Shown: piece after piece, positions 1-30,948 of the stretch | How the letters are laid out: every line of letters begins with the position of its first letter | Position numbering within the stretch: position 1 is the first letter of the stretch | Assembly (NCBI GenBank): GCA_037441385.1 | Contig: JBBISH010000082.1 | Span: 1-30,948, forward strand | DNA length: 30,948 nt | Origin: Myxococcales bacterium | GTDB lineage: Bacteria; Myxococcota_A; UBA9042 | Direction: 5' to 3' | Position numbers and translations under genes: made by a program | The notes under the pieces: generated by a model | Database searches by the model: none | Told to the model about the DNA's origin: nothing | Seen by the model: the letters and a program-made list of their open reading frames with translations, nothing else

Positions 1-112
1 CGGCGGCGGTGGCTACGGTGGCGACTTCGGCGGTGGCGGCGAGGGCGGCGAAGGCCGCGGTGGCCGCGGTGGCCGTCGCGAGCGCGATCGTCGCGATCAG
101 CGCGACTGGTAG
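1..112 (+). CDS. 3' end of a Gly/Arg-rich (RGG-tail) protein, probably an RNA-binding protein (partial)
   Basis: Frame from nt 2 reads GGGGYGGDFGGGGEGGEGRGGRGGRRERDRRDQRDW, stop TAG 110-112. This is typical of RRM-protein tails; the N-terminus is outside the window. Confidence 0.55.
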   Translation, partial: GGGGYGGDFGGGGEGGEGRGGRGGRRERDRRDQRDW

Positions 113-963
113 TTCCCCGGCTCGAATTTCCCCGCTCGAATCCGGTCAGTTGGACCTGACTTCACCGATCGCGCTGCTGGCGCAGGCCAGTGCGGCGCAC
201 CGGTGCCGGCAACTTGCTGTTGCAGAGCGCCGCCTTGCTGGTTCCTGGCTTCGACCAGACGCCAGCGACGACGGCGCGCCAAAGACGGCAAGAAATGCGC
301 GCAGAAGACAGGACTTGCTCAGGCTGACCGCGGAGCCCTTTCGGGCTTTCCGTTCCTCTTAGTCAACGCGCGCGGTCGCAGTCGTTTCGCCTTTTGGCGG
401 CCCGGCTGCGGCCGCTCGACGTTTTTGGCCGCCGTACAGCACTCCAAAATGCGAATCTCCGGCGCAGCGAGGACTTGGGAAAGAAGCGAAGGTACGGACG
501 GGTCGGGCACCTGCCGTCGCTGCTGGTCGGCTCAAGGACCTGGAGCGGGTGGCCAGCCCGGCGGGCGGAATACGCAAGTCCGGCCAACGCCAATTCGAAC
601 CCCGCAGATTGCCGGAGTTCTTGAGCCGATTGAGACCGATTCTGGATTGCTGGGTGACGGATGCTGGCGGCCAGGTGCTAACGGCCAGGTGGCCGAACCC
701 AAACAAGATTCCCCGGCCTGAATGGGTTCGGCTCACCTGGCAGGTGCCGTGGCGAGTAGGGCCAACAAGACACCGTCCGCGCCTGCAGTTTGCGTCGCAA
801 CTGCAAACGGGCGATTGACGCCACAACCCGGGAGGAATCGCGTCGCCAATCTGGTTCAGTTCTAGAGCACGAAGCGTGCCAACCTGCGCAGCAAGGACAC
901 AAAATATAACTGCCGATAACTATACGATACGCGAAACATAGCTTGACAAGCATACAGATGCAT

Positions 964-1047
964 ACTGTCCGATTCGGACAGATCAACTGTACAACTCGCA
1001 CAGTGCAACTGTACGATTTGGACAGTTCGAGCAGTTCAACTGTCCGA
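964..1047. promoter_or_regulatory. Intergenic array of CTGT(A/C)C motifs in direct and inverted orientation
   Basis: ACTGTCCGA 964, TCGGACAG 974, ACTGTACA 986, ACTGTACGA 1008, TTGGACAGT 1018, ACTGTCCGA 1039; TTGACA at 943. Confidence 0.4.
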
Positions 1048-1108
1048 GAACTGACCACGCGCCGCGACGAATCTGTAGGATTTCGCCCCGACGCGACGCT
1101 GGATCGCC

Positions 1109-1258
1109 GATCCATTTGGACCTTCGCCGCGCATCCGAACCTTCGAACTCGGCGCGGCCAGTCGCTATGGGCGCTCGCTTGCGCCCCACTTGGGGCTAGA
1201 GGCGCGACCGGCAGAGCGAATTACTGAATAAATGTCCAGTACTTGGTCGAGTCTCTAG
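1109..1258 (+). repeat. 150-bp dispersed repeat, copy 1 (MITE/REP-like, ends in CTAG)
   Basis: Colinear with 6835-6984 at about 79% identity by hand count (32 mismatches in 150). Internal GCCCCA-CT-TGGGGC hairpin. Terminal CTAG overlaps the xth stop codon. Confidence 0.75.
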
Positions 1259-2031
1259 CTGGGCACCGCAAAATCGACCACCACGGGCGCGTGATCGCTC
1301 GGCTTCTCGCCCTTGCGCTCGTCCCGGTCGACAAAGGCGGTTTGCGCCATGGCCGCGAGCGGGGCGGTGGCCAAGACGTGGTCGATGCGCAGGCCGTCGT
1401 TCTTGATGAAGCCCAAGTTACGGTAATCCCACCAGGAATAGAGGCGCTCGCTGGGGTGAAGCTGGCGGACGACGTCGGTCAGCCCCCAGTCCAGCAGGCG
1501 CTGCCAGTCGCTGCGAATGGCGTCGCAGCACAGCACAGAGTCGCGCCACGCGGCGGGGTTGCGGGCGTCCAGGTCGGTTGGGGCAATGTTGAAGTCGCCG
1601 CAAAGCGCGAGCAGTTCGCCGGGCTGGGCGGTGCGTTCTAGGTGGTCGACCAGGCGGGCCAGCCAAGCGCGCTTGTAGATGAATTTGTCGCTGTCGACCT
1701 CGGAACCGTTGGGGATGTACAGCGACAGTACGCGCACGCGGCCCAAGCGCACGTCGAGCAGGCGCGCCTGTGGATCCTCTTCGCCGTGCGTCCAGGTTTT
1801 CGCAAGCACTTCGCACGGTTGCTTGCTCAAGACGGCGACGCCGTTGTAGGTCTTCTGCCCCACCACTGCGGCTTGGTAGCCGGCGTCGGCGACGGCCGGC
1901 CACGGAAACTCGCCCTCCACGGCTTTGAGCTCCTGCAGACACAGGAGATCAGGCTGATGCCGGCCGAGCCAAGCCAGCAAGCGCTCTTGCCGAATCCGCA
2001 CCGAATTGACGTTCCATGTGGCGATACGCAT
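1255..2031 (-). CDS. xth: Exodeoxyribonuclease III
   Basis: MRIATWNVNS, LCLQELK, GDFNIAP, YSWWDYR, RIDH and SDHAPV motifs. ATG at 2031; the longer ORF in the track is an upstream extension. Confidence 0.95.
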   Translation of the reverse strand: MRIATWNVNSVRIRQERLLAWLGRHQPDLLCLQELKAVEGEFPWPAVADAGYQAAVVGQKTYNGVAVLSKQPCEVLAKTWTHGEEDPQARLLDVRLGRVRVLSLYIPNGSEVDSDKFIYKRAWLARLVDHLERTAQPGELLALCGDFNIAPTDLDARNPAAWRDSVLCCDAIRSDWQRLLDWGLTDVVRQLHPSERLYSWWDYRNLGFIKNDGLRIDHVLATAPLAAMAQTAFVDRDERKGEKPSDHAPVVVDFAVPS

Positions 2032-2142
2032 GGTCTGGACGATAGCGCGCTGGCCCGGGCTTGGCCAGGGCTTCCGTTCCAACCGCGCTTGCGCCATGCT
2101 ATTGCGCCCTGCTTGCGGGTGGGTCGTAGAAGCGGGCAGACG

Positions 2143-5046
2143 ATGGCGATCGGCAACCGAAAATGGGTCCTGGGCGTAGCGGCGGCGATCGCGGGGCTGG
2201 TAGCGGTCTACGCCGTGCTGCTGACGCGCGTGGAGCCTTGGTTGCGGCAGGCGGTGGACCGCCGGCTCGCGGGCTCGGGCTTTACGGTGGAGTGGCAGAG
2301 CTTGCAGGTTGGCTGGCTGGGGCACGTACAGCTGGCTGGGCTCCGAGTCAAAGAGGGCGGCGAGACCTTGCTGGAAGTGGCGGAGATCGAGGCCAGTCCT
2401 GCGCTTGGGTCGCTGGTAAGTGGCCGGATGCGGCTGGCCAGCGCGGCGGTGCGGCAACCCGTGGCCCACGTTGATATTCGCGACGGCAAACCGGGGGCAT
2501 GGCTGCGGCTGCGCGACGCACTGCGCAAGCAACCCAGCGAGACCGACGGCTCGGGTCGGACCCTGGCGGATCGGATCGGAACGCTGCACCTTGAGCAAGG
2601 GCGCATCGAGGCGAAGGTCTTGGGACCGGCCGTGTGGCTCGCCGGCACCGACGTGGTGGCCAGCCAGATCCTTGTCGATCTGGACACGGCAGCGGGCGGC
2701 ACGGCCAGCGTCGTCCTGCCTCCGGTGCTGGGTGGCGGCAAGCTGGCTGCCAAGCTGCAGATGGTCGAGGGGCAACTGAACGACGTTGCGGGTACTTTTG
2801 ACCCGCCGGCGCACTATGCGGCCCCGCCAACGATTGCCGGCAAGCTGCCCAAGGCGCTGGGCCTGCAGGCGGGCGGCCTGGCCTGGCAGCGTGGCGAGGG
2901 TGCGGCCTTGCGCGACGTCGCCCTGGTGGACCTGGCTGGCGAGCCGACCGCACTGGTTCAGGTCGCGACCGCACAAGTGGATGGTGGCAAAGCCATTTTA
3001 CGCAAGAGCACCTTTCAGGTCAGCCAGACCCAGCTGCACCGGGCGCTGGTGGCAGCACTGCCGCAGGGGCTGCCGGCCGAAGCTACGGCGCTCGTGGCCG
3101 CGCTGGACCACTTGCAGGGCACCGTGGACCGCATCGAAGTCGAGCGCCAGGGCGAAGGTTGGCGTTTGGCAGCAAGCCAGGTCGTGGCGACGTTGGCCGA
3201 TGGAGTGGCCAAGGTCGCAAGCCTGGACGTGACGGCGGGTGCCAAGGACGCCGAAGGCCATCGCCCGACGCGGCTCGATGTGGCCGGCCCAGAGTTGACG
3301 CTGCCGCGCTCGTCCAGACTGCTGGCCAATCCGGCCGTCCAGAGTGAGATCGACGCGCTGCTGGCCCTTCGCAAGGTGCCGGAACCCGCACCAAGCGAGG
3401 CGGACGACGACGACGACGAGGCGGACCCCGAAGCGGTGCCGCCCGTTGCCAAGCCGGTGGCCACGGCGGCGCCCGGTCAGGTGCACGAGCGCCCGCCGGT
3501 GCGCTGGCAGCGTCAGATTCGCGAGGCCAACGGCAAGGCGCTGCAGGCACGCAAAGCCCTGGAACAACGCTGGCCATTGGCCAAGTGGCCGGCGTGGCTG
3601 CAGGCGCACGTGCACAGAGGTCGCCTGACGCTGACCGGCAGCGACGGCCAAGCTCGGCTCGGCGTGCAAAACGTGTCGCTCGACATCGCCAGCCAAGGCG
3701 GTCCGCTGGTGGTGGGGCTGGAACCCTTTGACCGCTTGGGTTCGTGGGGCCGGATGGCGCTGGCCTGGCGCCGGCAGCCGGCGACCAAGGTGCACGAACT
3801 GGACGTCTCGCTGCGCGGCGGCGGGGTGGCGCAGTTGCTGGGCTCGCGCCTGCCGGGTTTGTCGGTGGGGGATGGCGCCGAGCTGGACTTGCAGTTGCAC
3901 ATCGGCCTGCTGGACGACCGGCGCATTGCGGTGCAGGGGCATCTGGACGTCCAGAAGATGGGCATTCAGTGGTGGCGCTTGGCCGATCGGCCCATCGCCG
4001 ATTTTGGCCTTTCGGCGGTGTTCGAAGCGCAGCTGACCGGCAATGCCTGGACGGTGCGCACGCCGGACGTGCGCTTGGGCGATGCGCGCTTGCTCGGCTC
4101 GATCGAGGTGTTGGGCATCGACGGCAGCCCCACGGTGCGCCTGCAGCTGGACGCGCCGATGCAGGATTGCGGGGTGATGCTGGCTTCTGTCCCACCGTCG
4201 ATGACGCCGACCTTGGGCCGCGTGGAAGCCCACGGAACTATGGACTTCCACGTGGGCGTGACGACCCACCTGCCCGGCGTGGGCGCGACCGCGGTCGAAT
4301 TGTCGCTGGGCGACACGCAGTGCGTCGTGGACAAGCTGGGCAACATCGATCTGAGCGAGTTCAAGCGCACCGACTGGGTGCGGCCGGTCAACGAGAACGG
4401 CAAGATCCTGGACGATGTCCGGATCGGCCCCGGCTCGGGCTCGTGGACCTCGACCATGAACATGCCGGGTTACGTGCACTACGTGATGTGGGCCACCGAG
4501 GATCCGTTCCTGAAACACCGCGGCATCAGTGAGGATCTGGTCGCCAAGGCGCTGGCGATCGACCTCAACTCCGGCCGCTTTGTCTACGGCGGCTCGTCGA
4601 TCACCCAGCAGCTGGTCAAGAACCTGTTCCTCAAACGAACCAAGGCCTTGTCGCGCAAGTTCGAAGAAATGCTGATCGTCTGGCAGATGGAGAAAGTCCT
4701 GGGCAAGGCGCGCATTTTGGAGATCTACGTCAACGCAGTCGAGTTCGGCCCCAAGGTCTACGGCGTGACGCGCGCAGCCTGGGAGTTTTTCCAGAAGCGT
4801 CCCAACGAGTTGCGCCCCAAAGAGGCGGTTTACCTGGCGATCATCAAACCGAGTCCGCGCTCGGGCTGGGGCACCATGCGCGCCAACGGCTGGGGCGATT
4901 GGTACGAGATGAAAGTGGGCAAATACATGGACAAACTGCTCGCGGACGAAAGCATCAGTCAGGAGCAGTACGAGGCCGACAAACCCTGGAAGCCCGACTT
5001 CAACCCGCCCGCGCGCGGCAGCAAGCCCCCGGCCAAGGGCCGCTAG
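2143..5046 (+). CDS. Large membrane-anchored protein with C-terminal GT51 peptidoglycan transglycosylase domain
   Basis: N-terminal TM, then EDPFLKHRG, GGSSITQQLVKNLFL, RKFEE and ILEIYVNAVEFG motifs. No transpeptidase domain follows. Confidence 0.85.
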   Translation: MAIGNRKWVLGVAAAIAGLVAVYAVLLTRVEPWLRQAVDRRLAGSGFTVEWQSLQVGWLGHVQLAGLRVKEGGETLLEVAEIEASPALGSLVSGRMRLASAAVRQPVAHVDIRDGKPGAWLRLRDALRKQPSETDGSGRTLADRIGTLHLEQGRIEAKVLGPAVWLAGTDVVASQILVDLDTAAGGTASVVLPPVLGGGKLAAKLQMVEGQLNDVAGTFDPPAHYAAPPTIAGKLPKALGLQAGGLAWQRGEGAALRDVALVDLAGEPTALVQVATAQVDGGKAILRKSTFQVSQTQLHRALVAALPQGLPAEATALVAALDHLQGTVDRIEVERQGEGWRLAASQVVATLADGVAKVASLDVTAGAKDAEGHRPTRLDVAGPELTLPRSSRLLANPAVQSEIDALLALRKVPEPAPSEADDDDDEADPEAVPPVAKPVATAAPGQVHERPPVRWQRQIREANGKALQARKALEQRWPLAKWPAWLQAHVHRGRLTLTGSDGQARLGVQNVSLDIASQGGPLVVGLEPFDRLGSWGRMALAWRRQPATKVHELDVSLRGGGVAQLLGSRLPGLSVGDGAELDLQLHIGLLDDRRIAVQGHLDVQKMGIQWWRLADRPIADFGLSAVFEAQLTGNAWTVRTPDVRLGDARLLGSIEVLGIDGSPTVRLQLDAPMQDCGVMLASVPPSMTPTLGRVEAHGTMDFHVGVTTHLPGVGATAVELSLGDTQCVVDKLGNIDLSEFKRTDWVRPVNENGKILDDVRIGPGSGSWTSTMNMPGYVHYVMWATEDPFLKHRGISEDLVAKALAIDLNSGRFVYGGSSITQQLVKNLFLKRTKALSRKFEEMLIVWQMEKVLGKARILEIYVNAVEFGPKVYGVTRAAWEFFQKRPNELRPKEAVYLAIIKPSPRSGWGTMRANGWGDWYEMKVGKYMDKLLADESISQEQYEADKPWKPDFNPPARGSKPPAKGR

Positions 5047-5197
5047 CGCCAGTTGAACCCGCCATAGGCCTGGGTGGGGCCGCGCTACCCCGCAGGATCA
5101 CGGCGGCATGCGCGCTGTGCTTGCGGTCTGGCAGCGCCGCGGCTAGCCTCTTGCACAGTGCCCGTCGCAGCAAGGCTGCGGCCCAACGGAGGATCGA

Positions 5198-6034
5198 ATG
5201 CCCGCACCCCAAGCCGCATTGATGAAGAATCTAGCGAAGTTGGCATTCAAAGCCCACGCCATCAAGCTGCCGGTCGACTGGAAGCAGCCGCAGGGCGAAG
5301 AAGGCAAGCAGTACGTCGACTCGTTCAAGCCGAACGAGCGTTTTGCGCCACCCGACCCGTCCAAGCTGTTCATCCCCGCCTCGACCAACAAGTACCATAT
5401 CGACACAGTCAAGAAGAATTCCGACGGGTTCGAGAAGTACATCGACGGAATTTGCGACGCCATCTGCTCGGCCTGGAGTACGTTCCAGTCCGCGGCGACG
5501 CTCGTGGGCGTGGTCATCAACGCCGTGACCGCGTCGGTGGGTCAGTTGGTGGGCATGCCCCTCACGCCGCTGATTTTGGCTCAGGGCCCCAAGGCGAGCC
5601 CAGCCGAACTCAAGTACACCCAAACGATTTCGACCGTGGTGGGAACGGCCTTTGCGACGTGGCAGGCCACGGTCAAGGTTCCCGGCCTGCCCTGGTATCC
5701 GGCGTTTGCAGCGTTCCCGTCGCCTGTCGCGCCGCCCACGCCCAACGTACCGGCGTCTTTGGGGATTCTGGTCCAGGTTCCCGCGTCGATGATGGCCCCC
5801 GCCATGCACGGCCAGATGGTGGGTATGCATGGCGATCCCAAGGCGCAGCACTCGTCGGAGCTGTTCGACTGCATCGCCAAGGCTGTCGACCAATGCTTCG
5901 CGGTCTGGAACAAGACGACCATGGTGACCAACGTCTTGGGTACTGGCCCGATCCCTACCTTTGCGCCCCCGTTTGTGCCGGTGGGCCCGGTCGTCGGCGG
6001 CGTGGGCACCATGACGCCCGGCGGCTTGGTCTAG
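5198..6034 (+). CDS. Hypothetical protein (Pro-rich C-terminal half)
   Basis: GGAGG before the ATG, strong GC3 codon bias, 278 aa. No family recognised with certainty. Confidence 0.75.
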   Translation: MPAPQAALMKNLAKLAFKAHAIKLPVDWKQPQGEEGKQYVDSFKPNERFAPPDPSKLFIPASTNKYHIDTVKKNSDGFEKYIDGICDAICSAWSTFQSAATLVGVVINAVTASVGQLVGMPLTPLILAQGPKASPAELKYTQTISTVVGTAFATWQATVKVPGLPWYPAFAAFPSPVAPPTPNVPASLGILVQVPASMMAPAMHGQMVGMHGDPKAQHSSELFDCIAKAVDQCFAVWNKTTMVTNVLGTGPIPTFAPPFVPVGPVVGGVGTMTPGGLV

Positions 6035-6200
6035 CCGAGTCGGCCCGAAAGACGCGGCAAATCTTCGAGCCCGATCCGGGGTCGCCGCATAGTTCTTGCC
6101 AGTTGTAGAGCTGGTCCGCGAAACCGCGCAAGCGTGCATACGGTCGGGGTGCCTATCCAAGCCCAACCCGATGGCTTGCCCCGCGCGGGTCGTCTCGCCC

Positions 6201-6365
6201 CTAGAACACCAATCACAAATCTCCGAGGTTCAGAGCAACGAGAGCACTCGCTGACGAAAACTCGTGGATGCTCAGTGGGTCGCAAGCGGGCGCCCCAGAG
6301 CCCTGCACTGGCGCGACCCGCCGCGACGTTTGCCCCCAGGACTGGGTTCCTGATCGGTGCTCTAG
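6201..6365. mobile_element. 165-bp MITE-like element with 15-bp imperfect terminal inverted repeats beginning CTAG
   Basis: CTAGAACACCAATCA (6201-6215) versus reverse complement of 6351-6365, CTAGAGCACCGATCA (13/15). No coding capacity. Confidence 0.6.
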
Positions 6366-6757
6366 TCGCCGCGGCTCGGGTCGTTCCACGGCCGGCGCAA
6401 CGCGGTTTCGAACAGGTCCAGGCGCCAGCGGCCATCTTCTTCGATGAGCACCCACTCCCGCTCGGTCGGGCCCTGCGCCACCGTCGCGATCTGACGCACG
6501 CCCTGGCTGCGAACCGACCGTATCGACAACACTGGCGCCTCCGCCTTCAACCGCAGCGGCGAATTCTCGCGTTCGCCAGCGCGCCACAGCACGTCGACAG
6601 CTGGCAGCGACGCCCGCGTGACCAGTTGGTGCACGGCCTGCAAGTCGCGCTGGTGCAGCGCTTGGTCCAGATCCAGACAGGTCTTTTCCGGCGACGTGTG
6701 GCAGGCGGGAAGCGCCAGCAGGGCCAGTGGCAAAGCGGCGAGCGTGCGGGGCGACAT
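6362..6757 (-). CDS. Putative lipoprotein
   Basis: Signal peptide with lipobox-like LALPAC; EDGRWRLDL C-terminal motif. Confidence 0.7.
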   Translation of the reverse strand: MSPRTLAALPLALLALPACHTSPEKTCLDLDQALHQRDLQAVHQLVTRASLPAVDVLWRAGERENSPLRLKAEAPVLSIRSVRSQGVRQIATVAQGPTEREWVLIEEDGRWRLDLFETALRRPWNDPSRGD

Positions 6758-6834
6758 GGCGGAATTGCCTGCGCCGCAAATGTGCTGGCGCGATCGCCAA
6801 GCCGGCGACGTTGAGATTGGAACCTTAGCTAGCG

Positions 6835-6984
6835 GATCAATTTGGACTTTCTCCGCGCAAGGGAGCCGTCGAAATCGGCGCGGCGAGTCGCCGCAGGCGC
6901 TCGCTTGCGCCCCAGTTGGGGCTAGAGACGCGACCAGAACGGGCGATTACTGAACGAATGAGCAGTAACTGGTCTCGTGTCTAG
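6835..6984 (+). repeat. 150-bp dispersed repeat, copy 2
   Basis: Matches 1109-1258; flanked by CTAG at 6829-6832 and 6981-6984. Confidence 0.75.
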
Positions 6985-7005
6985 AGTTCGAATCAGGATT
7001 TGTTG

Positions 7006-7030
7006 GTGCGAGGAGCGGGACTTGAACCCG
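7006..7030. repeat. att site: displaced 3' fragment of tRNA-Leu
   Basis: GTGCGAGGAGCGGGACTTGAACCCG, identical to 25901-25925. TGG at 7004-7006 (CCA on the minus strand) overlaps its first base. Confidence 0.95.
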
Positions 7031-7132
7031 ACGAAGCGGAGTTTGCCCACGCCGGCACCCGCTGTCAAGGCTTCGCTGGCCCCCGCACAACGACCACGAC
7101 ACCTGAAGTTTCAGCGCTTTAGCCGCACGCCC

Positions 7133-7408
7133 ATGGGTCCGGCGGTCAAGACCTTTGTGACCACCGGTTGCCTGGGCCAAGAGCTCGGCTTCCTTTGGCG
7201 TCTGACCGGCTTCGTCGACGCCGACACTGGCCGCAGCTGCGCGTGCCAGGTGTGCTGCGAGCTGGCCAGCTTCACCTACGTGGCGATGAACTCGGCTTGC
7301 GGCTGCGCCGACTGCCAGAGCTCGCGAGCGGTGGCCGCTGGCCATGCCTTCCGCCACCGTGGCCTGCGGGCCGAGTGGAACCGCTCGACCCTGCGCCGCG
7401 CGGCCTGA
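7133..7408 (+). CDS. Small Cys-rich hypothetical protein
   Basis: CACQVCC and CGCADC clusters, GC3 bias in the 3' part. Start uncertain. Confidence 0.45.
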   Translation: MGPAVKTFVTTGCLGQELGFLWRLTGFVDADTGRSCACQVCCELASFTYVAMNSACGCADCQSSRAVAAGHAFRHRGLRAEWNRSTLRRAA

Positions 7409-7437
7409 CCTGACCACCCAACAACAGGAGCAACGAC

Positions 7438-7683
7438 ATGAAAATCTTTCACAAGGTTGGCAACTTCTTTGGTGCCATGGAGCGCGTGGTGGACAACGCC
7501 GCGGCCGGCCGCGACGTGCTGGCGCCGCCGTCGTACGTCAACAAGCGCCGCGAGCTGTGCGAGGCCTGCGAGCTGCGCAAGGGCCTGGTGTGTACCCACA
7601 ACGACTGCGGCTGCGTGATTGCGGCCAAGACCCGCCTGATCAGCGAGGCGTGCCCGCTGGGTCGGTGGGGCCGTGTCGCGTAG
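7438..7683 (+). CDS. Small Cys-rich protein, DUF6171-like
   Basis: AGGAG RBS; pattern R-x3-CEAC...C-x4-CGC-x4-K-x7-CP-x3-W. Confidence 0.7.
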   Translation: MKIFHKVGNFFGAMERVVDNAAAGRDVLAPPSYVNKRRELCEACELRKGLVCTHNDCGCVIAAKTRLISEACPLGRWGRVA

Positions 7684-8935
7684 GCAACAGGTCGCCCAGG
7701 ACGGCGACTTTCCATCCGATGCGCCTGCGGACTCGGCCCCGGAGCGGCTGCTTTGGCCGGTTTGGGACCAGGACCAGGGCGGCCCGGCGCGCGACCACGT
7801 CAAGAACACGGAAGCGCTGCTCAAGTACTACAAGGTCCAGGTCCGCTACAACCTGATGACCCACGACCTGGAGGTGACCATTCCCGGCCGCGAGCTGGCG
7901 AGCGAGCGCCGCGCCAACTGCACGGTCGACTGGGTAGAGAACCGCGCCGCCGAGCACGGCCTGAGCCGCGCGCCCATCATCAAGCACCTGCAGGAGTTGG
8001 CCAGCGAGTACCACCCGGTGCGCGACTGGGTCAACGAAAAGCCGTGGGATGGCGTCGACCGCGTACCTCAGCTCATGGCCTCACTTGAACTGGCCGAGTC
8101 GGCCGACCCCGACATGTGTGCGCTGTTGATGCGCCGCTGGCTGCGCGGTGCCGCTGCAGCGCTTTGGCCTGAGTTTGAGCAGAACTTTGCGGCGCAGGGC
8201 GTGCTGGTGCTTCAAGGACCGCAAGGCCATGGAAAGACCAGGTGGCTGCAAAACTTGGTGACTGACCGGAGCTGGATGCTGTCTGGCGAGTTGCTGGACC
8301 CAGGCAATCGGGATTCGACTCAACGGGCCACCTCGGTATGGCTGTGCGAGCTGGGTGAAGTCGATGCGACCTTCCGCAAGGCCGACATCGCCGCACTCAA
8401 ATTCTTTGTCACTCGCACCGAGGACACGTACCGCTTGCCCTATGCCCGTAGGGCCGAGCGCACAGTGCGCCGCACAGTTTTTGTCGCCAGCGTCAACGAC
8501 GAGCAGTACCTGGTCGACCGCACGGGCAACCGGCGCTGGTGGACCGTGTCAATCGAGTGGTGTCACGACCACAACGTCGACATGCAACAGCTGTGGGCCC
8601 AGATGCTGCACGAGGTGGTGCTGGAGAAGGCGCCCTGGTGGCTCGACGAAAGCGAGATGGACCGGCTGAACAACGCCAACCGCAGCCACGAGCAAGAAGA
8701 CGTGATGGCCGGCGTGCTGGGCGAGTACTGGCAAGTGCTCTACCCCGGCGCCGAGATGGGCGACTTCGAGTGGCGTCCGCTGGCCAAGGTCTGCGGCGTG
8801 CTACCGCAGTTTGCCCAGCGCCTGCCCAGCCAGGCCGAGATGCGCCGCGTGACCGACGCGCTGCGCGACATGGGCGTCGCCAAGAAGCGCGACAAGTTTG
8901 GGATGAAGTACTTGCTGCGGCGTATCGCCGACTAG
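7673..8935 (+). CDS. VapE/virulence-associated-E family P-loop ATPase (replicative helicase-like)
   Basis: YHPVRDW...WDGVDR, Walker A LQGPQGHGKT, WLCELGE, RLPYAR, SVN, YLVDRTGNRRWW and QLWAQ motifs. Confidence 0.88.
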   Translation: MSRRQQVAQDGDFPSDAPADSAPERLLWPVWDQDQGGPARDHVKNTEALLKYYKVQVRYNLMTHDLEVTIPGRELASERRANCTVDWVENRAAEHGLSRAPIIKHLQELASEYHPVRDWVNEKPWDGVDRVPQLMASLELAESADPDMCALLMRRWLRGAAAALWPEFEQNFAAQGVLVLQGPQGHGKTRWLQNLVTDRSWMLSGELLDPGNRDSTQRATSVWLCELGEVDATFRKADIAALKFFVTRTEDTYRLPYARRAERTVRRTVFVASVNDEQYLVDRTGNRRWWTVSIEWCHDHNVDMQQLWAQMLHEVVLEKAPWWLDESEMDRLNNANRSHEQEDVMAGVLGEYWQVLYPGAEMGDFEWRPLAKVCGVLPQFAQRLPSQAEMRRVTDALRDMGVAKKRDKFGMKYLLRRIAD

Positions 8936-8944
8936 GGGGGAAAT

Positions 8945-9316
8945 TTGAAGCGAATCAGCACACTTAGAAGTGGCGTGGTCGCCGCGGCCATGATGGCGAT
9001 CGCGGGAGGTGCGGCGGCCGAGGCCTCAGCACCGCCGCTGGAGAGCCAGGCCCCGGCGCAACCGCAGCAAGAGCGCCAGCAAGCGGTGGTCGACGAGGGC
9101 GAGCTGGAGAGCAAGAAGAAGCGGGCCGTGGCGCGCCGCCACCAGATTCCGGTGGTGCTGCACGGGCCGCAGCAAGCGCCGACGACGAGCTGGTCCAGCA
9201 CCGGGGTCCTGTGGTCGGGGTTCAAGGCCAGCCGCAGCTCGACCAGGCCGGCGCGCAAGGTGAACCGACTGCACCTGGCCCGGGCGGCCAAGCAGCGGCG
9301 GCGGAGGGCGCAATGA
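8945..9316 (+). CDS. Hypothetical protein, basic C-terminus
   Basis: Fills the operon between VapE and the next gene (ATGA overlap at 9313-9316). Start uncertain. Confidence 0.5.
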   Translation: MKRISTLRSGVVAAAMMAIAGGAAAEASAPPLESQAPAQPQQERQQAVVDEGELESKKKRAVARRHQIPVVLHGPQQAPTTSWSSTGVLWSGFKASRSSTRPARKVNRLHLARAAKQRRRRAQ

Positions 9317-9579
9317 GCACGAAACCAAAGCAGTTCTACTGGCAATTGCGGCAGCGCAAGACCGGCAAGGTGGGCACAGCGATGCACGCGTACCGCTGCT
9401 TTGACCCAACCAAGCAGCGATGGCCAAAGCCGTGGGTGCCTCTGTGCGGCGAGGGCCAACACCCAACGCATTTTGCGGTCATGTTCGACCAGGTGCGCAA
9501 GGGCGTCCCTGACCCAGAGAAGTACATGGTGTGCGCTGGGTGCTGGCTAGCGGTCCAGGCCGCGCGCCGGGGCAGCTGA
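9313..9579 (+). CDS. Small putative zinc-binding protein
   Basis: GGAGG RBS; H...LCG...CAGC ligand pattern; 88 aa. Confidence 0.6.
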   Translation: MSTKPKQFYWQLRQRKTGKVGTAMHAYRCFDPTKQRWPKPWVPLCGEGQHPTHFAVMFDQVRKGVPDPEKYMVCAGCWLAVQAARRGS

Positions 9580-9600
9580 GCGAACCGCACTTCGGCCACC

Positions 9601-9860
9601 GGTGTAGGGTCTGCGCGACTGCCTACACCCCGAAGTGCGCAAAATCACAGAGCCGCGGTGTAGGCAGTTTGGGAGCCTACACCCGCATACACCTGAAATC
9701 ATTGGCGGTGTAGGCAGTGTAGGCAAAATCCCATGTACGGGAGCGTGCGCCCGCGCTCGCGCACACACGCGCGGAGACCTACACCTACACCTGTGCAGAT
9801 AGTAGAGAGATACCAACAACTTGCGGGTGTAGGCAGCCAATTCGGACCCTACACCCGCAA
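9601..9860. repeat. Putative replication origin: array of GGTGTAGG/CCTACACC repeats
   Basis: Nine exact 8-mers (9601, 9622, 9657, 9676, 9707, 9778, 9784, 9826, 9848) in both orientations; perfect 13-bp inverted repeat 9821-9833/9848-9860. Non-coding, downstream of the VapE operon. Confidence 0.65.
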
Positions 9861-9882
9861 CCACTTGAAAACAGGAGATAGC

Positions 9883-10845
9883 ATGGCCAAGAAGCCCAAC
9901 CTCGTCACCTCGAACAGCTGCCCCGGCTGCGGCAAGGACTTTGAAAGTCCCCAAGCAGTGCGGGGACATCTGCGTTTTTGCCCCAACCGCCAGGCCGTGG
10001 TGGGCAAGCAGCCGCCGGCGCCTGCCTTTGTCGCCGAGGTCAAGCCCCAGCCGGCGCCAGTCGCCGCGCCTGCTGCAGCAGCCCCTGCCCAAGCTGCTGA
10101 GCCCAGCGCCGCCCCGGCCTTTGTCGCCCAGGTCGACGCACCGCCGCCGCCCCCTGCCCCGCCGGCCGCCACCGAAGAGACCCAGTATGTGCCGCGGATG
10201 CCCCTGCCCAACCCGCAGGCCGGCACCGGTGGTGTGCCGCTCGAGCAGTGGCATGCAGGCGGCGCCTTCCCCAACCGCCTCGAGGAGCTGCACCCCGAGC
10301 CGCCGGCCCAGGCTCAGCTGCAGGCGGCCGCGGGCACGGTGTCGGTGGCGACGGTGGGCGCACCGGCGGCGCCAGGCGCGCAGCTCGCCCAGGTCGAGTC
10401 CGCCACGCCGGCGGTGGACGTCGTCAAGGTCATGCAAGTCCTGAGCAAGCGCATGTTCCAGTGGGAAGGCGGCGGGCCGCTGACCGACGAAGAGTGCGAG
10501 CTGCTGCGCACCGTCATCACCTGGCAGCCCGGCCCTACCAGCGGCGCCGCGCTGATCCTCGCCGGCGTGTTTGGCCCGCGCCTGCTGACCCACCCCAAGG
10601 TGGCCGACGCCATGGGGCGGCTGTTCGACGCCGGCATCGACCGCCTGGTCAGCGAACTCGGCGGCGACGAGGCCAAGCCTGCAGCGCCACCGGCCCGCGA
10701 AGAGCGTCCAGACGCAGCGGCTTCGATGCCTGCGAGCGTTGCCCAGCCGGTGGCCGTCCGCGACCCCGACGACGAGCTGCGCGCCGAGTGGGCTGCCCGC
10801 GGCGTCGACCTGGACGAAGTGCGCCGCGCAAAGGAGGCGGCATGA
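9883..10845 (+). CDS. C2HC zinc-finger protein with Pro/Ala linker and hydrophobic C-terminal segment
   Basis: AGGAG RBS, ATG 9883; CPGC-x12-H-x3-C; GAALILAGVFG segment; ATGA overlap with the ATPase. Confidence 0.75.
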   Translation: MAKKPNLVTSNSCPGCGKDFESPQAVRGHLRFCPNRQAVVGKQPPAPAFVAEVKPQPAPVAAPAAAAPAQAAEPSAAPAFVAQVDAPPPPPAPPAATEETQYVPRMPLPNPQAGTGGVPLEQWHAGGAFPNRLEELHPEPPAQAQLQAAAGTVSVATVGAPAAPGAQLAQVESATPAVDVVKVMQVLSKRMFQWEGGGPLTDEECELLRTVITWQPGPTSGAALILAGVFGPRLLTHPKVADAMGRLFDAGIDRLVSELGGDEAKPAAPPAREERPDAAASMPASVAQPVAVRDPDDELRAEWAARGVDLDEVRRAKEAA

Positions 10846-11459
10846 CCCGCCGCCCGACCTTTGACCCGCTCATGGCCGACCGCCACGCCTGGGTGCAGGT
10901 GGTGCTGGGCAAGGCCGGCAGCGGCAAGACCAGCTACATGAACCTGGTCCTGGCCCTGTGGCGGCAGCGCCTGGGCGGCCACAGCCTGGCCATTGACGCG
11001 GTGTGCCCACCCAAGCCCACGCCCAAACACCTGGCCTACTGGGCCAGCGCCTGGTGCATCGAGCCGCCCGACGAGCTACGCCCCGAGTTCAGCCTGGTGG
11101 CCTGCGACGAGGCCCAGCGCTTCCTGGGCAGCGGCGGCGTGCGCGGCGGCAACAAGGTCCTGCAAGAAATCACCTTTCGCGGCCGCCACACTGGCAAGTA
11201 CGGCACGTCGGCGCTGCTGGGCACCCAGCGGGCCAAGCACATCCACCCCGACGTGTGGAGCCAGGCCAAGCGGGTGGTGTGCTTCCGCACCATCGACCAG
11301 CACGACCTGGAGCGTATCAGCGACCTGGCGGGCATGACGAGCGAGGCCCTGGCGCTGCTGCCGCACTTGCCGCCGGGCTACGCGGTGGTGTGGGACGAGC
11401 AAGACGGCCTGTTTTACCCGTGGGTTCCCGAGTGGTCCGCGGCGAAGGTGGGCCGATGA
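10842..11459 (+). CDS. FtsK/HerA/A32-like ATPase, putative genome-packaging ATPase
   Basis: 205 aa; Walker A VVLGKAGSGKTS, Walker B LVACDEAQ, arginine-finger RGRH, LLGTQR, VVCFR. No TM. Confidence 0.82.
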   Translation: MTRRPTFDPLMADRHAWVQVVLGKAGSGKTSYMNLVLALWRQRLGGHSLAIDAVCPPKPTPKHLAYWASAWCIEPPDELRPEFSLVACDEAQRFLGSGGVRGGNKVLQEITFRGRHTGKYGTSALLGTQRAKHIHPDVWSQAKRVVCFRTIDQHDLERISDLAGMTSEALALLPHLPPGYAVVWDEQDGLFYPWVPEWSAAKVGR

Positions 11460-11686
11460 TCACGCCGGACTGCCTGCGAAGCGTGCGGCAAGCGCGCGGC
11501 CTGTCGATTGAGGCCGTGGCGGAGCTCGCAGGGTACGCCCCAGGCACGGTCTGGAGACTTGAACAAGGTCGCGCAGTTCGGTGGCAAGTCCTGGTCGACG
11601 TGGCCTTGGCGCTGGGCGTTTTACATGCGGGACGCGGGAGCGGTGCACACTCACCTGTGCAAGTCATTGATTGCATGGCGTGTTGA
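11456..11686 (+). CDS. XRE-family HTH regulator
   Basis: LRSVRQARGLSIEAVAELAGYAPGTVWRLEQG; ATGA overlap with the ATPase stop. Confidence 0.85.
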   Translation: MITPDCLRSVRQARGLSIEAVAELAGYAPGTVWRLEQGRAVRWQVLVDVALALGVLHAGRGSGAHSPVQVIDCMAC

Positions 11687-11731
11687 CGGAAAGTCGGGTC
11701 TGTCAACCCGCGTACTCTTCAATATATTGAA
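11682..11731. promoter_or_regulatory. Putative control region of the structural operon
   Basis: GTTGAC-N14-GTCAAC (11682-11707) and perfect AT-rich palindrome TTCAATATATTGAA (11718-11731) upstream of the capsid-candidate RBS. Confidence 0.45.
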
Positions 11732-11819
11732 TGGACTTCGCCAGTTGCCGGCGCCTAGTGTGAGACCACTCGGCCGCCAAGTTGCGCGGCCTCTTCCCGT
11801 CGCAACTAGGAGAAATCAC

Positions 11820-13067
11820 ATGGCGATTCGTACTCTGGCGCGCAAGACCAACACCGGCACCGGGACCCTGCAGGTCATCCAGGATCCCATCTACGACCAC
11901 ACCTTCCGCGTCGACGCAGTTCTCATCAAGCTGCGGGCGAACATCAAGAACACTGATACCTCCGCGCAGAACATGAGCGCCGCCACGTTTGGCCACGCCT
12001 GGAAGCTGAAGTACGAGTACGCCGACGGCATGAAGTGGTACGACAACGTGCCGCTGGTCGCTGTGGAGCGTATCTTCGAGCAGACCACGCGCAACTATCT
12101 GGTCAACCCAGTGGAATTCGCCAAGTCGGCGGCGTCGTCGGCTCTGTCGACTTACAGCAGCGATGGCCTGATTTCGGCCGGTGCGGCGCCGAACCCCGTC
12201 ACCGGCAACATCAACGACCTGACCCGGAGCTTTCAGAAGGAAGTGCGCGACCGCCGCGTCATTGCCGTCAGCGGCACGGCGTCGGACATCGACTTCCGCT
12301 TCCTGCTGCCCCTGGCGCGGCCCAACGCGAGCAAGCCGGTGGACTTCTGCCAGGCCCTGTCGCTGCTGGGCAAGCTGGACGTCCAGCTGACCAACGACAC
12401 CGGCAATGCTTTCCTGACCGTCAACAGCTTCACGGTCGAGGCCATCGCCATCGGCGAGCGCGTGGACAACTTCTACGCCGGCGTCCGCACCCGCCACTTC
12501 ATCCAGGGCGCCCAGCTCAACGTCATCGACGACGCCATCGCCTTTTCGGGCGACCGCCTGCTGGCGCACCACATGTACGCCACCAGCGGCAGCATCGCCG
12601 GAGTCGACCTGGTCGCCAAGCTGGACGGCAGGCACACCATCGTCGAGCTGAACAATGGCACGGTGGTCACCGAGTTGAACAAGCTGACCGGCGTGGTGGC
12701 CGGCGACTTCCCGGCCGACAGCGAGCGCAACATGACCGACGCGGTGTTGGTGGTCGCCGAGCCGTTCAAGTACAGCATCTTGGACCGGCCCATCAGCCGG
12801 GGCCTGAGCCTGCACTGGTCGAGCAACGCGGGCACGCCCGGTACCCAGTTCCACGTGGTGTCGGTGGCGGCGCCCAAGTCGGACCGCTGCCGCGTGGCGA
12901 CCTACCCGGGCGGCGGCAACATTACCCCGGCCAGCCTGGACCGCGTGACCCGCGTGCAGGCCCGCAACCCCGGCATCGACCCCAACGTGCTCAAGAACAT
13001 CAAGGACTGGCTGCCCGAAGAGGTCTTCACCCCCGAGGCCACCGGCTCGGCGCCCTGCGGGGCGTAG
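11820..13067 (+). CDS. Putative double-jelly-roll major capsid protein (415 aa)
   Basis: AGGAG RBS and strong codon bias. Two repeats of a strand-strand-DG-strand-helix pattern (VDAVLIKLRA..KLKYEYADG..VPLVAVERIF..FRFLLPL..LDVQLT; LLAHHMYA..LVAKLDGRHTIVEL..VVTELNKL). No TM; located just after the packaging-type ATPase. Fold inferred by eye. Confidence 0.68.
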   Translation: MAIRTLARKTNTGTGTLQVIQDPIYDHTFRVDAVLIKLRANIKNTDTSAQNMSAATFGHAWKLKYEYADGMKWYDNVPLVAVERIFEQTTRNYLVNPVEFAKSAASSALSTYSSDGLISAGAAPNPVTGNINDLTRSFQKEVRDRRVIAVSGTASDIDFRFLLPLARPNASKPVDFCQALSLLGKLDVQLTNDTGNAFLTVNSFTVEAIAIGERVDNFYAGVRTRHFIQGAQLNVIDDAIAFSGDRLLAHHMYATSGSIAGVDLVAKLDGRHTIVELNNGTVVTELNKLTGVVAGDFPADSERNMTDAVLVVAEPFKYSILDRPISRGLSLHWSSNAGTPGTQFHVVSVAAPKSDRCRVATYPGGGNITPASLDRVTRVQARNPGIDPNVLKNIKDWLPEEVFTPEATGSAPCGA

Positions 13068-13085
13068 TTCGCAAACCGCCGGCGG

Positions 13086-13097
13086 CTATGTGAATAG
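13086..13097 (+). repeat. CTATGTGAATAG motif, copy 1
   Basis: 19 nt after the capsid-candidate stop, in context CCGCCGGCGG-motif-CCTGCAGGCGG. Confidence 0.9.
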
Positions 13098-13176
13098 CCT
13101 GCAGGCGGTGGTGACCAGCTGGGCCGGGTGGATTCCCTGCCCGGCCCGGCTGGTGGTTCTGAGGGCCGAGGTCGCG

Positions 13177-13995
13177 ATGGCATCGAAGTTCGGAAACATC
13201 AAAGACCTCTGGTCCAACTTGGACACCTGTATTCGCGACAGGACGTCCTGGATTGAGCTGGGTTCGGCAGCGACCGGTGGATATCCGGCCATGCTCAAGC
13301 TCCTCGCTGAGAAGGCCCAGGAGTGCTCGGCTGACCCGAATACCCAGTACCGGACGGCAGTACAACTCGCTGAACTCTTTGGGCAGACGCCACCGAAGCA
13401 GTCAGATTTTGGCATCAACGCGGATGGGACTGTCGGCAAAGGAACCACCATGAACGACGGACGCGGCTCGCAGACGGTTGGTGACCCGGCCGACCAGGCC
13501 AAGAACCAACATGACGACATCGCCCGGGCCATTTCGTACCAGTTGCTCGGCACCAGTTGCACCAGCGACATCCAGCTTCCGGGCAACACCTGGTCGCGCT
13601 GCCGGACTGGCATGGATGGCTACGGCTATACCATTGACACGTCGCGCTACCCGCTGACCAACAAGCAATTCGTGGCGATTAAGCAGGCTGTGCAAGATGC
13701 GGCGGCTCTGGGGACCACACCCGACGACATGCTTGCCCGCGGCCAGGCGGCCGCCACGGCGGAGCTCGCCAAGCTGGGCATTGGGGCCAAGCTGCCCGGC
13801 CCATCCGGCGGCCCCGGCATGATCCCCGGCGAAGTCGGCCCCGGCATGATCCCCACCGGCGGCGACCCCGGCAGCACCGGCACCAGTCGGCCCCAAAAGT
13901 CCAACACCGTCGCCATGGCCGGCCTGGGCCTGCTGGGCGGCGCCATCGCGCTCGTGGGCGCCTGGTACATCGCCAAGGCCGTCAAGGCCAAGTAA
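13177..13995 (+). CDS. Tail-anchored membrane protein, putative virion protein
   Basis: GAGG RBS; four Cys; Gly/Pro linker with GPGMIP twice; C-terminal TM then AKAVKAK. Confidence 0.7.
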   Translation: MASKFGNIKDLWSNLDTCIRDRTSWIELGSAATGGYPAMLKLLAEKAQECSADPNTQYRTAVQLAELFGQTPPKQSDFGINADGTVGKGTTMNDGRGSQTVGDPADQAKNQHDDIARAISYQLLGTSCTSDIQLPGNTWSRCRTGMDGYGYTIDTSRYPLTNKQFVAIKQAVQDAAALGTTPDDMLARGQAAATAELAKLGIGAKLPGPSGGPGMIPGEVGPGMIPTGGDPGSTGTSRPQKSNTVAMAGLGLLGGAIALVGAWYIAKAVKAK

Positions 13996-14021
13996 GCGCC
14001 CGCAGCGCCAAAGGATTCGCC

Positions 14022-14450
14022 ATGAGCTGCAGCAGCTGCCAGATGAAGAAGCACTCCGGCCACAAGGACGGCGGCGGAGAGCAATTTGAGGCGCACGTAC
14101 GCAGGCTCGCCCACAAGGCCGGCATGCAGCATCGGGCGAGTTCTGCGCCCGCTGGCCATGCCGAAGCAAGTGCTGCGCCAGCCGCCCATGCCGAGCTGGT
14201 TCCGCCCCCCGAGCGGCAGACAAGGGTGATTGCCCACATCGACGACAAGCAGCCGCTGGAACCCGTGCGGGTCGACCCAAAGCGCCCCGGCATCCCTGGC
14301 GATGCTGGCCCACAAGGCTGGGACATCAAGCACACCCACGCCACCAGCAACCTGTGGCACGAGCCGGTGACCTGGCTGGCGGGCGCGCTGGCGCTGTCGG
14401 CCGTCGCCGGCCTGGTCTCGACCATCATCTATGTGAAAGCAAAGGGCTAA
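14022..14450 (+). CDS. Tail-anchored membrane protein
   Basis: N-terminal MSCSSC, His-rich body, C-terminal TM then VKAKG. Confidence 0.7.
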   Translation: MSCSSCQMKKHSGHKDGGGEQFEAHVRRLAHKAGMQHRASSAPAGHAEASAAPAAHAELVPPPERQTRVIAHIDDKQPLEPVRVDPKRPGIPGDAGPQGWDIKHTHATSNLWHEPVTWLAGALALSAVAGLVSTIIYVKAKG

Positions 14451-14455
14451 GCACG

Positions 14456-14956
14456 ATGGCGACCCGCGCGCAAAACCTGGTCAGCACCTACGGCACCGGC
14501 CCCGTCAAGGGCGCCGCCGAGGTCATGGCCTTCATGGAGGCGATGCGCGACGCCGGGCTTACCGACAAAGAGGCCTGCGTCGTGGGCGCCTGGCTGGGCG
14601 GCGCGCCGGCCGAGCACTGCCCGGGCTACAACCCCTGGGACTGCACCTTCCGCCAGACCGCGCCCGAGGCCTGCGACAGCAACCTGGAGGTCAGCACCTG
14701 CACGGCGCGGTTGAACAAGCTGGACGCCGAGCTGGCCGGCCTGATCAACGCCAAGGCGACCGGCCAGCAGTGGCGGCAGACGCAGAACGAAGAGCGCAAC
14801 GTGCAAGAAGACGTGGCCAAGCTGAAGGAAAAGGCCAGCGCCGCGCTGACCTTCGACGTGCTGGGCCTGTCGGTCACGCCCAAGATGCTGGCGGTCGGCG
14901 GCCTGGTGGCCCTGGGCGCGCTGGTGGTCTGGCGCGTGGCCAAGGCGGTGGCGTGA
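14456..14956 (+). CDS. Tail-anchored membrane protein
   Basis: Cys-containing domain, coiled coil, ends FDVLGLSVTPKMLAVGGLVALGALVVWRVAKAVA. Confidence 0.75.
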   Translation: MATRAQNLVSTYGTGPVKGAAEVMAFMEAMRDAGLTDKEACVVGAWLGGAPAEHCPGYNPWDCTFRQTAPEACDSNLEVSTCTARLNKLDAELAGLINAKATGQQWRQTQNEERNVQEDVAKLKEKASAALTFDVLGLSVTPKMLAVGGLVALGALVVWRVAKAVA

Positions 14957-15309
14957 TGGCGGTGACCGTCTTTGACTCCATCGACTTCCTGAACGGCGGC
15001 ACGGACAACGAACTGGCCCGTAAGCTGGGCGCCGCAGCAGCCAAGCAGGCCGACAACGTCCTCAGCTACATCAAGCCCGTGGCCGAGCGCCAGGGCGAAG
15101 CGGTGTTCAAGAAGCTGGCGCCCGTTGCCGCGGAGCAGGCCGCGCCGGCGGCGGACAAACTCTGGTCGGCACTGCAGGACAAGGCGAACGAGGAATTCTC
15201 GTTCGACGTCCTTGGCTTCACGGTCACGCCCAAGATGCTGGCGGTAGCCGGAGCGGTGGCGCTGGGTGCGTTGGTGGTGGTGGGCATCGCGAAGGCGGTG
15301 AAGGCATGA
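14956..15309 (+). CDS. Tail-anchored membrane protein with paralogous anchor
   Basis: TGATG coupling; ends FDVLGFTVTPKMLAVAGAVALGALVVVGIAKAVKA. Confidence 0.75.
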   Translation: MAVTVFDSIDFLNGGTDNELARKLGAAAAKQADNVLSYIKPVAERQGEAVFKKLAPVAAEQAAPAADKLWSALQDKANEEFSFDVLGFTVTPKMLAVAGAVALGALVVVGIAKAVKA

Positions 15310-15851
15310 ACGCAAAAGCCCTGTACACCGCCTACGGCCTGGGCAAGGCCGCGGGCCCGACCAAGAATCCCGAGGAGTACTCGAACATCCTGGCGGCGCT
15401 GGACAAAGCCATGGCGCCAAGCGACAAGGCCGAACTGTGCATGTTGAAGGCGCATTTTGCCAACACCATTGCCGGTGCTGCGCCCGCGGCCGACAGCTGT
15501 GGCGGCGGAACGAAGTACGGTTCGGCGCTGGAGGCTCTGGAAGGGACCGACAGCGAGTTGGCCTACGTGTACGTACGCAAGCTGGGCCTGAGCAAGGCCG
15601 ATGCGCAGCAGGTGCTGGCCAACGTACCGAACTGGCCAGAGAAACTGGCCGCGGTGCCACCCAAGCCGAAACCGAAACCTAGTCCCAAGACCCCGGCCAA
15701 AGCGCCGGACCCCAAGACCCCGGCCCTGCCGGCGGCAGTTGCGGCCAAACCCAGCGCCGTCAACGCGAAGACTGTCCTCCTGGGTGTCGGCCTGCTGTTG
15801 GCCGCCATCGGGGTGGGCACCCTGGCCCTGCGCTCGCTGCGCACGGCGTGA
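15306..15851 (+). CDS. Tail-anchored membrane protein with Pro/Lys stalk
   Basis: ATGA overlap; PKPKPKPSPKTP linker; C-terminal TM then RSLRTA. Confidence 0.75.
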   Translation: MNAKALYTAYGLGKAAGPTKNPEEYSNILAALDKAMAPSDKAELCMLKAHFANTIAGAAPAADSCGGGTKYGSALEALEGTDSELAYVYVRKLGLSKADAQQVLANVPNWPEKLAAVPPKPKPKPSPKTPAKAPDPKTPALPAAVAAKPSAVNAKTVLLGVGLLLAAIGVGTLALRSLRTA

Positions 15852-15858
15852 GGTTACT

Positions 15859-16164
15859 ATGTACCTGAGTTGGAAGGGCGTTATCGCCTCGACCATCGTC
15901 TGCGCTGGTGTCGGTGCCGGCGTCGGCGCGGCCATGGGCAGCACGGGCAAGGGCGCGGCCATCGGTGCCGGCGCGGGCTTGCTCGCCCCGGTGATTGCCG
16001 AGGGCCTGGAAGGCATGTTCGACGGCGCCCGGGCCGAGGCCACCACGGCGCTGAAGCAGATGCGCAATGCCGTCAAGGACGGCGACCCGGCCGCGTTGGC
16101 GACCGCCAAGGGCGAGTTCGACAAGGCGATGCTGGAAGTCCAGAAGGCGCCCGAGGCCAAGTAA
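15859..16164 (+). CDS. Glycine-zipper membrane protein
   Basis: GAGG RBS, ATG 15859; AGVGAGVGAAMG...GAAIGAGAGLL. Confidence 0.7.
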   Translation: MYLSWKGVIASTIVCAGVGAGVGAAMGSTGKGAAIGAGAGLLAPVIAEGLEGMFDGARAEATTALKQMRNAVKDGDPAALATAKGEFDKAMLEVQKAPEAK

Positions 16165-16190
16165 CCCCGGCCGCCAGGTGGCGCCGGCGC

Positions 16191-16202
16191 CTATGTGAAT
16201 AG
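16191..16202 (+). repeat. CTATGTGAATAG motif, copy 2
   Basis: Intergenic, within the extended hairpin GCCGGCG-C-motif-C-CGCCGGC. Confidence 0.9.
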
Positions 16203-16256
16203 CCGCCGGCGTCGCCCTGGCCGGGCAGACCTGCAACCGCCTGCGTCGAGGTCGGC

Positions 16257-16607
16257 ATGTCCTGCGCCCCCTGTGAATCCAAGCTGCAGCAAGTCGTGCG
16301 GGCCGCTGCGACCCGGACCGACGTCTACATCGATATCCCCAGCTGCCACAACCGGTTGCGGGTGCAGTCGTCGCCGGCGTCGACCGTTTCGGGCGGTACC
16401 GTCAAGGCGCTGCTGGGCGTGCGCGACCCAGAGAGAGTCACAGACTGGGTGTTTGGCAGCGTGGGCAGCATCGCCTACGCCGCCGAGGGCGGCCAAGTCA
16501 CGTCGATTATGGCCCCCGACATCCCGCACCAACTGCGCGTGATGGTGGTGGGCTACGGCGGCACCGGCGAACTGGTCGTGCTTGTCGAATCCTGGAGGGA
16601 AGCATGA
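16257..16607 (+). CDS. Small beta-rich protein, single-jelly-roll penton/vertex candidate
   Basis: GAGG RBS; 116 aa of alternating hydrophobic strands (VYIDIP, LRVQS, LRVMVVG, LVVLVES). Function inferred. Confidence 0.5.
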   Translation: MSCAPCESKLQQVVRAAATRTDVYIDIPSCHNRLRVQSSPASTVSGGTVKALLGVRDPERVTDWVFGSVGSIAYAAEGGQVTSIMAPDIPHQLRVMVVGYGGTGELVVLVESWREA

Positions 16608-16957
16608 CCGAGGAAGCCCGCAACATCGCTATCAAAGCCATCGTCTCGGTGGTCGGCGGCGTCATCGTCTACGTCAGCGGTCACCACATCGGCGGCGTCG
16701 CGGCGGAAGAGACCCATGCGGCCAAGTCGGCGGGGGCAGATGAGGCGGCCAAGGCCGTGCAAGTCACGCTGCAGCACGAGTTGCAGCCCCTGCAGGCCGA
16801 TATCCGGCGCCTGACCAGCGCGGTCGACACGCTGTGGGCCACTCGCCAAACGACCGAGGCCCGCCTGGCGGCCCTGGAGCTGCCGGCGTCGGCGACGGCC
16901 GCGGACGACTGGCGCCAGTTGCCGGTGCAGGCCATTCACGCCCGCAAGGGGCACTAG
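16604..16957 (+). CDS. N-terminal TM plus coiled-coil protein (holin/spanin-like or virion membrane protein)
   Basis: IAIKAIVSVVGGVIVYV then heptad region; coupled to the downstream hydrolase genes. Confidence 0.6.
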   Translation: MTEEARNIAIKAIVSVVGGVIVYVSGHHIGGVAAEETHAAKSAGADEAAKAVQVTLQHELQPLQADIRRLTSAVDTLWATRQTTEARLAALELPASATAADDWRQLPVQAIHARKGH

Positions 16958-17646
16958 TGCGCCTCCCCTCCCCAACCCTGCTCGCCATCGGCCTGACCGC
17001 CGCCGGCTTGCTGATTGCCGGCCTGGCCTGGTCCGATGAGGTACGCGCCATGCTTCCCGCCGATCGTTGGGGCAAGAAGCCCCTGAACGCCAAGCAAACC
17101 GAGTGGCTGCGCGGCCTGATTGCCGACGCCACGGGCATCATCGCCGCGGGCGGTTTGCCGACCAACGTCGCCATTGCTCAGGCCGCCATCGAGACGGGCT
17201 GGGGCAGCGCCGGCCGCAACAACCCGTGGGGCCAGCGCGGCAAAGGCGATGCTGGCTCGCAGCAGTACACCACGACCGAGTGTTTCAAGGCGGATTCGTG
17301 CACGGTCTTGCACGACCAGACCTTTGCCAAGTACTCGTCGCAGGCGGCGGCCGCCCAGGGCTATGTGCGGTTCCTGGCGGGCAAATCCTACATACCCGGC
17401 AAAGCGTTCTTGCCGCAGGACCCCGGTCGCTGGCTGCTCTGGCTGTGGGCGATGGGCTACGGCACCGCCAACCACTACGCCGTCACAGTGGTCGACGTCA
17501 GCCGCAAAATCGCCGTGACGCTGGACGATGCCAGCTATGCCATCGACTGGAGCGACGCGCACAAGGCCATCGCCGACCAGTTGAGCCAGGCCGACGCCGG
17601 CAGCGCGCGCCGCGCCAAGGCCCGCGAGCTGCTGGGGGTGAGCTAG
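16957..17646 (+). CDS. GH73 (FlgJ/glucosaminidase-like) peptidoglycan hydrolase with N-terminal TM
   Basis: AQAAIETGWG, NNPWG, TTE, FAKYSS, GYGT..Y; GTG start overlapping the upstream TAG. Confidence 0.82.
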   Translation: MRLPSPTLLAIGLTAAGLLIAGLAWSDEVRAMLPADRWGKKPLNAKQTEWLRGLIADATGIIAAGGLPTNVAIAQAAIETGWGSAGRNNPWGQRGKGDAGSQQYTTTECFKADSCTVLHDQTFAKYSSQAAAAQGYVRFLAGKSYIPGKAFLPQDPGRWLLWLWAMGYGTANHYAVTVVDVSRKIAVTLDDASYAIDWSDAHKAIADQLSQADAGSARRAKARELLGVS

Positions 17647-18239
17647 TGGTGCCGGTGCGCCCGGCCCTGCTCATCGGCCTGGCCGCGAGTCTGGTGGTGG
17701 CGGCCGGCGTCGTGGCGGCGCTGGAGTACCGCAAATGGCAACGGAGGGTGCAGGTGATTGACAAGAACCCCGCGTTTTCGCACCGGAGCGCCCGCACCAA
17801 ACCGGTGAGTGCCATCGTCATTCACCACACCGTGACCGGCAACCCCAAGGCGACCGAGCGCGTGCTGGAGCAGCGCGGCTTCTCGACCCACTTCGAGGTC
17901 GCGCAAGACGGCACGGTGATTCGCTATTTGGACCCGGCGCAGTGGGTGGCGCTGGCCAGCAACTGGGCCAACGACCGCTCGATTGGCATCGACGTCACGC
18001 ACCTGTCGCACGCAGCCTGGCCGGCTGTCCAGGTCGACGCGGTGGCCCGCCTGGTGGCCGAGCTGCGCGAGCAGTTCCCGGGCATCGCCGCCGGCGTCGC
18101 CCCAGACGGCGTGCGCTACGACAGTTGGCACCAGGTGCCGGCGACGGTGGGCCTGCTGCGCCACCGCAACGTGCACGCCACCGAGTGCCCCGAAGACTTC
18201 CCCATGGAGCGACTGGGCCCGGTGGTCCCGCGCGCCTGA
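17646..18239 (+). CDS. N-acetylmuramoyl-L-alanine amidase (Amidase_2) with N-terminal TM
   Basis: IVIHHT, STHFEV..DG, NDRSIGI and HRNVHATECP zinc-ligand motifs. Confidence 0.88.
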   Translation: MVPVRPALLIGLAASLVVAAGVVAALEYRKWQRRVQVIDKNPAFSHRSARTKPVSAIVIHHTVTGNPKATERVLEQRGFSTHFEVAQDGTVIRYLDPAQWVALASNWANDRSIGIDVTHLSHAAWPAVQVDAVARLVAELREQFPGIAAGVAPDGVRYDSWHQVPATVGLLRHRNVHATECPEDFPMERLGPVVPRA

Positions 18240-18266
18240 ACCACCACCACCGCAAGGAGCAAGACC

Positions 18267-18410
18267 ATGAGCACGGCGTACTGCATGAAATGCGAGGGCA
18301 AGCACACCATCAAGGGCGAGACCAGCAAGAAGGCCAAGAACGGCGCTTACCTGGTGCGCGGCAAGTGCAGCAAGTGCGGCGGCAAGGTCGCGACCTTCAA
18401 GAAGGGCTAG
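18267..18410 (+). CDS. 47-aa Lys-rich zinc-ribbon protein, DUF5679-like
   Basis: Below the ORF-track cutoff; AAGGAG RBS; MSTAYCMKCEGKHTIKGETSKKAKNGAYLVRGKCSKCGGKVATFKKG. Confidence 0.78.
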   Translation: MSTAYCMKCEGKHTIKGETSKKAKNGAYLVRGKCSKCGGKVATFKKG

Positions 18411-18414
18411 TCCG

Positions 18415-18444
18415 CCTGCAGCCTATTCACATAGACGCCGGCGG
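18415..18444 (-). repeat. CTATGTGAATAG motif, copy 3 (inverted), 30-bp extended form
   Basis: Reverse complement is CCGCCGGCGTCTATGTGAATAGGCTGCAGG, identical to 23371-23400. Confidence 0.92.
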
Positions 18445-18467
18445 CGCCGGCAACCGACGAGGGCAGC

Positions 18468-18635
18468 ATGAGCAAGACGGTCAAGGTCGAGGGTTACACC
18501 CGCAAGGCGACGCACCGCAAGGGCGGCAAGGTCCGCCAGCACTCGCGCAAGGGCGCGGACGTGAAGGCGACCAAGGTGGCGGGCTACACCCGCAAAGCGC
18601 CGAGCAAGAAGGCCAAGGCCGGGCAGCTGCTTTAG
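18468..18635 (+). CDS. 55-aa highly basic protein, putative DNA-condensing core protein
   Basis: Below the ORF-track cutoff; GAGG RBS; MSKTVKVEGYTRKATHRKGGKVRQHSRKGADVKATKVAGYTRKAPSKKAKAGQLL with KVxGYTRKA twice. Confidence 0.68.
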   Translation: MSKTVKVEGYTRKATHRKGGKVRQHSRKGADVKATKVAGYTRKAPSKKAKAGQLL

Positions 18636-18827
18636 GCCCGGCCCTGGAGCTGGCGCGCCGCTGCGTGCGCTGGCCCTGGCTGGAGCCGTGGCCGACCTGC
18701 ACCTGCTGCGGGCGGTAGATCGTTGAAAACCTGCTAGTTCATGCACACCCCGCGCTGGCTTGAGCTGGCGCGGGGTGCTGTGGCGCGCGGTGATGGGCGC
18801 TGCTACACTGGAGGCCGGAGGTGCAGA

Positions 18828-18989
18828 ATGACAAAGGCAAACGCGCACAGCGACAAGCACAAGCCGACAAAGGCAGAGCTTCAAGAGCAGGTGCGGAAAA
18901 TCCAAAAGGAAGTTCGCAAGGTAGTGGGCGACAAGCGCAGCTTGGTCGACGAGTTCCTGGCCGAAAAGCACCAGGCCCCGCAGCAGTGA
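18828..18989 (+). CDS. vapB: Short VapB-like antitoxin
   Basis: GGAGG RBS; SLVDEFLAEK resembles VapB C-termini; GTGA overlap with the PIN gene. Confidence 0.62.
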   Translation: MTKANAHSDKHKPTKAELQEQVRKIQKEVRKVVGDKRSLVDEFLAEKHQAPQQ

Positions 18990-19378
18990 AGTACCTGCTC
19001 GACGCCTCGGCGCTGCTGGCCGTGGCCAACAACGAGCGCGGCGCCGACGTGGTCATGGATGCCGCCGGGCTCGCCGTGATCAGCTCAGTCAACTACGCAG
19101 AAGCCGCACTGAAGCTGCGAAGAACGGGCATTCCCATGACCGTATTGATGCAGCTCAAAGCGGTGTTTCCCGTTGTCCCGTTTGCCGCCGCCGATGGCTT
19201 CTACGCCGGTTCGATTGCTGTGGACAGACCCCGACGCGATTCTGGATTTGGGCTTGGTGACCGGTGCTGCCTTGCTGTGGCCAAGCGACTCAAGGCAGTT
19301 GTGCTGACCAGCGACAAGAAGTGGGCTGAGCACGACGAGGCGACCAAGACCGGCGTGCAGCTGCTGTTTATTCGCTAG
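18986..19378 (+). CDS. vapC: PIN-domain VapC-family toxin
   Basis: YLLDASALLA, ISSVNYAE, GLGDRCCLA, VLTSDKKW. Confidence 0.9.
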   Translation: MKYLLDASALLAVANNERGADVVMDAAGLAVISSVNYAEAALKLRRTGIPMTVLMQLKAVFPVVPFAAADGFYAGSIAVDRPRRDSGFGLGDRCCLAVAKRLKAVVLTSDKKWAEHDEATKTGVQLLFIR

Positions 19379-19381
19379 CTG

Positions 19382-19771
19382 CTACGCCACCCGGTCCGCA
19401 GCCCAACCCCGCACGACCCGCCCCACCCAGGGCTCGCGCACGTACCGATGCACCACCGCCGAGTACTCGGCCACGTCCTTCGGCACAAAGGCGCGGTGCT
19501 GACTGTCCAGCCCGGCAACCTGCACGGTCGCGTTGCGCCACTCGTTGGGCCCGACGCCGTCGCAGGACTGCCACGCGGCCCGGCTGGCCAGCTGCCACTG
19601 CACTTCGAGCAGCGCGCCCACCTCGTGGTGGTGGCGCACGCGGTGCTGCTCGCGGAGCTCGATGGTCAGGGCTTCGAGCATGTCCGAGTTGGCGCGGCCG
19701 TGGTTCAGGGCCAGCAGCTCGCGCACCAGGCCGCGGGTGTCGACGGTTCGTTCGTAGGAGCGGCGCGGCAT
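19382..19771 (-). CDS. Hypothetical protein (129 aa)
   Basis: GAGG RBS before the ATG at 19771; directly downstream of the nucleotidyltransferase-like gene. Confidence 0.6.
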   Translation of the reverse strand: MPRRSYERTVDTRGLVRELLALNHGRANSDMLEALTIELREQHRVRHHHEVGALLEVQWQLASRAAWQSCDGVGPNEWRNATVQVAGLDSQHRAFVPKDVAEYSAVVHRYVREPWVGRVVRGWAADRVA

Positions 19772-19785
19772 GGGTACCTCGAGTG

Positions 19786-19797
19786 CTATGTGAATAG
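19786..19797 (+). repeat. CTATGTGAATAG motif, copy 4
   Basis: In the 38-nt gap between two minus-strand genes; followed by GCTGCA as in copies 3 and 5. Confidence 0.9.
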
Positions 19798-19809
19798 GCT
19801 GCAAGCCCA

Positions 19810-20481
19810 CTACGACAGCTTGTAGCGCTTCTTGGCCTTGGGATGGCCAACGCTCTGCAGCATCGTTTCCAGGCGCCCCATCAGCAGCGGCGCGTACTTG
19901 GCAGTCAGCTTGCGCACCTGGTCGACGTCGGTGGTCGGCAGCAGCAGCAGGCGGCACACGTCGTCGTCGTCGGTGGGCCGGGCCGCCGCCAACTTCATGA
20001 TCAGGAGCATCGGCGCCGACACCACCGGCAGGCAGCGCCCGCCCACTTCGACCTGCAGTTGCTCGCGCTTGCTGGCGGCGATAGCGGCGCGAAACAGCGC
20101 GCTCAGGTCGCCCCACTCGGGGTTGCTGCGGTCGATGAAGTCGACGTTGACCCCGCTCGCCTTGTCGCTGGCGTTGAAGCCGCCAATCAGCAGCTCTTGC
20201 ACCTTGAGGCCCTTCTTGGTCGCCCAGGCTCGCAGCTTCGGCAAGTCTGCCGGGGCGACCCCCATGTCCAGGTCCTTGGTAAAGGCCTGCTGCGAGGGGT
20301 CGGTTACCCAGGCCCACACCGCCAGGCGGCCGATGAGCACGCCGGCGACGCCCGTTTCGCGCAGGGCATCGTCGGCCAGGCGGCCACTGGGCGCTGGGTC
20401 AAAGGTCGGGAACGGCCGGCCGGCGTTGACGATGGTGACGCCGTTTGATTTTGCGGGTTTGCTGCCGGGTTTGCTGGGCAT
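19810..20481 (-). CDS. Pol-beta-superfamily nucleotidyltransferase-like protein
   Basis: LIGRLAV...TKDLD, VDFI and LLIMKLAAARPTDDDD motifs (AbiEii/DUF6036-like pattern). Confidence 0.72.
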   Translation of the reverse strand: MPSKPGSKPAKSNGVTIVNAGRPFPTFDPAPSGRLADDALRETGVAGVLIGRLAVWAWVTDPSQQAFTKDLDMGVAPADLPKLRAWATKKGLKVQELLIGGFNASDKASGVNVDFIDRSNPEWGDLSALFRAAIAASKREQLQVEVGGRCLPVVSAPMLLIMKLAAARPTDDDDVCRLLLLPTTDVDQVRKLTAKYAPLLMGRLETMLQSVGHPKAKKRYKLS

Positions 20482-20531
20482 GGGTCACCTCGCCTTGCAG
20501 TCTAGGGGTGGGGCGGTGGGGGGAGCAAGGG

Positions 20532-20894
20532 TCAGGCTTTGGGCTTCTTGCCAAAGAGACCGCGAAAGAGCTCCAGAAGCCCGGGAATGGCGAATACAAC
20601 CAGCGCACCGAAACAGAACGACTGAATCAGCGACACCGCCTTGTCCAGCTCGATACCGCCAACTGTCATGCCGACCAGGGCGCAAAATGCCAAGAGAAAT
20701 ACCACGAAGCCAACAATGATCATGCGGTGTAGCCTGTCCAGCTCGGCCATCCGCGCCTTGTGGCGGGCCCGGTGTTGCTCAAGGCGTCGGTCGAGGTCGC
20801 GCTGATGGGCCTGAAGGTGTCGCTCAAGCAAAGTCAGCAGTTGCTCAAAGATAGCCCTGTCGGGGCTTTCGGGCGTTGGACTCGGCTGCGTCAT
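20532..20894 (-). CDS. Membrane protein (coiled coil plus two TM segments)
   Basis: GAGG RBS; IIVGFVVFLLAFCALVG and FCFGALVVFAIPGLL. Confidence 0.65.
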   Translation of the reverse strand: MTQPSPTPESPDRAIFEQLLTLLERHLQAHQRDLDRRLEQHRARHKARMAELDRLHRMIIVGFVVFLLAFCALVGMTVGGIELDKAVSLIQSFCFGALVVFAIPGLLELFRGLFGKKPKA

Positions 20895-20927
20895 AGGCTA
20901 TCCTCGCGGCACCCAAAGGAGGTGACG

Positions 20928-21464
20928 ATGCGACGACTACTTGTGGCAGCTCTGACCCTGGCCGCATGCGCGGCACCATATCGACAGATTCCGGTTGCAG
21001 ACCGGATAGCACCAGCCGCCAAGGTCGGTATCCTGGAATTCCGCGACTGCCCCAATGCGAAGGGCCCAACGTGCGACGGCAGCGGAGTGGCCGCTACTGC
21101 AGCATTTTCGAAGGGCTTTGAAGAAGAAGCCAAATTGACGCTGGTGCGAATTGCCCGGCCGGTTGCGGCCAACGCGCTGATCACCGACAAGCAGGCGATT
21201 GCGGCCGCAGCGGGCGAAGGCGTTGATTTTGTGTTGGTCGGCGACGTGCACGCGTACTTGGACATGCAGCCGTCCGGCGCACCCGTGGAGATGTACGGTG
21301 GGGGCAACCGCGACCAGGCTGGGCTGCTCGTGCGGCTGATTCGGCTTCGCGACAAGCGTGTGGTGGCGACCTTGAACCAGGACCAGACTGGCATGGCCAG
21401 GGACGTCCCGGACGAAATGTTCCAGAACATGGGCGCGGACTTCGCGCGGACAGTTCGGCAGTAG
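20928..21464 (+). CDS. Putative lipoprotein (alpha/beta domain)
   Basis: AAGGAGG RBS; MRRLLVAALTLAAC lipobox; GVDFVLVGDV strand. Confidence 0.75.
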   Translation: MRRLLVAALTLAACAAPYRQIPVADRIAPAAKVGILEFRDCPNAKGPTCDGSGVAATAAFSKGFEEEAKLTLVRIARPVAANALITDKQAIAAAAGEGVDFVLVGDVHAYLDMQPSGAPVEMYGGGNRDQAGLLVRLIRLRDKRVVATLNQDQTGMARDVPDEMFQNMGADFARTVRQ

Positions 21465-21465
21465 C

Positions 21466-21831
21466 TCACGCCGACTTCCGCTCTTCCAGCGGCCTCAGCT
21501 GAATCCCCCGCTCATCCGCGAACTTCTGGACGTCGGCCAGGTCGAAGCGAAGCTCGCCGAGGGCCTTGCGGGCAGAGAGCTGGCCGCGGTGCACGTACAT
21601 CCCGACCGCGCCAGCGGAAACGCCGAGCATGTCCCCGACTTCCTGCGACGTAAGACCGCTGATCATCGAACGAAAGCGCTCCAGCTCGTCCAGGCTGTAG
21701 ACGATTGCCGTCCCGCCCGCGACGCGCTCGTGCTGCAACTCACCCTTTCGGGTCCAGTGCCGCACCATGTACTCGGACATGTTGAGCATTTGAGCTGCTG
21801 CGCGTACCCCGAACAACTGTGCCTCTGTCAT
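21466..21831 (-). CDS. Tandem MerR/excisionase-type HTH protein, putative repressor or recombination directionality factor
   Basis: Two repeats: VRAAAQMLNMSEYMVRHWTRKGEL and TSQEVGDMLGVSAGAVGMYVHRGQL. Confidence 0.82.
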   Translation of the reverse strand: MTEAQLFGVRAAAQMLNMSEYMVRHWTRKGELQHERVAGGTAIVYSLDELERFRSMISGLTSQEVGDMLGVSAGAVGMYVHRGQLSARKALGELRFDLADVQKFADERGIQLRPLEERKSA

Positions 21832-21856
21832 GGCCGACTCTCGCGGCGTAGGCCGC

Positions 21857-21921
21857 ACTATACAAAATTGACGTGGGCACCGTCAAGACATGTTGACATC
21901 CCTACGAGCCCCCGCTAAGCT
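21857..21921. promoter_or_regulatory. Back-to-back sigma70-type promoters with operator-like inverted repeat
   Basis: Plus: TTGACA 21893-21898, N17, TAAGCT 21916-21921. Minus: TTGACG 21886-21881, N18, TATAGT 21862-21857. TTGACG-N7-CGTCAA at 21868-21886. Confidence 0.65.
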
Positions 21922-21944
21922 GCCCTCAACCCCTGGAGGCAGCC

Positions 21945-22454
21945 ATGAAGAACCCGCACCCAACCCCAAGAACAATCATGCACATGGTCCAGAGCGCGGC
22001 CGAGGCCCACCTGGACTGCCGACTGCGCGAAGCCGAGGCCCAGGCCGCCTTCGACCGCAACAACCGCGCCGAGCAGGCGCTGTCCACTGCCGAGAAAGCT
22101 TTCGTCCAAGCCCGGGCCAACCTGCTGACCTTCATCGCCCGGACCAACCCCACCAGCATGAAGGTGAGCGCGATGGACGAGTTCGCCGTCCTCGCCGCCA
22201 CCTACCGCGACCGCGCCAACGCCGGCCTGGCCGCCAGCGAGGAGTTCATCACGTCCTCGTACGACGTCATGCGCGAGCGCAACGACACCGGGACCCTCGC
22301 CAAGCTCAAGCTGGACCTGGAGCTCCGCGCCAAGCGCCTGAGGATGGCGGTCAAGGCCGAGCCCTGCGACTGCGACGAGTGCCAGTGGGAGCGCGACCAT
22401 CCCACCGTCAAGGACACGGCCGAGGTCGACGGGCCTTCCGGCGGGGAGGGCTAG
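21945..22454 (+). CDS. Helical hypothetical protein with CDCDEC motif
   Basis: GGAGG RBS; first gene of the rightward early operon. Confidence 0.65.
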   Translation: MKNPHPTPRTIMHMVQSAAEAHLDCRLREAEAQAAFDRNNRAEQALSTAEKAFVQARANLLTFIARTNPTSMKVSAMDEFAVLAATYRDRANAGLAASEEFITSSYDVMRERNDTGTLAKLKLDLELRAKRLRMAVKAEPCDCDECQWERDHPTVKDTAEVDGPSGGEG

Positions 22455-22457
22455 GTC

Positions 22458-22856
22458 ATGGCGACCACCCGCGAAGACATCCTTGCCCTGGTCCGCACCT
22501 ACGCCACAGACGTTGGCGCGTGCCAGTTTGCGAGCGACGCCCAGTACGCCCAAATGCAGGTCGCGGCTCGGGCCACGTTCGCCAAGATTGAGGCGGCGGT
22601 GGGCGAGTTGCAGCGGACGCCGGACGACTTGCCGGCCTGCATCGAGAGCTGGGTGCTTGCGAAGGCGGCGAGCGTCCGCAGCTGGAAGGCCATGAGCCTG
22701 AAGCGTATCGGACGCGACGAAGTCACCTACGAGATTGAATTGGCCATCGCGCGGCTGGTCAAGGCCGGCCGCCTGCAGCGCCTGAACTTTGGACACGGGC
22801 ATGTGGAATACGAGCTTCGCGCGGTCGACCAGGCCGCTGCCGACAAGGAGGCCTGA
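22458..22856 (+). CDS. Hypothetical protein with C-terminal winged-helix-like motif
   Basis: IELAIARLVKAGRLQRLNFGHGHVEYEL. Confidence 0.6.
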   Translation: MATTREDILALVRTYATDVGACQFASDAQYAQMQVAARATFAKIEAAVGELQRTPDDLPACIESWVLAKAASVRSWKAMSLKRIGRDEVTYEIELAIARLVKAGRLQRLNFGHGHVEYELRAVDQAAADKEA

Positions 22857-22859
22857 GCC

Positions 22860-23756
22860 ATGACCCCGAACCACACCCCAGACCCGCGTATCGTCGACAT
22901 CCTGGAAGCCGCCGAGGCCGTGGCCGTGGAGCGCGCCGCCCTGGCCGCGGCCCGCGCCGCCGAAGACGCCGCCCGGGCGGTCGAGCAGGCGGCCCAAGTC
23001 GCCTACGTCGAGGCCCACAACGCCAGCATCGCGGCAGTGCGCGAGGCCTGCACCAGCGTGGACTGGGCCGACGCCAACACCACCACCACCACCCAGCGCG
23101 CCTTGACCGCGTTTCATGCCCGGCGCAAGGCCAGTGATGCGGCGGCGGCGGCGCAGGCCGCGGTCGACCAGGCGCAGCAGCGGTTCAGCGCGGCGCTGGA
23201 ACGGCAGCAGGCCGCCATTTCGATGGTCGAACTGGCGCTGGCGGCGCTGAAGGTCTTCCTGGCCGAGCCGGAGACCGACCCGTCCAGCCTGGTAGACGAA
23301 CTCATGGACTCGCTGAAGGCCAAGAACTGGGTTGAGGTATCCGGCCAGGTCCCGCCGCGGGTCGAGCAGACCGCCGGCGTCTATGTGAATAGGCTGCAGG
23401 TGCCGGCACTCGACCGCGACCAGGCCATTGGCGCCCAGGTGCGGGCCGAGCTCGCCACCGCGCCGGCCCGGGTGCCTGTCTTGCCCGAGCCCGACCTCAC
23501 GGGGCTGCGCAGCCGCGCCCTGGCCATGATGAAGGTCTTGATCAAGGCCGACGCGCCCGTGGCCGTCGCCACCATCATGCGCGAAACCGGCTTGAGTTCC
23601 GCCGAGGTATCGCGAGCCGGCTACGACCTGCGCCAGGCGGGCAAGGCCCAGAAGCTCGGCCCGGGCTTTTGGGCCCACGCCAAGTACACGGGGCCGAAGT
23701 TCGACGACAACCACGACCAGCACTGGGCCAAGCGGACGGCCAAGGCGGAGGTATAG
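22860..23756 (+). CDS. Ala-rich coiled-coil protein with C-terminal winged HTH
   Basis: AAGGAGG RBS; VATIMRETGLSSAEVSRAGYDLRQAGKAQKLGPGFW. Confidence 0.7.
   Translation: MTPNHTPDPRIVDILEAAEAVAVERAALAAARAAEDAARAVEQAAQVAYVEAHNASIAAVREACTSVDWADANTTTTTQRALTAFHARRKASDAAAAAQAAVDQAQQRFSAALERQQAAISMVELALAALKVFLAEPETDPSSLVDELMDSLKAKNWVEVSGQVPPRVEQTAGVYVNRLQVPALDRDQAIGAQVRAELATAPARVPVLPEPDLTGLRSRALAMMKVLIKADAPVAVATIMRETGLSSAEVSRAGYDLRQAGKAQKLGPGFWAHAKYTGPKFDDNHDQHWAKRTAKAEV
23371..23400 (+). repeat. CTATGTGAATAG motif, copy 5, 30-bp extended form inside a CDS
   Basis: CCGCCGGCGTCTATGTGAATAGGCTGCAGG, in the linker of ORF 22860-23756. Confidence 0.92.
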
Positions 23757-23759
23757 GCC

Positions 23760-24056
23760 ATGGCCAAGAAGCGCATTCCCACCAAGCCCTTGCTGCTCAG
23801 CGACCTGCAGCGCGCTGTGCTGCTGCTCATCGGCCACACCGACCGCGCCACCGTGCACGGCCTGCTGCGCCAGCTGCCGGCGCTGGGGCACCAGGTGCGC
23901 CAAACCGTGCTCGAGCAGCTGCTCGAGGAGCTCACGGACTGGAATTTCTGCGCCAGCTACCCGTCGACGGACCGCCAGGGCCGCACGCGATACCTGCGCC
24001 TGACCATCCTCGGCCGAGAGGCCGTGGCTACCCCTACGGCTCAAATCGAGTTGTAG
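23760..24056 (+). CDS. Small winged-helix-like (PadR/MarR-like) protein
   Basis: GGAGG RBS; LEQLLEELTDWNFC...RTRYLRLTILGREAV. Confidence 0.62.
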   Translation: MAKKRIPTKPLLLSDLQRAVLLLIGHTDRATVHGLLRQLPALGHQVRQTVLEQLLEELTDWNFCASYPSTDRQGRTRYLRLTILGREAVATPTAQIEL

Positions 24057-24098
24057 TCTCAATGCCCTCGCCGGGCCACCCAAGGAGCCGTTACCACC

Positions 24099-24647
24099 AT
24101 GAAACTCTTGACCCTTCTCAAAACCTCGGCCCACCAGGCCATTGACGTGCGCCGCAAGACCCTGGAAGCCAAGCTCGCCCTGCTGGACCAGCAAGACGAG
24201 CTGATTGACGAAGTCGACGAGGCCACGCTGGCCGAAGTGCTCGAGCTGGTCGCCAACTTTGGCGGCCCGGACCTGACTGGCATTCCCGACCTGGCCGACC
24301 TGAGCGACCGCCTGGCCGACGTGGCCGTCAACAAGAAGGCGCCGGACGTCGCCACCCCCACCGAACCCGCGCCCAGCGAAGTCCTGGACCCGCCGCCGCC
24401 CGACCCCAACTTCGACGCGCAGCCGGCCGCCCTGGCCCAGGAGCACATCGACCTGGTGCACCAGGTGCTGAGCCGCCAGGGCGACCGCGTGCGCCAGAGC
24501 GAGGCCGGTCTGGTCAACCAGCTGCCCGAGCTGGGCGCCGAAGTCGTGAGCGCCGCCGTCGACCACCTGGTGAGCAGCGGCGTGGTCGAGCGCGTGGGCG
24601 AAGGCGTCGTCCGGGTGCTGACTCAATTCGTGCGCAGCGCGCTGTAG
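24099..24647 (+). CDS. Acidic hypothetical protein with C-terminal winged-helix-like motif
   Basis: AAGGAG RBS; VSAAVDHLVSSGVVERVGEGVVRV. Confidence 0.62.
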   Translation: MKLLTLLKTSAHQAIDVRRKTLEAKLALLDQQDELIDEVDEATLAEVLELVANFGGPDLTGIPDLADLSDRLADVAVNKKAPDVATPTEPAPSEVLDPPPPDPNFDAQPAALAQEHIDLVHQVLSRQGDRVRQSEAGLVNQLPELGAEVVSAAVDHLVSSGVVERVGEGVVRVLTQFVRSAL

Positions 24648-24669
24648 TACCCGCTGTAGGAGCCGAATC

Positions 24670-25866
24670 GTGACCGACACCGCCGCCAGCTTCACCTTGC
24701 ACCGGGCCGACCATCGCGGCGCCGAGAGCTGGCGTGCGGTGGTCACGTTGCCCGATGGCCGCAAGCTTTGGTTCCGCCGGCCGACCAAAGCCCTGGCCCA
24801 GGCCGCCGCCCAGGCCGCCCTGGTCGCCGGCACCACCATCACCATCGAGCGCGCCATCGACGAGTACTGCGTGCTGCGCTTTGAAGGCGGGGCCTGGAGC
24901 AAACACACCGAGCGGCGCGCCAGGCTGGACCTGGGCGACCTGGTGGGCCAGGACAGCCAGCCCATCGCCAGCATGGGCCGCCAGGCGCTGCTCGAATACC
25001 TGGAGCGGACCAAGCACCTGGCGCTGGCCAGCCGCCGCACCCGCTGGGCCAGCGTGGTGGCCTGGCTCAAGTTCTGCGTGGCCGAGGGCTGGCTGGACCG
25101 CAATCCGGCCGACTTGATTGACCGCAGCCGCAAACCCTGGCTGGGCAAGCGGGCCAAGCGGCAAATCGGCCGAGGCAAGGCGCAGTTGCGCAACTCAGAC
25201 GAAGTGCAGCGGTACATTACCGAGGCGCTCCGGCTGGTCGAGCTTGAAGAGCGGGTGGCGGTGCTGCTGCCGCTGCTGTGCAACATGCGCTCCGGCGAGG
25301 TACTGCACTTGACCTGTGGCGACGTGGACTTGCCGCTGGGCGTGCTGCATGTGCGCGACCAAGACGCGCGCGAAGACGACGACGAAGGCTGGTCGGTCAA
25401 GAGCGTGGCCGGTCGCCGGTCGGTATACATCCCCCAGCTGCTGGCGGCCGACCTGGCGCTGCTGGTGCAAGACCAACCGCTGGACCGCTGGCTGTTTGGC
25501 TGCTGGGGCCGCGAAAAGGGCGACCGCCGCCGGCGCGTGCCCCACGACTGCGAGTGGCTGGCGCGCCTGGTCGAAGGGGTGTGCGAGCGGGCCCAGACGC
25601 GCATCGTGAAACCTCACGGGTTGCGGGGCACTTACATGACCGTGCTGGCCGTGGTCGGCAAGGTCGCACCGATGGACATCGCGCGCTTGGTCGGCCACGG
25701 CGACGCCGGCTACACCGCCGAGCGCCACTACCTGGGTGCGCTGAGCCCGCAGCCGGCGATGCCGGAGCTGGGCGCGAGCGCGAACACCGTGAAAGGACGC
25801 GAGAACCCGGGCAGCGATTCACAAGTTTCTAACGGCCCATTGGGGCAATCGGGGGAATGCCAATGA
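24670..25866 (+). CDS. int: Tyrosine recombinase/integrase
   Basis: Catalytic set visible: MRSGE (R), VKS (K), HGLR, VGH, RHY; core-binding domain ending RNPA; adjacent to att/tRNA. Confidence 0.93.
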   Translation: MTDTAASFTLHRADHRGAESWRAVVTLPDGRKLWFRRPTKALAQAAAQAALVAGTTITIERAIDEYCVLRFEGGAWSKHTERRARLDLGDLVGQDSQPIASMGRQALLEYLERTKHLALASRRTRWASVVAWLKFCVAEGWLDRNPADLIDRSRKPWLGKRAKRQIGRGKAQLRNSDEVQRYITEALRLVELEERVAVLLPLLCNMRSGEVLHLTCGDVDLPLGVLHVRDQDAREDDDEGWSVKSVAGRRSVYIPQLLAADLALLVQDQPLDRWLFGCWGREKGDRRRRVPHDCEWLARLVEGVCERAQTRIVKPHGLRGTYMTVLAVVGKVAPMDIARLVGHGDAGYTAERHYLGALSPQPAMPELGASANTVKGRENPGSDSQVSNGPLGQSGECQ

Positions 25867-25900
25867 ACGCCAGAATCAATCGCAATACCAATGGGTTGCA

Positions 25901-25925
25901 GTGCGAGGAGCGGGACTTGAACCCG
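25901..25925. repeat. att site overlapping the tRNA-Leu 3' end
   Basis: Identical 25-mer to 7006-7030. Confidence 0.95.
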
Positions 25926-25985
25926 CATGGCCTTGCGGCCGTTAGCACCTCAAGCTAGTGCGTCTACCAATTTCGCCATCCTCGC
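25902..25985 (-). tRNA. tRNA-Leu (GAG)
   Basis: GCGAGGA/TCCTCGC acceptor stem, anticodon loop TTGAGGT, long variable arm GGCC-GCAA-GGCC, T arm GCGGG-TTCAAGT-CCCGC, discriminator A. No encoded CCA. Confidence 0.95.
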
Positions 25986-26113
25986 AACTCGGCTGCCAGA
26001 GCAGCGCCGGCCGCACGGGCCGACTCGCGGGCTGGCCCGCGACGGCCGATAGGATGCGGCGACCGGTCGCCAATGTCAAGACCGACAGCCCTTCCACGTC
26101 CGCACGCGCCGCA

Positions 26114-26557
26114 TCACGGCCAGTCCAGCAGCGTCTCGTGCCCCTGAGCGTCGACCTCAACGGCCACCAGGCCGCCGCTGGGGTGATTGCACCCGTGGCC
26201 GCCCAATTGGGCGACCGCGCCGCGCAGCCGCTCAGAGTGCTCGATCAAGGCCGCGATGGCCTCGGTCGCCACCTGGTGGTCGCGAAGGGTTTGGCGAAGC
26301 AGTTCGCGACGGCGGTTGAACTGGCCGTCGGCAATCCGATGCTTCTGGTGCGCTTGGCGCAGCGGACGCCCCTCGTAGGCAAGGTCGGCACCCAGGGCGC
26401 GCGCGGCGAACTGCAGTTCCAGCTGAGCCAGGCGTTGCAAGTCCACACCGGCAAAGAAGAATCCGATCATCGAGTCGCGCGCCAGACGGGCCACAAAATC
26501 CACCATGACGGGCTCGAGCGCCGCCGCACCGCCCACCTGTTCGAACAGGCTTGCCAT
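26114..26557 (-). CDS. Group I truncated hemoglobin-like protein
   Basis: SLFEQVGG, DSMIGFFFAGVD, LG...YEGRPLRQAH; GAGG RBS. Confidence 0.85.
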   Translation of the reverse strand: MASLFEQVGGAAALEPVMVDFVARLARDSMIGFFFAGVDLQRLAQLELQFAARALGADLAYEGRPLRQAHQKHRIADGQFNRRRELLRQTLRDHQVATEAIAALIEHSERLRGAVAQLGGHGCNHPSGGLVAVEVDAQGHETLLDWP

Positions 26558-26631
26558 CCTCACCTCGCCGCAAAAAGACGGAAGCCCGCCGCCAGACTTG
26601 CCGGCGACGGGCCCCCGGAGTTCGCTTGCGC

Positions 26632-27648
26632 TTAGGCCGCGCGGCGACGCAGGACCACGGCGCCGATCAAGCCGAACAGCACCAGGACCAGGCCCCAGCT
26701 GCCGTTGCTCGTGCCCGAAGCGGTGCACGACGAGGCGCTGCTGGAGTTGTTGCTGCCGTTGGTGGTGGTGCCGGTGCCGGTGCCGGTGCCGGTGCCCGCG
26801 GCGTCCAGGGCGCCGCTGTCCTTGCCGCCGGTCGAGGCATCGCTGGTCGAGCCGCCGGTGCAGGTCTTGGCCGCCGAGCACACGCCGCCGTTGTCGCAGG
26901 TGCCCGAGCACTTGCCGCCGCAGCCGTCGTTGTCGCCACACTTCTTGCCGGCGCACTTGGCGGTGCAGCTGCTCACGTCGGCCGCGCTGCTGGTGTCGCC
27001 GCCACCACCACCACTGCAGTACTGCTCCTTGTCGGCGCAGCAGTCGCCGCTCTTGGTGCAGATGTCGTCGCAGTAGCAGGCAGCAGGCTTGCCGTCGGCG
27101 CCCACGCCCTTGCTGTTCTCGGCGCAGTCGCTGCCTTTGCAGCTGCCGGCCGGGGCCGTGCCGCCGCCGCCGCCGCACAGCGTGTCGTAGTCTTGGCAGC
27201 AGTCACCGTAGTCCTTGCAGGCGTCGTCGCAGTTGCAGGGGGAGGAGTTGCCCAGGAACTTGCCGCACTTGTCCTTGCAGCTGCCCTTGGTGGGGTCGTT
27301 GCAGGACTTGTAGCCGCAATCGGCGATGGCGTTGAGCAGGCCCTGGACCTTGTCAATCCCCGCTTGGTCGAGCTTCAGGCCTTCCAGGCACTTCTGATCG
27401 CTGCCACAGGCGTGGGCGGCCAGGCAGTCCTTGTCGGCCTTGCAGGCGTCGGTCTCCTTTGCGCACTTCTGGTCCCAGCAGGGGTTCTCGTTGAACGCAC
27501 CAGTGCCCGTGTCGGTGGTCGCAGTGGCGTCGCCGGCCACGGCGGTCGCGTCGGCGGGCGTGCTGGTCGCATCGGTCTCGGCAAAGGCAACGGCGGGCAA
27601 AGCGGACAGGGCCAAGGTGGCCAGCGCGGTCTTCCAACGCAAAGTCAT
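26632..27648 (-). CDS. Secreted Cys-rich protein with two somatomedin-B-like domains and MYXO-CTERM-like anchor
   Basis: Signal peptide; CNCDDACKDYGDCCQDY and CYCDDICTKSGDCCAD; ends SSCTA...TM...RRRAA. Confidence 0.82.
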   Translation of the reverse strand: MTLRWKTALATLALSALPAVAFAETDATSTPADATAVAGDATATTDTGTGAFNENPCWDQKCAKETDACKADKDCLAAHACGSDQKCLEGLKLDQAGIDKVQGLLNAIADCGYKSCNDPTKGSCKDKCGKFLGNSSPCNCDDACKDYGDCCQDYDTLCGGGGGTAPAGSCKGSDCAENSKGVGADGKPAACYCDDICTKSGDCCADKEQYCSGGGGGDTSSAADVSSCTAKCAGKKCGDNDGCGGKCSGTCDNGGVCSAAKTCTGGSTSDASTGGKDSGALDAAGTGTGTGTGTTTNGSNNSSSASSCTASGTSNGSWGLVLVLFGLIGAVVLRRRAA

Positions 27649-28169
27649 TTCATTTCTCCGTAGTGTGGTCGCGAAAGTAGGGTCGCGAGTCAGCGGCAGG
27701 TTGGGGGCAAAGGCGCAAGGAGCGTGCACATCGGAAGTGCCGGTCGGCGACTTCGGGCTCGAACTGGCCGAGCGCTACCGGCCGGCCGTCCGAAAACGAT
27801 AGCGGATTCTCCCGGTCCGATGCAACCACAGACTTGTACACACCCCAACTGATTCACGCCCGCATGGTTTCTGCGACCCGGTCTACAACTGGCGAGAATC
27901 AGGGGTGAACCTCGGTTCTCGCCCGAGGAATTGCCTGCATTTTCGGTCCGGTTCGGACGGAACCGATATTCGGCAGCAGTGACGCGCCGCACCGGGACTC
28001 ACACGAAATTCAGTAGCAATATTGTGAGATTAGAAGCTTCGTCAGAGATTTGTTTCGCCATCTCCGCGCGCGGGGGTACCAACGCGCACAGGCGACTACG
28101 CAAACCCAGACGACGCGGGGTCCAGGCCGGCAACGCGAACGCCCCCGGCGCAGAATCCGTTCAAAATAG

Positions 28170-29942
28170 CTAGGGTTTTGCTGCGATATTGTCGTAGAGC
28201 TGCGTAGCCAGGGCGAGGCCATCGGCCAGCGAGCCCTGTGGATCATCCGAAGCTGGTGTGATCGCTTCGAGCATCCGCTTGGCAAACTTCTTGGCTGCTT
28301 CCAGCGTGGCCAAGGCCTCGGCGGCGGTCGCCAGTCCATGCGCTTGCCCACAAGCCTGCCGCATCGCCTCGCCCAACAGCACCAACGCCGCGGTGCGCCT
28401 TGCCACGGGCTGCGAGAAGAACTCCAAAGGACCATCCGGGATTTGCACCAACCCGTTCACCTGCACCTTGGCATCGTGGCTGTAGCTTTGACCACTGGCA
28501 GTAAGTTGGTATTGCCACTGAACGGTCGCCAGGTTCAACTCCAAAGCCTGACTGACCACCGTGCCGGACGGCGGCGACAACCGCAGCACGACCATGCCGT
28601 TGTGCTGCGAAGGATACAGCGTGCTGGCCAGCGAAGCTGACACCTGTGCCGAGTCGTCTTGCGCGATGATGCCGTCGGGCGCGGTGGGGGCGACATCCGT
28701 GCTGCCTGTGCTGGTGTCCGACGAACCCGACTGCGAGTCGACCTCGCCCAGAATCATGGTGGCGCCCTGTTGCTTGAAAGGCAGACCGTACGAGTCGGCG
28801 ATCTTCCAGCCTGGAGCCAGCTCGACCTGAACCCGCAGGTTCTGGGCCACCGGAACCAGCAACGTCTGCAGGTCGACGGTAAACGCGGTTGAAATCGCAG
28901 ACAATTGTGGAGCCTCGTAGTAAGTACCCTGCCCGGCTTTGGCCAGCGAGTTGAGCAACGCTGTGCGCGGCTGGGGCCCCACGCCGATCGCCGACAACGA
29001 CAGCCCCAACTTGCCAACCTGGGCCACAAGGTCCGCCGCGCTGTGGCTCCCTTGGGTGCTGCTGCCGTCGCTGCACAACAGCACGCGCCTTTGCTGGATG
29101 GACTTGGGCACCGACGTCAGGACGGCGGCCGCTCCCTCCATGGCGACGTACAAGTCGGTCCCGCCGCTGCCCTTCAGGCCGTTCAAGGCGGCCGCAAGCT
29201 CAGCACGGGCCGCCGGTTTCCACTCGGCCGCGGCCCACAGCTGCTGCACTTCGCCCGAAAAACCCAGAACTGCCAAGTAGCTGCCGGTGGGCAGATTGTC
29301 CGACAGCGACAGGATGCCTTCGCGCACCGCGGCCAGGCGCTCGGTGTCGATCGACCCCGAAGTGTCGACCAGCACCACCAACCCAAGAGCGGGTTGCAGG
29401 TCGGCCAAAGTCTTTGCAGTGTTGAAGCCTAGTTGCAGCAGTACCGTGGGCGGACTGCCCGGATCGGCGACGACGGCGCCCAAAGCGTGCAGGTCCACGG
29501 GGCGGGTCGGATCGGCCGCGGGCAGGGGCGAACCCACCTCGTTGAACCACCCCTCCATCGGGAAATCCGAAGCGACTGGCACCTGCCCCTGAGCCACCAA
29601 CTGTCTGAACTTGGAGATGTTTTGCGCGCCAGGCAAGACCAAACCCAGCGATGCCTGCCCTGATTCGGCTTTGTTGCCGCCGTTGTCGGCCACGTCGGCC
29701 GCGCCCGCCTGACCCACGTCACTCAACTGGCCGGAATCACTTACCTTGCTGGCATCCGTCAAAGCCGCATACGGGCCGGCGTCGTCGCTGGAGGCGGTGC
29801 CGTGGCCGCTTGGCACCCACGTGTCTTCGGCCGGACCGGCGGCGGCGCTGGCAGACAAGTCGGCCGACGCGCAACCCCAGACCAGACCAGCCCAAACGCC
29901 AAGGGCGGCCAGGGTGGGCCCCAAGCGGCGCGAGGGCCGCAT
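28170..29942 (-). CDS. vWA-domain lipoprotein (YfbK-like)
   Basis: Lipobox-like VWGC; MIDAS VDTSGS, GGTDL, LCSDG. The start could alternatively be 29981. Confidence 0.82.
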   Translation of the reverse strand: MRPSRRLGPTLAALGVWAGLVWGCASADLSASAAAGPAEDTWVPSGHGTASSDDAGPYAALTDASKVSDSGQLSDVGQAGAADVADNGGNKAESGQASLGLVLPGAQNISKFRQLVAQGQVPVASDFPMEGWFNEVGSPLPAADPTRPVDLHALGAVVADPGSPPTVLLQLGFNTAKTLADLQPALGLVVLVDTSGSIDTERLAAVREGILSLSDNLPTGSYLAVLGFSGEVQQLWAAAEWKPAARAELAAALNGLKGSGGTDLYVAMEGAAAVLTSVPKSIQQRRVLLCSDGSSTQGSHSAADLVAQVGKLGLSLSAIGVGPQPRTALLNSLAKAGQGTYYEAPQLSAISTAFTVDLQTLLVPVAQNLRVQVELAPGWKIADSYGLPFKQQGATMILGEVDSQSGSSDTSTGSTDVAPTAPDGIIAQDDSAQVSASLASTLYPSQHNGMVVLRLSPPSGTVVSQALELNLATVQWQYQLTASGQSYSHDAKVQVNGLVQIPDGPLEFFSQPVARRTAALVLLGEAMRQACGQAHGLATAAEALATLEAAKKFAKRMLEAITPASDDPQGSLADGLALATQLYDNIAAKP

Positions 29943-30948
29943 CAAGGACAGCTCCACGAGACGGCCAAGTCGTCTACCCACAGGCCCTTGCCATTGTTGT
30001 TGTTGAAGTCATTGACGAACAACACCGAGATGTTGATCGACTGCCCCTTGTACGCGTCCAGGGCGATGCTGACCTTTTCAAAGCCGTTCGTGCTGGTGCA
30101 CCACGTCTTGAGCGCCGTGCCGTTGACCTGGATGACGACCTTGTCGGCCAACGGGTTGTTTTGGCAGTTGGGGCTCTGCGCCGGGTCGCGGCTGTAGAGG
30201 AGATTGGCCGTGAACACCGGCGCGCTGATGGTCGCGGGAATGGTGATGGCGGGCAGGTTGGCGGTGCCCTGGCCCGGGCCGCCCTGGTAGGTGTGGGTGC
30301 CGTTGGCGAGCACCCGGCCAAAGTAGAGGGCATTGCTGGCGCTGACAAACGCGGTGCTGTCGAGCTGCCACTTGCTTTGCTGCGACAGGACTTGCGTGGC
30401 CACGGGGCTGATCTGGCCATCGTCAAAGTTCTTGGCAAAGCCGATCGGCGCCGTGTTGCTGCACTTGCCCGTGACCACGTCGCACGCGTCGGTGGTGCAG
30501 GCCACGCCGTCGTCACACGACTTGACGGTGCCCTGGCAGGTCTTGCCGTCGGCCTGGCACACGTCGCTGACCGTGCACAAGTTGCCGTCGTTGCAGGCGG
30601 TTCCCGGCGCCGGCTTGCCGATGCAGGTGCCGCCGCTGCACGCGTCACTGGTGCAGATGTTGCCGTCGTTGCACGGTGCGCTGTTGGGGGTGTGGGTGCA
30701 GGCGCCCGTGCTGGCAGTGCAGGCGTCGTCGGTGCAAGCGTTGCCGTCGTCGCAGTTGACCGCCAGCGTGCCGGCGCATGTGCCCGCCGCGCTGCAGACG
30801 TCGCCCTTGGTGCACGCGCTGCCGTCGTCGCAGGCGCCGCCCGCTTGCGGCACGCCCAGGCAGTTGCCTGTCTTGGCATCGCAGACATCCAGCGTGCACA
30901 CGTTCTTGTCGTCGCAGACTTTGGCGTCTGCACCGGCACCGCCAAAGT
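29942..30948 (-). CDS. C-terminal part of a large Cys-repeat surface protein (partial)
   Basis: Repeated C(D/N)DGNxCTxDxC units, then a beta-sandwich ending GLWVDDLAV; open to the window edge. Confidence 0.8.
   Translation of the reverse strand, partial: FGGAGADAKVCDDKNVCTLDVCDAKTGNCLGVPQAGGACDDGSACTKGDVCSAAGTCAGTLAVNCDDGNACTDDACTASTGACTHTPNSAPCNDGNICTSDACSGGTCIGKPAPGTACNDGNLCTVSDVCQADGKTCQGTVKSCDDGVACTTDACDVVTGKCSNTAPIGFAKNFDDGQISPVATQVLSQQSKWQLDSTAFVSASNALYFGRVLANGTHTYQGGPGQGTANLPAITIPATISAPVFTANLLYSRDPAQSPNCQNNPLADKVVIQVNGTALKTWCTSTNGFEKVSIALDAYKGQSINISVLFVNDFNNNNGKGLWVDDLAVSWSCP

Follow-up and report, generated by a model that had tools for sequence, protein, structure and literature searches.

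A predicted temperate, tailless double-jelly-roll virus at a tRNA-Leu gene of an uncultured myxobacterial relative

Described double-jelly-roll viruses and myxophages

Bacterial or archaeal double-jelly-roll (DJR) viruses that are not tectivirids fall in the kingdom Abadenavirae (PMC12451622), and the integrating bacterial DJR provirus is a concept already known. The STIV group (STIV, TKV4, MVV and bacterial STIV-like proviruses) has swappable replication modules and, in some members, PIN genes (Yutin et al. 2018, PMC5894146). The Tectiviridae include PRD1, PR772, Bam35 and GC1; the Vinavirales include PM2 (Corticoviridae), Jorvik and the NO16-like vibriophages, and int-type DJR prophages exist in Vibrio (PMC12715192). 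Among myxobacterial vOTUs, a 2026 preprint assigned 777 of 790 (98.4%) to Caudoviricetes. A preliminary description of the locus studied here took the classical myxophages to be tailed. This stands for Mx1, Mx4, Mx8 and Mx9, which are myo- or podoviruses, but a general rule that myxophages have tails meets an exception: the particles of Mx alpha (about 35 nm) are described as lacking a tail (PMC6070905).

We analysed a 30,948-nt stretch of contig JBBISH010000082.1 (the window), in which an 18.9-kb element occupies positions 7006-25925; its genes lie on the plus strand unless stated. Very probably the element is the intact genome of a temperate, tailless icosahedral dsDNA virus that has a DJR capsid and belongs to an undescribed family-level lineage in one family of uncultured Myxococcota. 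It shares its host phylum with the described myxophages, and Mx9 likewise integrates with a single int gene, but those phages have tails or, in Mx alpha, units of about 80 kb. The host genome encodes 12 MYXO-CTERM proteins over the cut-off, against none in 14 control genomes, in keeping with the myxobacterium-like host first suggested. It is an uncultured myxobacterial relative in a small class (107 genomes in the data set), and hence not a classical Myxococcus-type bacterium.

Capsid, packaging ATPase and membrane-protein genes

The predicted capsid protein is a beta-rich protein of 415 aa (11820-13067), whose predicted fold is a double jelly roll (pLDDT 80.6). Foldseek matched the model to P3 of PR772/PRD1 (E 9e-13) and to STIV (2.5e-10), and the best BFVD matches were the GC1, Wip1 and STIV capsids. 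Its VIA Z scores were 18.3 for PRD1, 17.0 for STIV B345 (within 1.3 of PRD1, with residue 1 aligned to STIV chain residue 4), 16.1 for PM2 P2 and 14.0 for FLiP. Cellular look-alikes (DUF2961-type enzymes) scored 10.6-10.8, which places viral capsids 5-8 Z units above cellular DJR enzymes. The alignment starts at P3 residue 37, and the P3 N-terminal segment is therefore absent from this capsid. By sequence, hhalign gave a weak N-terminal match to P3 (P 0.0038), a mere hint for STIV (P 0.018) and P 0.075 for PM2. The capsid family had no match in Pfam, PHROGs, PDB sequences, INPHARED or IMG/VR, and none of its 31 members matched a capsid Pfam (including PM2 P2) or a named PHROG family. On the structure model, 11820-13067 thus has the double jelly roll that defines Varidnaviria.

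The second hallmark of Varidnaviria, an A32-like ATPase beside the capsid gene, fits in superfamily, size and position. The gene at 10842-11459 encodes a 205-aa FtsK/HerA-superfamily protein, the predicted packaging ATPase. Its Walker A/B and arginine-finger regions are invariant in all 10 aligned rows, and it has no hydrophobic segment, membrane anchor or insertion, whereas its plasmid matches are 400-615 aa long. Among viral proteins, the profile matched STIV B204 (E 1.4e-8 over residues 70-186) and, with a higher score, SH1 ORF17 (49.7 bits). HerA (37.6-39.2 bits) scored level with B204 (37.8), a T4CP-like protein (24.3 bits) outscored the PM2, Bam35 and PRD1 ATPases, and M13 gI reached 7.3 bits. 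A phylogeny, which the preliminary description had proposed as a check, yielded neither a viral nor a conjugation/Zot grouping: with long branches and 9 of 15 inner branches open, the tree left viral packaging ATPases unseparated from HerA, T4CP and gI.

An XRE-type HTH regulator (11456-11686; HTH_31, E 1.1e-11) lies between the ATPase and capsid genes, a slot common to L001, L002, G407 and G137. Also 5' of the capsid gene is a perfect palindrome, TTCAATATATTGAA (11718-11731), a candidate operator with one copy in the genome that is present in L001 and degenerate in L002. Before the ATPase gene, a Pro/Ala-rich protein with an N-terminal Zn-finger-like motif (9883-10845; homologues in L001, L002 and G407, E 2e-22) may be a membrane-assembly factor, judging by its position in the gp-h/P10 slot, an argument taken from PMC10589892.

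The structural module further comprises a single-jelly-roll penton candidate, seven membrane proteins and two membrane-anchored lysins. Hydrophobic segments occur in 10 of the 34 called ORFs, nine of which are among the ten genes at 13177-18239. Five consecutive proteins (13177-13995, 14022-14450, 14456-14956, 14956-15309 and 15306-15851) each carry one C-terminal membrane anchor and a basic tail, and a 129-nt repeat (14822-14950/15172-15300) marks two of them as paralogous. They are followed by a Gly-zipper membrane protein (15859-16164; 58% to L003; PF13441 at E 6.8e-5, below the cut-off). The structure model of 16257-16607 is an eight-stranded single jelly roll, a penton/vertex candidate with homologues in L003 and G407. 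Its best model reached pLDDT 85.3 (one of five reached 85), and its best structural matches, XepA (Z 10.8) and YomS (Z 10.0), reflect a common fold, with 24 chains at Z >= 8. Next come a protein with an N-terminal membrane segment and helical tail (16604-16957; phrog_1397, E 4e-4), either holin-like or a virion membrane protein, a membrane-anchored FlgJ-like glucosaminidase (16957-17646; PF01832, E 1.9e-12) and a membrane-anchored N-acetylmuramoyl-L-alanine amidase (17646-18239; PF01510, Amidase_2, E 5.9e-15). The element yielded no spike/receptor-binding gene, nor any clear holin or spanin. By analogy with described viruses, the nine membrane-segment proteins 3' of the capsid gene are consistent with an icosahedral virion containing an internal membrane.

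The inventory drawn from the letters alone thus held up well: the short soluble ATPase, the beta-rich protein with a two-fold internal pattern, the many small membrane proteins and the two lysins were all recovered. So was the lack of terminase-, portal- or tail-like ORFs, since a PHROGs scan of 33 ORFs returned no portal, tail or HK97 family. The sole "terminase" label (phrog_2666) falls on ATPase residues 84-184 and is also given to PRD1 P9, PM2 P9 and STIV B164 in their records.

Integration, relatives and replication

The provirus is bounded by 25-bp exact att repeats at tRNA-Leu(GAG). The 6.6-Mb genome contains just two exact copies of GTGCGAGGAGCGGGACTTGAACCCG, at 7006-7030 and 25901-25925; when the window was codon-shuffled 50 times, the longest exact repeat reached 18 nt (mean 15.4). 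The right core coincides with the 3' end of the tRNA-Leu(GAG) gene, which is intact (25901-25985, minus strand), while the left core, with 7004-7005, is the displaced native tRNA-Leu 3' end, encoded CCA included. An empty site in G001 (L033) matched 27 nt, including 7004-7005 and the left att bases. The tyrosine integrase (24670-25866; PHROG integrase, E 1.7e-24) has R207, K244, H316, R319, H343 and Y354. Both the exact repeats and the full set of catalytic residues had been read correctly at the outset, and together with the empty site in relatives they have the marks of an integrated temperate provirus.

Relatives of the ATPase were found in 4 of the 37 host-family genomes, one of which, G407, holds a complete 15.7-kb provirus at tRNA-Asp with a 26-bp att. 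A syntenic relative, L002/L003, is an 18,456-nt contig with a 55-nt terminal repeat that matches 22 of 34 element genes in the same order (one probably by chance), including the same structural genes. In this circle the attP joint is present as predicted: a single att copy follows the integrase stop codon at a distance of 36 nt, against 35 nt in the window. In our searches the lineage had no relative that was cultured or annotated. The suggested attP check was thus borne out in the circular relative and not in the present copy: no attP/attB joint was listed in the contigs of three runs, one of which covers the element, although contigs drop rare variants. In run X1, possibly the source of the window, contigs continue without a break across both att sites (depth about 11 versus 13.6 for the left flank piece), so no induction of this copy was visible in that run. 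The proposal of a temperate DJR virus of an undescribed lineage gains support from the capsid fold and from the excised arrangement of the relative; the virion and its membrane would follow by analogy.

Replication probably centres on a VapE-like P-loop helicase (7673-8935; PF05272, E 1.2e-45) and a candidate origin in a non-coding gap (9602-9854) with ten CCTACAC repeats, five per strand. Elsewhere in the genome this repeat reaches at most 3 per 300 bp, and the same position has ten copies in L001 and seven in L002. The helicase matches only the C-terminal half of tailed-phage primase-helicases. Over the helicase half, identity to those of Burkholderia phage Mica and Escherichia phage ECO1230-10 is 37-38% (38% for Mica, residues 366-751 of 774), but these two proteins are 767-774 aa long with an N-terminal primase part; no primase half was found in the window, L001 or L002/L003. 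Both helicase and origin candidate are replaced by another module in a relative, and we found no primase-less helicase with an iteron origin in print for DJR viruses.

The remaining genes are small or accessory. The first after att (7133-7408, start uncertain) encodes a Cys-rich protein with homologues in L001 (74%) and L002 (38%), followed by a conserved Cys-rich 81-aa protein of a family with no assigned function (7438-7683; phrog_13558, E 2.7e-13); two small genes (8975-9316, 9313-9579) have no assigned function. A DUF5679 zinc ribbon (18267-18410; PF18930, E 4.5e-8) and a 31% K/R peptide (18468-18635) may condense DNA. A putative antitoxin (18828-18989, by position) precedes a PIN/VapC toxin (18986-19378; PF01850, E 2.4e-11). 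Minus-strand accessory genes (19382-19771; nucleotidyltransferase-like 19810-20481, weak DUF6036, E 0.02; two-helix membrane protein 20532-20894) gave no PADLOC match. A lipoprotein with a lipobox (20928-21464) is a candidate superinfection-exclusion gene. A tandem HTH_17 excisionase/regulator (21466-21858, minus; PF12728, E 3.8e-15; TIGR01764 over cut-off; 58% to L002/L003) diverges from the integrase operon. Five winged-HTH or function-unassigned genes (21978-24647), two with homologues in L002, lie 5' of the integrase.

Taxonomic position and competing explanations

Like the element, the STIV group/Turriviridae have a circular genome of similar size (17,663 nt in STIV), a tyrosine integrase, a DJR capsid and a B204-like ATPase gene just 5' of it. 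Unlike the group as described (PMC5894146), the element encodes a VapE helicase and not RCRE, MCM or DNAP, and has a Myxococcota host and peptidoglycan lysins; no turret or pyramid homologue was found in it. Turriviridae proper require an archaeal host, which a MYXO-CTERM-bearing bacterium is not. Tectiviridae provide the best structural capsid match and share the many small membrane proteins, two lysins and assembly-factor slot before the ATPase, but the element has direct att repeats, not inverted termini, and its relative assembles as a circle. A tectivirus is also excluded by the lack of a protein-primed family B polymerase or terminal protein among 33 ORFs (Pfam/PHROGs), none being of that size. 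Vinavirales are likewise circular, dsDNA and temperate in Gram-negative hosts, with the order ATPase-capsid-membrane. However, the capsid is 415 aa versus 269 in PM2, the genome is nearly twice PM2's, and neither a recognisable P2-type capsid nor a rolling-circle initiator was found, which excludes a corticovirus. (In the Atlas, ranked by features only, one P2-bearing cluster stood at rank 12.) A Caudoviricetes prophage is rejected, as no HK97 capsid, portal, terminase with nuclease or tail occurred among scanned ORFs. The element works like the circular temperate viruses of STIV/PM2 type, and its capsid structure and lack of a polymerase family match place it within Abadenavirae as defined.

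It is unlikely that this is a defective or domesticated provirus, whose real DJR-virus genes no longer yield infectious particles, for instance for want of a spike. The lack of an excision signal and the failure to find a spike gene would fit, and in the congener G007 (L029) all that remains is a 106-bp scar from the right end of the element, so decay does occur at this site. However, all 34 ORFs are free of internal stops, dN/dS against L001 is 0.16-0.33 in 5/5 genes tested, both att sites are exact, and the circular relative also lacks a long spike gene among its called ORFs.

We consider it quite improbable that the element is a satellite relying for induction, entry or lysis on a second prophage of the same genome (C31/C143), which carries a terminase (the only Terminase_6N match, on C143). 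The two integrases are 40% identical (that of the element is 61% identical to the one in L002 and 41% to the one in G407), the helicase resembles tailed-phage proteins minus the primase half, and no spike or spanin was found. Against this, genes for a capsid, a penton candidate, an ATPase and lysins are all present in the element itself, the assembly pathways of DJR and HK97 viruses are not known to have parts in common, and the integrase similarity would be explained by module exchange. Scarcely credible is a non-viral integrative element with a cellular DJR-fold enzyme and secretion or conjugation genes, despite the HerA and T4CP-like scores and the cellular look-alikes, given the far higher viral Z scores, the short anchorless ATPase with its low gI score, the lysins and single jelly roll, and no secretion or relaxase family among scanned ORFs.

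As a temperate DJR virus, the element would have integrated as an 18.9-kb circle into the tRNA-Leu(GAG) 3' end, rebuilding the tRNA, as the att sequences indicate. The divergent HTH/excisionase gene and toxin-antitoxin pair may maintain lysogeny, and induction would excise the circle, as in the relative. Replication could start from the CCTACAC array with the VapE helicase and host primase and polymerase. Predicted folds suggest a shell of trimeric DJR capsomers with pentons of single-jelly-roll type, and beneath it would lie a membrane vesicle, presumably shaped by the tail-anchored proteins as PRD1, PM2 and STIV biology would suggest. The FtsK/HerA-type ATPase would package DNA, and the two anchored muralytic enzymes may serve entry and lysis. 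More tentatively, and with somewhat more doubt than confidence, we propose that the element founds a new Abadenavirae clade at family or order level, the first DJR viruses to be described from Myxococcota. It would exchange integrases and replication genes with tailed phages, copy its circle by a primase-less helicase from an iteron origin, and enter cells with no conventional long spike, by means of just a small single-jelly-roll vertex protein and membrane-anchored lysins.

These findings extend DJR viruses to a phylum in which nearly every virus described so far has a tail, and they provide a specific example of modules for replication and integration passing from tailed to tailless viruses or back. 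Since capsid profiles overlook them, tailless DJR viruses are counted too low: the capsid family studied here had no match in the sequence collections named above, yet about one in nine host-family genomes holds a relative. Capsid and ATPase profiles are now supplied for finding more. Beyond the features first listed, we observed the VapE helicase, origin repeats, penton candidate and a repeated 11-mer, TATGTGAATAG (first copy 13087-13097, plus; others at 16192, 18423 minus, 19787 and 23382). All five genome copies lie inside the element, mostly as the loop of a GC-rich hairpin.

The capsid protein and other virion genes

The element (7006-25925) had been described from its sequence as an apparently complete, tailless provirus of the double jelly-roll (DJR) type in a myxobacterium-like host, and we judge this reading right. 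The capsid protein (11820-13067) has six close relatives (45-77% identity), and a profile search found 25 representatives at E 0.001. Modelling from a 31-row alignment (pLDDT 80.6, pTM 0.80; residues 100-142 disordered) supports the DJR fold predicted for this gene. Foldseek ranked the PR772 and PRD1 P3 proteins top (E 9e-13) and STIV next (2.5e-10), while structural alignment gave Z 18.3 for PRD1 (rmsd 4.2, 303 aligned), 17.0 for STIV (rmsd 4.2, 271 aligned), 16.1 for PM2 (rmsd 3.2, 243 aligned) and 14.0 for FLiP, all above the 10.6-10.8 of cellular DUF2961-type enzymes. The best three BFVD matches to the model were the GC1, Wip1 and STIV capsids. Clusters bearing P3 and P2 were listed at 0.96 in the Atlas with low recognition, and hence we treat them as a lead.

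By sequence, the capsid family appears to be an orphan. Its 31 members matched no capsid family in Pfam; the capsid had no match in PHROGs or, at E 1, in INPHARED, and PDB sequences returned antibody chains alone. Capsid and ATPase were also without a match in IMG/VR, although records very near the window's genome may be absent from the databases searched. When the profile was compared with reference sequences, PRD1 P3 (P 0.0038) and STIV B345 (P 0.018) gave hints of a match over the same N-terminal strands, and PM2 and Bam35 gave none. As the alignment to P3 starts at P3 residue 37, the capsid protein lacks the P3 N-terminal segment. The model has a helical C-terminal extension, and 17/33 capsid sequences, including all close relatives, carry a Cys within the last four residues, a possible lipidation or disulphide site. 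The STIV capsid protein is anchored in the membrane via its C-terminus; by analogy, our guess is that this one might be too.

A gene upstream of the capsid gene (10842-11459) encodes a compact FtsK/HerA ATPase of 205 aa. In the PDB, the profile built from 10 rows matched HerA (39.2 bits) and STIV B204 (37.8 bits, E 1.4e-8). Against chosen references, it scored 49.7 bits for SH1 ORF17, 37.6 for a plasmid HerA-like protein, 24.3 for a T4CP-like protein, 23.4 for a truncated STIV protein, 23.3 for P23-77, 15.5 for PM2, 12.8 for Bam35, 10.8 for PRD1 and 7.3 for M13 gI. An 18-row tree (with STIV in its 164-aa annotated form, and without the near-identical rows P0038 and P0039 and a long host ATPase) did not resolve its references; a weakly supported branch (76/57) set the nine family rows apart from the rest. 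The predicted packaging role hence rests on the size of the protein, its lack of a membrane anchor and its fixed place before the capsid gene. Neither a second DJR capsid nor a second such ATPase was found in the host genome.

The 116-aa product of 16257-16607 is a penton candidate. Its best model (pLDDT 85.3; other models 54-68) is an eight-stranded jelly roll, a common fold, nearest to XepA (Z 10.8) and YomS (Z 10.0), which are both pentamers. The known pentons PRD1 P31 and STIV A223 are not among the matches listed for this model, an absence that excludes nothing. The many membrane proteins and two lysins of the preliminary description are also present: each of the five genes 3' of the capsid gene encodes a C-terminal membrane anchor with a basic tail, and four further proteins, including both lysins, have N-terminal anchors. 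No spike, spanin or clear holin was found among the element genes.

Integration at tRNA-Leu(GAG)

The exact att repeats and the complete integrase active site reported earlier both held up. Exact copies of a 25-bp repeat lie at 7006-7030 and 25901-25925, with none elsewhere in the 6.63-Mb genome; the longest exact repeat in 50 codon-shuffled windows was at most 18 nt; the integrase has six of six catalytic residues. The right copy (25901-25925) is the 3' end of tRNA-Leu(GAG). The left copy runs on into CCA-encoding bases, like the empty site of the congener G001 but unlike the intact tRNA copy: insertion pushed the native 3' end to the left, and the element restored the tRNA on the right. At the G001 site, one core copy is present and the left-flank genes are within about 1.3 kb of tRNA-Leu. 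In another congener (G007:C532; L029), a 106-bp segment (2160-2265) between the host left flank and tRNA-Leu is 88% identical to window 25794-25899, a scar left when a provirus was deleted.

The element spans 18,920 bp (18,895 as a circle), with a GC content of 67.3% vs 66.9% in the host. None of its 34 ORFs, called using a genome-trained codon model, contains an internal stop. Of three sequencing runs, only X1, possibly the source run, covered the element, with scraps in X2 and X3, and no RNA run containing it was among those listed. X1 contigs are unbroken across both att sites (at depths of 11.1 and 10.6, vs 13.6 for the flank piece) and contain no attP/attB excision joint, although excision at low frequency would not be visible in contigs. 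These data point to a quiet lysogen in the X1 sample.

Immediately outside the left att site is a 153-nt host repeat (6832-6984), 78% alike to a copy at 1106-1258; many X1 contigs match it, indicating a dispersed element. To the right of the provirus, two host genes on the minus strand (26632-27648 and 28170-29957) encode a Cys-rich protein with a MYXO-CTERM-like tail (E 0.0059, under the cut-off) and a vWA-type protein.

Replication and control

The gene at 7673-8935 encodes a VapE-like helicase, with tailed-phage primase-helicases as best annotated matches. It spans solely residues 366-751 of the 774-residue Mica protein, and we found no primase half in the window, in the close relative L001 or in the circular metagenome relative L002/L003. 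The 253-bp gap 3' of the helicase region holds ten CCTACAC repeats in both orientations; elsewhere in the genome there are at most three per 300-bp stretch. L001 has ten and L002 seven at the same place, and no such array adjoins two tailed-phage helicases checked. The array may be an iteron origin, from which the VapE-like helicase would drive theta replication with a host primase. In the host-family genome G407, the provirus lacks a VapE match and has an HTH-bearing ORF next to a repeat cluster of another kind, indicating that the replication module is exchangeable. There, clusters of ACGCATC repeats, one of them adjoining an HTH-bearing ORF, replace VapE and the CCTACAC repeats (L026 11256-11339 and 11503-12549; L027 4426-4531; both pieces of G407:C7).

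A divergent tandem HTH_17 gene is excisionase-like. Accessory slots, which vary between relatives, are taken up by a PIN toxin pair and a lipoprotein, and six accessory genes had no PADLOC match. The lone candidate CRISPR spacer in the host genome (C60, 31 nt) proved to be low-complexity coding sequence.

We also found TATGTGAATAG five times in the element (13087, 16192, 18423 on the minus strand, 19787 and 23382) and nowhere else in the genome, mostly as the apical GCTAT-GTGA-ATAGC of a GC-rich hairpin. Of the five, four lie at gene ends or between genes, and one is in frame within 22860-23756. There are 2-3 copies in L001 and none in L002/L003 or L019 (G137:C251, a more distant relative), both of which also lack the exact palindrome found upstream of the capsid gene (11718-11731). 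The motif may be an operator, terminator or processing site.

Relatives, host range and placement

L001 has the same att core at its start, the same gene order and a 77% identical capsid, with dN/dS of 0.16-0.33 in all five genes tested; L001 and the G005 match were counted as a single observation. The metagenome contig L002/L003 (18,456 nt) carries a 55-nt terminal repeat, giving a circle of about 18.4 kb. At E 1e-3, it has matches to 22 of the 34 element genes, one of them a probable chance match. Its lone att-like copy (19/21 nt identical) lies 36 nt past the integrase stop and is followed by gene 1, exactly as predicted for attP. Judging by the '01um' in its name, it presumably came from a 0.1-micron filter fraction.

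The ATPase profile matched 4/37 host-family genomes and 4/107 of the class (all four in that family), and the capsid profile matched 3/401 genomes sampled from the phylum (each a host-family genome); many of these genomes are incomplete, so the counts are lower bounds. The G407 provirus (G407:C7:35739-51443) is complete, spans 15.7 kb and sits at tRNA-Asp with a 26-bp att; it shares 23% (capsid), 40% (ATPase) and 41% (integrase) identity with the element. To its left is a host cluster (L026 17-4372; G407:C7:25017-29371) with sheath- and tube-chaperone-like ORFs, as read from the sequence, resembling a contractile injection system. The more distant member G137:C251 is partial and carries a methyltransferase-like ORF (by motif, with no Pfam match) and a CHAP peptidase that replaces the glucosaminidase/amidase pair (L019 988-1644 and 4692-5111). 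The host itself has 12 MYXO-CTERM matches over the cut-off, vs none in 14 control genomes, which is among the pointers to Myxococcota; it probably belongs to one of the small uncultured classes (107 genomes).

Bacterial DJR proviruses, STIV-group integrases and variable replication modules have been described; the main text contains no Myxoc*, Deltaproteo*, VirE or primase, although its supplements could hold a capsid-family member (PMC5894146). In the accessible text of other sources, Abadenavirae comprises all prokaryotic DJR viruses except tectivirids (PMC12451622), Vibrio DJR prophages of the integrase type share lysogeny modules with inoviruses (PMC12715192), and the myxophages listed are tailed phages plus the tail-less Mx alpha particles (PMC6070905). 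The main text of a preprint assigns 777/790 vOTUs to Caudoviricetes, with the other 13 outside it, and nowhere mentions jelly rolls (10.64898/2026.09.14.751636); no relevant term matched in the accessible text of PMC9502842 and PMC13626063. In a search mostly outside subscription papers, no title concerned Myxococcota DJR viruses or VapE in DJR viruses. In its mode of life, the element would resemble the circular, integrating viruses of the STIV/PM2 type. It fails as a member of Tectiviridae or Corticoviridae, and we place it neither within nor outside the STIV group. Viruses of this kind are already known; what appears new is the capsid family, the host phylum and the replication module.

The host genome also carries a second prophage at tRNA-Asp(GTC) (G000:C31:42542-52880 and G000:C143:1-14478), whose integrase is 40% identical to that of the element; its 25-bp att partner and a Terminase_6N gene are on C143. 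Since the G407 DJR provirus also sits at tRNA-Asp with a related integrase, comparison of these sequences suggests that tailed and tailless viruses exchange integrases.

Follow-up and report, generated by a model that had tools for sequence, protein, structure and literature searches.

The question raised by this locus is what kind of element has settled in the tRNA-Leu gene of a myxobacterium-like genome, and whether it is a virus that builds its capsid without a tail. Our results support the view that the gene is occupied by a virus of 18.9 kb that has integrated there and belongs to the PRD1/STIV type, which is tailless and contains a membrane. In the window, i.e. the whole 30.9-kb stretch of DNA that was analysed (30,948 nt), the direct repeats reported by the sequence-only reading are indeed exact: two 25-nt copies at 7006-7030 (attL core) and 25901-25925 (attR core), with 100% identity, delimit a unit of 18,895 bp. 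By our own estimate, made without a tool, about 1e-7 exact 25-mer pairs would be expected by chance in 20 kb. The right copy makes up the 3'-terminal 25 nt of an intact host tRNA-Leu(GAG) on the minus strand (25901-25985; ARAGORN, and 53 bits to Rfam tRNA at a cut-off of 29), which is the integration target. The G+C content of the element is 0.673, compared to 0.656 and 0.661 in the flanks. No frameshifted or truncated module genes were seen, and codon scores were strong throughout the element.

The right repeat is preceded, at a distance of 35 nt, by the end of a gene for a tyrosine integrase of 398 aa (24670-25866, plus strand), which matched phrog_1 'integrase' (E 1.7e-24) and scored 18.9 bits against Pfam Phage_integrase, under the cut-off of 27.1. 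Residues R207, H316, R319 and H343 align with XerA motifs. Because this alignment is weak (E 0.16) and Y354 and K244 were assigned by eye only, the earlier claim of an integrase with all catalytic residues is demonstrated for the integrase itself and in part for the residues; a complete set is plausible.

Among 185,579 species genomes we found one syntenic relative, in a Myxococcales MAG, on a contig of 7.9 kb whose end falls inside the module. Together with the gene content of the flanks, the label of this one MAG suggests that the host belongs to Myxococcota. Twelve of the 34 proteins of the element are colinear with it, at 38-90% identity. Its att core (118-142) has one mismatch and lies as far from the first gene as in the element. 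The left 7.9 kb remained colinear despite a protein divergence of 10-60%, and the iterons and the hairpin described below were kept, which suggests selection on the whole module.

The 415-aa protein encoded at 11820-13067 (plus strand; ATG start behind the ribosome-binding site AGGAGA) is predicted to be a double-jelly-roll (DJR) capsid protein. Its AlphaFold2 model, built from a 20-sequence alignment and without templates (pLDDT 81.6, pTM 0.83; residues 101-135 unmodelled), is beta-rich and has two strand blocks in succession, in line with the two-fold pattern that had been read from the letters. Foldseek against the PDB, the check proposed for this protein, gave 132 matches at E <= 1e-3. The top ones were P3 of PR772 and PRD1 (E 8e-14 to 5e-12), followed by STIV (E 4e-10), PBCV-1, iridovirus, Sputnik and vaccinia D13, and all of the 24 matches listed (of 132) were viral DJR capsid or scaffold proteins. 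TM-scores were moderate (0.45-0.55), with about 0.5 over some 405 columns for P3. Against BFVD the model matched GC1 (7e-12), Wip1 (1.7e-10) and STIV (1.8e-9). Clusters of look-alikes found by a language model carry Pfam P3_N/P3_C and P2_N/P2_C, which we take as a lead only. At the level of sequence, the predicted capsid protein has no link to a known capsid family: it had no match in Pfam, PHROGs, NCBIfam, the PDB or 50,697 phage records, none of 20 members of its family matched the known capsid families in Pfam, the family profile had no match in the PDB, and hhalign against PRD1 P3 gave a probability of 3%.

Two genes upstream of the capsid gene lies the gene for a putative packaging ATPase of the HerA/FtsK superfamily (10842-11459, plus strand). 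As described earlier, this protein is short (205 aa) and soluble, with no hydrophobic segment, and has a Walker A motif at 23-30 and Walker B at D89/E90. Its profile matched PDB entries over the core at E 5e-9 to 3e-7, including HerA-type proteins (5e-9) and STIV B204 (1.4e-8). VirB11 was the only secretion ATPase among the matches listed (E 0.063, P-loop alone), and none of ten ATPase family members matched the Zot, FtsK_SpoIIIE or type IV secretion families of Pfam at E <= 0.1. In tblastn against the phage collection, the best matches were the ATPases of HCIV-1, PH1 and SH1 (30-34% identity over 44-54% of the ATPase, E 3e-3 to 8e-3). All ten family members matched phrog_2666 'terminase large subunit', a label that RefSeq likewise gives to the ATPases of PRD1, SH1, PH1 and HCIV-1. 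The ATPase also matched two models of anti-phage HerA, that of PADLOC (HerA, E 1.6e-8) and that of NCBIfam (HerA_antiphage, E 7e-4, well under its cut-off), and Pfam AAA_10 weakly. Taken as sequence comparison, these matches support a placement of the ATPase nearest to HerA and the STIV B204 packaging NTPase, and not with the conjugation or Zot ATPases that the sequence-only reading had named as the alternative.

Directly 3' of the capsid gene is a conserved hairpin (13064-13119, plus strand; apex CUAU-GUGA-AUAG; fold z-score -3.6), whose motif is also present 3' of the capsid gene of the relative. Five exact copies of CTATGTGAATAG occur, all within the element (13086, 16191, 18423 on the minus strand, 19786 and 23381), where 0.01 would be expected. 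The many small membrane proteins noted before were recovered when we required at least one hydrophobic 19-mer with a Kyte-Doolittle mean of at least 1.6: 11 of 34 ORFs qualified, seven of them consecutive small proteins of the late operon (13090 to 16957, plus strand). The first is a 301-aa protein with a C-terminal anchor (13090-13995; segment 273-291), which is 70% identical in the relative, has no family match, may really start at ATG 13177 and is a candidate vertex or membrane structural protein. Four small proteins with C-terminal anchors follow, at 14022-14450 (segment 118-136), 14456-14956 (135-165), 14953-15309 (86-116) and 15306-15851 (157-175), the second and third of which are paralogues. 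Then comes a 101-aa glycine-zipper protein with an N-terminal anchor (15859-16164; segment 8-26; Pfam Gly-zipper_YMGG, E 6.8e-5, below cut-off). The membrane proteins had no match to secretion components in Pfam, PHROGs or NCBIfam.

A soluble all-beta protein of 116 aa (16257-16607, plus strand) is a tentative candidate for a single-jelly-roll penton. The best model has eight strands (pLDDT 77.7), while the other four of five reached 40-45 from an alignment of two sequences; Foldseek returned generic beta-sandwich/jelly-roll domains alone (E ~4e-4), and hhalign against PRD1 P31 was negative (probability 0.3%). The seventh small membrane protein (117 aa, 16604-16957; segment 8-26; weak phrog_1397) adjoins the lysins and is, by its position alone, a holin-like candidate. 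Both lysins of the earlier description were confirmed, each with an N-terminal membrane segment and on the plus strand: a peptidoglycan glucosaminidase (16957-17646; Pfam Glucosaminidase, E 1.9e-12; PHROG endolysin families; membrane/signal segment 3-21) and an N-acetylmuramoyl-L-alanine amidase (17646-18239; Pfam Amidase_2, E 5.9e-15; segment 8-26), for which 10 of 11 PHROG families at E <= 0.01 are labelled endolysin or amidase. Two very small basic proteins of 47 aa (DUF5679, zinc-ribbon-like, E 4.5e-8) and 55 aa (codon score) follow on the same strand (18267-18635).

The genes at the left end of the element lie on the plus strand. A Cys-rich ORF of 91 aa (7133-7408; weak coding score; no match in Pfam, PHROGs or NCBIfam) and a Cys-rich protein of 81 aa (7438-7683; phage family phrog_13558, E 2.7e-13), both 74% identical in the relative, precede a replication protein, a VapE/D5-type (SF3) helicase (7673-8935; Pfam VapE-like_dom, E 1.2e-45; PHROG DNA helicase/primase families, 2e-54 to 1e-17). 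Two small ORFs were called by codon score: that at 8945-9316 is 59% identical in the relative, and that at 9313-9579 has no match there and may be no gene. All ten copies of GTGTAGG in the window, five per strand, are confined to 9602-9854 (1.32 copies expected), and the relative has an array of equal copy number and strand order at 2473-2726; this iteron array may be an origin of replication or an array of operators. The gene that directly precedes that of the ATPase encodes a 320-aa protein (9883-10845; ATG 9883 behind GGAG; 70% identical in the relative) with a Cys/His motif, a linker rich in Pro and Ala, and a C-terminal part that is conserved. It had no family match in Pfam, PHROGs, NCBIfam or PADLOC, and we would guess at an assembly factor. 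Between the ATPase and capsid genes is a small XRE-type HTH regulator (76 aa, 11456-11686; Pfam HTH_31, E 1.1e-11; 86% identical in the relative).

Beyond the lysis genes, a 53-aa ORF overlaps a 130-aa PIN protein (18828-19378, plus strand; Pfam PIN, E 2.4e-11). The two form a candidate VapBC-type toxin-antitoxin pair, in which the 53-aa ORF would be the antitoxin from its position. A minus-strand cluster (19382-21858), presumed to be a lysogeny/accessory module, comprises 142-aa and 223-aa proteins, a 120-aa membrane protein with two segments and a double-HTH excisionase/MerR-like regulator (21466-21858; HTH_17, E 3.8e-15; TIGR01764 'excise' above cut-off; PHROG excisionase families), as well as a plus-strand ORF (21087-21464); apart from the regulator, it had no matches in Pfam, PHROGs, NCBIfam or PADLOC. 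Five plus-strand ORFs with strong codon scores (169, 132, 298, 98 and 182 aa; 21945-24647) lie upstream of the integrase, and the 298-aa protein gave the sole Pfam match among them, a weak one to HTH_IclR. About 20 of the 34 ORFs had no assignable function in Pfam, PHROGs and NCBIfam, and no spike or receptor-binding protein was recognised among the element's ORFs. Portal, tail and tailed-phage capsid families were not matched by the 33-34 ORFs in these three databases, in keeping with the earlier remark on missing terminase, portal and tail genes. Three PHROG labels named 'head and packaging' should be read cautiously: phrog_2666 of the ATPase and two that were matched weakly and in part, phrog_7781 'minor coat protein' (E 0.0059) and, in an HTH part, phrog_57 'terminase small subunit' (E 0.0016).

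Among known viruses, four groups come closest to the element. Structurally, the capsid model agrees best with the capsid proteins of Tectiviridae (PRD1, PR772, GC1, Wip1; Kalamavirales). PRD1 P3 (gene 8595-9782) is of similar size, 395 aa compared to 415, and PRD1 shares the late order of ATPase, small gene or genes, capsid, many small membrane proteins and lysis genes, although sequence similarity to P3, P9 and P31 is undetectable (hhalign probabilities 3%, 6% and 0.3%). However, the element has no terminal inverted repeats, and searches of Pfam, PHROGs and NCBIfam gave no match to a terminal protein or a protein-primed DNA polymerase; on these grounds it is not a tectivirus. It is integrated via a tyrosine integrase and has the VapE-type helicase and the conserved 10-copy iteron array instead. 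STIV (Turriviridae) resembles the element in its ATPase (B204, 210 aa) and in its capsid protein, but the capsid model ranks nearer to PRD1 P3. Yutin et al. 2018 (PMC5894146) outline an STIV group of viruses and proviruses from archaea and bacteria, which includes bacterial proviruses and has members that encode tyrosine integrases, PIN proteins, HTH proteins and a small beta-sandwich protein. All these features recur in the element, a likeness in gene content, whereas the replication genes named in that account are MCM, Rep and PolB variants. The portions of its text and two supplementary files that we consulted mention no myxobacterial member. Proviruses of Vinavirales (Corticoviridae, Vibrio DJR prophages and NO16-type temperate vibriophages), as far as the parts consulted describe them (PMC9966536, PMC11630473, PMC12715192), share the lifestyle and scale of small, tailless, temperate and easily overlooked chromosomal DJR viruses.

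From PM2 the element differs in that its proteins do not match the capsid families P2_N/P2_C of Pfam, and the 24 PDB matches listed (of 132) for the capsid model include no chain of PM2. At about 270 aa, capsid proteins of the PM2 type are far shorter than the one described here, and PM2 relies on a rolling-circle Rep for its replication. The archaeal icosahedral membrane viruses SH1, PH1 and HCIV-1, which led the tblastn search with the ATPase, have no match to the element's capsid protein; their capsids consist of two single-jelly-roll proteins, not one DJR protein, and their genomes are linear.

Very probably, the segment from 7006 to 25925 is a temperate virus in its integrated state, of the DJR kind that has no tail (Bamfordvirae, PRD1/STIV-like prokaryotic branch). 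It appears complete, and the anchored proteins, and they only, point to an internal membrane in the virion. In its life cycle, the integrase and the HTH protein would excise an 18.9-kb circle by recombination of the two cores. Nearly all genes would then run in one direction, from 21945 through the integrase, attP, helicase, ATPase, capsid and membrane proteins to the lysins. The helicase may load at the iteron array and recruit host replication enzymes. Capsid trimers would assemble on a virus-modified membrane vesicle in which the small anchored proteins sit. The resulting icosahedral shell, with the membrane inside, would be filled with DNA by the ATPase at one of its vertices. Lysis of the cell would fall to the two hydrolases tethered to the membrane, together with the small membrane protein as holin, and the minus-strand cluster and the PIN module may serve lysogeny maintenance or host benefit.

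It is possible, but in our judgement unlikely, that the locus is a DJR provirus by descent and now a cryptic or domesticated remnant without infectious virions, whose accessory genes, toxin-antitoxin pair or particle-like function would be the reason for its retention. The G+C content, equal to that of the flanks, fits long residence; genes for a penton, a spike or receptor binding were not identified, and about 20 of the 34 ORFs are unassigned. However, both att cores are exact, the module genes appear intact with strong codon scores, and the colinearity with a diverged relative that has kept iterons and hairpin suggests selection.

Readings in which the element is no virus of its own are far less probable. 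P4-like and PICI-like satellites typically have a core of integrase, excisionase and VapE-type primase-helicase, all of which have counterparts here. Nevertheless, a phage satellite or other helper-dependent element is very improbable, given that the element has a capsid protein and a packaging ATPase of its own, along with a set of membrane proteins and two lysins. Nor does any of its genes match the PHROGs of tailed-phage head and tail proteins, which would be the targets of exploitation or remodelling by a satellite. We give slightly less credence still to a non-viral element, a small conjugative or mobilisable island or a HerA-based defence island, in which the ATPase and membrane proteins would have roles in defence or in the transfer of DNA, with the 415-aa protein as a cellular beta-sandwich protein. 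The HerA and AAA_10 matches of the ATPase lend themselves to this reading, and DJR proteins do have cellular homologues, according to the part of PMC8812541 consulted. Yet the ATPase has 205 aa, compared to 560-700 for HerA, with a match limited to the core domain; relaxase, coupling protein, VirB4 and partner nuclease were not found in Pfam, NCBIfam or PADLOC; the 24 listed matches (of 132) of the capsid model are all to virus proteins; and two lysins come after the membrane genes.

Temperate tailless DJR proviruses are already a well-described kind, to which the element adds a rare capsid lineage that was previously unrecognisable. The suspicion that this lineage was undescribed held up within the reach of these searches: there was no match in the 50,697 phage records or in 72,556 plasmids, and our literature searches on myxobacteria and tailless DJR-type viruses found no paper linking them. 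Homologous capsid and ATPase proteins occur on other contigs, the longest of which, at 18,635 and 18,456 bp, are close to the 18,895 bp of the unit, and this is suggestive of whole genomes.

P0001, the 415-aa product of the gene at 11820-13067 (its ATG preceded by AGGAGA), had been put forward in the sequence-only reading as a double-jelly-roll (DJR) capsid protein, and its predicted structure agrees with that proposal. The AlphaFold2 model obtained with templates off had a pLDDT of 81.6 (79.5-81.6 across the five models) and a pTM of 0.83, and it consisted of two beta-strand blocks in succession with one disordered, indel-rich loop at residues 101-135. The Foldseek check suggested by the same reading gave 132 matches in the PDB at E <= 1e-3, and the best 24 of these 132 were all viral DJR capsid or scaffold proteins. 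The predicted fold was closest to P3 of PR772 and PRD1 (E 8e-14 to 5e-12, TM 0.47-0.54, about 405 columns at 10-12% identity, Foldseek probability 1.00), followed by the STIV capsid (E 4e-10) and then, within the same best 24 of 132, by proteins of PBCV-1, grouper iridovirus and Sputnik and by vaccinia D13. Among predicted viral structures (BFVD), the model matched those of the GC1 tectivirus (7e-12), Wip1 (1.7e-10) and STIV (1.8e-9), with a few low-TM matches to unrelated capsids lower in the list at E of about 1e-5. The language-model look-alikes of P0001 agree with a DJR capsid, and we take them as a lead only.

The sequence of P0001 is far less recognizable. It had no match in Pfam, PHROGs, NCBIfam, phage genomes or plasmids, and the best PDB match by phmmer (E 0.27) was at chance level. 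Six homologous proteins (45-77% identity, 396-414 aa) were found at E <= 1e-3 in a set of 5.8 billion sequences, and among 1.84 billion cluster representatives there were 15 clusters at E <= 1e-3, eight at <= 1e-10 and three at <= 1e-30. These homologs gave a 20-sequence alignment of the capsid family, from which we excluded P0021, a 1332-aa protein matching residues 360-408 only (approximately the C-terminal 50). None of the 20 members matched a capsid family in Pfam, the family profile had no match in the PDB, and hhalign against PRD1 P3 returned a probability of 3%. Because the family profile finds nothing by sequence, the assignment of P0001 as a DJR capsid protein is made at the level of the predicted fold, where the support is strong. 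In the C-terminal tail of the family (residues 397-415), a conserved pattern, WL(P/A)E..V.T....G...C(G/D), extends beyond the second barrel, with W397, L398, E400 and C413 invariant in the eight closest members. As a guess, this tail might contact the membrane or form a disulphide. The sole candidate for a single-jelly-roll penton in the element is a soluble 116-aa beta protein at 16257-16607. One of five models, the only confident one, built on a two-sequence alignment, formed an eight-strand sandwich, which Foldseek matched to generic sandwiches, and PRD1 P31 showed no significant similarity to the alignment of this protein in hhalign.

The second element of the argument is P0002, the 205-aa ATPase encoded at 10842-11459, which carries a Walker A motif (GKAGSGKT, residues 23-30) and a Walker B motif (D89/E90) and has nine homologs at 48-90% identity. 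Over the core domain, its profile matched HerA-type proteins in the PDB at 5e-9 to 3e-7 and STIV B204 at 1.4e-8 (4r2h) and 2.9e-7 (4kfr). These matches, together with the Walker motifs, place P0002 in the FtsK/HerA superfamily (A32-like). In the phage collection, its matches were confined to the ATPases of HCIV-1, PH1 and SH1, which are tailless membrane viruses, and to a single phage record of 10.7 kb that has no annotation. All ten family members matched phrog_2666, and weak Pfam matches were to AAA_10 (seven of ten) and Pox_A32 (six of ten, best E 4.3e-4). The sequence-only reading had named grouping with conjugation or Zot ATPases among the things that would count against a tailless provirus. 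At E <= 0.1, the Pfam families for Zot, for FtsK_SpoIIIE and for type IV secretion were matched by none of the ten members. Against the profile, VirB11 in the PDB reached 0.063 on the P-loop alone, and the matches at E <= 1 included no chain of FtsK, of a coupling protein or of VirB4. P0002 also cross-matches anti-phage HerA models, which we read as superfamily membership because it is a third of the length of HerA. The only other PADLOC match, to mad1, was a cross-match of an HTH protein like those of the ATPase to HerA and mad8, and no defence system was detected among the accessory genes.

Because the window is GC-rich, spurious frames dominate a raw list of ORFs (249 with 50 aa or more). 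Genes were called from the GC content of third codon positions and from a codon log-likelihood whose training set was the obvious long genes, which left 34 ORFs between the att repeats. At least one Pfam family was found at E <= 0.01 for 11 of 33 element proteins, and six proteins scored above curated cut-offs (VapE-like helicase, Glucosaminidase, Amidase_2, DUF5679, PIN and HTH_17/MerR). PHROGs matched nine of the 33, including the helicase at 7673-8935 (+) (helicase/primase families, E 2e-54), two peptidoglycan hydrolases (endolysin families) and an excisionase-like protein at 21466-21858 (-) (excisionase families), while NCBIfam contributed the 'excise' domain alone above its cut-off. A small XRE-type HTH gene (11456-11686, +) lies between the ATPase and capsid genes. 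The sequence-only reading had described many small membrane proteins, two lysins and no portal- or tail-like ORF, and this description held. Portal, tail and HK97-type capsid families were matched by none of the element ORFs in Pfam, PHROGs or NCBIfam, and the two lysins correspond to the Glucosaminidase and Amidase_2 proteins. Hydropathy showed seven consecutive small anchored proteins downstream of the capsid gene: five with C-terminal anchors (13090-15851), then N-terminal segments in 15859-16164 and 16604-16957, as also in both hydrolases. Indirectly, the seven anchored proteins point to a putative lipid membrane inside the capsid.

Some further features of these genes were observed. The adjacent tail-anchored proteins at 14456-14956 and 14953-15309 are paralogues in their last 43 residues, which are 67% identical (with a 129-nt DNA repeat at 75%), and this points to a tandem duplication among the virion membrane genes. 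L001, a contig carrying a syntenic relative, matches the first paralogue only. The plus-strand operon closes (18828-19378) with a 53-aa ORF and the PIN-domain gene, the former running 4 nt into the latter, and the two are probably a VapBC-type toxin-antitoxin pair on the provirus. For a 223-aa minus-strand protein, no relative was found in the PDB.

The att repeats reported in the sequence-only reading are real. An exact 25-mer occurs as a direct repeat at 7006-7030 and 25901-25925, and the unit from one repeat to the other measures 18,895 bp. An intact minus-strand tRNA-Leu(GAG) has the right copy as its final 25 nt. The integrase gene (24670-25866) stops 35 nt from the att core and adjoins the repeat that completes the tRNA, so that the layout of a tRNA-targeting tyrosine-integrase provirus is present: direct repeats, one completing the tRNA 3' end, with the integrase alongside. 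The integrase matched phrog_1 (E 1.7e-24), with a Pfam score below the cut-off. The statement that it has all catalytic residues had only partial support: R207, H316, R319 and H343 align with XerA motifs in a weak alignment (E 0.16), and K244 and Y354 were assigned by inspection. A TTCGAATC-like string had raised the suspicion of a tRNA remnant to the left of attL; a search for one found none. GC content varied from 0.61 to 0.74 in 1-kb windows and was equal inside the element (0.673) and in the flanks (0.656 and 0.661). The flanks hold cellular genes, for a transglycosylase-domain protein, globin, VWA, Somatomedin-B and Dicty_CTDC-repeat proteins. Judging by these genes and by the Myxococcales label of the MAG that holds L001, the host probably belongs to Myxococcota. 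In the left flank, a 573-aa frame at 1255-2976 (-) with a strong Pfam match to Exo_endo_phos (E 2.5e-30) overlaps the first part of a long ORF at 1642-5046 (+), in which the transglycosylase domain occupies residues 932-1073 only. The true start of the plus-strand gene probably lies well downstream of 1642.

Relatives of the element are rare. With a query derived from the eight closest capsid sequences, a scan of 185,579 species, each represented by one genome, gave 35 pattern matches and one true relative. This was L001, a contig of 7,899 bp from an uncultured Myxococcales MAG, with a capsid 77% identical to P0001. Of the 34 window proteins, 12 are colinear in L001, in a run that opens with the first gene behind attL and reaches the fifth one past the capsid gene, at the end of the contig. 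The att core is found in the same place with one mismatch. The left flank of L001 has no clear similarity to the attL or the attR flank of the window, and this contig may represent either the integrated state or an attP junction. Two contigs of 18,635 and 18,456 bp, which carry capsid and ATPase homologs respectively, may be free genomes. No match was obtained for the capsid in phages and plasmids (tblastn) or for the whole element in phages (megablast).

The conservation in L001 extends to non-coding DNA. All ten window copies of GTGTAGG (1.32 expected in 30.9 kb) lie within a 253-bp non-coding gap at 9602-9854, five on each strand in the order + - + - + + - - + -, and L001 has ten copies at 2473-2726 in the identical strand order. 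The heptamer is the real unit; the loci did not contain a 33-nt pattern drawn from 9669/9841. We regard the array as a candidate replication origin or an operator/regulator array, and its position led us to move the start of the downstream gene to ATG 9883, which is preceded by GGAG. ATG 9733 falls within the array.

To our knowledge, the known viruses of myxobacteria are tailed, and we found no literature report of a DJR, tectivirus-like or non-tailed virus in Myxococcota. With no phage or plasmid sequence match either, the earlier suggestion of an undescribed lineage appears sound.

On predicted structure, the element has the DJR major capsid protein of Bamfordvirae (PRD1/STIV-like), its best fold match is PRD1-type P3, and its late gene order resembles that of PRD1. 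Tectiviridae have a protein-primed family B DNA polymerase and a terminal protein, which were found in none of the 33-34 ORFs (Pfam, PHROGs, NCBIfam), and a linear genome with inverted terminal repeats, whereas none of 16 inverted pairs joins both ends of the element, which are direct att repeats. Phage_Capsid_P3_N and P3_C were matched by none of the 20 capsid family members, and PRD1 P9, P3 and P31 had no significant hhalign match to the element family alignments. Lacking the polymerase, the terminal protein, the terminal inverted repeats and sequence similarity to PRD1, the element was rejected as a tectivirus in the defined sense. It also differs from Corticoviridae and other PM2-like viruses (Vinavirales) in the absence of a P2-family capsid, with no Pfam P2_N/P2_C match; in one capsid look-alike cluster, 10-12% of the members carry P2_N/P2_C, which is a lead only. 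The best fit, compared by description, is the STIV group of Yutin et al. 2018 (PMC5894146), which takes in bacterial proviruses and is described as having a B204-like ATPase, often a tyrosine integrase, genes for PIN and HTH proteins and a small protein with a beta-sandwich. The element shares the B204-like packaging ATPase (E 1.4e-8), and the STIV capsid ranks below PRD1 in the fold match to P0001. Myxobacteria are not mentioned as hosts of such viruses in the text or two supplementary files of that paper; its other files could list such contigs.

Temperate tailless DJR proviruses are already well described (PMC5894146, PMC9966536, PMC11630473 and PMC12715192). The reading we rate best is that the element is a rare lineage of this known kind, with an unrecognizable capsid sequence family and its own combination of modules. 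A bolder proposal, to which we give somewhat less than an even chance, is that the element and its few relatives form a new lineage, ranking as a family or possibly as an order, of tailless temperate viruses that contain a membrane, the first non-tailed one of Myxococcota, and that the window copy is still inducible. What would distinguish it is a PRD1-sized DJR capsid invisible to all current sequence profiles, combined with a STIV/HerA-like ATPase, five virion membrane proteins with tail anchors, and a VapE-type helicase whose origin has a fixed set of 10 iterons. If true, a tailless membrane-containing temperate virus would bring a further bacterial phylum into the DJR virus kingdom, and myxobacterial genetics would gain a small integrating element (19 kb) whose att site, in tRNA-Leu, is defined. 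The view of how such viruses work would not change. The capsid family, seen by fold only and missed by Pfam, PHROGs, NCBIfam and PDB sequence search, thus illustrates viral dark matter in concrete form: prophage annotation that relies on profiles cannot label it, and a profile from the 20-sequence alignment would let others detect the lineage.

A second repeated sequence, the 12-mer CTATGTGAATAG, has five copies in the window, all inside the element (0.01 expected) and mostly intergenic, at 13086, 16191, 18423 (-), 19786 and 23381, one of them falling inside ORF 22860-23756. L001 has an exact copy at 5958 and copies with one mismatch at 2447 and 3609. GC-rich arms around the 12-mer fold into hairpins with the apex CUAU-GUGA-AUAG in three of six copies tested (z below -3.5), including the copy directly 3' of the capsid gene in both the window and L001, and two copies are identical across 30 nt in opposite orientation. 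The hairpin could end or stabilize transcripts or could be a protein-binding site. GTG 13090 sits in the loop of the conserved hairpin and ATG 13177 is preceded by GAGG; the longest-ORF starts at 13090 and 9733 are probably wrong. Scans for terminators (nine against 14.0 expected) and sigma-70 promoters (two against 1.4) were not above chance. The two promoter-like sites lie in sensible gaps, at 11700-11728 before the capsid gene and at 21886-21857 before the minus-strand HTH gene.

Follow-up and report, generated by a model that had tools for sequence, protein, structure and literature searches.

The analysed window, a stretch of 30,948 nucleotides, contains an 18.9-kb provirus (7006-25925), a small integrated virus of a soil-type bacterial host. 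Its features are collected in the table below, together with the repeated motif and the associated hairpins. A low-confidence model of the capsid protein gave the capsid proteins PRD1 P3, STIV and PBCV-1 as top Foldseek matches. Three winged-helix proteins are encoded across 22860-24647, and a zinc-finger-like ORF starts at 9733. Two control regions were predicted, namely the divergent gap 21858-21945, which holds a sigma-70-like promoter, and a CCTACAC repeat region at 9600-9900, the repeats of which are of a different family than the 12-mer described here and are likely of the origin type.

Table. Features of the provirus, copies of the 12-mer and associated hairpins (positions in the window)
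Feature	Position	Strand	Remarks
attL	7006..7030	+	25-nt copy of the tRNA-Leu 3' end; left provirus end
VapE-type helicase	7673-8935		
Major capsid protein, double jelly-roll, PRD1-like	11823..13067	+	start inferred from ~400-aa homologues
GC-rich imperfect hairpin, copy 1 at apex	13069..13114	+	RNA -27.8 kcal/mol, z -4.75
Copy 1	13086..13097	+	extended unit 13076-13108; exact at the same place in the relative
Second hairpin	13114..13161	+	18-bp GC stem, then TGGTTCT (TGGTTGTTTTGG in the relative)
Partial copy CTATGTGAA	14429..14437	+	9 nt, within the C-terminus of ORF 14022-14450
Long hairpin of ~25 bp, copy 2 at apex	16165..16228	+	RNA -49.8, DNA -25.7 kcal/mol
Copy 2	16191..16202	+	starts 26 nt past stop 16162-16164; 54 nt ahead of ATG 16257
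DUF5679 zinc-ribbon gene	18267-18410	+	
Copy 3	18423..18434	- (inverted)	unit 18412-18444
Copy 4	19786..19797	+	38-nt gap between two - strand genes
Tandem excisionase/BldC-like HTH protein	21466..21858	-	sigma-70-like promoter 21886-21857 just upstream
Coiled-coil and winged-helix protein	22860..23756	+	gene carries copy 5
Copy 5	23381..23392	+	in frame within ORF 22860-23756
Tyrosine integrase	24670..25866	+	phrog_1, E 1.7e-24
tRNA-Leu(gag)	25901..25985	-	3' 25 nt (25901-25925) = attR, right provirus end

The 12-mer CTATGTGAATAG had five exact matches in the window, each where the initial annotation had placed it, the one at 18423 being inverted, and there was no further match with one mismatch. 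By chance 0.01 copies were expected, and at least five copies were obtained in none of 100 dinucleotide-preserving shuffles. TATGTGAATA was the top over-represented 10-mer of the element (5 copies versus 0.0022 expected). When the whole host assembly was searched (6,626,521 bases in 221 contigs, GC 0.669), all five exact copies were on the provirus contig, inside the provirus, and none elsewhere; the host flanks are free of the motif, as had been claimed, and a genome-wide REP-like repeat is excluded. The looser pattern CTAT-N4-ATAG occurred eight times genome-wide, including the five window copies, and an nhmmer profile made from the 10 copies of this provirus and of a related element found only the five copies genome-wide (E <= 0.002), the next match having an E value of 9.2. 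In a survey of the phylum the word was present in 15 of 401 genomes, the host genome among them; the other 14 had one or two scattered copies each, about as many as in the reversed-word control. The 12-mer is an element-specific, 12-base near-palindrome. REP and BIME repeats are also short imperfect palindromes lying in gene gaps in either orientation, but they are present in tens to hundreds of chromosomal copies, and a REP-like identity was rejected since neither the exact nor the profile search gave a genome copy beyond the provirus. The flanks are mostly shared, in agreement with the earlier description: GCCGGCG is on the left in 4/5 copies (the exception is copy 4) and SCTGCA on the right in 4/5 (the exception is copy 2). 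Among the 10 copies the symmetry continues outside the 12-mer, with G at -2 and C at +2 in eight copies each, and the asymmetric centre is GTGA in nine and GCGA in the tenth.

Four of the five copies are intergenic, as initially annotated, in gaps which separate the capsid, membrane protein, lysis and toxin-antitoxin modules and the leftward operon. The start of each of copies 1-4 lies 12-26 nt past a stop codon: copy 1 begins 18 nt past the stop of the capsid gene (13065-13067), the next ATG (13177) being 79 nt on, copy 3 is 12 nt past the stop of the DUF5679 gene and 33 nt ahead of ATG 18468, and copy 4 is 12 nt past the stop of 19810-20481 and 14 nt from ATG 19771. Three copies are sense and two antisense with respect to transcription, copy 3 running against the DUF5679 gene and copy 4 against genes assigned to the - strand by GC-phase analysis; the orientation is thus uncoupled from transcription, as had been noted. 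Copy 5 translates as Y175-V-N-R178, in the linker preceding the winged-helix domain, with rare codons (TAT 6/71 Tyr, AAT 6/92 Asn, AGG 14/333 Arg; joint probability ~1e-4). The partial copy reported at 14429 is indeed present, but it is coding and has no conserved counterpart in the relative; it is either a decayed copy or a chance match.

Only two motif-bearing elements are known, the provirus of the window and that of a relative from the same genus (~78% DNA identity), hence all comparative evidence comes from one pair. The motif is kept in the relative at three shared sites, those of copies 1, 2 and 5. In case of copy 1 the 12-mer is identical at 12/12 positions, compared with 76/109 across the remaining intergenic gap; in case of copy 2 the identity is 11/12 if read inverted, compared with 63/84 across the remaining gap, and here the 4-nt centre is flipped and both stem arms are changed in a compensating way. 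The copy 5 site of the relative is CTATGTGAATAA, and the motif together with CCGCCGGCG is the only stretch that aligns in the indel-rich linker of the two proteins, which have 47% identity, are homologous over their full length and are collinear in both elements. The site of copy 4 lies outside the assembled sequence of the relative. At the copy 3 site the motif is absent, and two extra variant copies are found at other sites of the relative; one of its copies lies inside coding sequence. These comparisons indicate that the 12-mer is maintained by selection on sequence in the related virus.

A functionless selfish or neutral mini-palindrome, which multiplies within the virus through copying or gene conversion and comes to rest in places that tolerate it, namely gene gaps and disordered linkers, would account for the close similarity of certain copies (30 nt without a difference between copies 3 and 5, 94% identity across 33 nt between copies 1 and 3), for the heterogeneous flanks around the motif in the relative, for presence and absence varying between close relatives, for the occurrence of either orientation and for the position of the in-frame copies in low-complexity linkers. 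Such an origin seems decidedly improbable, however, as there is no copy in the rest of the 6.6-Mb host genome, the 12-mer is conserved above its surroundings at 3/3 shared sites, the copy 3 site of the relative is not empty but holds another sequence, just as long (34 nt, counted on the alignment), and no gene resembling a REP/IS200-type transposase was found.

Long GC-rich hairpins capped by copies 1 and 2 had been missed by the initial annotation. None of 200 shuffles was as stable as the copy 1 hairpin, and its counterpart in the relative reached -33.6, which was equalled by none of 1000 randomly mutated versions. The copy 2 hairpin of the relative carries 13 substitutions and 6 gap columns, yet it reached -43.5, again with 0/1000 random mutants as stable; the stem arms GCCGGCG/CGCCGGC of the window are GCTCGAG/CTCGAGC there. 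The z values of these two hairpins and of their counterparts were between -4.6 and -5.7, and the stability persists despite 14-19 differences; with DNA parameters the energies of the two long hairpins were -15.9 and -25.7 kcal/mol. Since compensatory changes keep the hairpins of copies 1 and 2 stable, intrastrand pairing matters at those two sites. The second hairpin behind the capsid gene (z -4.0 in the window, -3.95 in the relative) is likely an intrinsic terminator or attenuator. The hairpin at copy 3 is moderate (z -1.59, - strand), and the extended hairpin is absent at copies 4 and 5 and at three of the relative's copies (z -0.7 to +0.7), half of the 10 copies being limited to a stem of 4-6 bp.

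These structures raise the possibility of a purely RNA signal, an intercistronic, GNRA-capped (GUGA) hairpin which ends, processes or stabilises the upstream message. The positions of copies 1-4 shortly after stop codons, the strong and retained hairpins at copies 1 and 2, the lone variant centre GCGA, which is still GNRA, and the terminator-like hairpin directly 3' of copy 1 are all in favour of it, as is the fold of the gene-sense strand, which was better than that of the antisense by 3-6 kcal/mol at copies 1 and 2 of the window and at copy 2 of the relative. Terminators of GC-rich bacteria that are poor in U-tracts are a rough analogue. On the other hand, copies 3, 4 and the relative's copy 2 present a non-GNRA complement to the local mRNA, five copies are without the extended hairpin, copy 5 and one copy of the relative are within coding sequence, and a terminator or processing stem would leave the invariant AU-rich apex of all copies unexplained. 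None of the nine terminator-like sites of a terminator scan coincided with a motif copy, so the 12-mer was rejected as an intrinsic terminator, and no Rfam family matched. In phage T7, RNase III processing hairpins between genes reportedly cut and stabilise polycistronic messages; they are said to act in sense orientation only and to be defined by the structure of the stem rather than by an invariant apex common to all of them. The provirus copies are likewise repeated and intercistronic, but 2/5 are antisense and 2/5 have no extended stem. We regard a purely RNA signal as possible but unlikely. The uncoupled orientation and the flipped centre in the relative favour a DNA-level site over a sense-strand GNRA hairpin; the preference of the initial annotation for such a site stands for the 12-mer itself, but not for copies 1 and 2 as a whole, where pairing matters.

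We tentatively favour, at somewhat less than even confidence, the reading that a provirus protein recognises the 12-mer as a DNA site specific to the element; the site would punctuate the gene modules and, at two positions, be layered on mRNA hairpins. The motif would form the centre of a quasi-palindromic cis element private to the provirus. This element, G-N-CTAT-GTGA-ATAG-N-C, is in most cases flanked by GCCGGCG on one side and spans 16-33 bp altogether, and selection would act on its DNA sequence itself. The reader would be a protein of the element that binds DNA sequence-specifically. Since the CTAT/ATAG arms are symmetric the protein could bind in either orientation, and the mixed orientation and the flipped centre of the relative's copy 2 fit a symmetric duplex site. 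As the sites are in short inter-module gaps, binding would punctuate transcription, possibly as a roadblock or as insulation between lysogen-silent and lysogen-expressed modules. Candidate binders exist, since several small DNA-binding proteins are encoded: by inference the tandem HTH protein is one candidate and the product of 22860-23756 a second, and the rest of the winged-helix trio, the DUF5679 zinc ribbon and the zinc-finger-like ORF may also be considered. The tandem-HTH gene had no match with this query in the fragmented assembly of the relative, which is weak evidence. Behind the capsid gene and behind the membrane-protein cluster the site is embedded in long GC-rich palindromes; these are under selection of their own, and their probable role is that of 3'-end, processing or attenuator hairpins of the mRNA. 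Several observations argue against a protein site. No copy is present at either predicted control region, the asymmetric GTGA, kept in 9/10 copies, would not be required by a simple symmetric dimer site, the compensatory change of both copy 2 stem arms shows selection on base pairing and not on protein contacts to the flanks, and sites turn over between close relatives (one lost or never gained, two extra).

Base pairing under selection at two sites would also suit a DNA signal extruded as a cruciform or exposed as a single strand, in which the AT-rich centre nucleates extrusion in supercoiled or replicating DNA and the apex then serves as the target of a protein involved in replication, priming, nicking or junction resolution, such as the VapE-type helicase or the integrase. 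Hairpin-read DNA signals usually consist of a GC-rich palindrome with an AT-rich apex, as at copies 1 and 2; a cruciform displays both loops at once, which would explain the indifference to orientation. We consider this reading rather improbable because neither an HUH nuclease nor a nickase or resolvase was detected, half of the 10 copies can form the 4-6-bp stem only, the likely origin-type repeats belong to the other family at 9600-9900, and nothing in the depth pointed to replication in the population that was sampled.

The initial annotation had also suggested recombination sites for cassette exchange. Copies 3 and 4 are an inverted pair (40 nt, 78% complementary) around the toxin-antitoxin segment, the content of which differs in the relative, and one variant copy of the relative lies where the window has 290 extra bases; both speak for integron-like or invertase-like sites. 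Nevertheless, no contig joint with a credible flank was found at the motif in three runs (weak evidence, as it comes from contigs only), just two of the ~8 homology breakpoints touch a motif, the motif is unlike the att core of the integrase, and the copy 5 protein is collinear and shows homology throughout. The listed flanks are without GTT and thus lack an attC-type GTTRRRY core; an attC identity was rejected. Cassette exchange or inversion at these sites is therefore very unlikely. The likeness to a DnaA box did not hold up either. The reverse strand of the motif, CTATTCACA, matches TTATNCACA at 8/9 positions, and five of its six occurrences in the genome are within the element. Host DnaA boxes which titrate DnaA or block transcription are nevertheless the least probable reading, a highly improbable one, as the conservation spans 12 bases and the flanks instead of a 9-mer, the first T is replaced by C in every window copy, the copies are dispersed and not clustered at a candidate origin, and the 10 perfect TTATNCACA boxes of the host genome are absent from the provirus contig.

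As for the favoured DNA recognition site, related arrangements are known from other temperate viruses. In the Streptomyces phage phiC31, conserved inverted repeats (CIRs) are reportedly bound by the repressor and dispersed, many of them away from promoters; they share with the provirus sites the palindromic, operator-like form and the spread through the genome of a GC-rich temperate phage, and differ in copy number, length and sequence. The IR1-IR4 sites of N15 are said to be scattered over the genome. In the excerpt considered of a paper on this prophage-plasmid, IR1-4 are named as centromere sites (PMC7205306). The SopB-bound N15 sites, as far as that excerpt goes, resemble those of the provirus in being a handful of palindromic sites private to one prophage, binding in the provirus being a prediction; N15 is a plasmid prophage with SopA/SopB, whereas the provirus is an integrated element in which a ParA/ParB-type protein was not detected. 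The stoperators of Cluster A mycobacteriophages (L5 and relatives) are, according to the part of the account consulted, phage-private dispersed repressor sites, mostly in short intergenic gaps, which are thought to halt transcription elongation once the immunity repressor binds; they are asymmetric 13-mers, more than 20 per genome, bound by a monomer, and their orientation is strikingly correlated with the direction of transcription, reversal abolishing function (PMC9283540). Compared with the stoperators as described there, the provirus sites are five in number, quasi-palindromic and of mixed orientation, two of them cap long hairpins, and their binder is at the level of candidates; the two systems share a private short motif repeated across a temperate virus of a GC-rich host, mostly in gaps.

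The near-palindromic 12-mer CTAT-GTGA-ATAG (CTATGTGAATAG) was found five times in the window, in every case as an exact copy, which bears out the count of the initial annotation; copies with one mismatch could not be detected there beyond these five. In 100 dinucleotide-preserving shuffles the expectation was 0.01 copies and none of the shuffles reached five, and the most over-represented word of the element was the 10-mer TATGTGAATA (5 observed, 0.0022 expected). The window is one complete contig of an assembly of 6.63 Mb (221 contigs, GC 66.9%). When the host genome was compared with the element, as had been proposed, all five copies were located in the provirus and none in the remaining 6.6 Mb. 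The looser form CTAT-N4-ATAG occurred eight times genome-wide, five of these being the provirus copies, and a profile made from ten copies (five of the window and five of the relative G005) retrieved no weaker copies from the genome, the best further match having an E value of 9.2. Since the host chromosome carries no copy, a REP-like genome-wide repeat can be ruled out. In a phylum sample the 12-mer was present in 15 of 401 genomes, our own included, and the other 14 held one or two scattered copies each, approximately as many as of the reversed-word control. The scan of a genome contig collection returned, besides the known relative, 99 single matches in unrelated taxa, consistent with chance; among viral contigs one chance match was obtained, in a contig of 55% GC that has no similarity to the window, and against the GenBank phages the 41-nt unit produced nothing beyond short matches attributable to chance. 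The described flanks were also recovered, GCCGGCG on the left in four copies and SCTGCA on the right in four. The 9-nt partial copy reported at 14429 does exist; it is situated in a coding C-terminus and is absent from the relative.

The 25-nt repeat GTGCGAGGAGCGGGACTTGAACCCG was found at both ends of the element, its second copy being the 3' end of a tRNA-Leu(gag) gene that adjoins a tyrosine integrase gene. The repeat pair, the tRNA-Leu and the integrase therefore define a provirus of 18.9 kb (7006-25925), which contains all five copies. In the likely source run the element had a depth of about 11, equal to the depth of the chromosome contigs on either side. The capsid protein matched no family in Pfam or PHROG. 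The first matches of its low-confidence model (pLDDT 52) were the double-jelly-roll capsids of PRD1 (P3), STIV and PBCV-1 (Foldseek E 2.7e-9, TM about 0.3), thus the virus may be of the tail-less, membrane-containing kind, as far as this weak model can be trusted. Given the flanking repeats, the integrase and these capsid matches, calling the element a provirus was reasonable. A single strong sigma-70-like promoter match (TTGACG-18-TATAGT, 10/12) was obtained in the element; it is directly upstream of the HTH gene and is likely the lysogeny promoter.

Coordinates of the provirus features and of the five 12-mer copies (for the copies, the position is that of the motif start)
Feature	Position	Strand	Remark
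25-nt repeat, first copy	7006-7030		
VapE-type helicase	7673-8935	+	
Packaging-type ATPase	10248-11459	+	
Capsid protein	about 11823-13067	+	
12-mer copy 1	13086	+	starts 18 nt past the capsid stop codon; next ATG 79 nt on
Small proteins in a run, partly glycine-zipper	13177-16164	+	
12-mer copy 2	16191	+	starts 26 nt past a stop codon; next ATG 54 nt on
Two unknown proteins	16257-16957	+	
Glucosaminidase	16834-17646	+	
Amidase	about 17646-18239	+	
DUF5679 zinc ribbon	18267-18410	+	
12-mer copy 3	18423	-	12 nt past the zinc-ribbon gene stop; next start 33 nt on
Small basic repeat protein	18468-18635	+	
Antitoxin-like ORF and PIN protein	18741-19378	+	
12-mer copy 4	19786	+	inside a 38-nt gap separating two - strand genes
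Leftward block	21858 down to about 19385	-	first gene encodes a tandem excisionase/BldC-like HTH protein
HTH gene	21466-21858	-	
Predicted promoter	21857-21886	-	likely lysogeny promoter
Rightward block	21945-24647	+	three winged-helix-like proteins, then integrase
12-mer copy 5	23381	+	in frame within ORF 22860-23756, read Y-V-N-R
Tyrosine integrase	24670-25866		
25-nt repeat, second copy	25901-25925	-	3' end of tRNA-Leu(gag)

The copies are spread over 10 kb. Four of them occupy short gaps, as the initial annotation had stated, and the fifth is in coding sequence; none coincides with the one predicted promoter region or with the CCTACAC repeat region. Copies 1, 2 and 5 are in the sense direction of local transcription, copies 3 and 4 are antisense, and the centre is flipped at a site shared with the relative, so the claim that orientation is uncoupled from transcription holds. 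By eye, no sigma-70 -35/-10 pair, sigma-54 spacing or shared -10 was recognized downstream of the copies, and the promoter scan listed none at a copy. Binding of an activator at about -50 would suit copies 1 and 2 and fails at copies 3 and 4, because the start codon is too near. None of the nine terminator-like sites in 7000-26000 corresponds to a copy, and since a T run is missing after each of copies 1-5, the 12-mer is not an intrinsic terminator.

Capsid relatives were found in 4 of 61, 4 of 37 and 3 of 401 genomes by whole-genome searches (our own genome included), and six protein homologues in a search of 5.8 billion proteins. The single capsid query gave no matches in the genome contigs and viral contigs, nor were relatives obtained from IMG/VR and the GenBank phages, IMG/VR having been searched with a 7-sequence profile as well; this profile retrieved one metagenome locus, L106, which stops at the capsid gene and contains no 12-mer even when two mismatches are allowed. 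The virus group is rare. In G025 and G033, which are distant relatives by capsid protein, the 12-mer was likewise absent within two mismatches, and k-mer and hairpin scans revealed no dispersed private repeat of their own. The only close relative is the element of G005, a genome of the same genus, which is distributed over four small contigs with 77-85% DNA identity; the comparative evidence thus comes from one pair of elements, both from uncultured organisms. Upstream of its capsid gene, L006 4413-4724 (contig C194) has 63% identity to window 11508-11822 and contains three in-frame stops. Since the capsid homologues all start near window 11823 as well, probably either the 519-aa ORF from 11508 was called too long or 11508-11822 forms a small gene of its own, broken in the relative.

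G005 has an exact 12-mer at the copy-1 site, flanked by arms that make up a perfect inverted repeat. The copy-2 site reads CTATTCGCATAG on the + strand, that is, the inverted motif with the centre GCGA, and both stem arms are changed (GCCGGCG/CGCCGGC to GCTCGAG/CTCGAGC). The motif is absent from the copy-3 site, where another sequence of equal length (34 nt, by manual alignment count) was found between genes that are 85% identical. The copy-4 site is unassembled in G005. The copy-5 site is CTATGTGAATAA in an unchanged frame. Two extra sites were also present, TTATGTGAATAG where the window has 290 other bases and CAATGTGAATAG in the Ala/Pro-rich linker of another ORF. The conservation in relatives that had been looked for is thus seen in G005 at sites 1, 2 and 5, and is lacking at site 3 and in the distant relatives. 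The invariant core of the motif is ATGTGAATAG; the loop is GTGA or GCGA in all ten copies of the two elements, and the symmetry extends to a G(-2) and a C(+2), each present in eight of the ten.

In the copy-1 gap the 12-mer is identical in the two elements at 12/12 positions and the remainder at 76/109; in the copy-2 gap the values are 11/12, read inverted, and 63/84. The proteins harbouring copy 5 are 47% identical overall and their linker is rich in indels, its sole alignable island being CCGCCGGCG-K-CTATGTGAATA-R. The codons of this island are rare in the genes of the element (TAT 6/71, AAT 6/92, AGG 14/333; joint probability about 1e-4), and rare codons in a conserved island point to selection on the nucleotides, not on the peptide. 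The 12-mer is real, statistically solid and under selection.

Being private, conserved, symmetric, indifferent to orientation and kept even within a coding linker, the motif has the profile of a duplex-DNA site that an element protein would recognize, and the placement in gaps suggests transcription punctuation; this is the explanation that we tentatively favour. Candidate binders are the small proteins encoded at 21466-21858, 22860-23756, 23760-24056, 24099-24647, 18267-18410 and 18468-18635, together with the zinc-finger part of the 9733 ORF. We infer both the binding and the mechanism of punctuation, in which an element protein would read the duplex 12-mer in the gaps between modules, and a second layer would be formed by the long palindromes that surround copies 1 and 2 and resemble 3'-end or attenuator structures of an mRNA. 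Some observations sit uneasily with the duplex site. The asymmetric centre GTGA is nearly invariant, the promoter and CCTACAC regions are free of copies, and the copies turn over between close relatives. In addition, the flanks are homogenised in the window (no difference separates copies 3 and 5 over 30 nt, and copies 1 and 3 share 94% identity across 33 nt), unlike those of the G005 copies. The motif as a selfish mini-palindrome is improbable in our estimate.

The last observation that fits the duplex site poorly is that the 12-mer marks the very tip of two independent hairpins, both under selection. In the window and in G005 alike, copies 1 and 2 are the tips of long GC-rich hairpins, which as RNA have folding energies of -27.8 to -35.6 kcal/mol for 48 nt (z -4.6 to -5.7); for the complete hairpin of copy 2 the value is -49.8 kcal/mol. 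Although 14 and 19 alignment columns differ in the G005 versions, these are equally or nearly as stable, and none of 1000 randomly mutated versions matched the stability of the G005 hairpins, whether RNA or DNA parameters were used. It follows that pairing is under selection at these two copies, where compensatory changes support the stem, and the position of the 12-mer at these tips keeps the hairpin-form readings alive. At copy 1, copy 2 and the flipped copy 2 of G005, folding favours the gene-sense over the antisense strand by 3-6 kcal/mol, a weak hint that the hairpin layer acts in mRNA. Copy 3 has a moderate hairpin (z -1.6), and no stem past the 4-6-bp apex was found at copies 4 and 5 and three G005 copies, i.e. 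in five of the ten. In the consensus fold of five copies, double changes were seen in 2 of 11 pairs, covariation being scarce because the lower stems are non-homologous between sites; tRNA was the only Rfam match above threshold. A sense-strand GNRA RNA hairpin at every copy was rejected, two of the five window copies and the G005 copy 2 being antisense. The preference of the initial annotation for a DNA site over an RNA hairpin is accordingly supported by the antisense copies and weakened by the selected pairing at copies 1 and 2. Reading of the apex in hairpin form as RNA is unlikely but deserves attention, and its reading as a cruciform or single-stranded DNA is rather more doubtful. It is also improbable, though conceivable, that the apex is a virus-private address read by a viral protein only once the palindrome is extruded, so that the supercoiling or replication state would switch module transcription or genome handling, with the stem-less linker copies serving as low-affinity duplex sites of the same protein. 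If true, this provirus of Myxococcota, membrane-containing and with a double-jelly-roll capsid, would use a structure-gated punctuation code; to our knowledge no cis-regulatory logic has been described in such a virus group, and the literature search gave nothing relevant. Directly after the copy-1 hairpin there is a second, 18-bp hairpin; the T run after it is weak in the window and stronger in G005 (TGGTTGTTTTGG); this hairpin, rather than copy 1, is more likely the terminator.

Some temperate phages silence or partition their genomes by dispersed private cis motifs, the stoperators being the best known. The examples that we know of are almost all from tailed phages of Actinobacteria and enterobacteria. 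Conserved inverted repeats of phiC31 and the RNase III sites of T7 are further analogies. Among dispersed sites of operator or roadblock type, stoperators are the best-documented case and the most similar to the 12-mer; they are present in more than 20 copies of an asymmetric 13-mer, with orientation tied to transcription, in promoters and short gaps, and are bound by the immunity repressor (PMC9283540). Here, in contrast, five copies of a quasi-palindromic 12-mer were found in mixed orientation, so in copy number, asymmetry and orientation the 12-mer does not belong to that class. The dispersed-motif principle appears in this case in a rare, apparently tail-less PRD1-like provirus of an uncultured myxobacterial lineage, and the site is unusual in being symmetric and indifferent to orientation, in being kept in a coding linker despite rare codons and in being fused to two selected hairpin tips. 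Should a binder be found, it would offer a first handle on how these viruses are regulated, as well as an orthogonal protein-site pair of compact size; if there is none, the motif would be a small and clean example of selection acting on the sequence of a hairpin apex.

Other known sites were compared with the 12-mer. Integron attC sites have the inverse core RYYYAAC and core GTTRRRY at the foot of an imperfect hairpin and are used by an integron-type integrase. No GTT/AAC core was present in the 12-nt flanks of any of the ten copies, and the integrase matched general phage families only; the 12-mer is not an attC site. A parS-like centromere was rejected, as no ParB/SopB or ParA family was recognized among the element ORFs with Pfam, PHROGs and NCBIfam, a search that divergent proteins could escape. 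By eye, the likeness to a XerD arm of dif is not accompanied by a matching second arm, a lambda-type arm site fails because the copies are too dispersed, and the orientations of copies 1 and 2 disagree with a replication fork trap placed around the antipode of the 9.7-kb repeat region. As regards recombination sites for cassettes, no credible joint was observed at any motif in the contigs of three DNA runs, which belong to one study and may include the source sample; all joints listed there had sides of at most 30 nt and were taken at 85% likeness. Contigs are blind to rare variants, so the result leaves room for recombination, a reading that we regard as very unlikely. The likeness to the DnaA box TTATNCACA, pointed out earlier, amounts to 8/9 positions, position 1 being C in each copy of the window. 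These copies are scattered, and the contig contains no perfect box as against 10 in the genome; that they are host DnaA boxes is hardly credible.

The region between the replication genes and the ATPase/capsid genes carries a second repeat family, CCTACACCC(GCA)...TGAAA, at window 9612-9640, 9669-9701 and 9841-9873, which includes an inverted pair GTGTAGGG..CCTACAC. The same family was detected in L106 at 8086-8110, 8140-8164 and 8311-8335 and, inverted, at 8268-8300. Since it is common to L106, whose capsid protein is only about 51% identical to that of the window, this family is older than the 12-mer; origin iterons or a late-operon operator are the candidate functions. The long ORF called from 9733 probably has its true start later than listed.

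Next to copy 3, the small basic repeat protein consists of 55 aa, is lysine-rich and has the internal repeat K-x-x-K-V-x-G-Y-T-R-K-A; it is kept in the relative, matches no family and could be histone-like or nucleic-acid-binding. The PIN-domain (VapC-like) gene and its small upstream ORF lie between copies 3 and 4. G005 has a PIN gene at the same place (L123 450-995) in a segment that exceeds the one in the window by about 900 nt and is too divergent to be aligned as DNA. In the host flank, a direct repeat of 153 nt (1106-1258 and 6832-6984, 78% identical) was noticed, the second copy of which ends 22 nt before attL. Metagenome contigs accumulate and vary at 6936-6945, therefore this repeat is a repeated host or community sequence.
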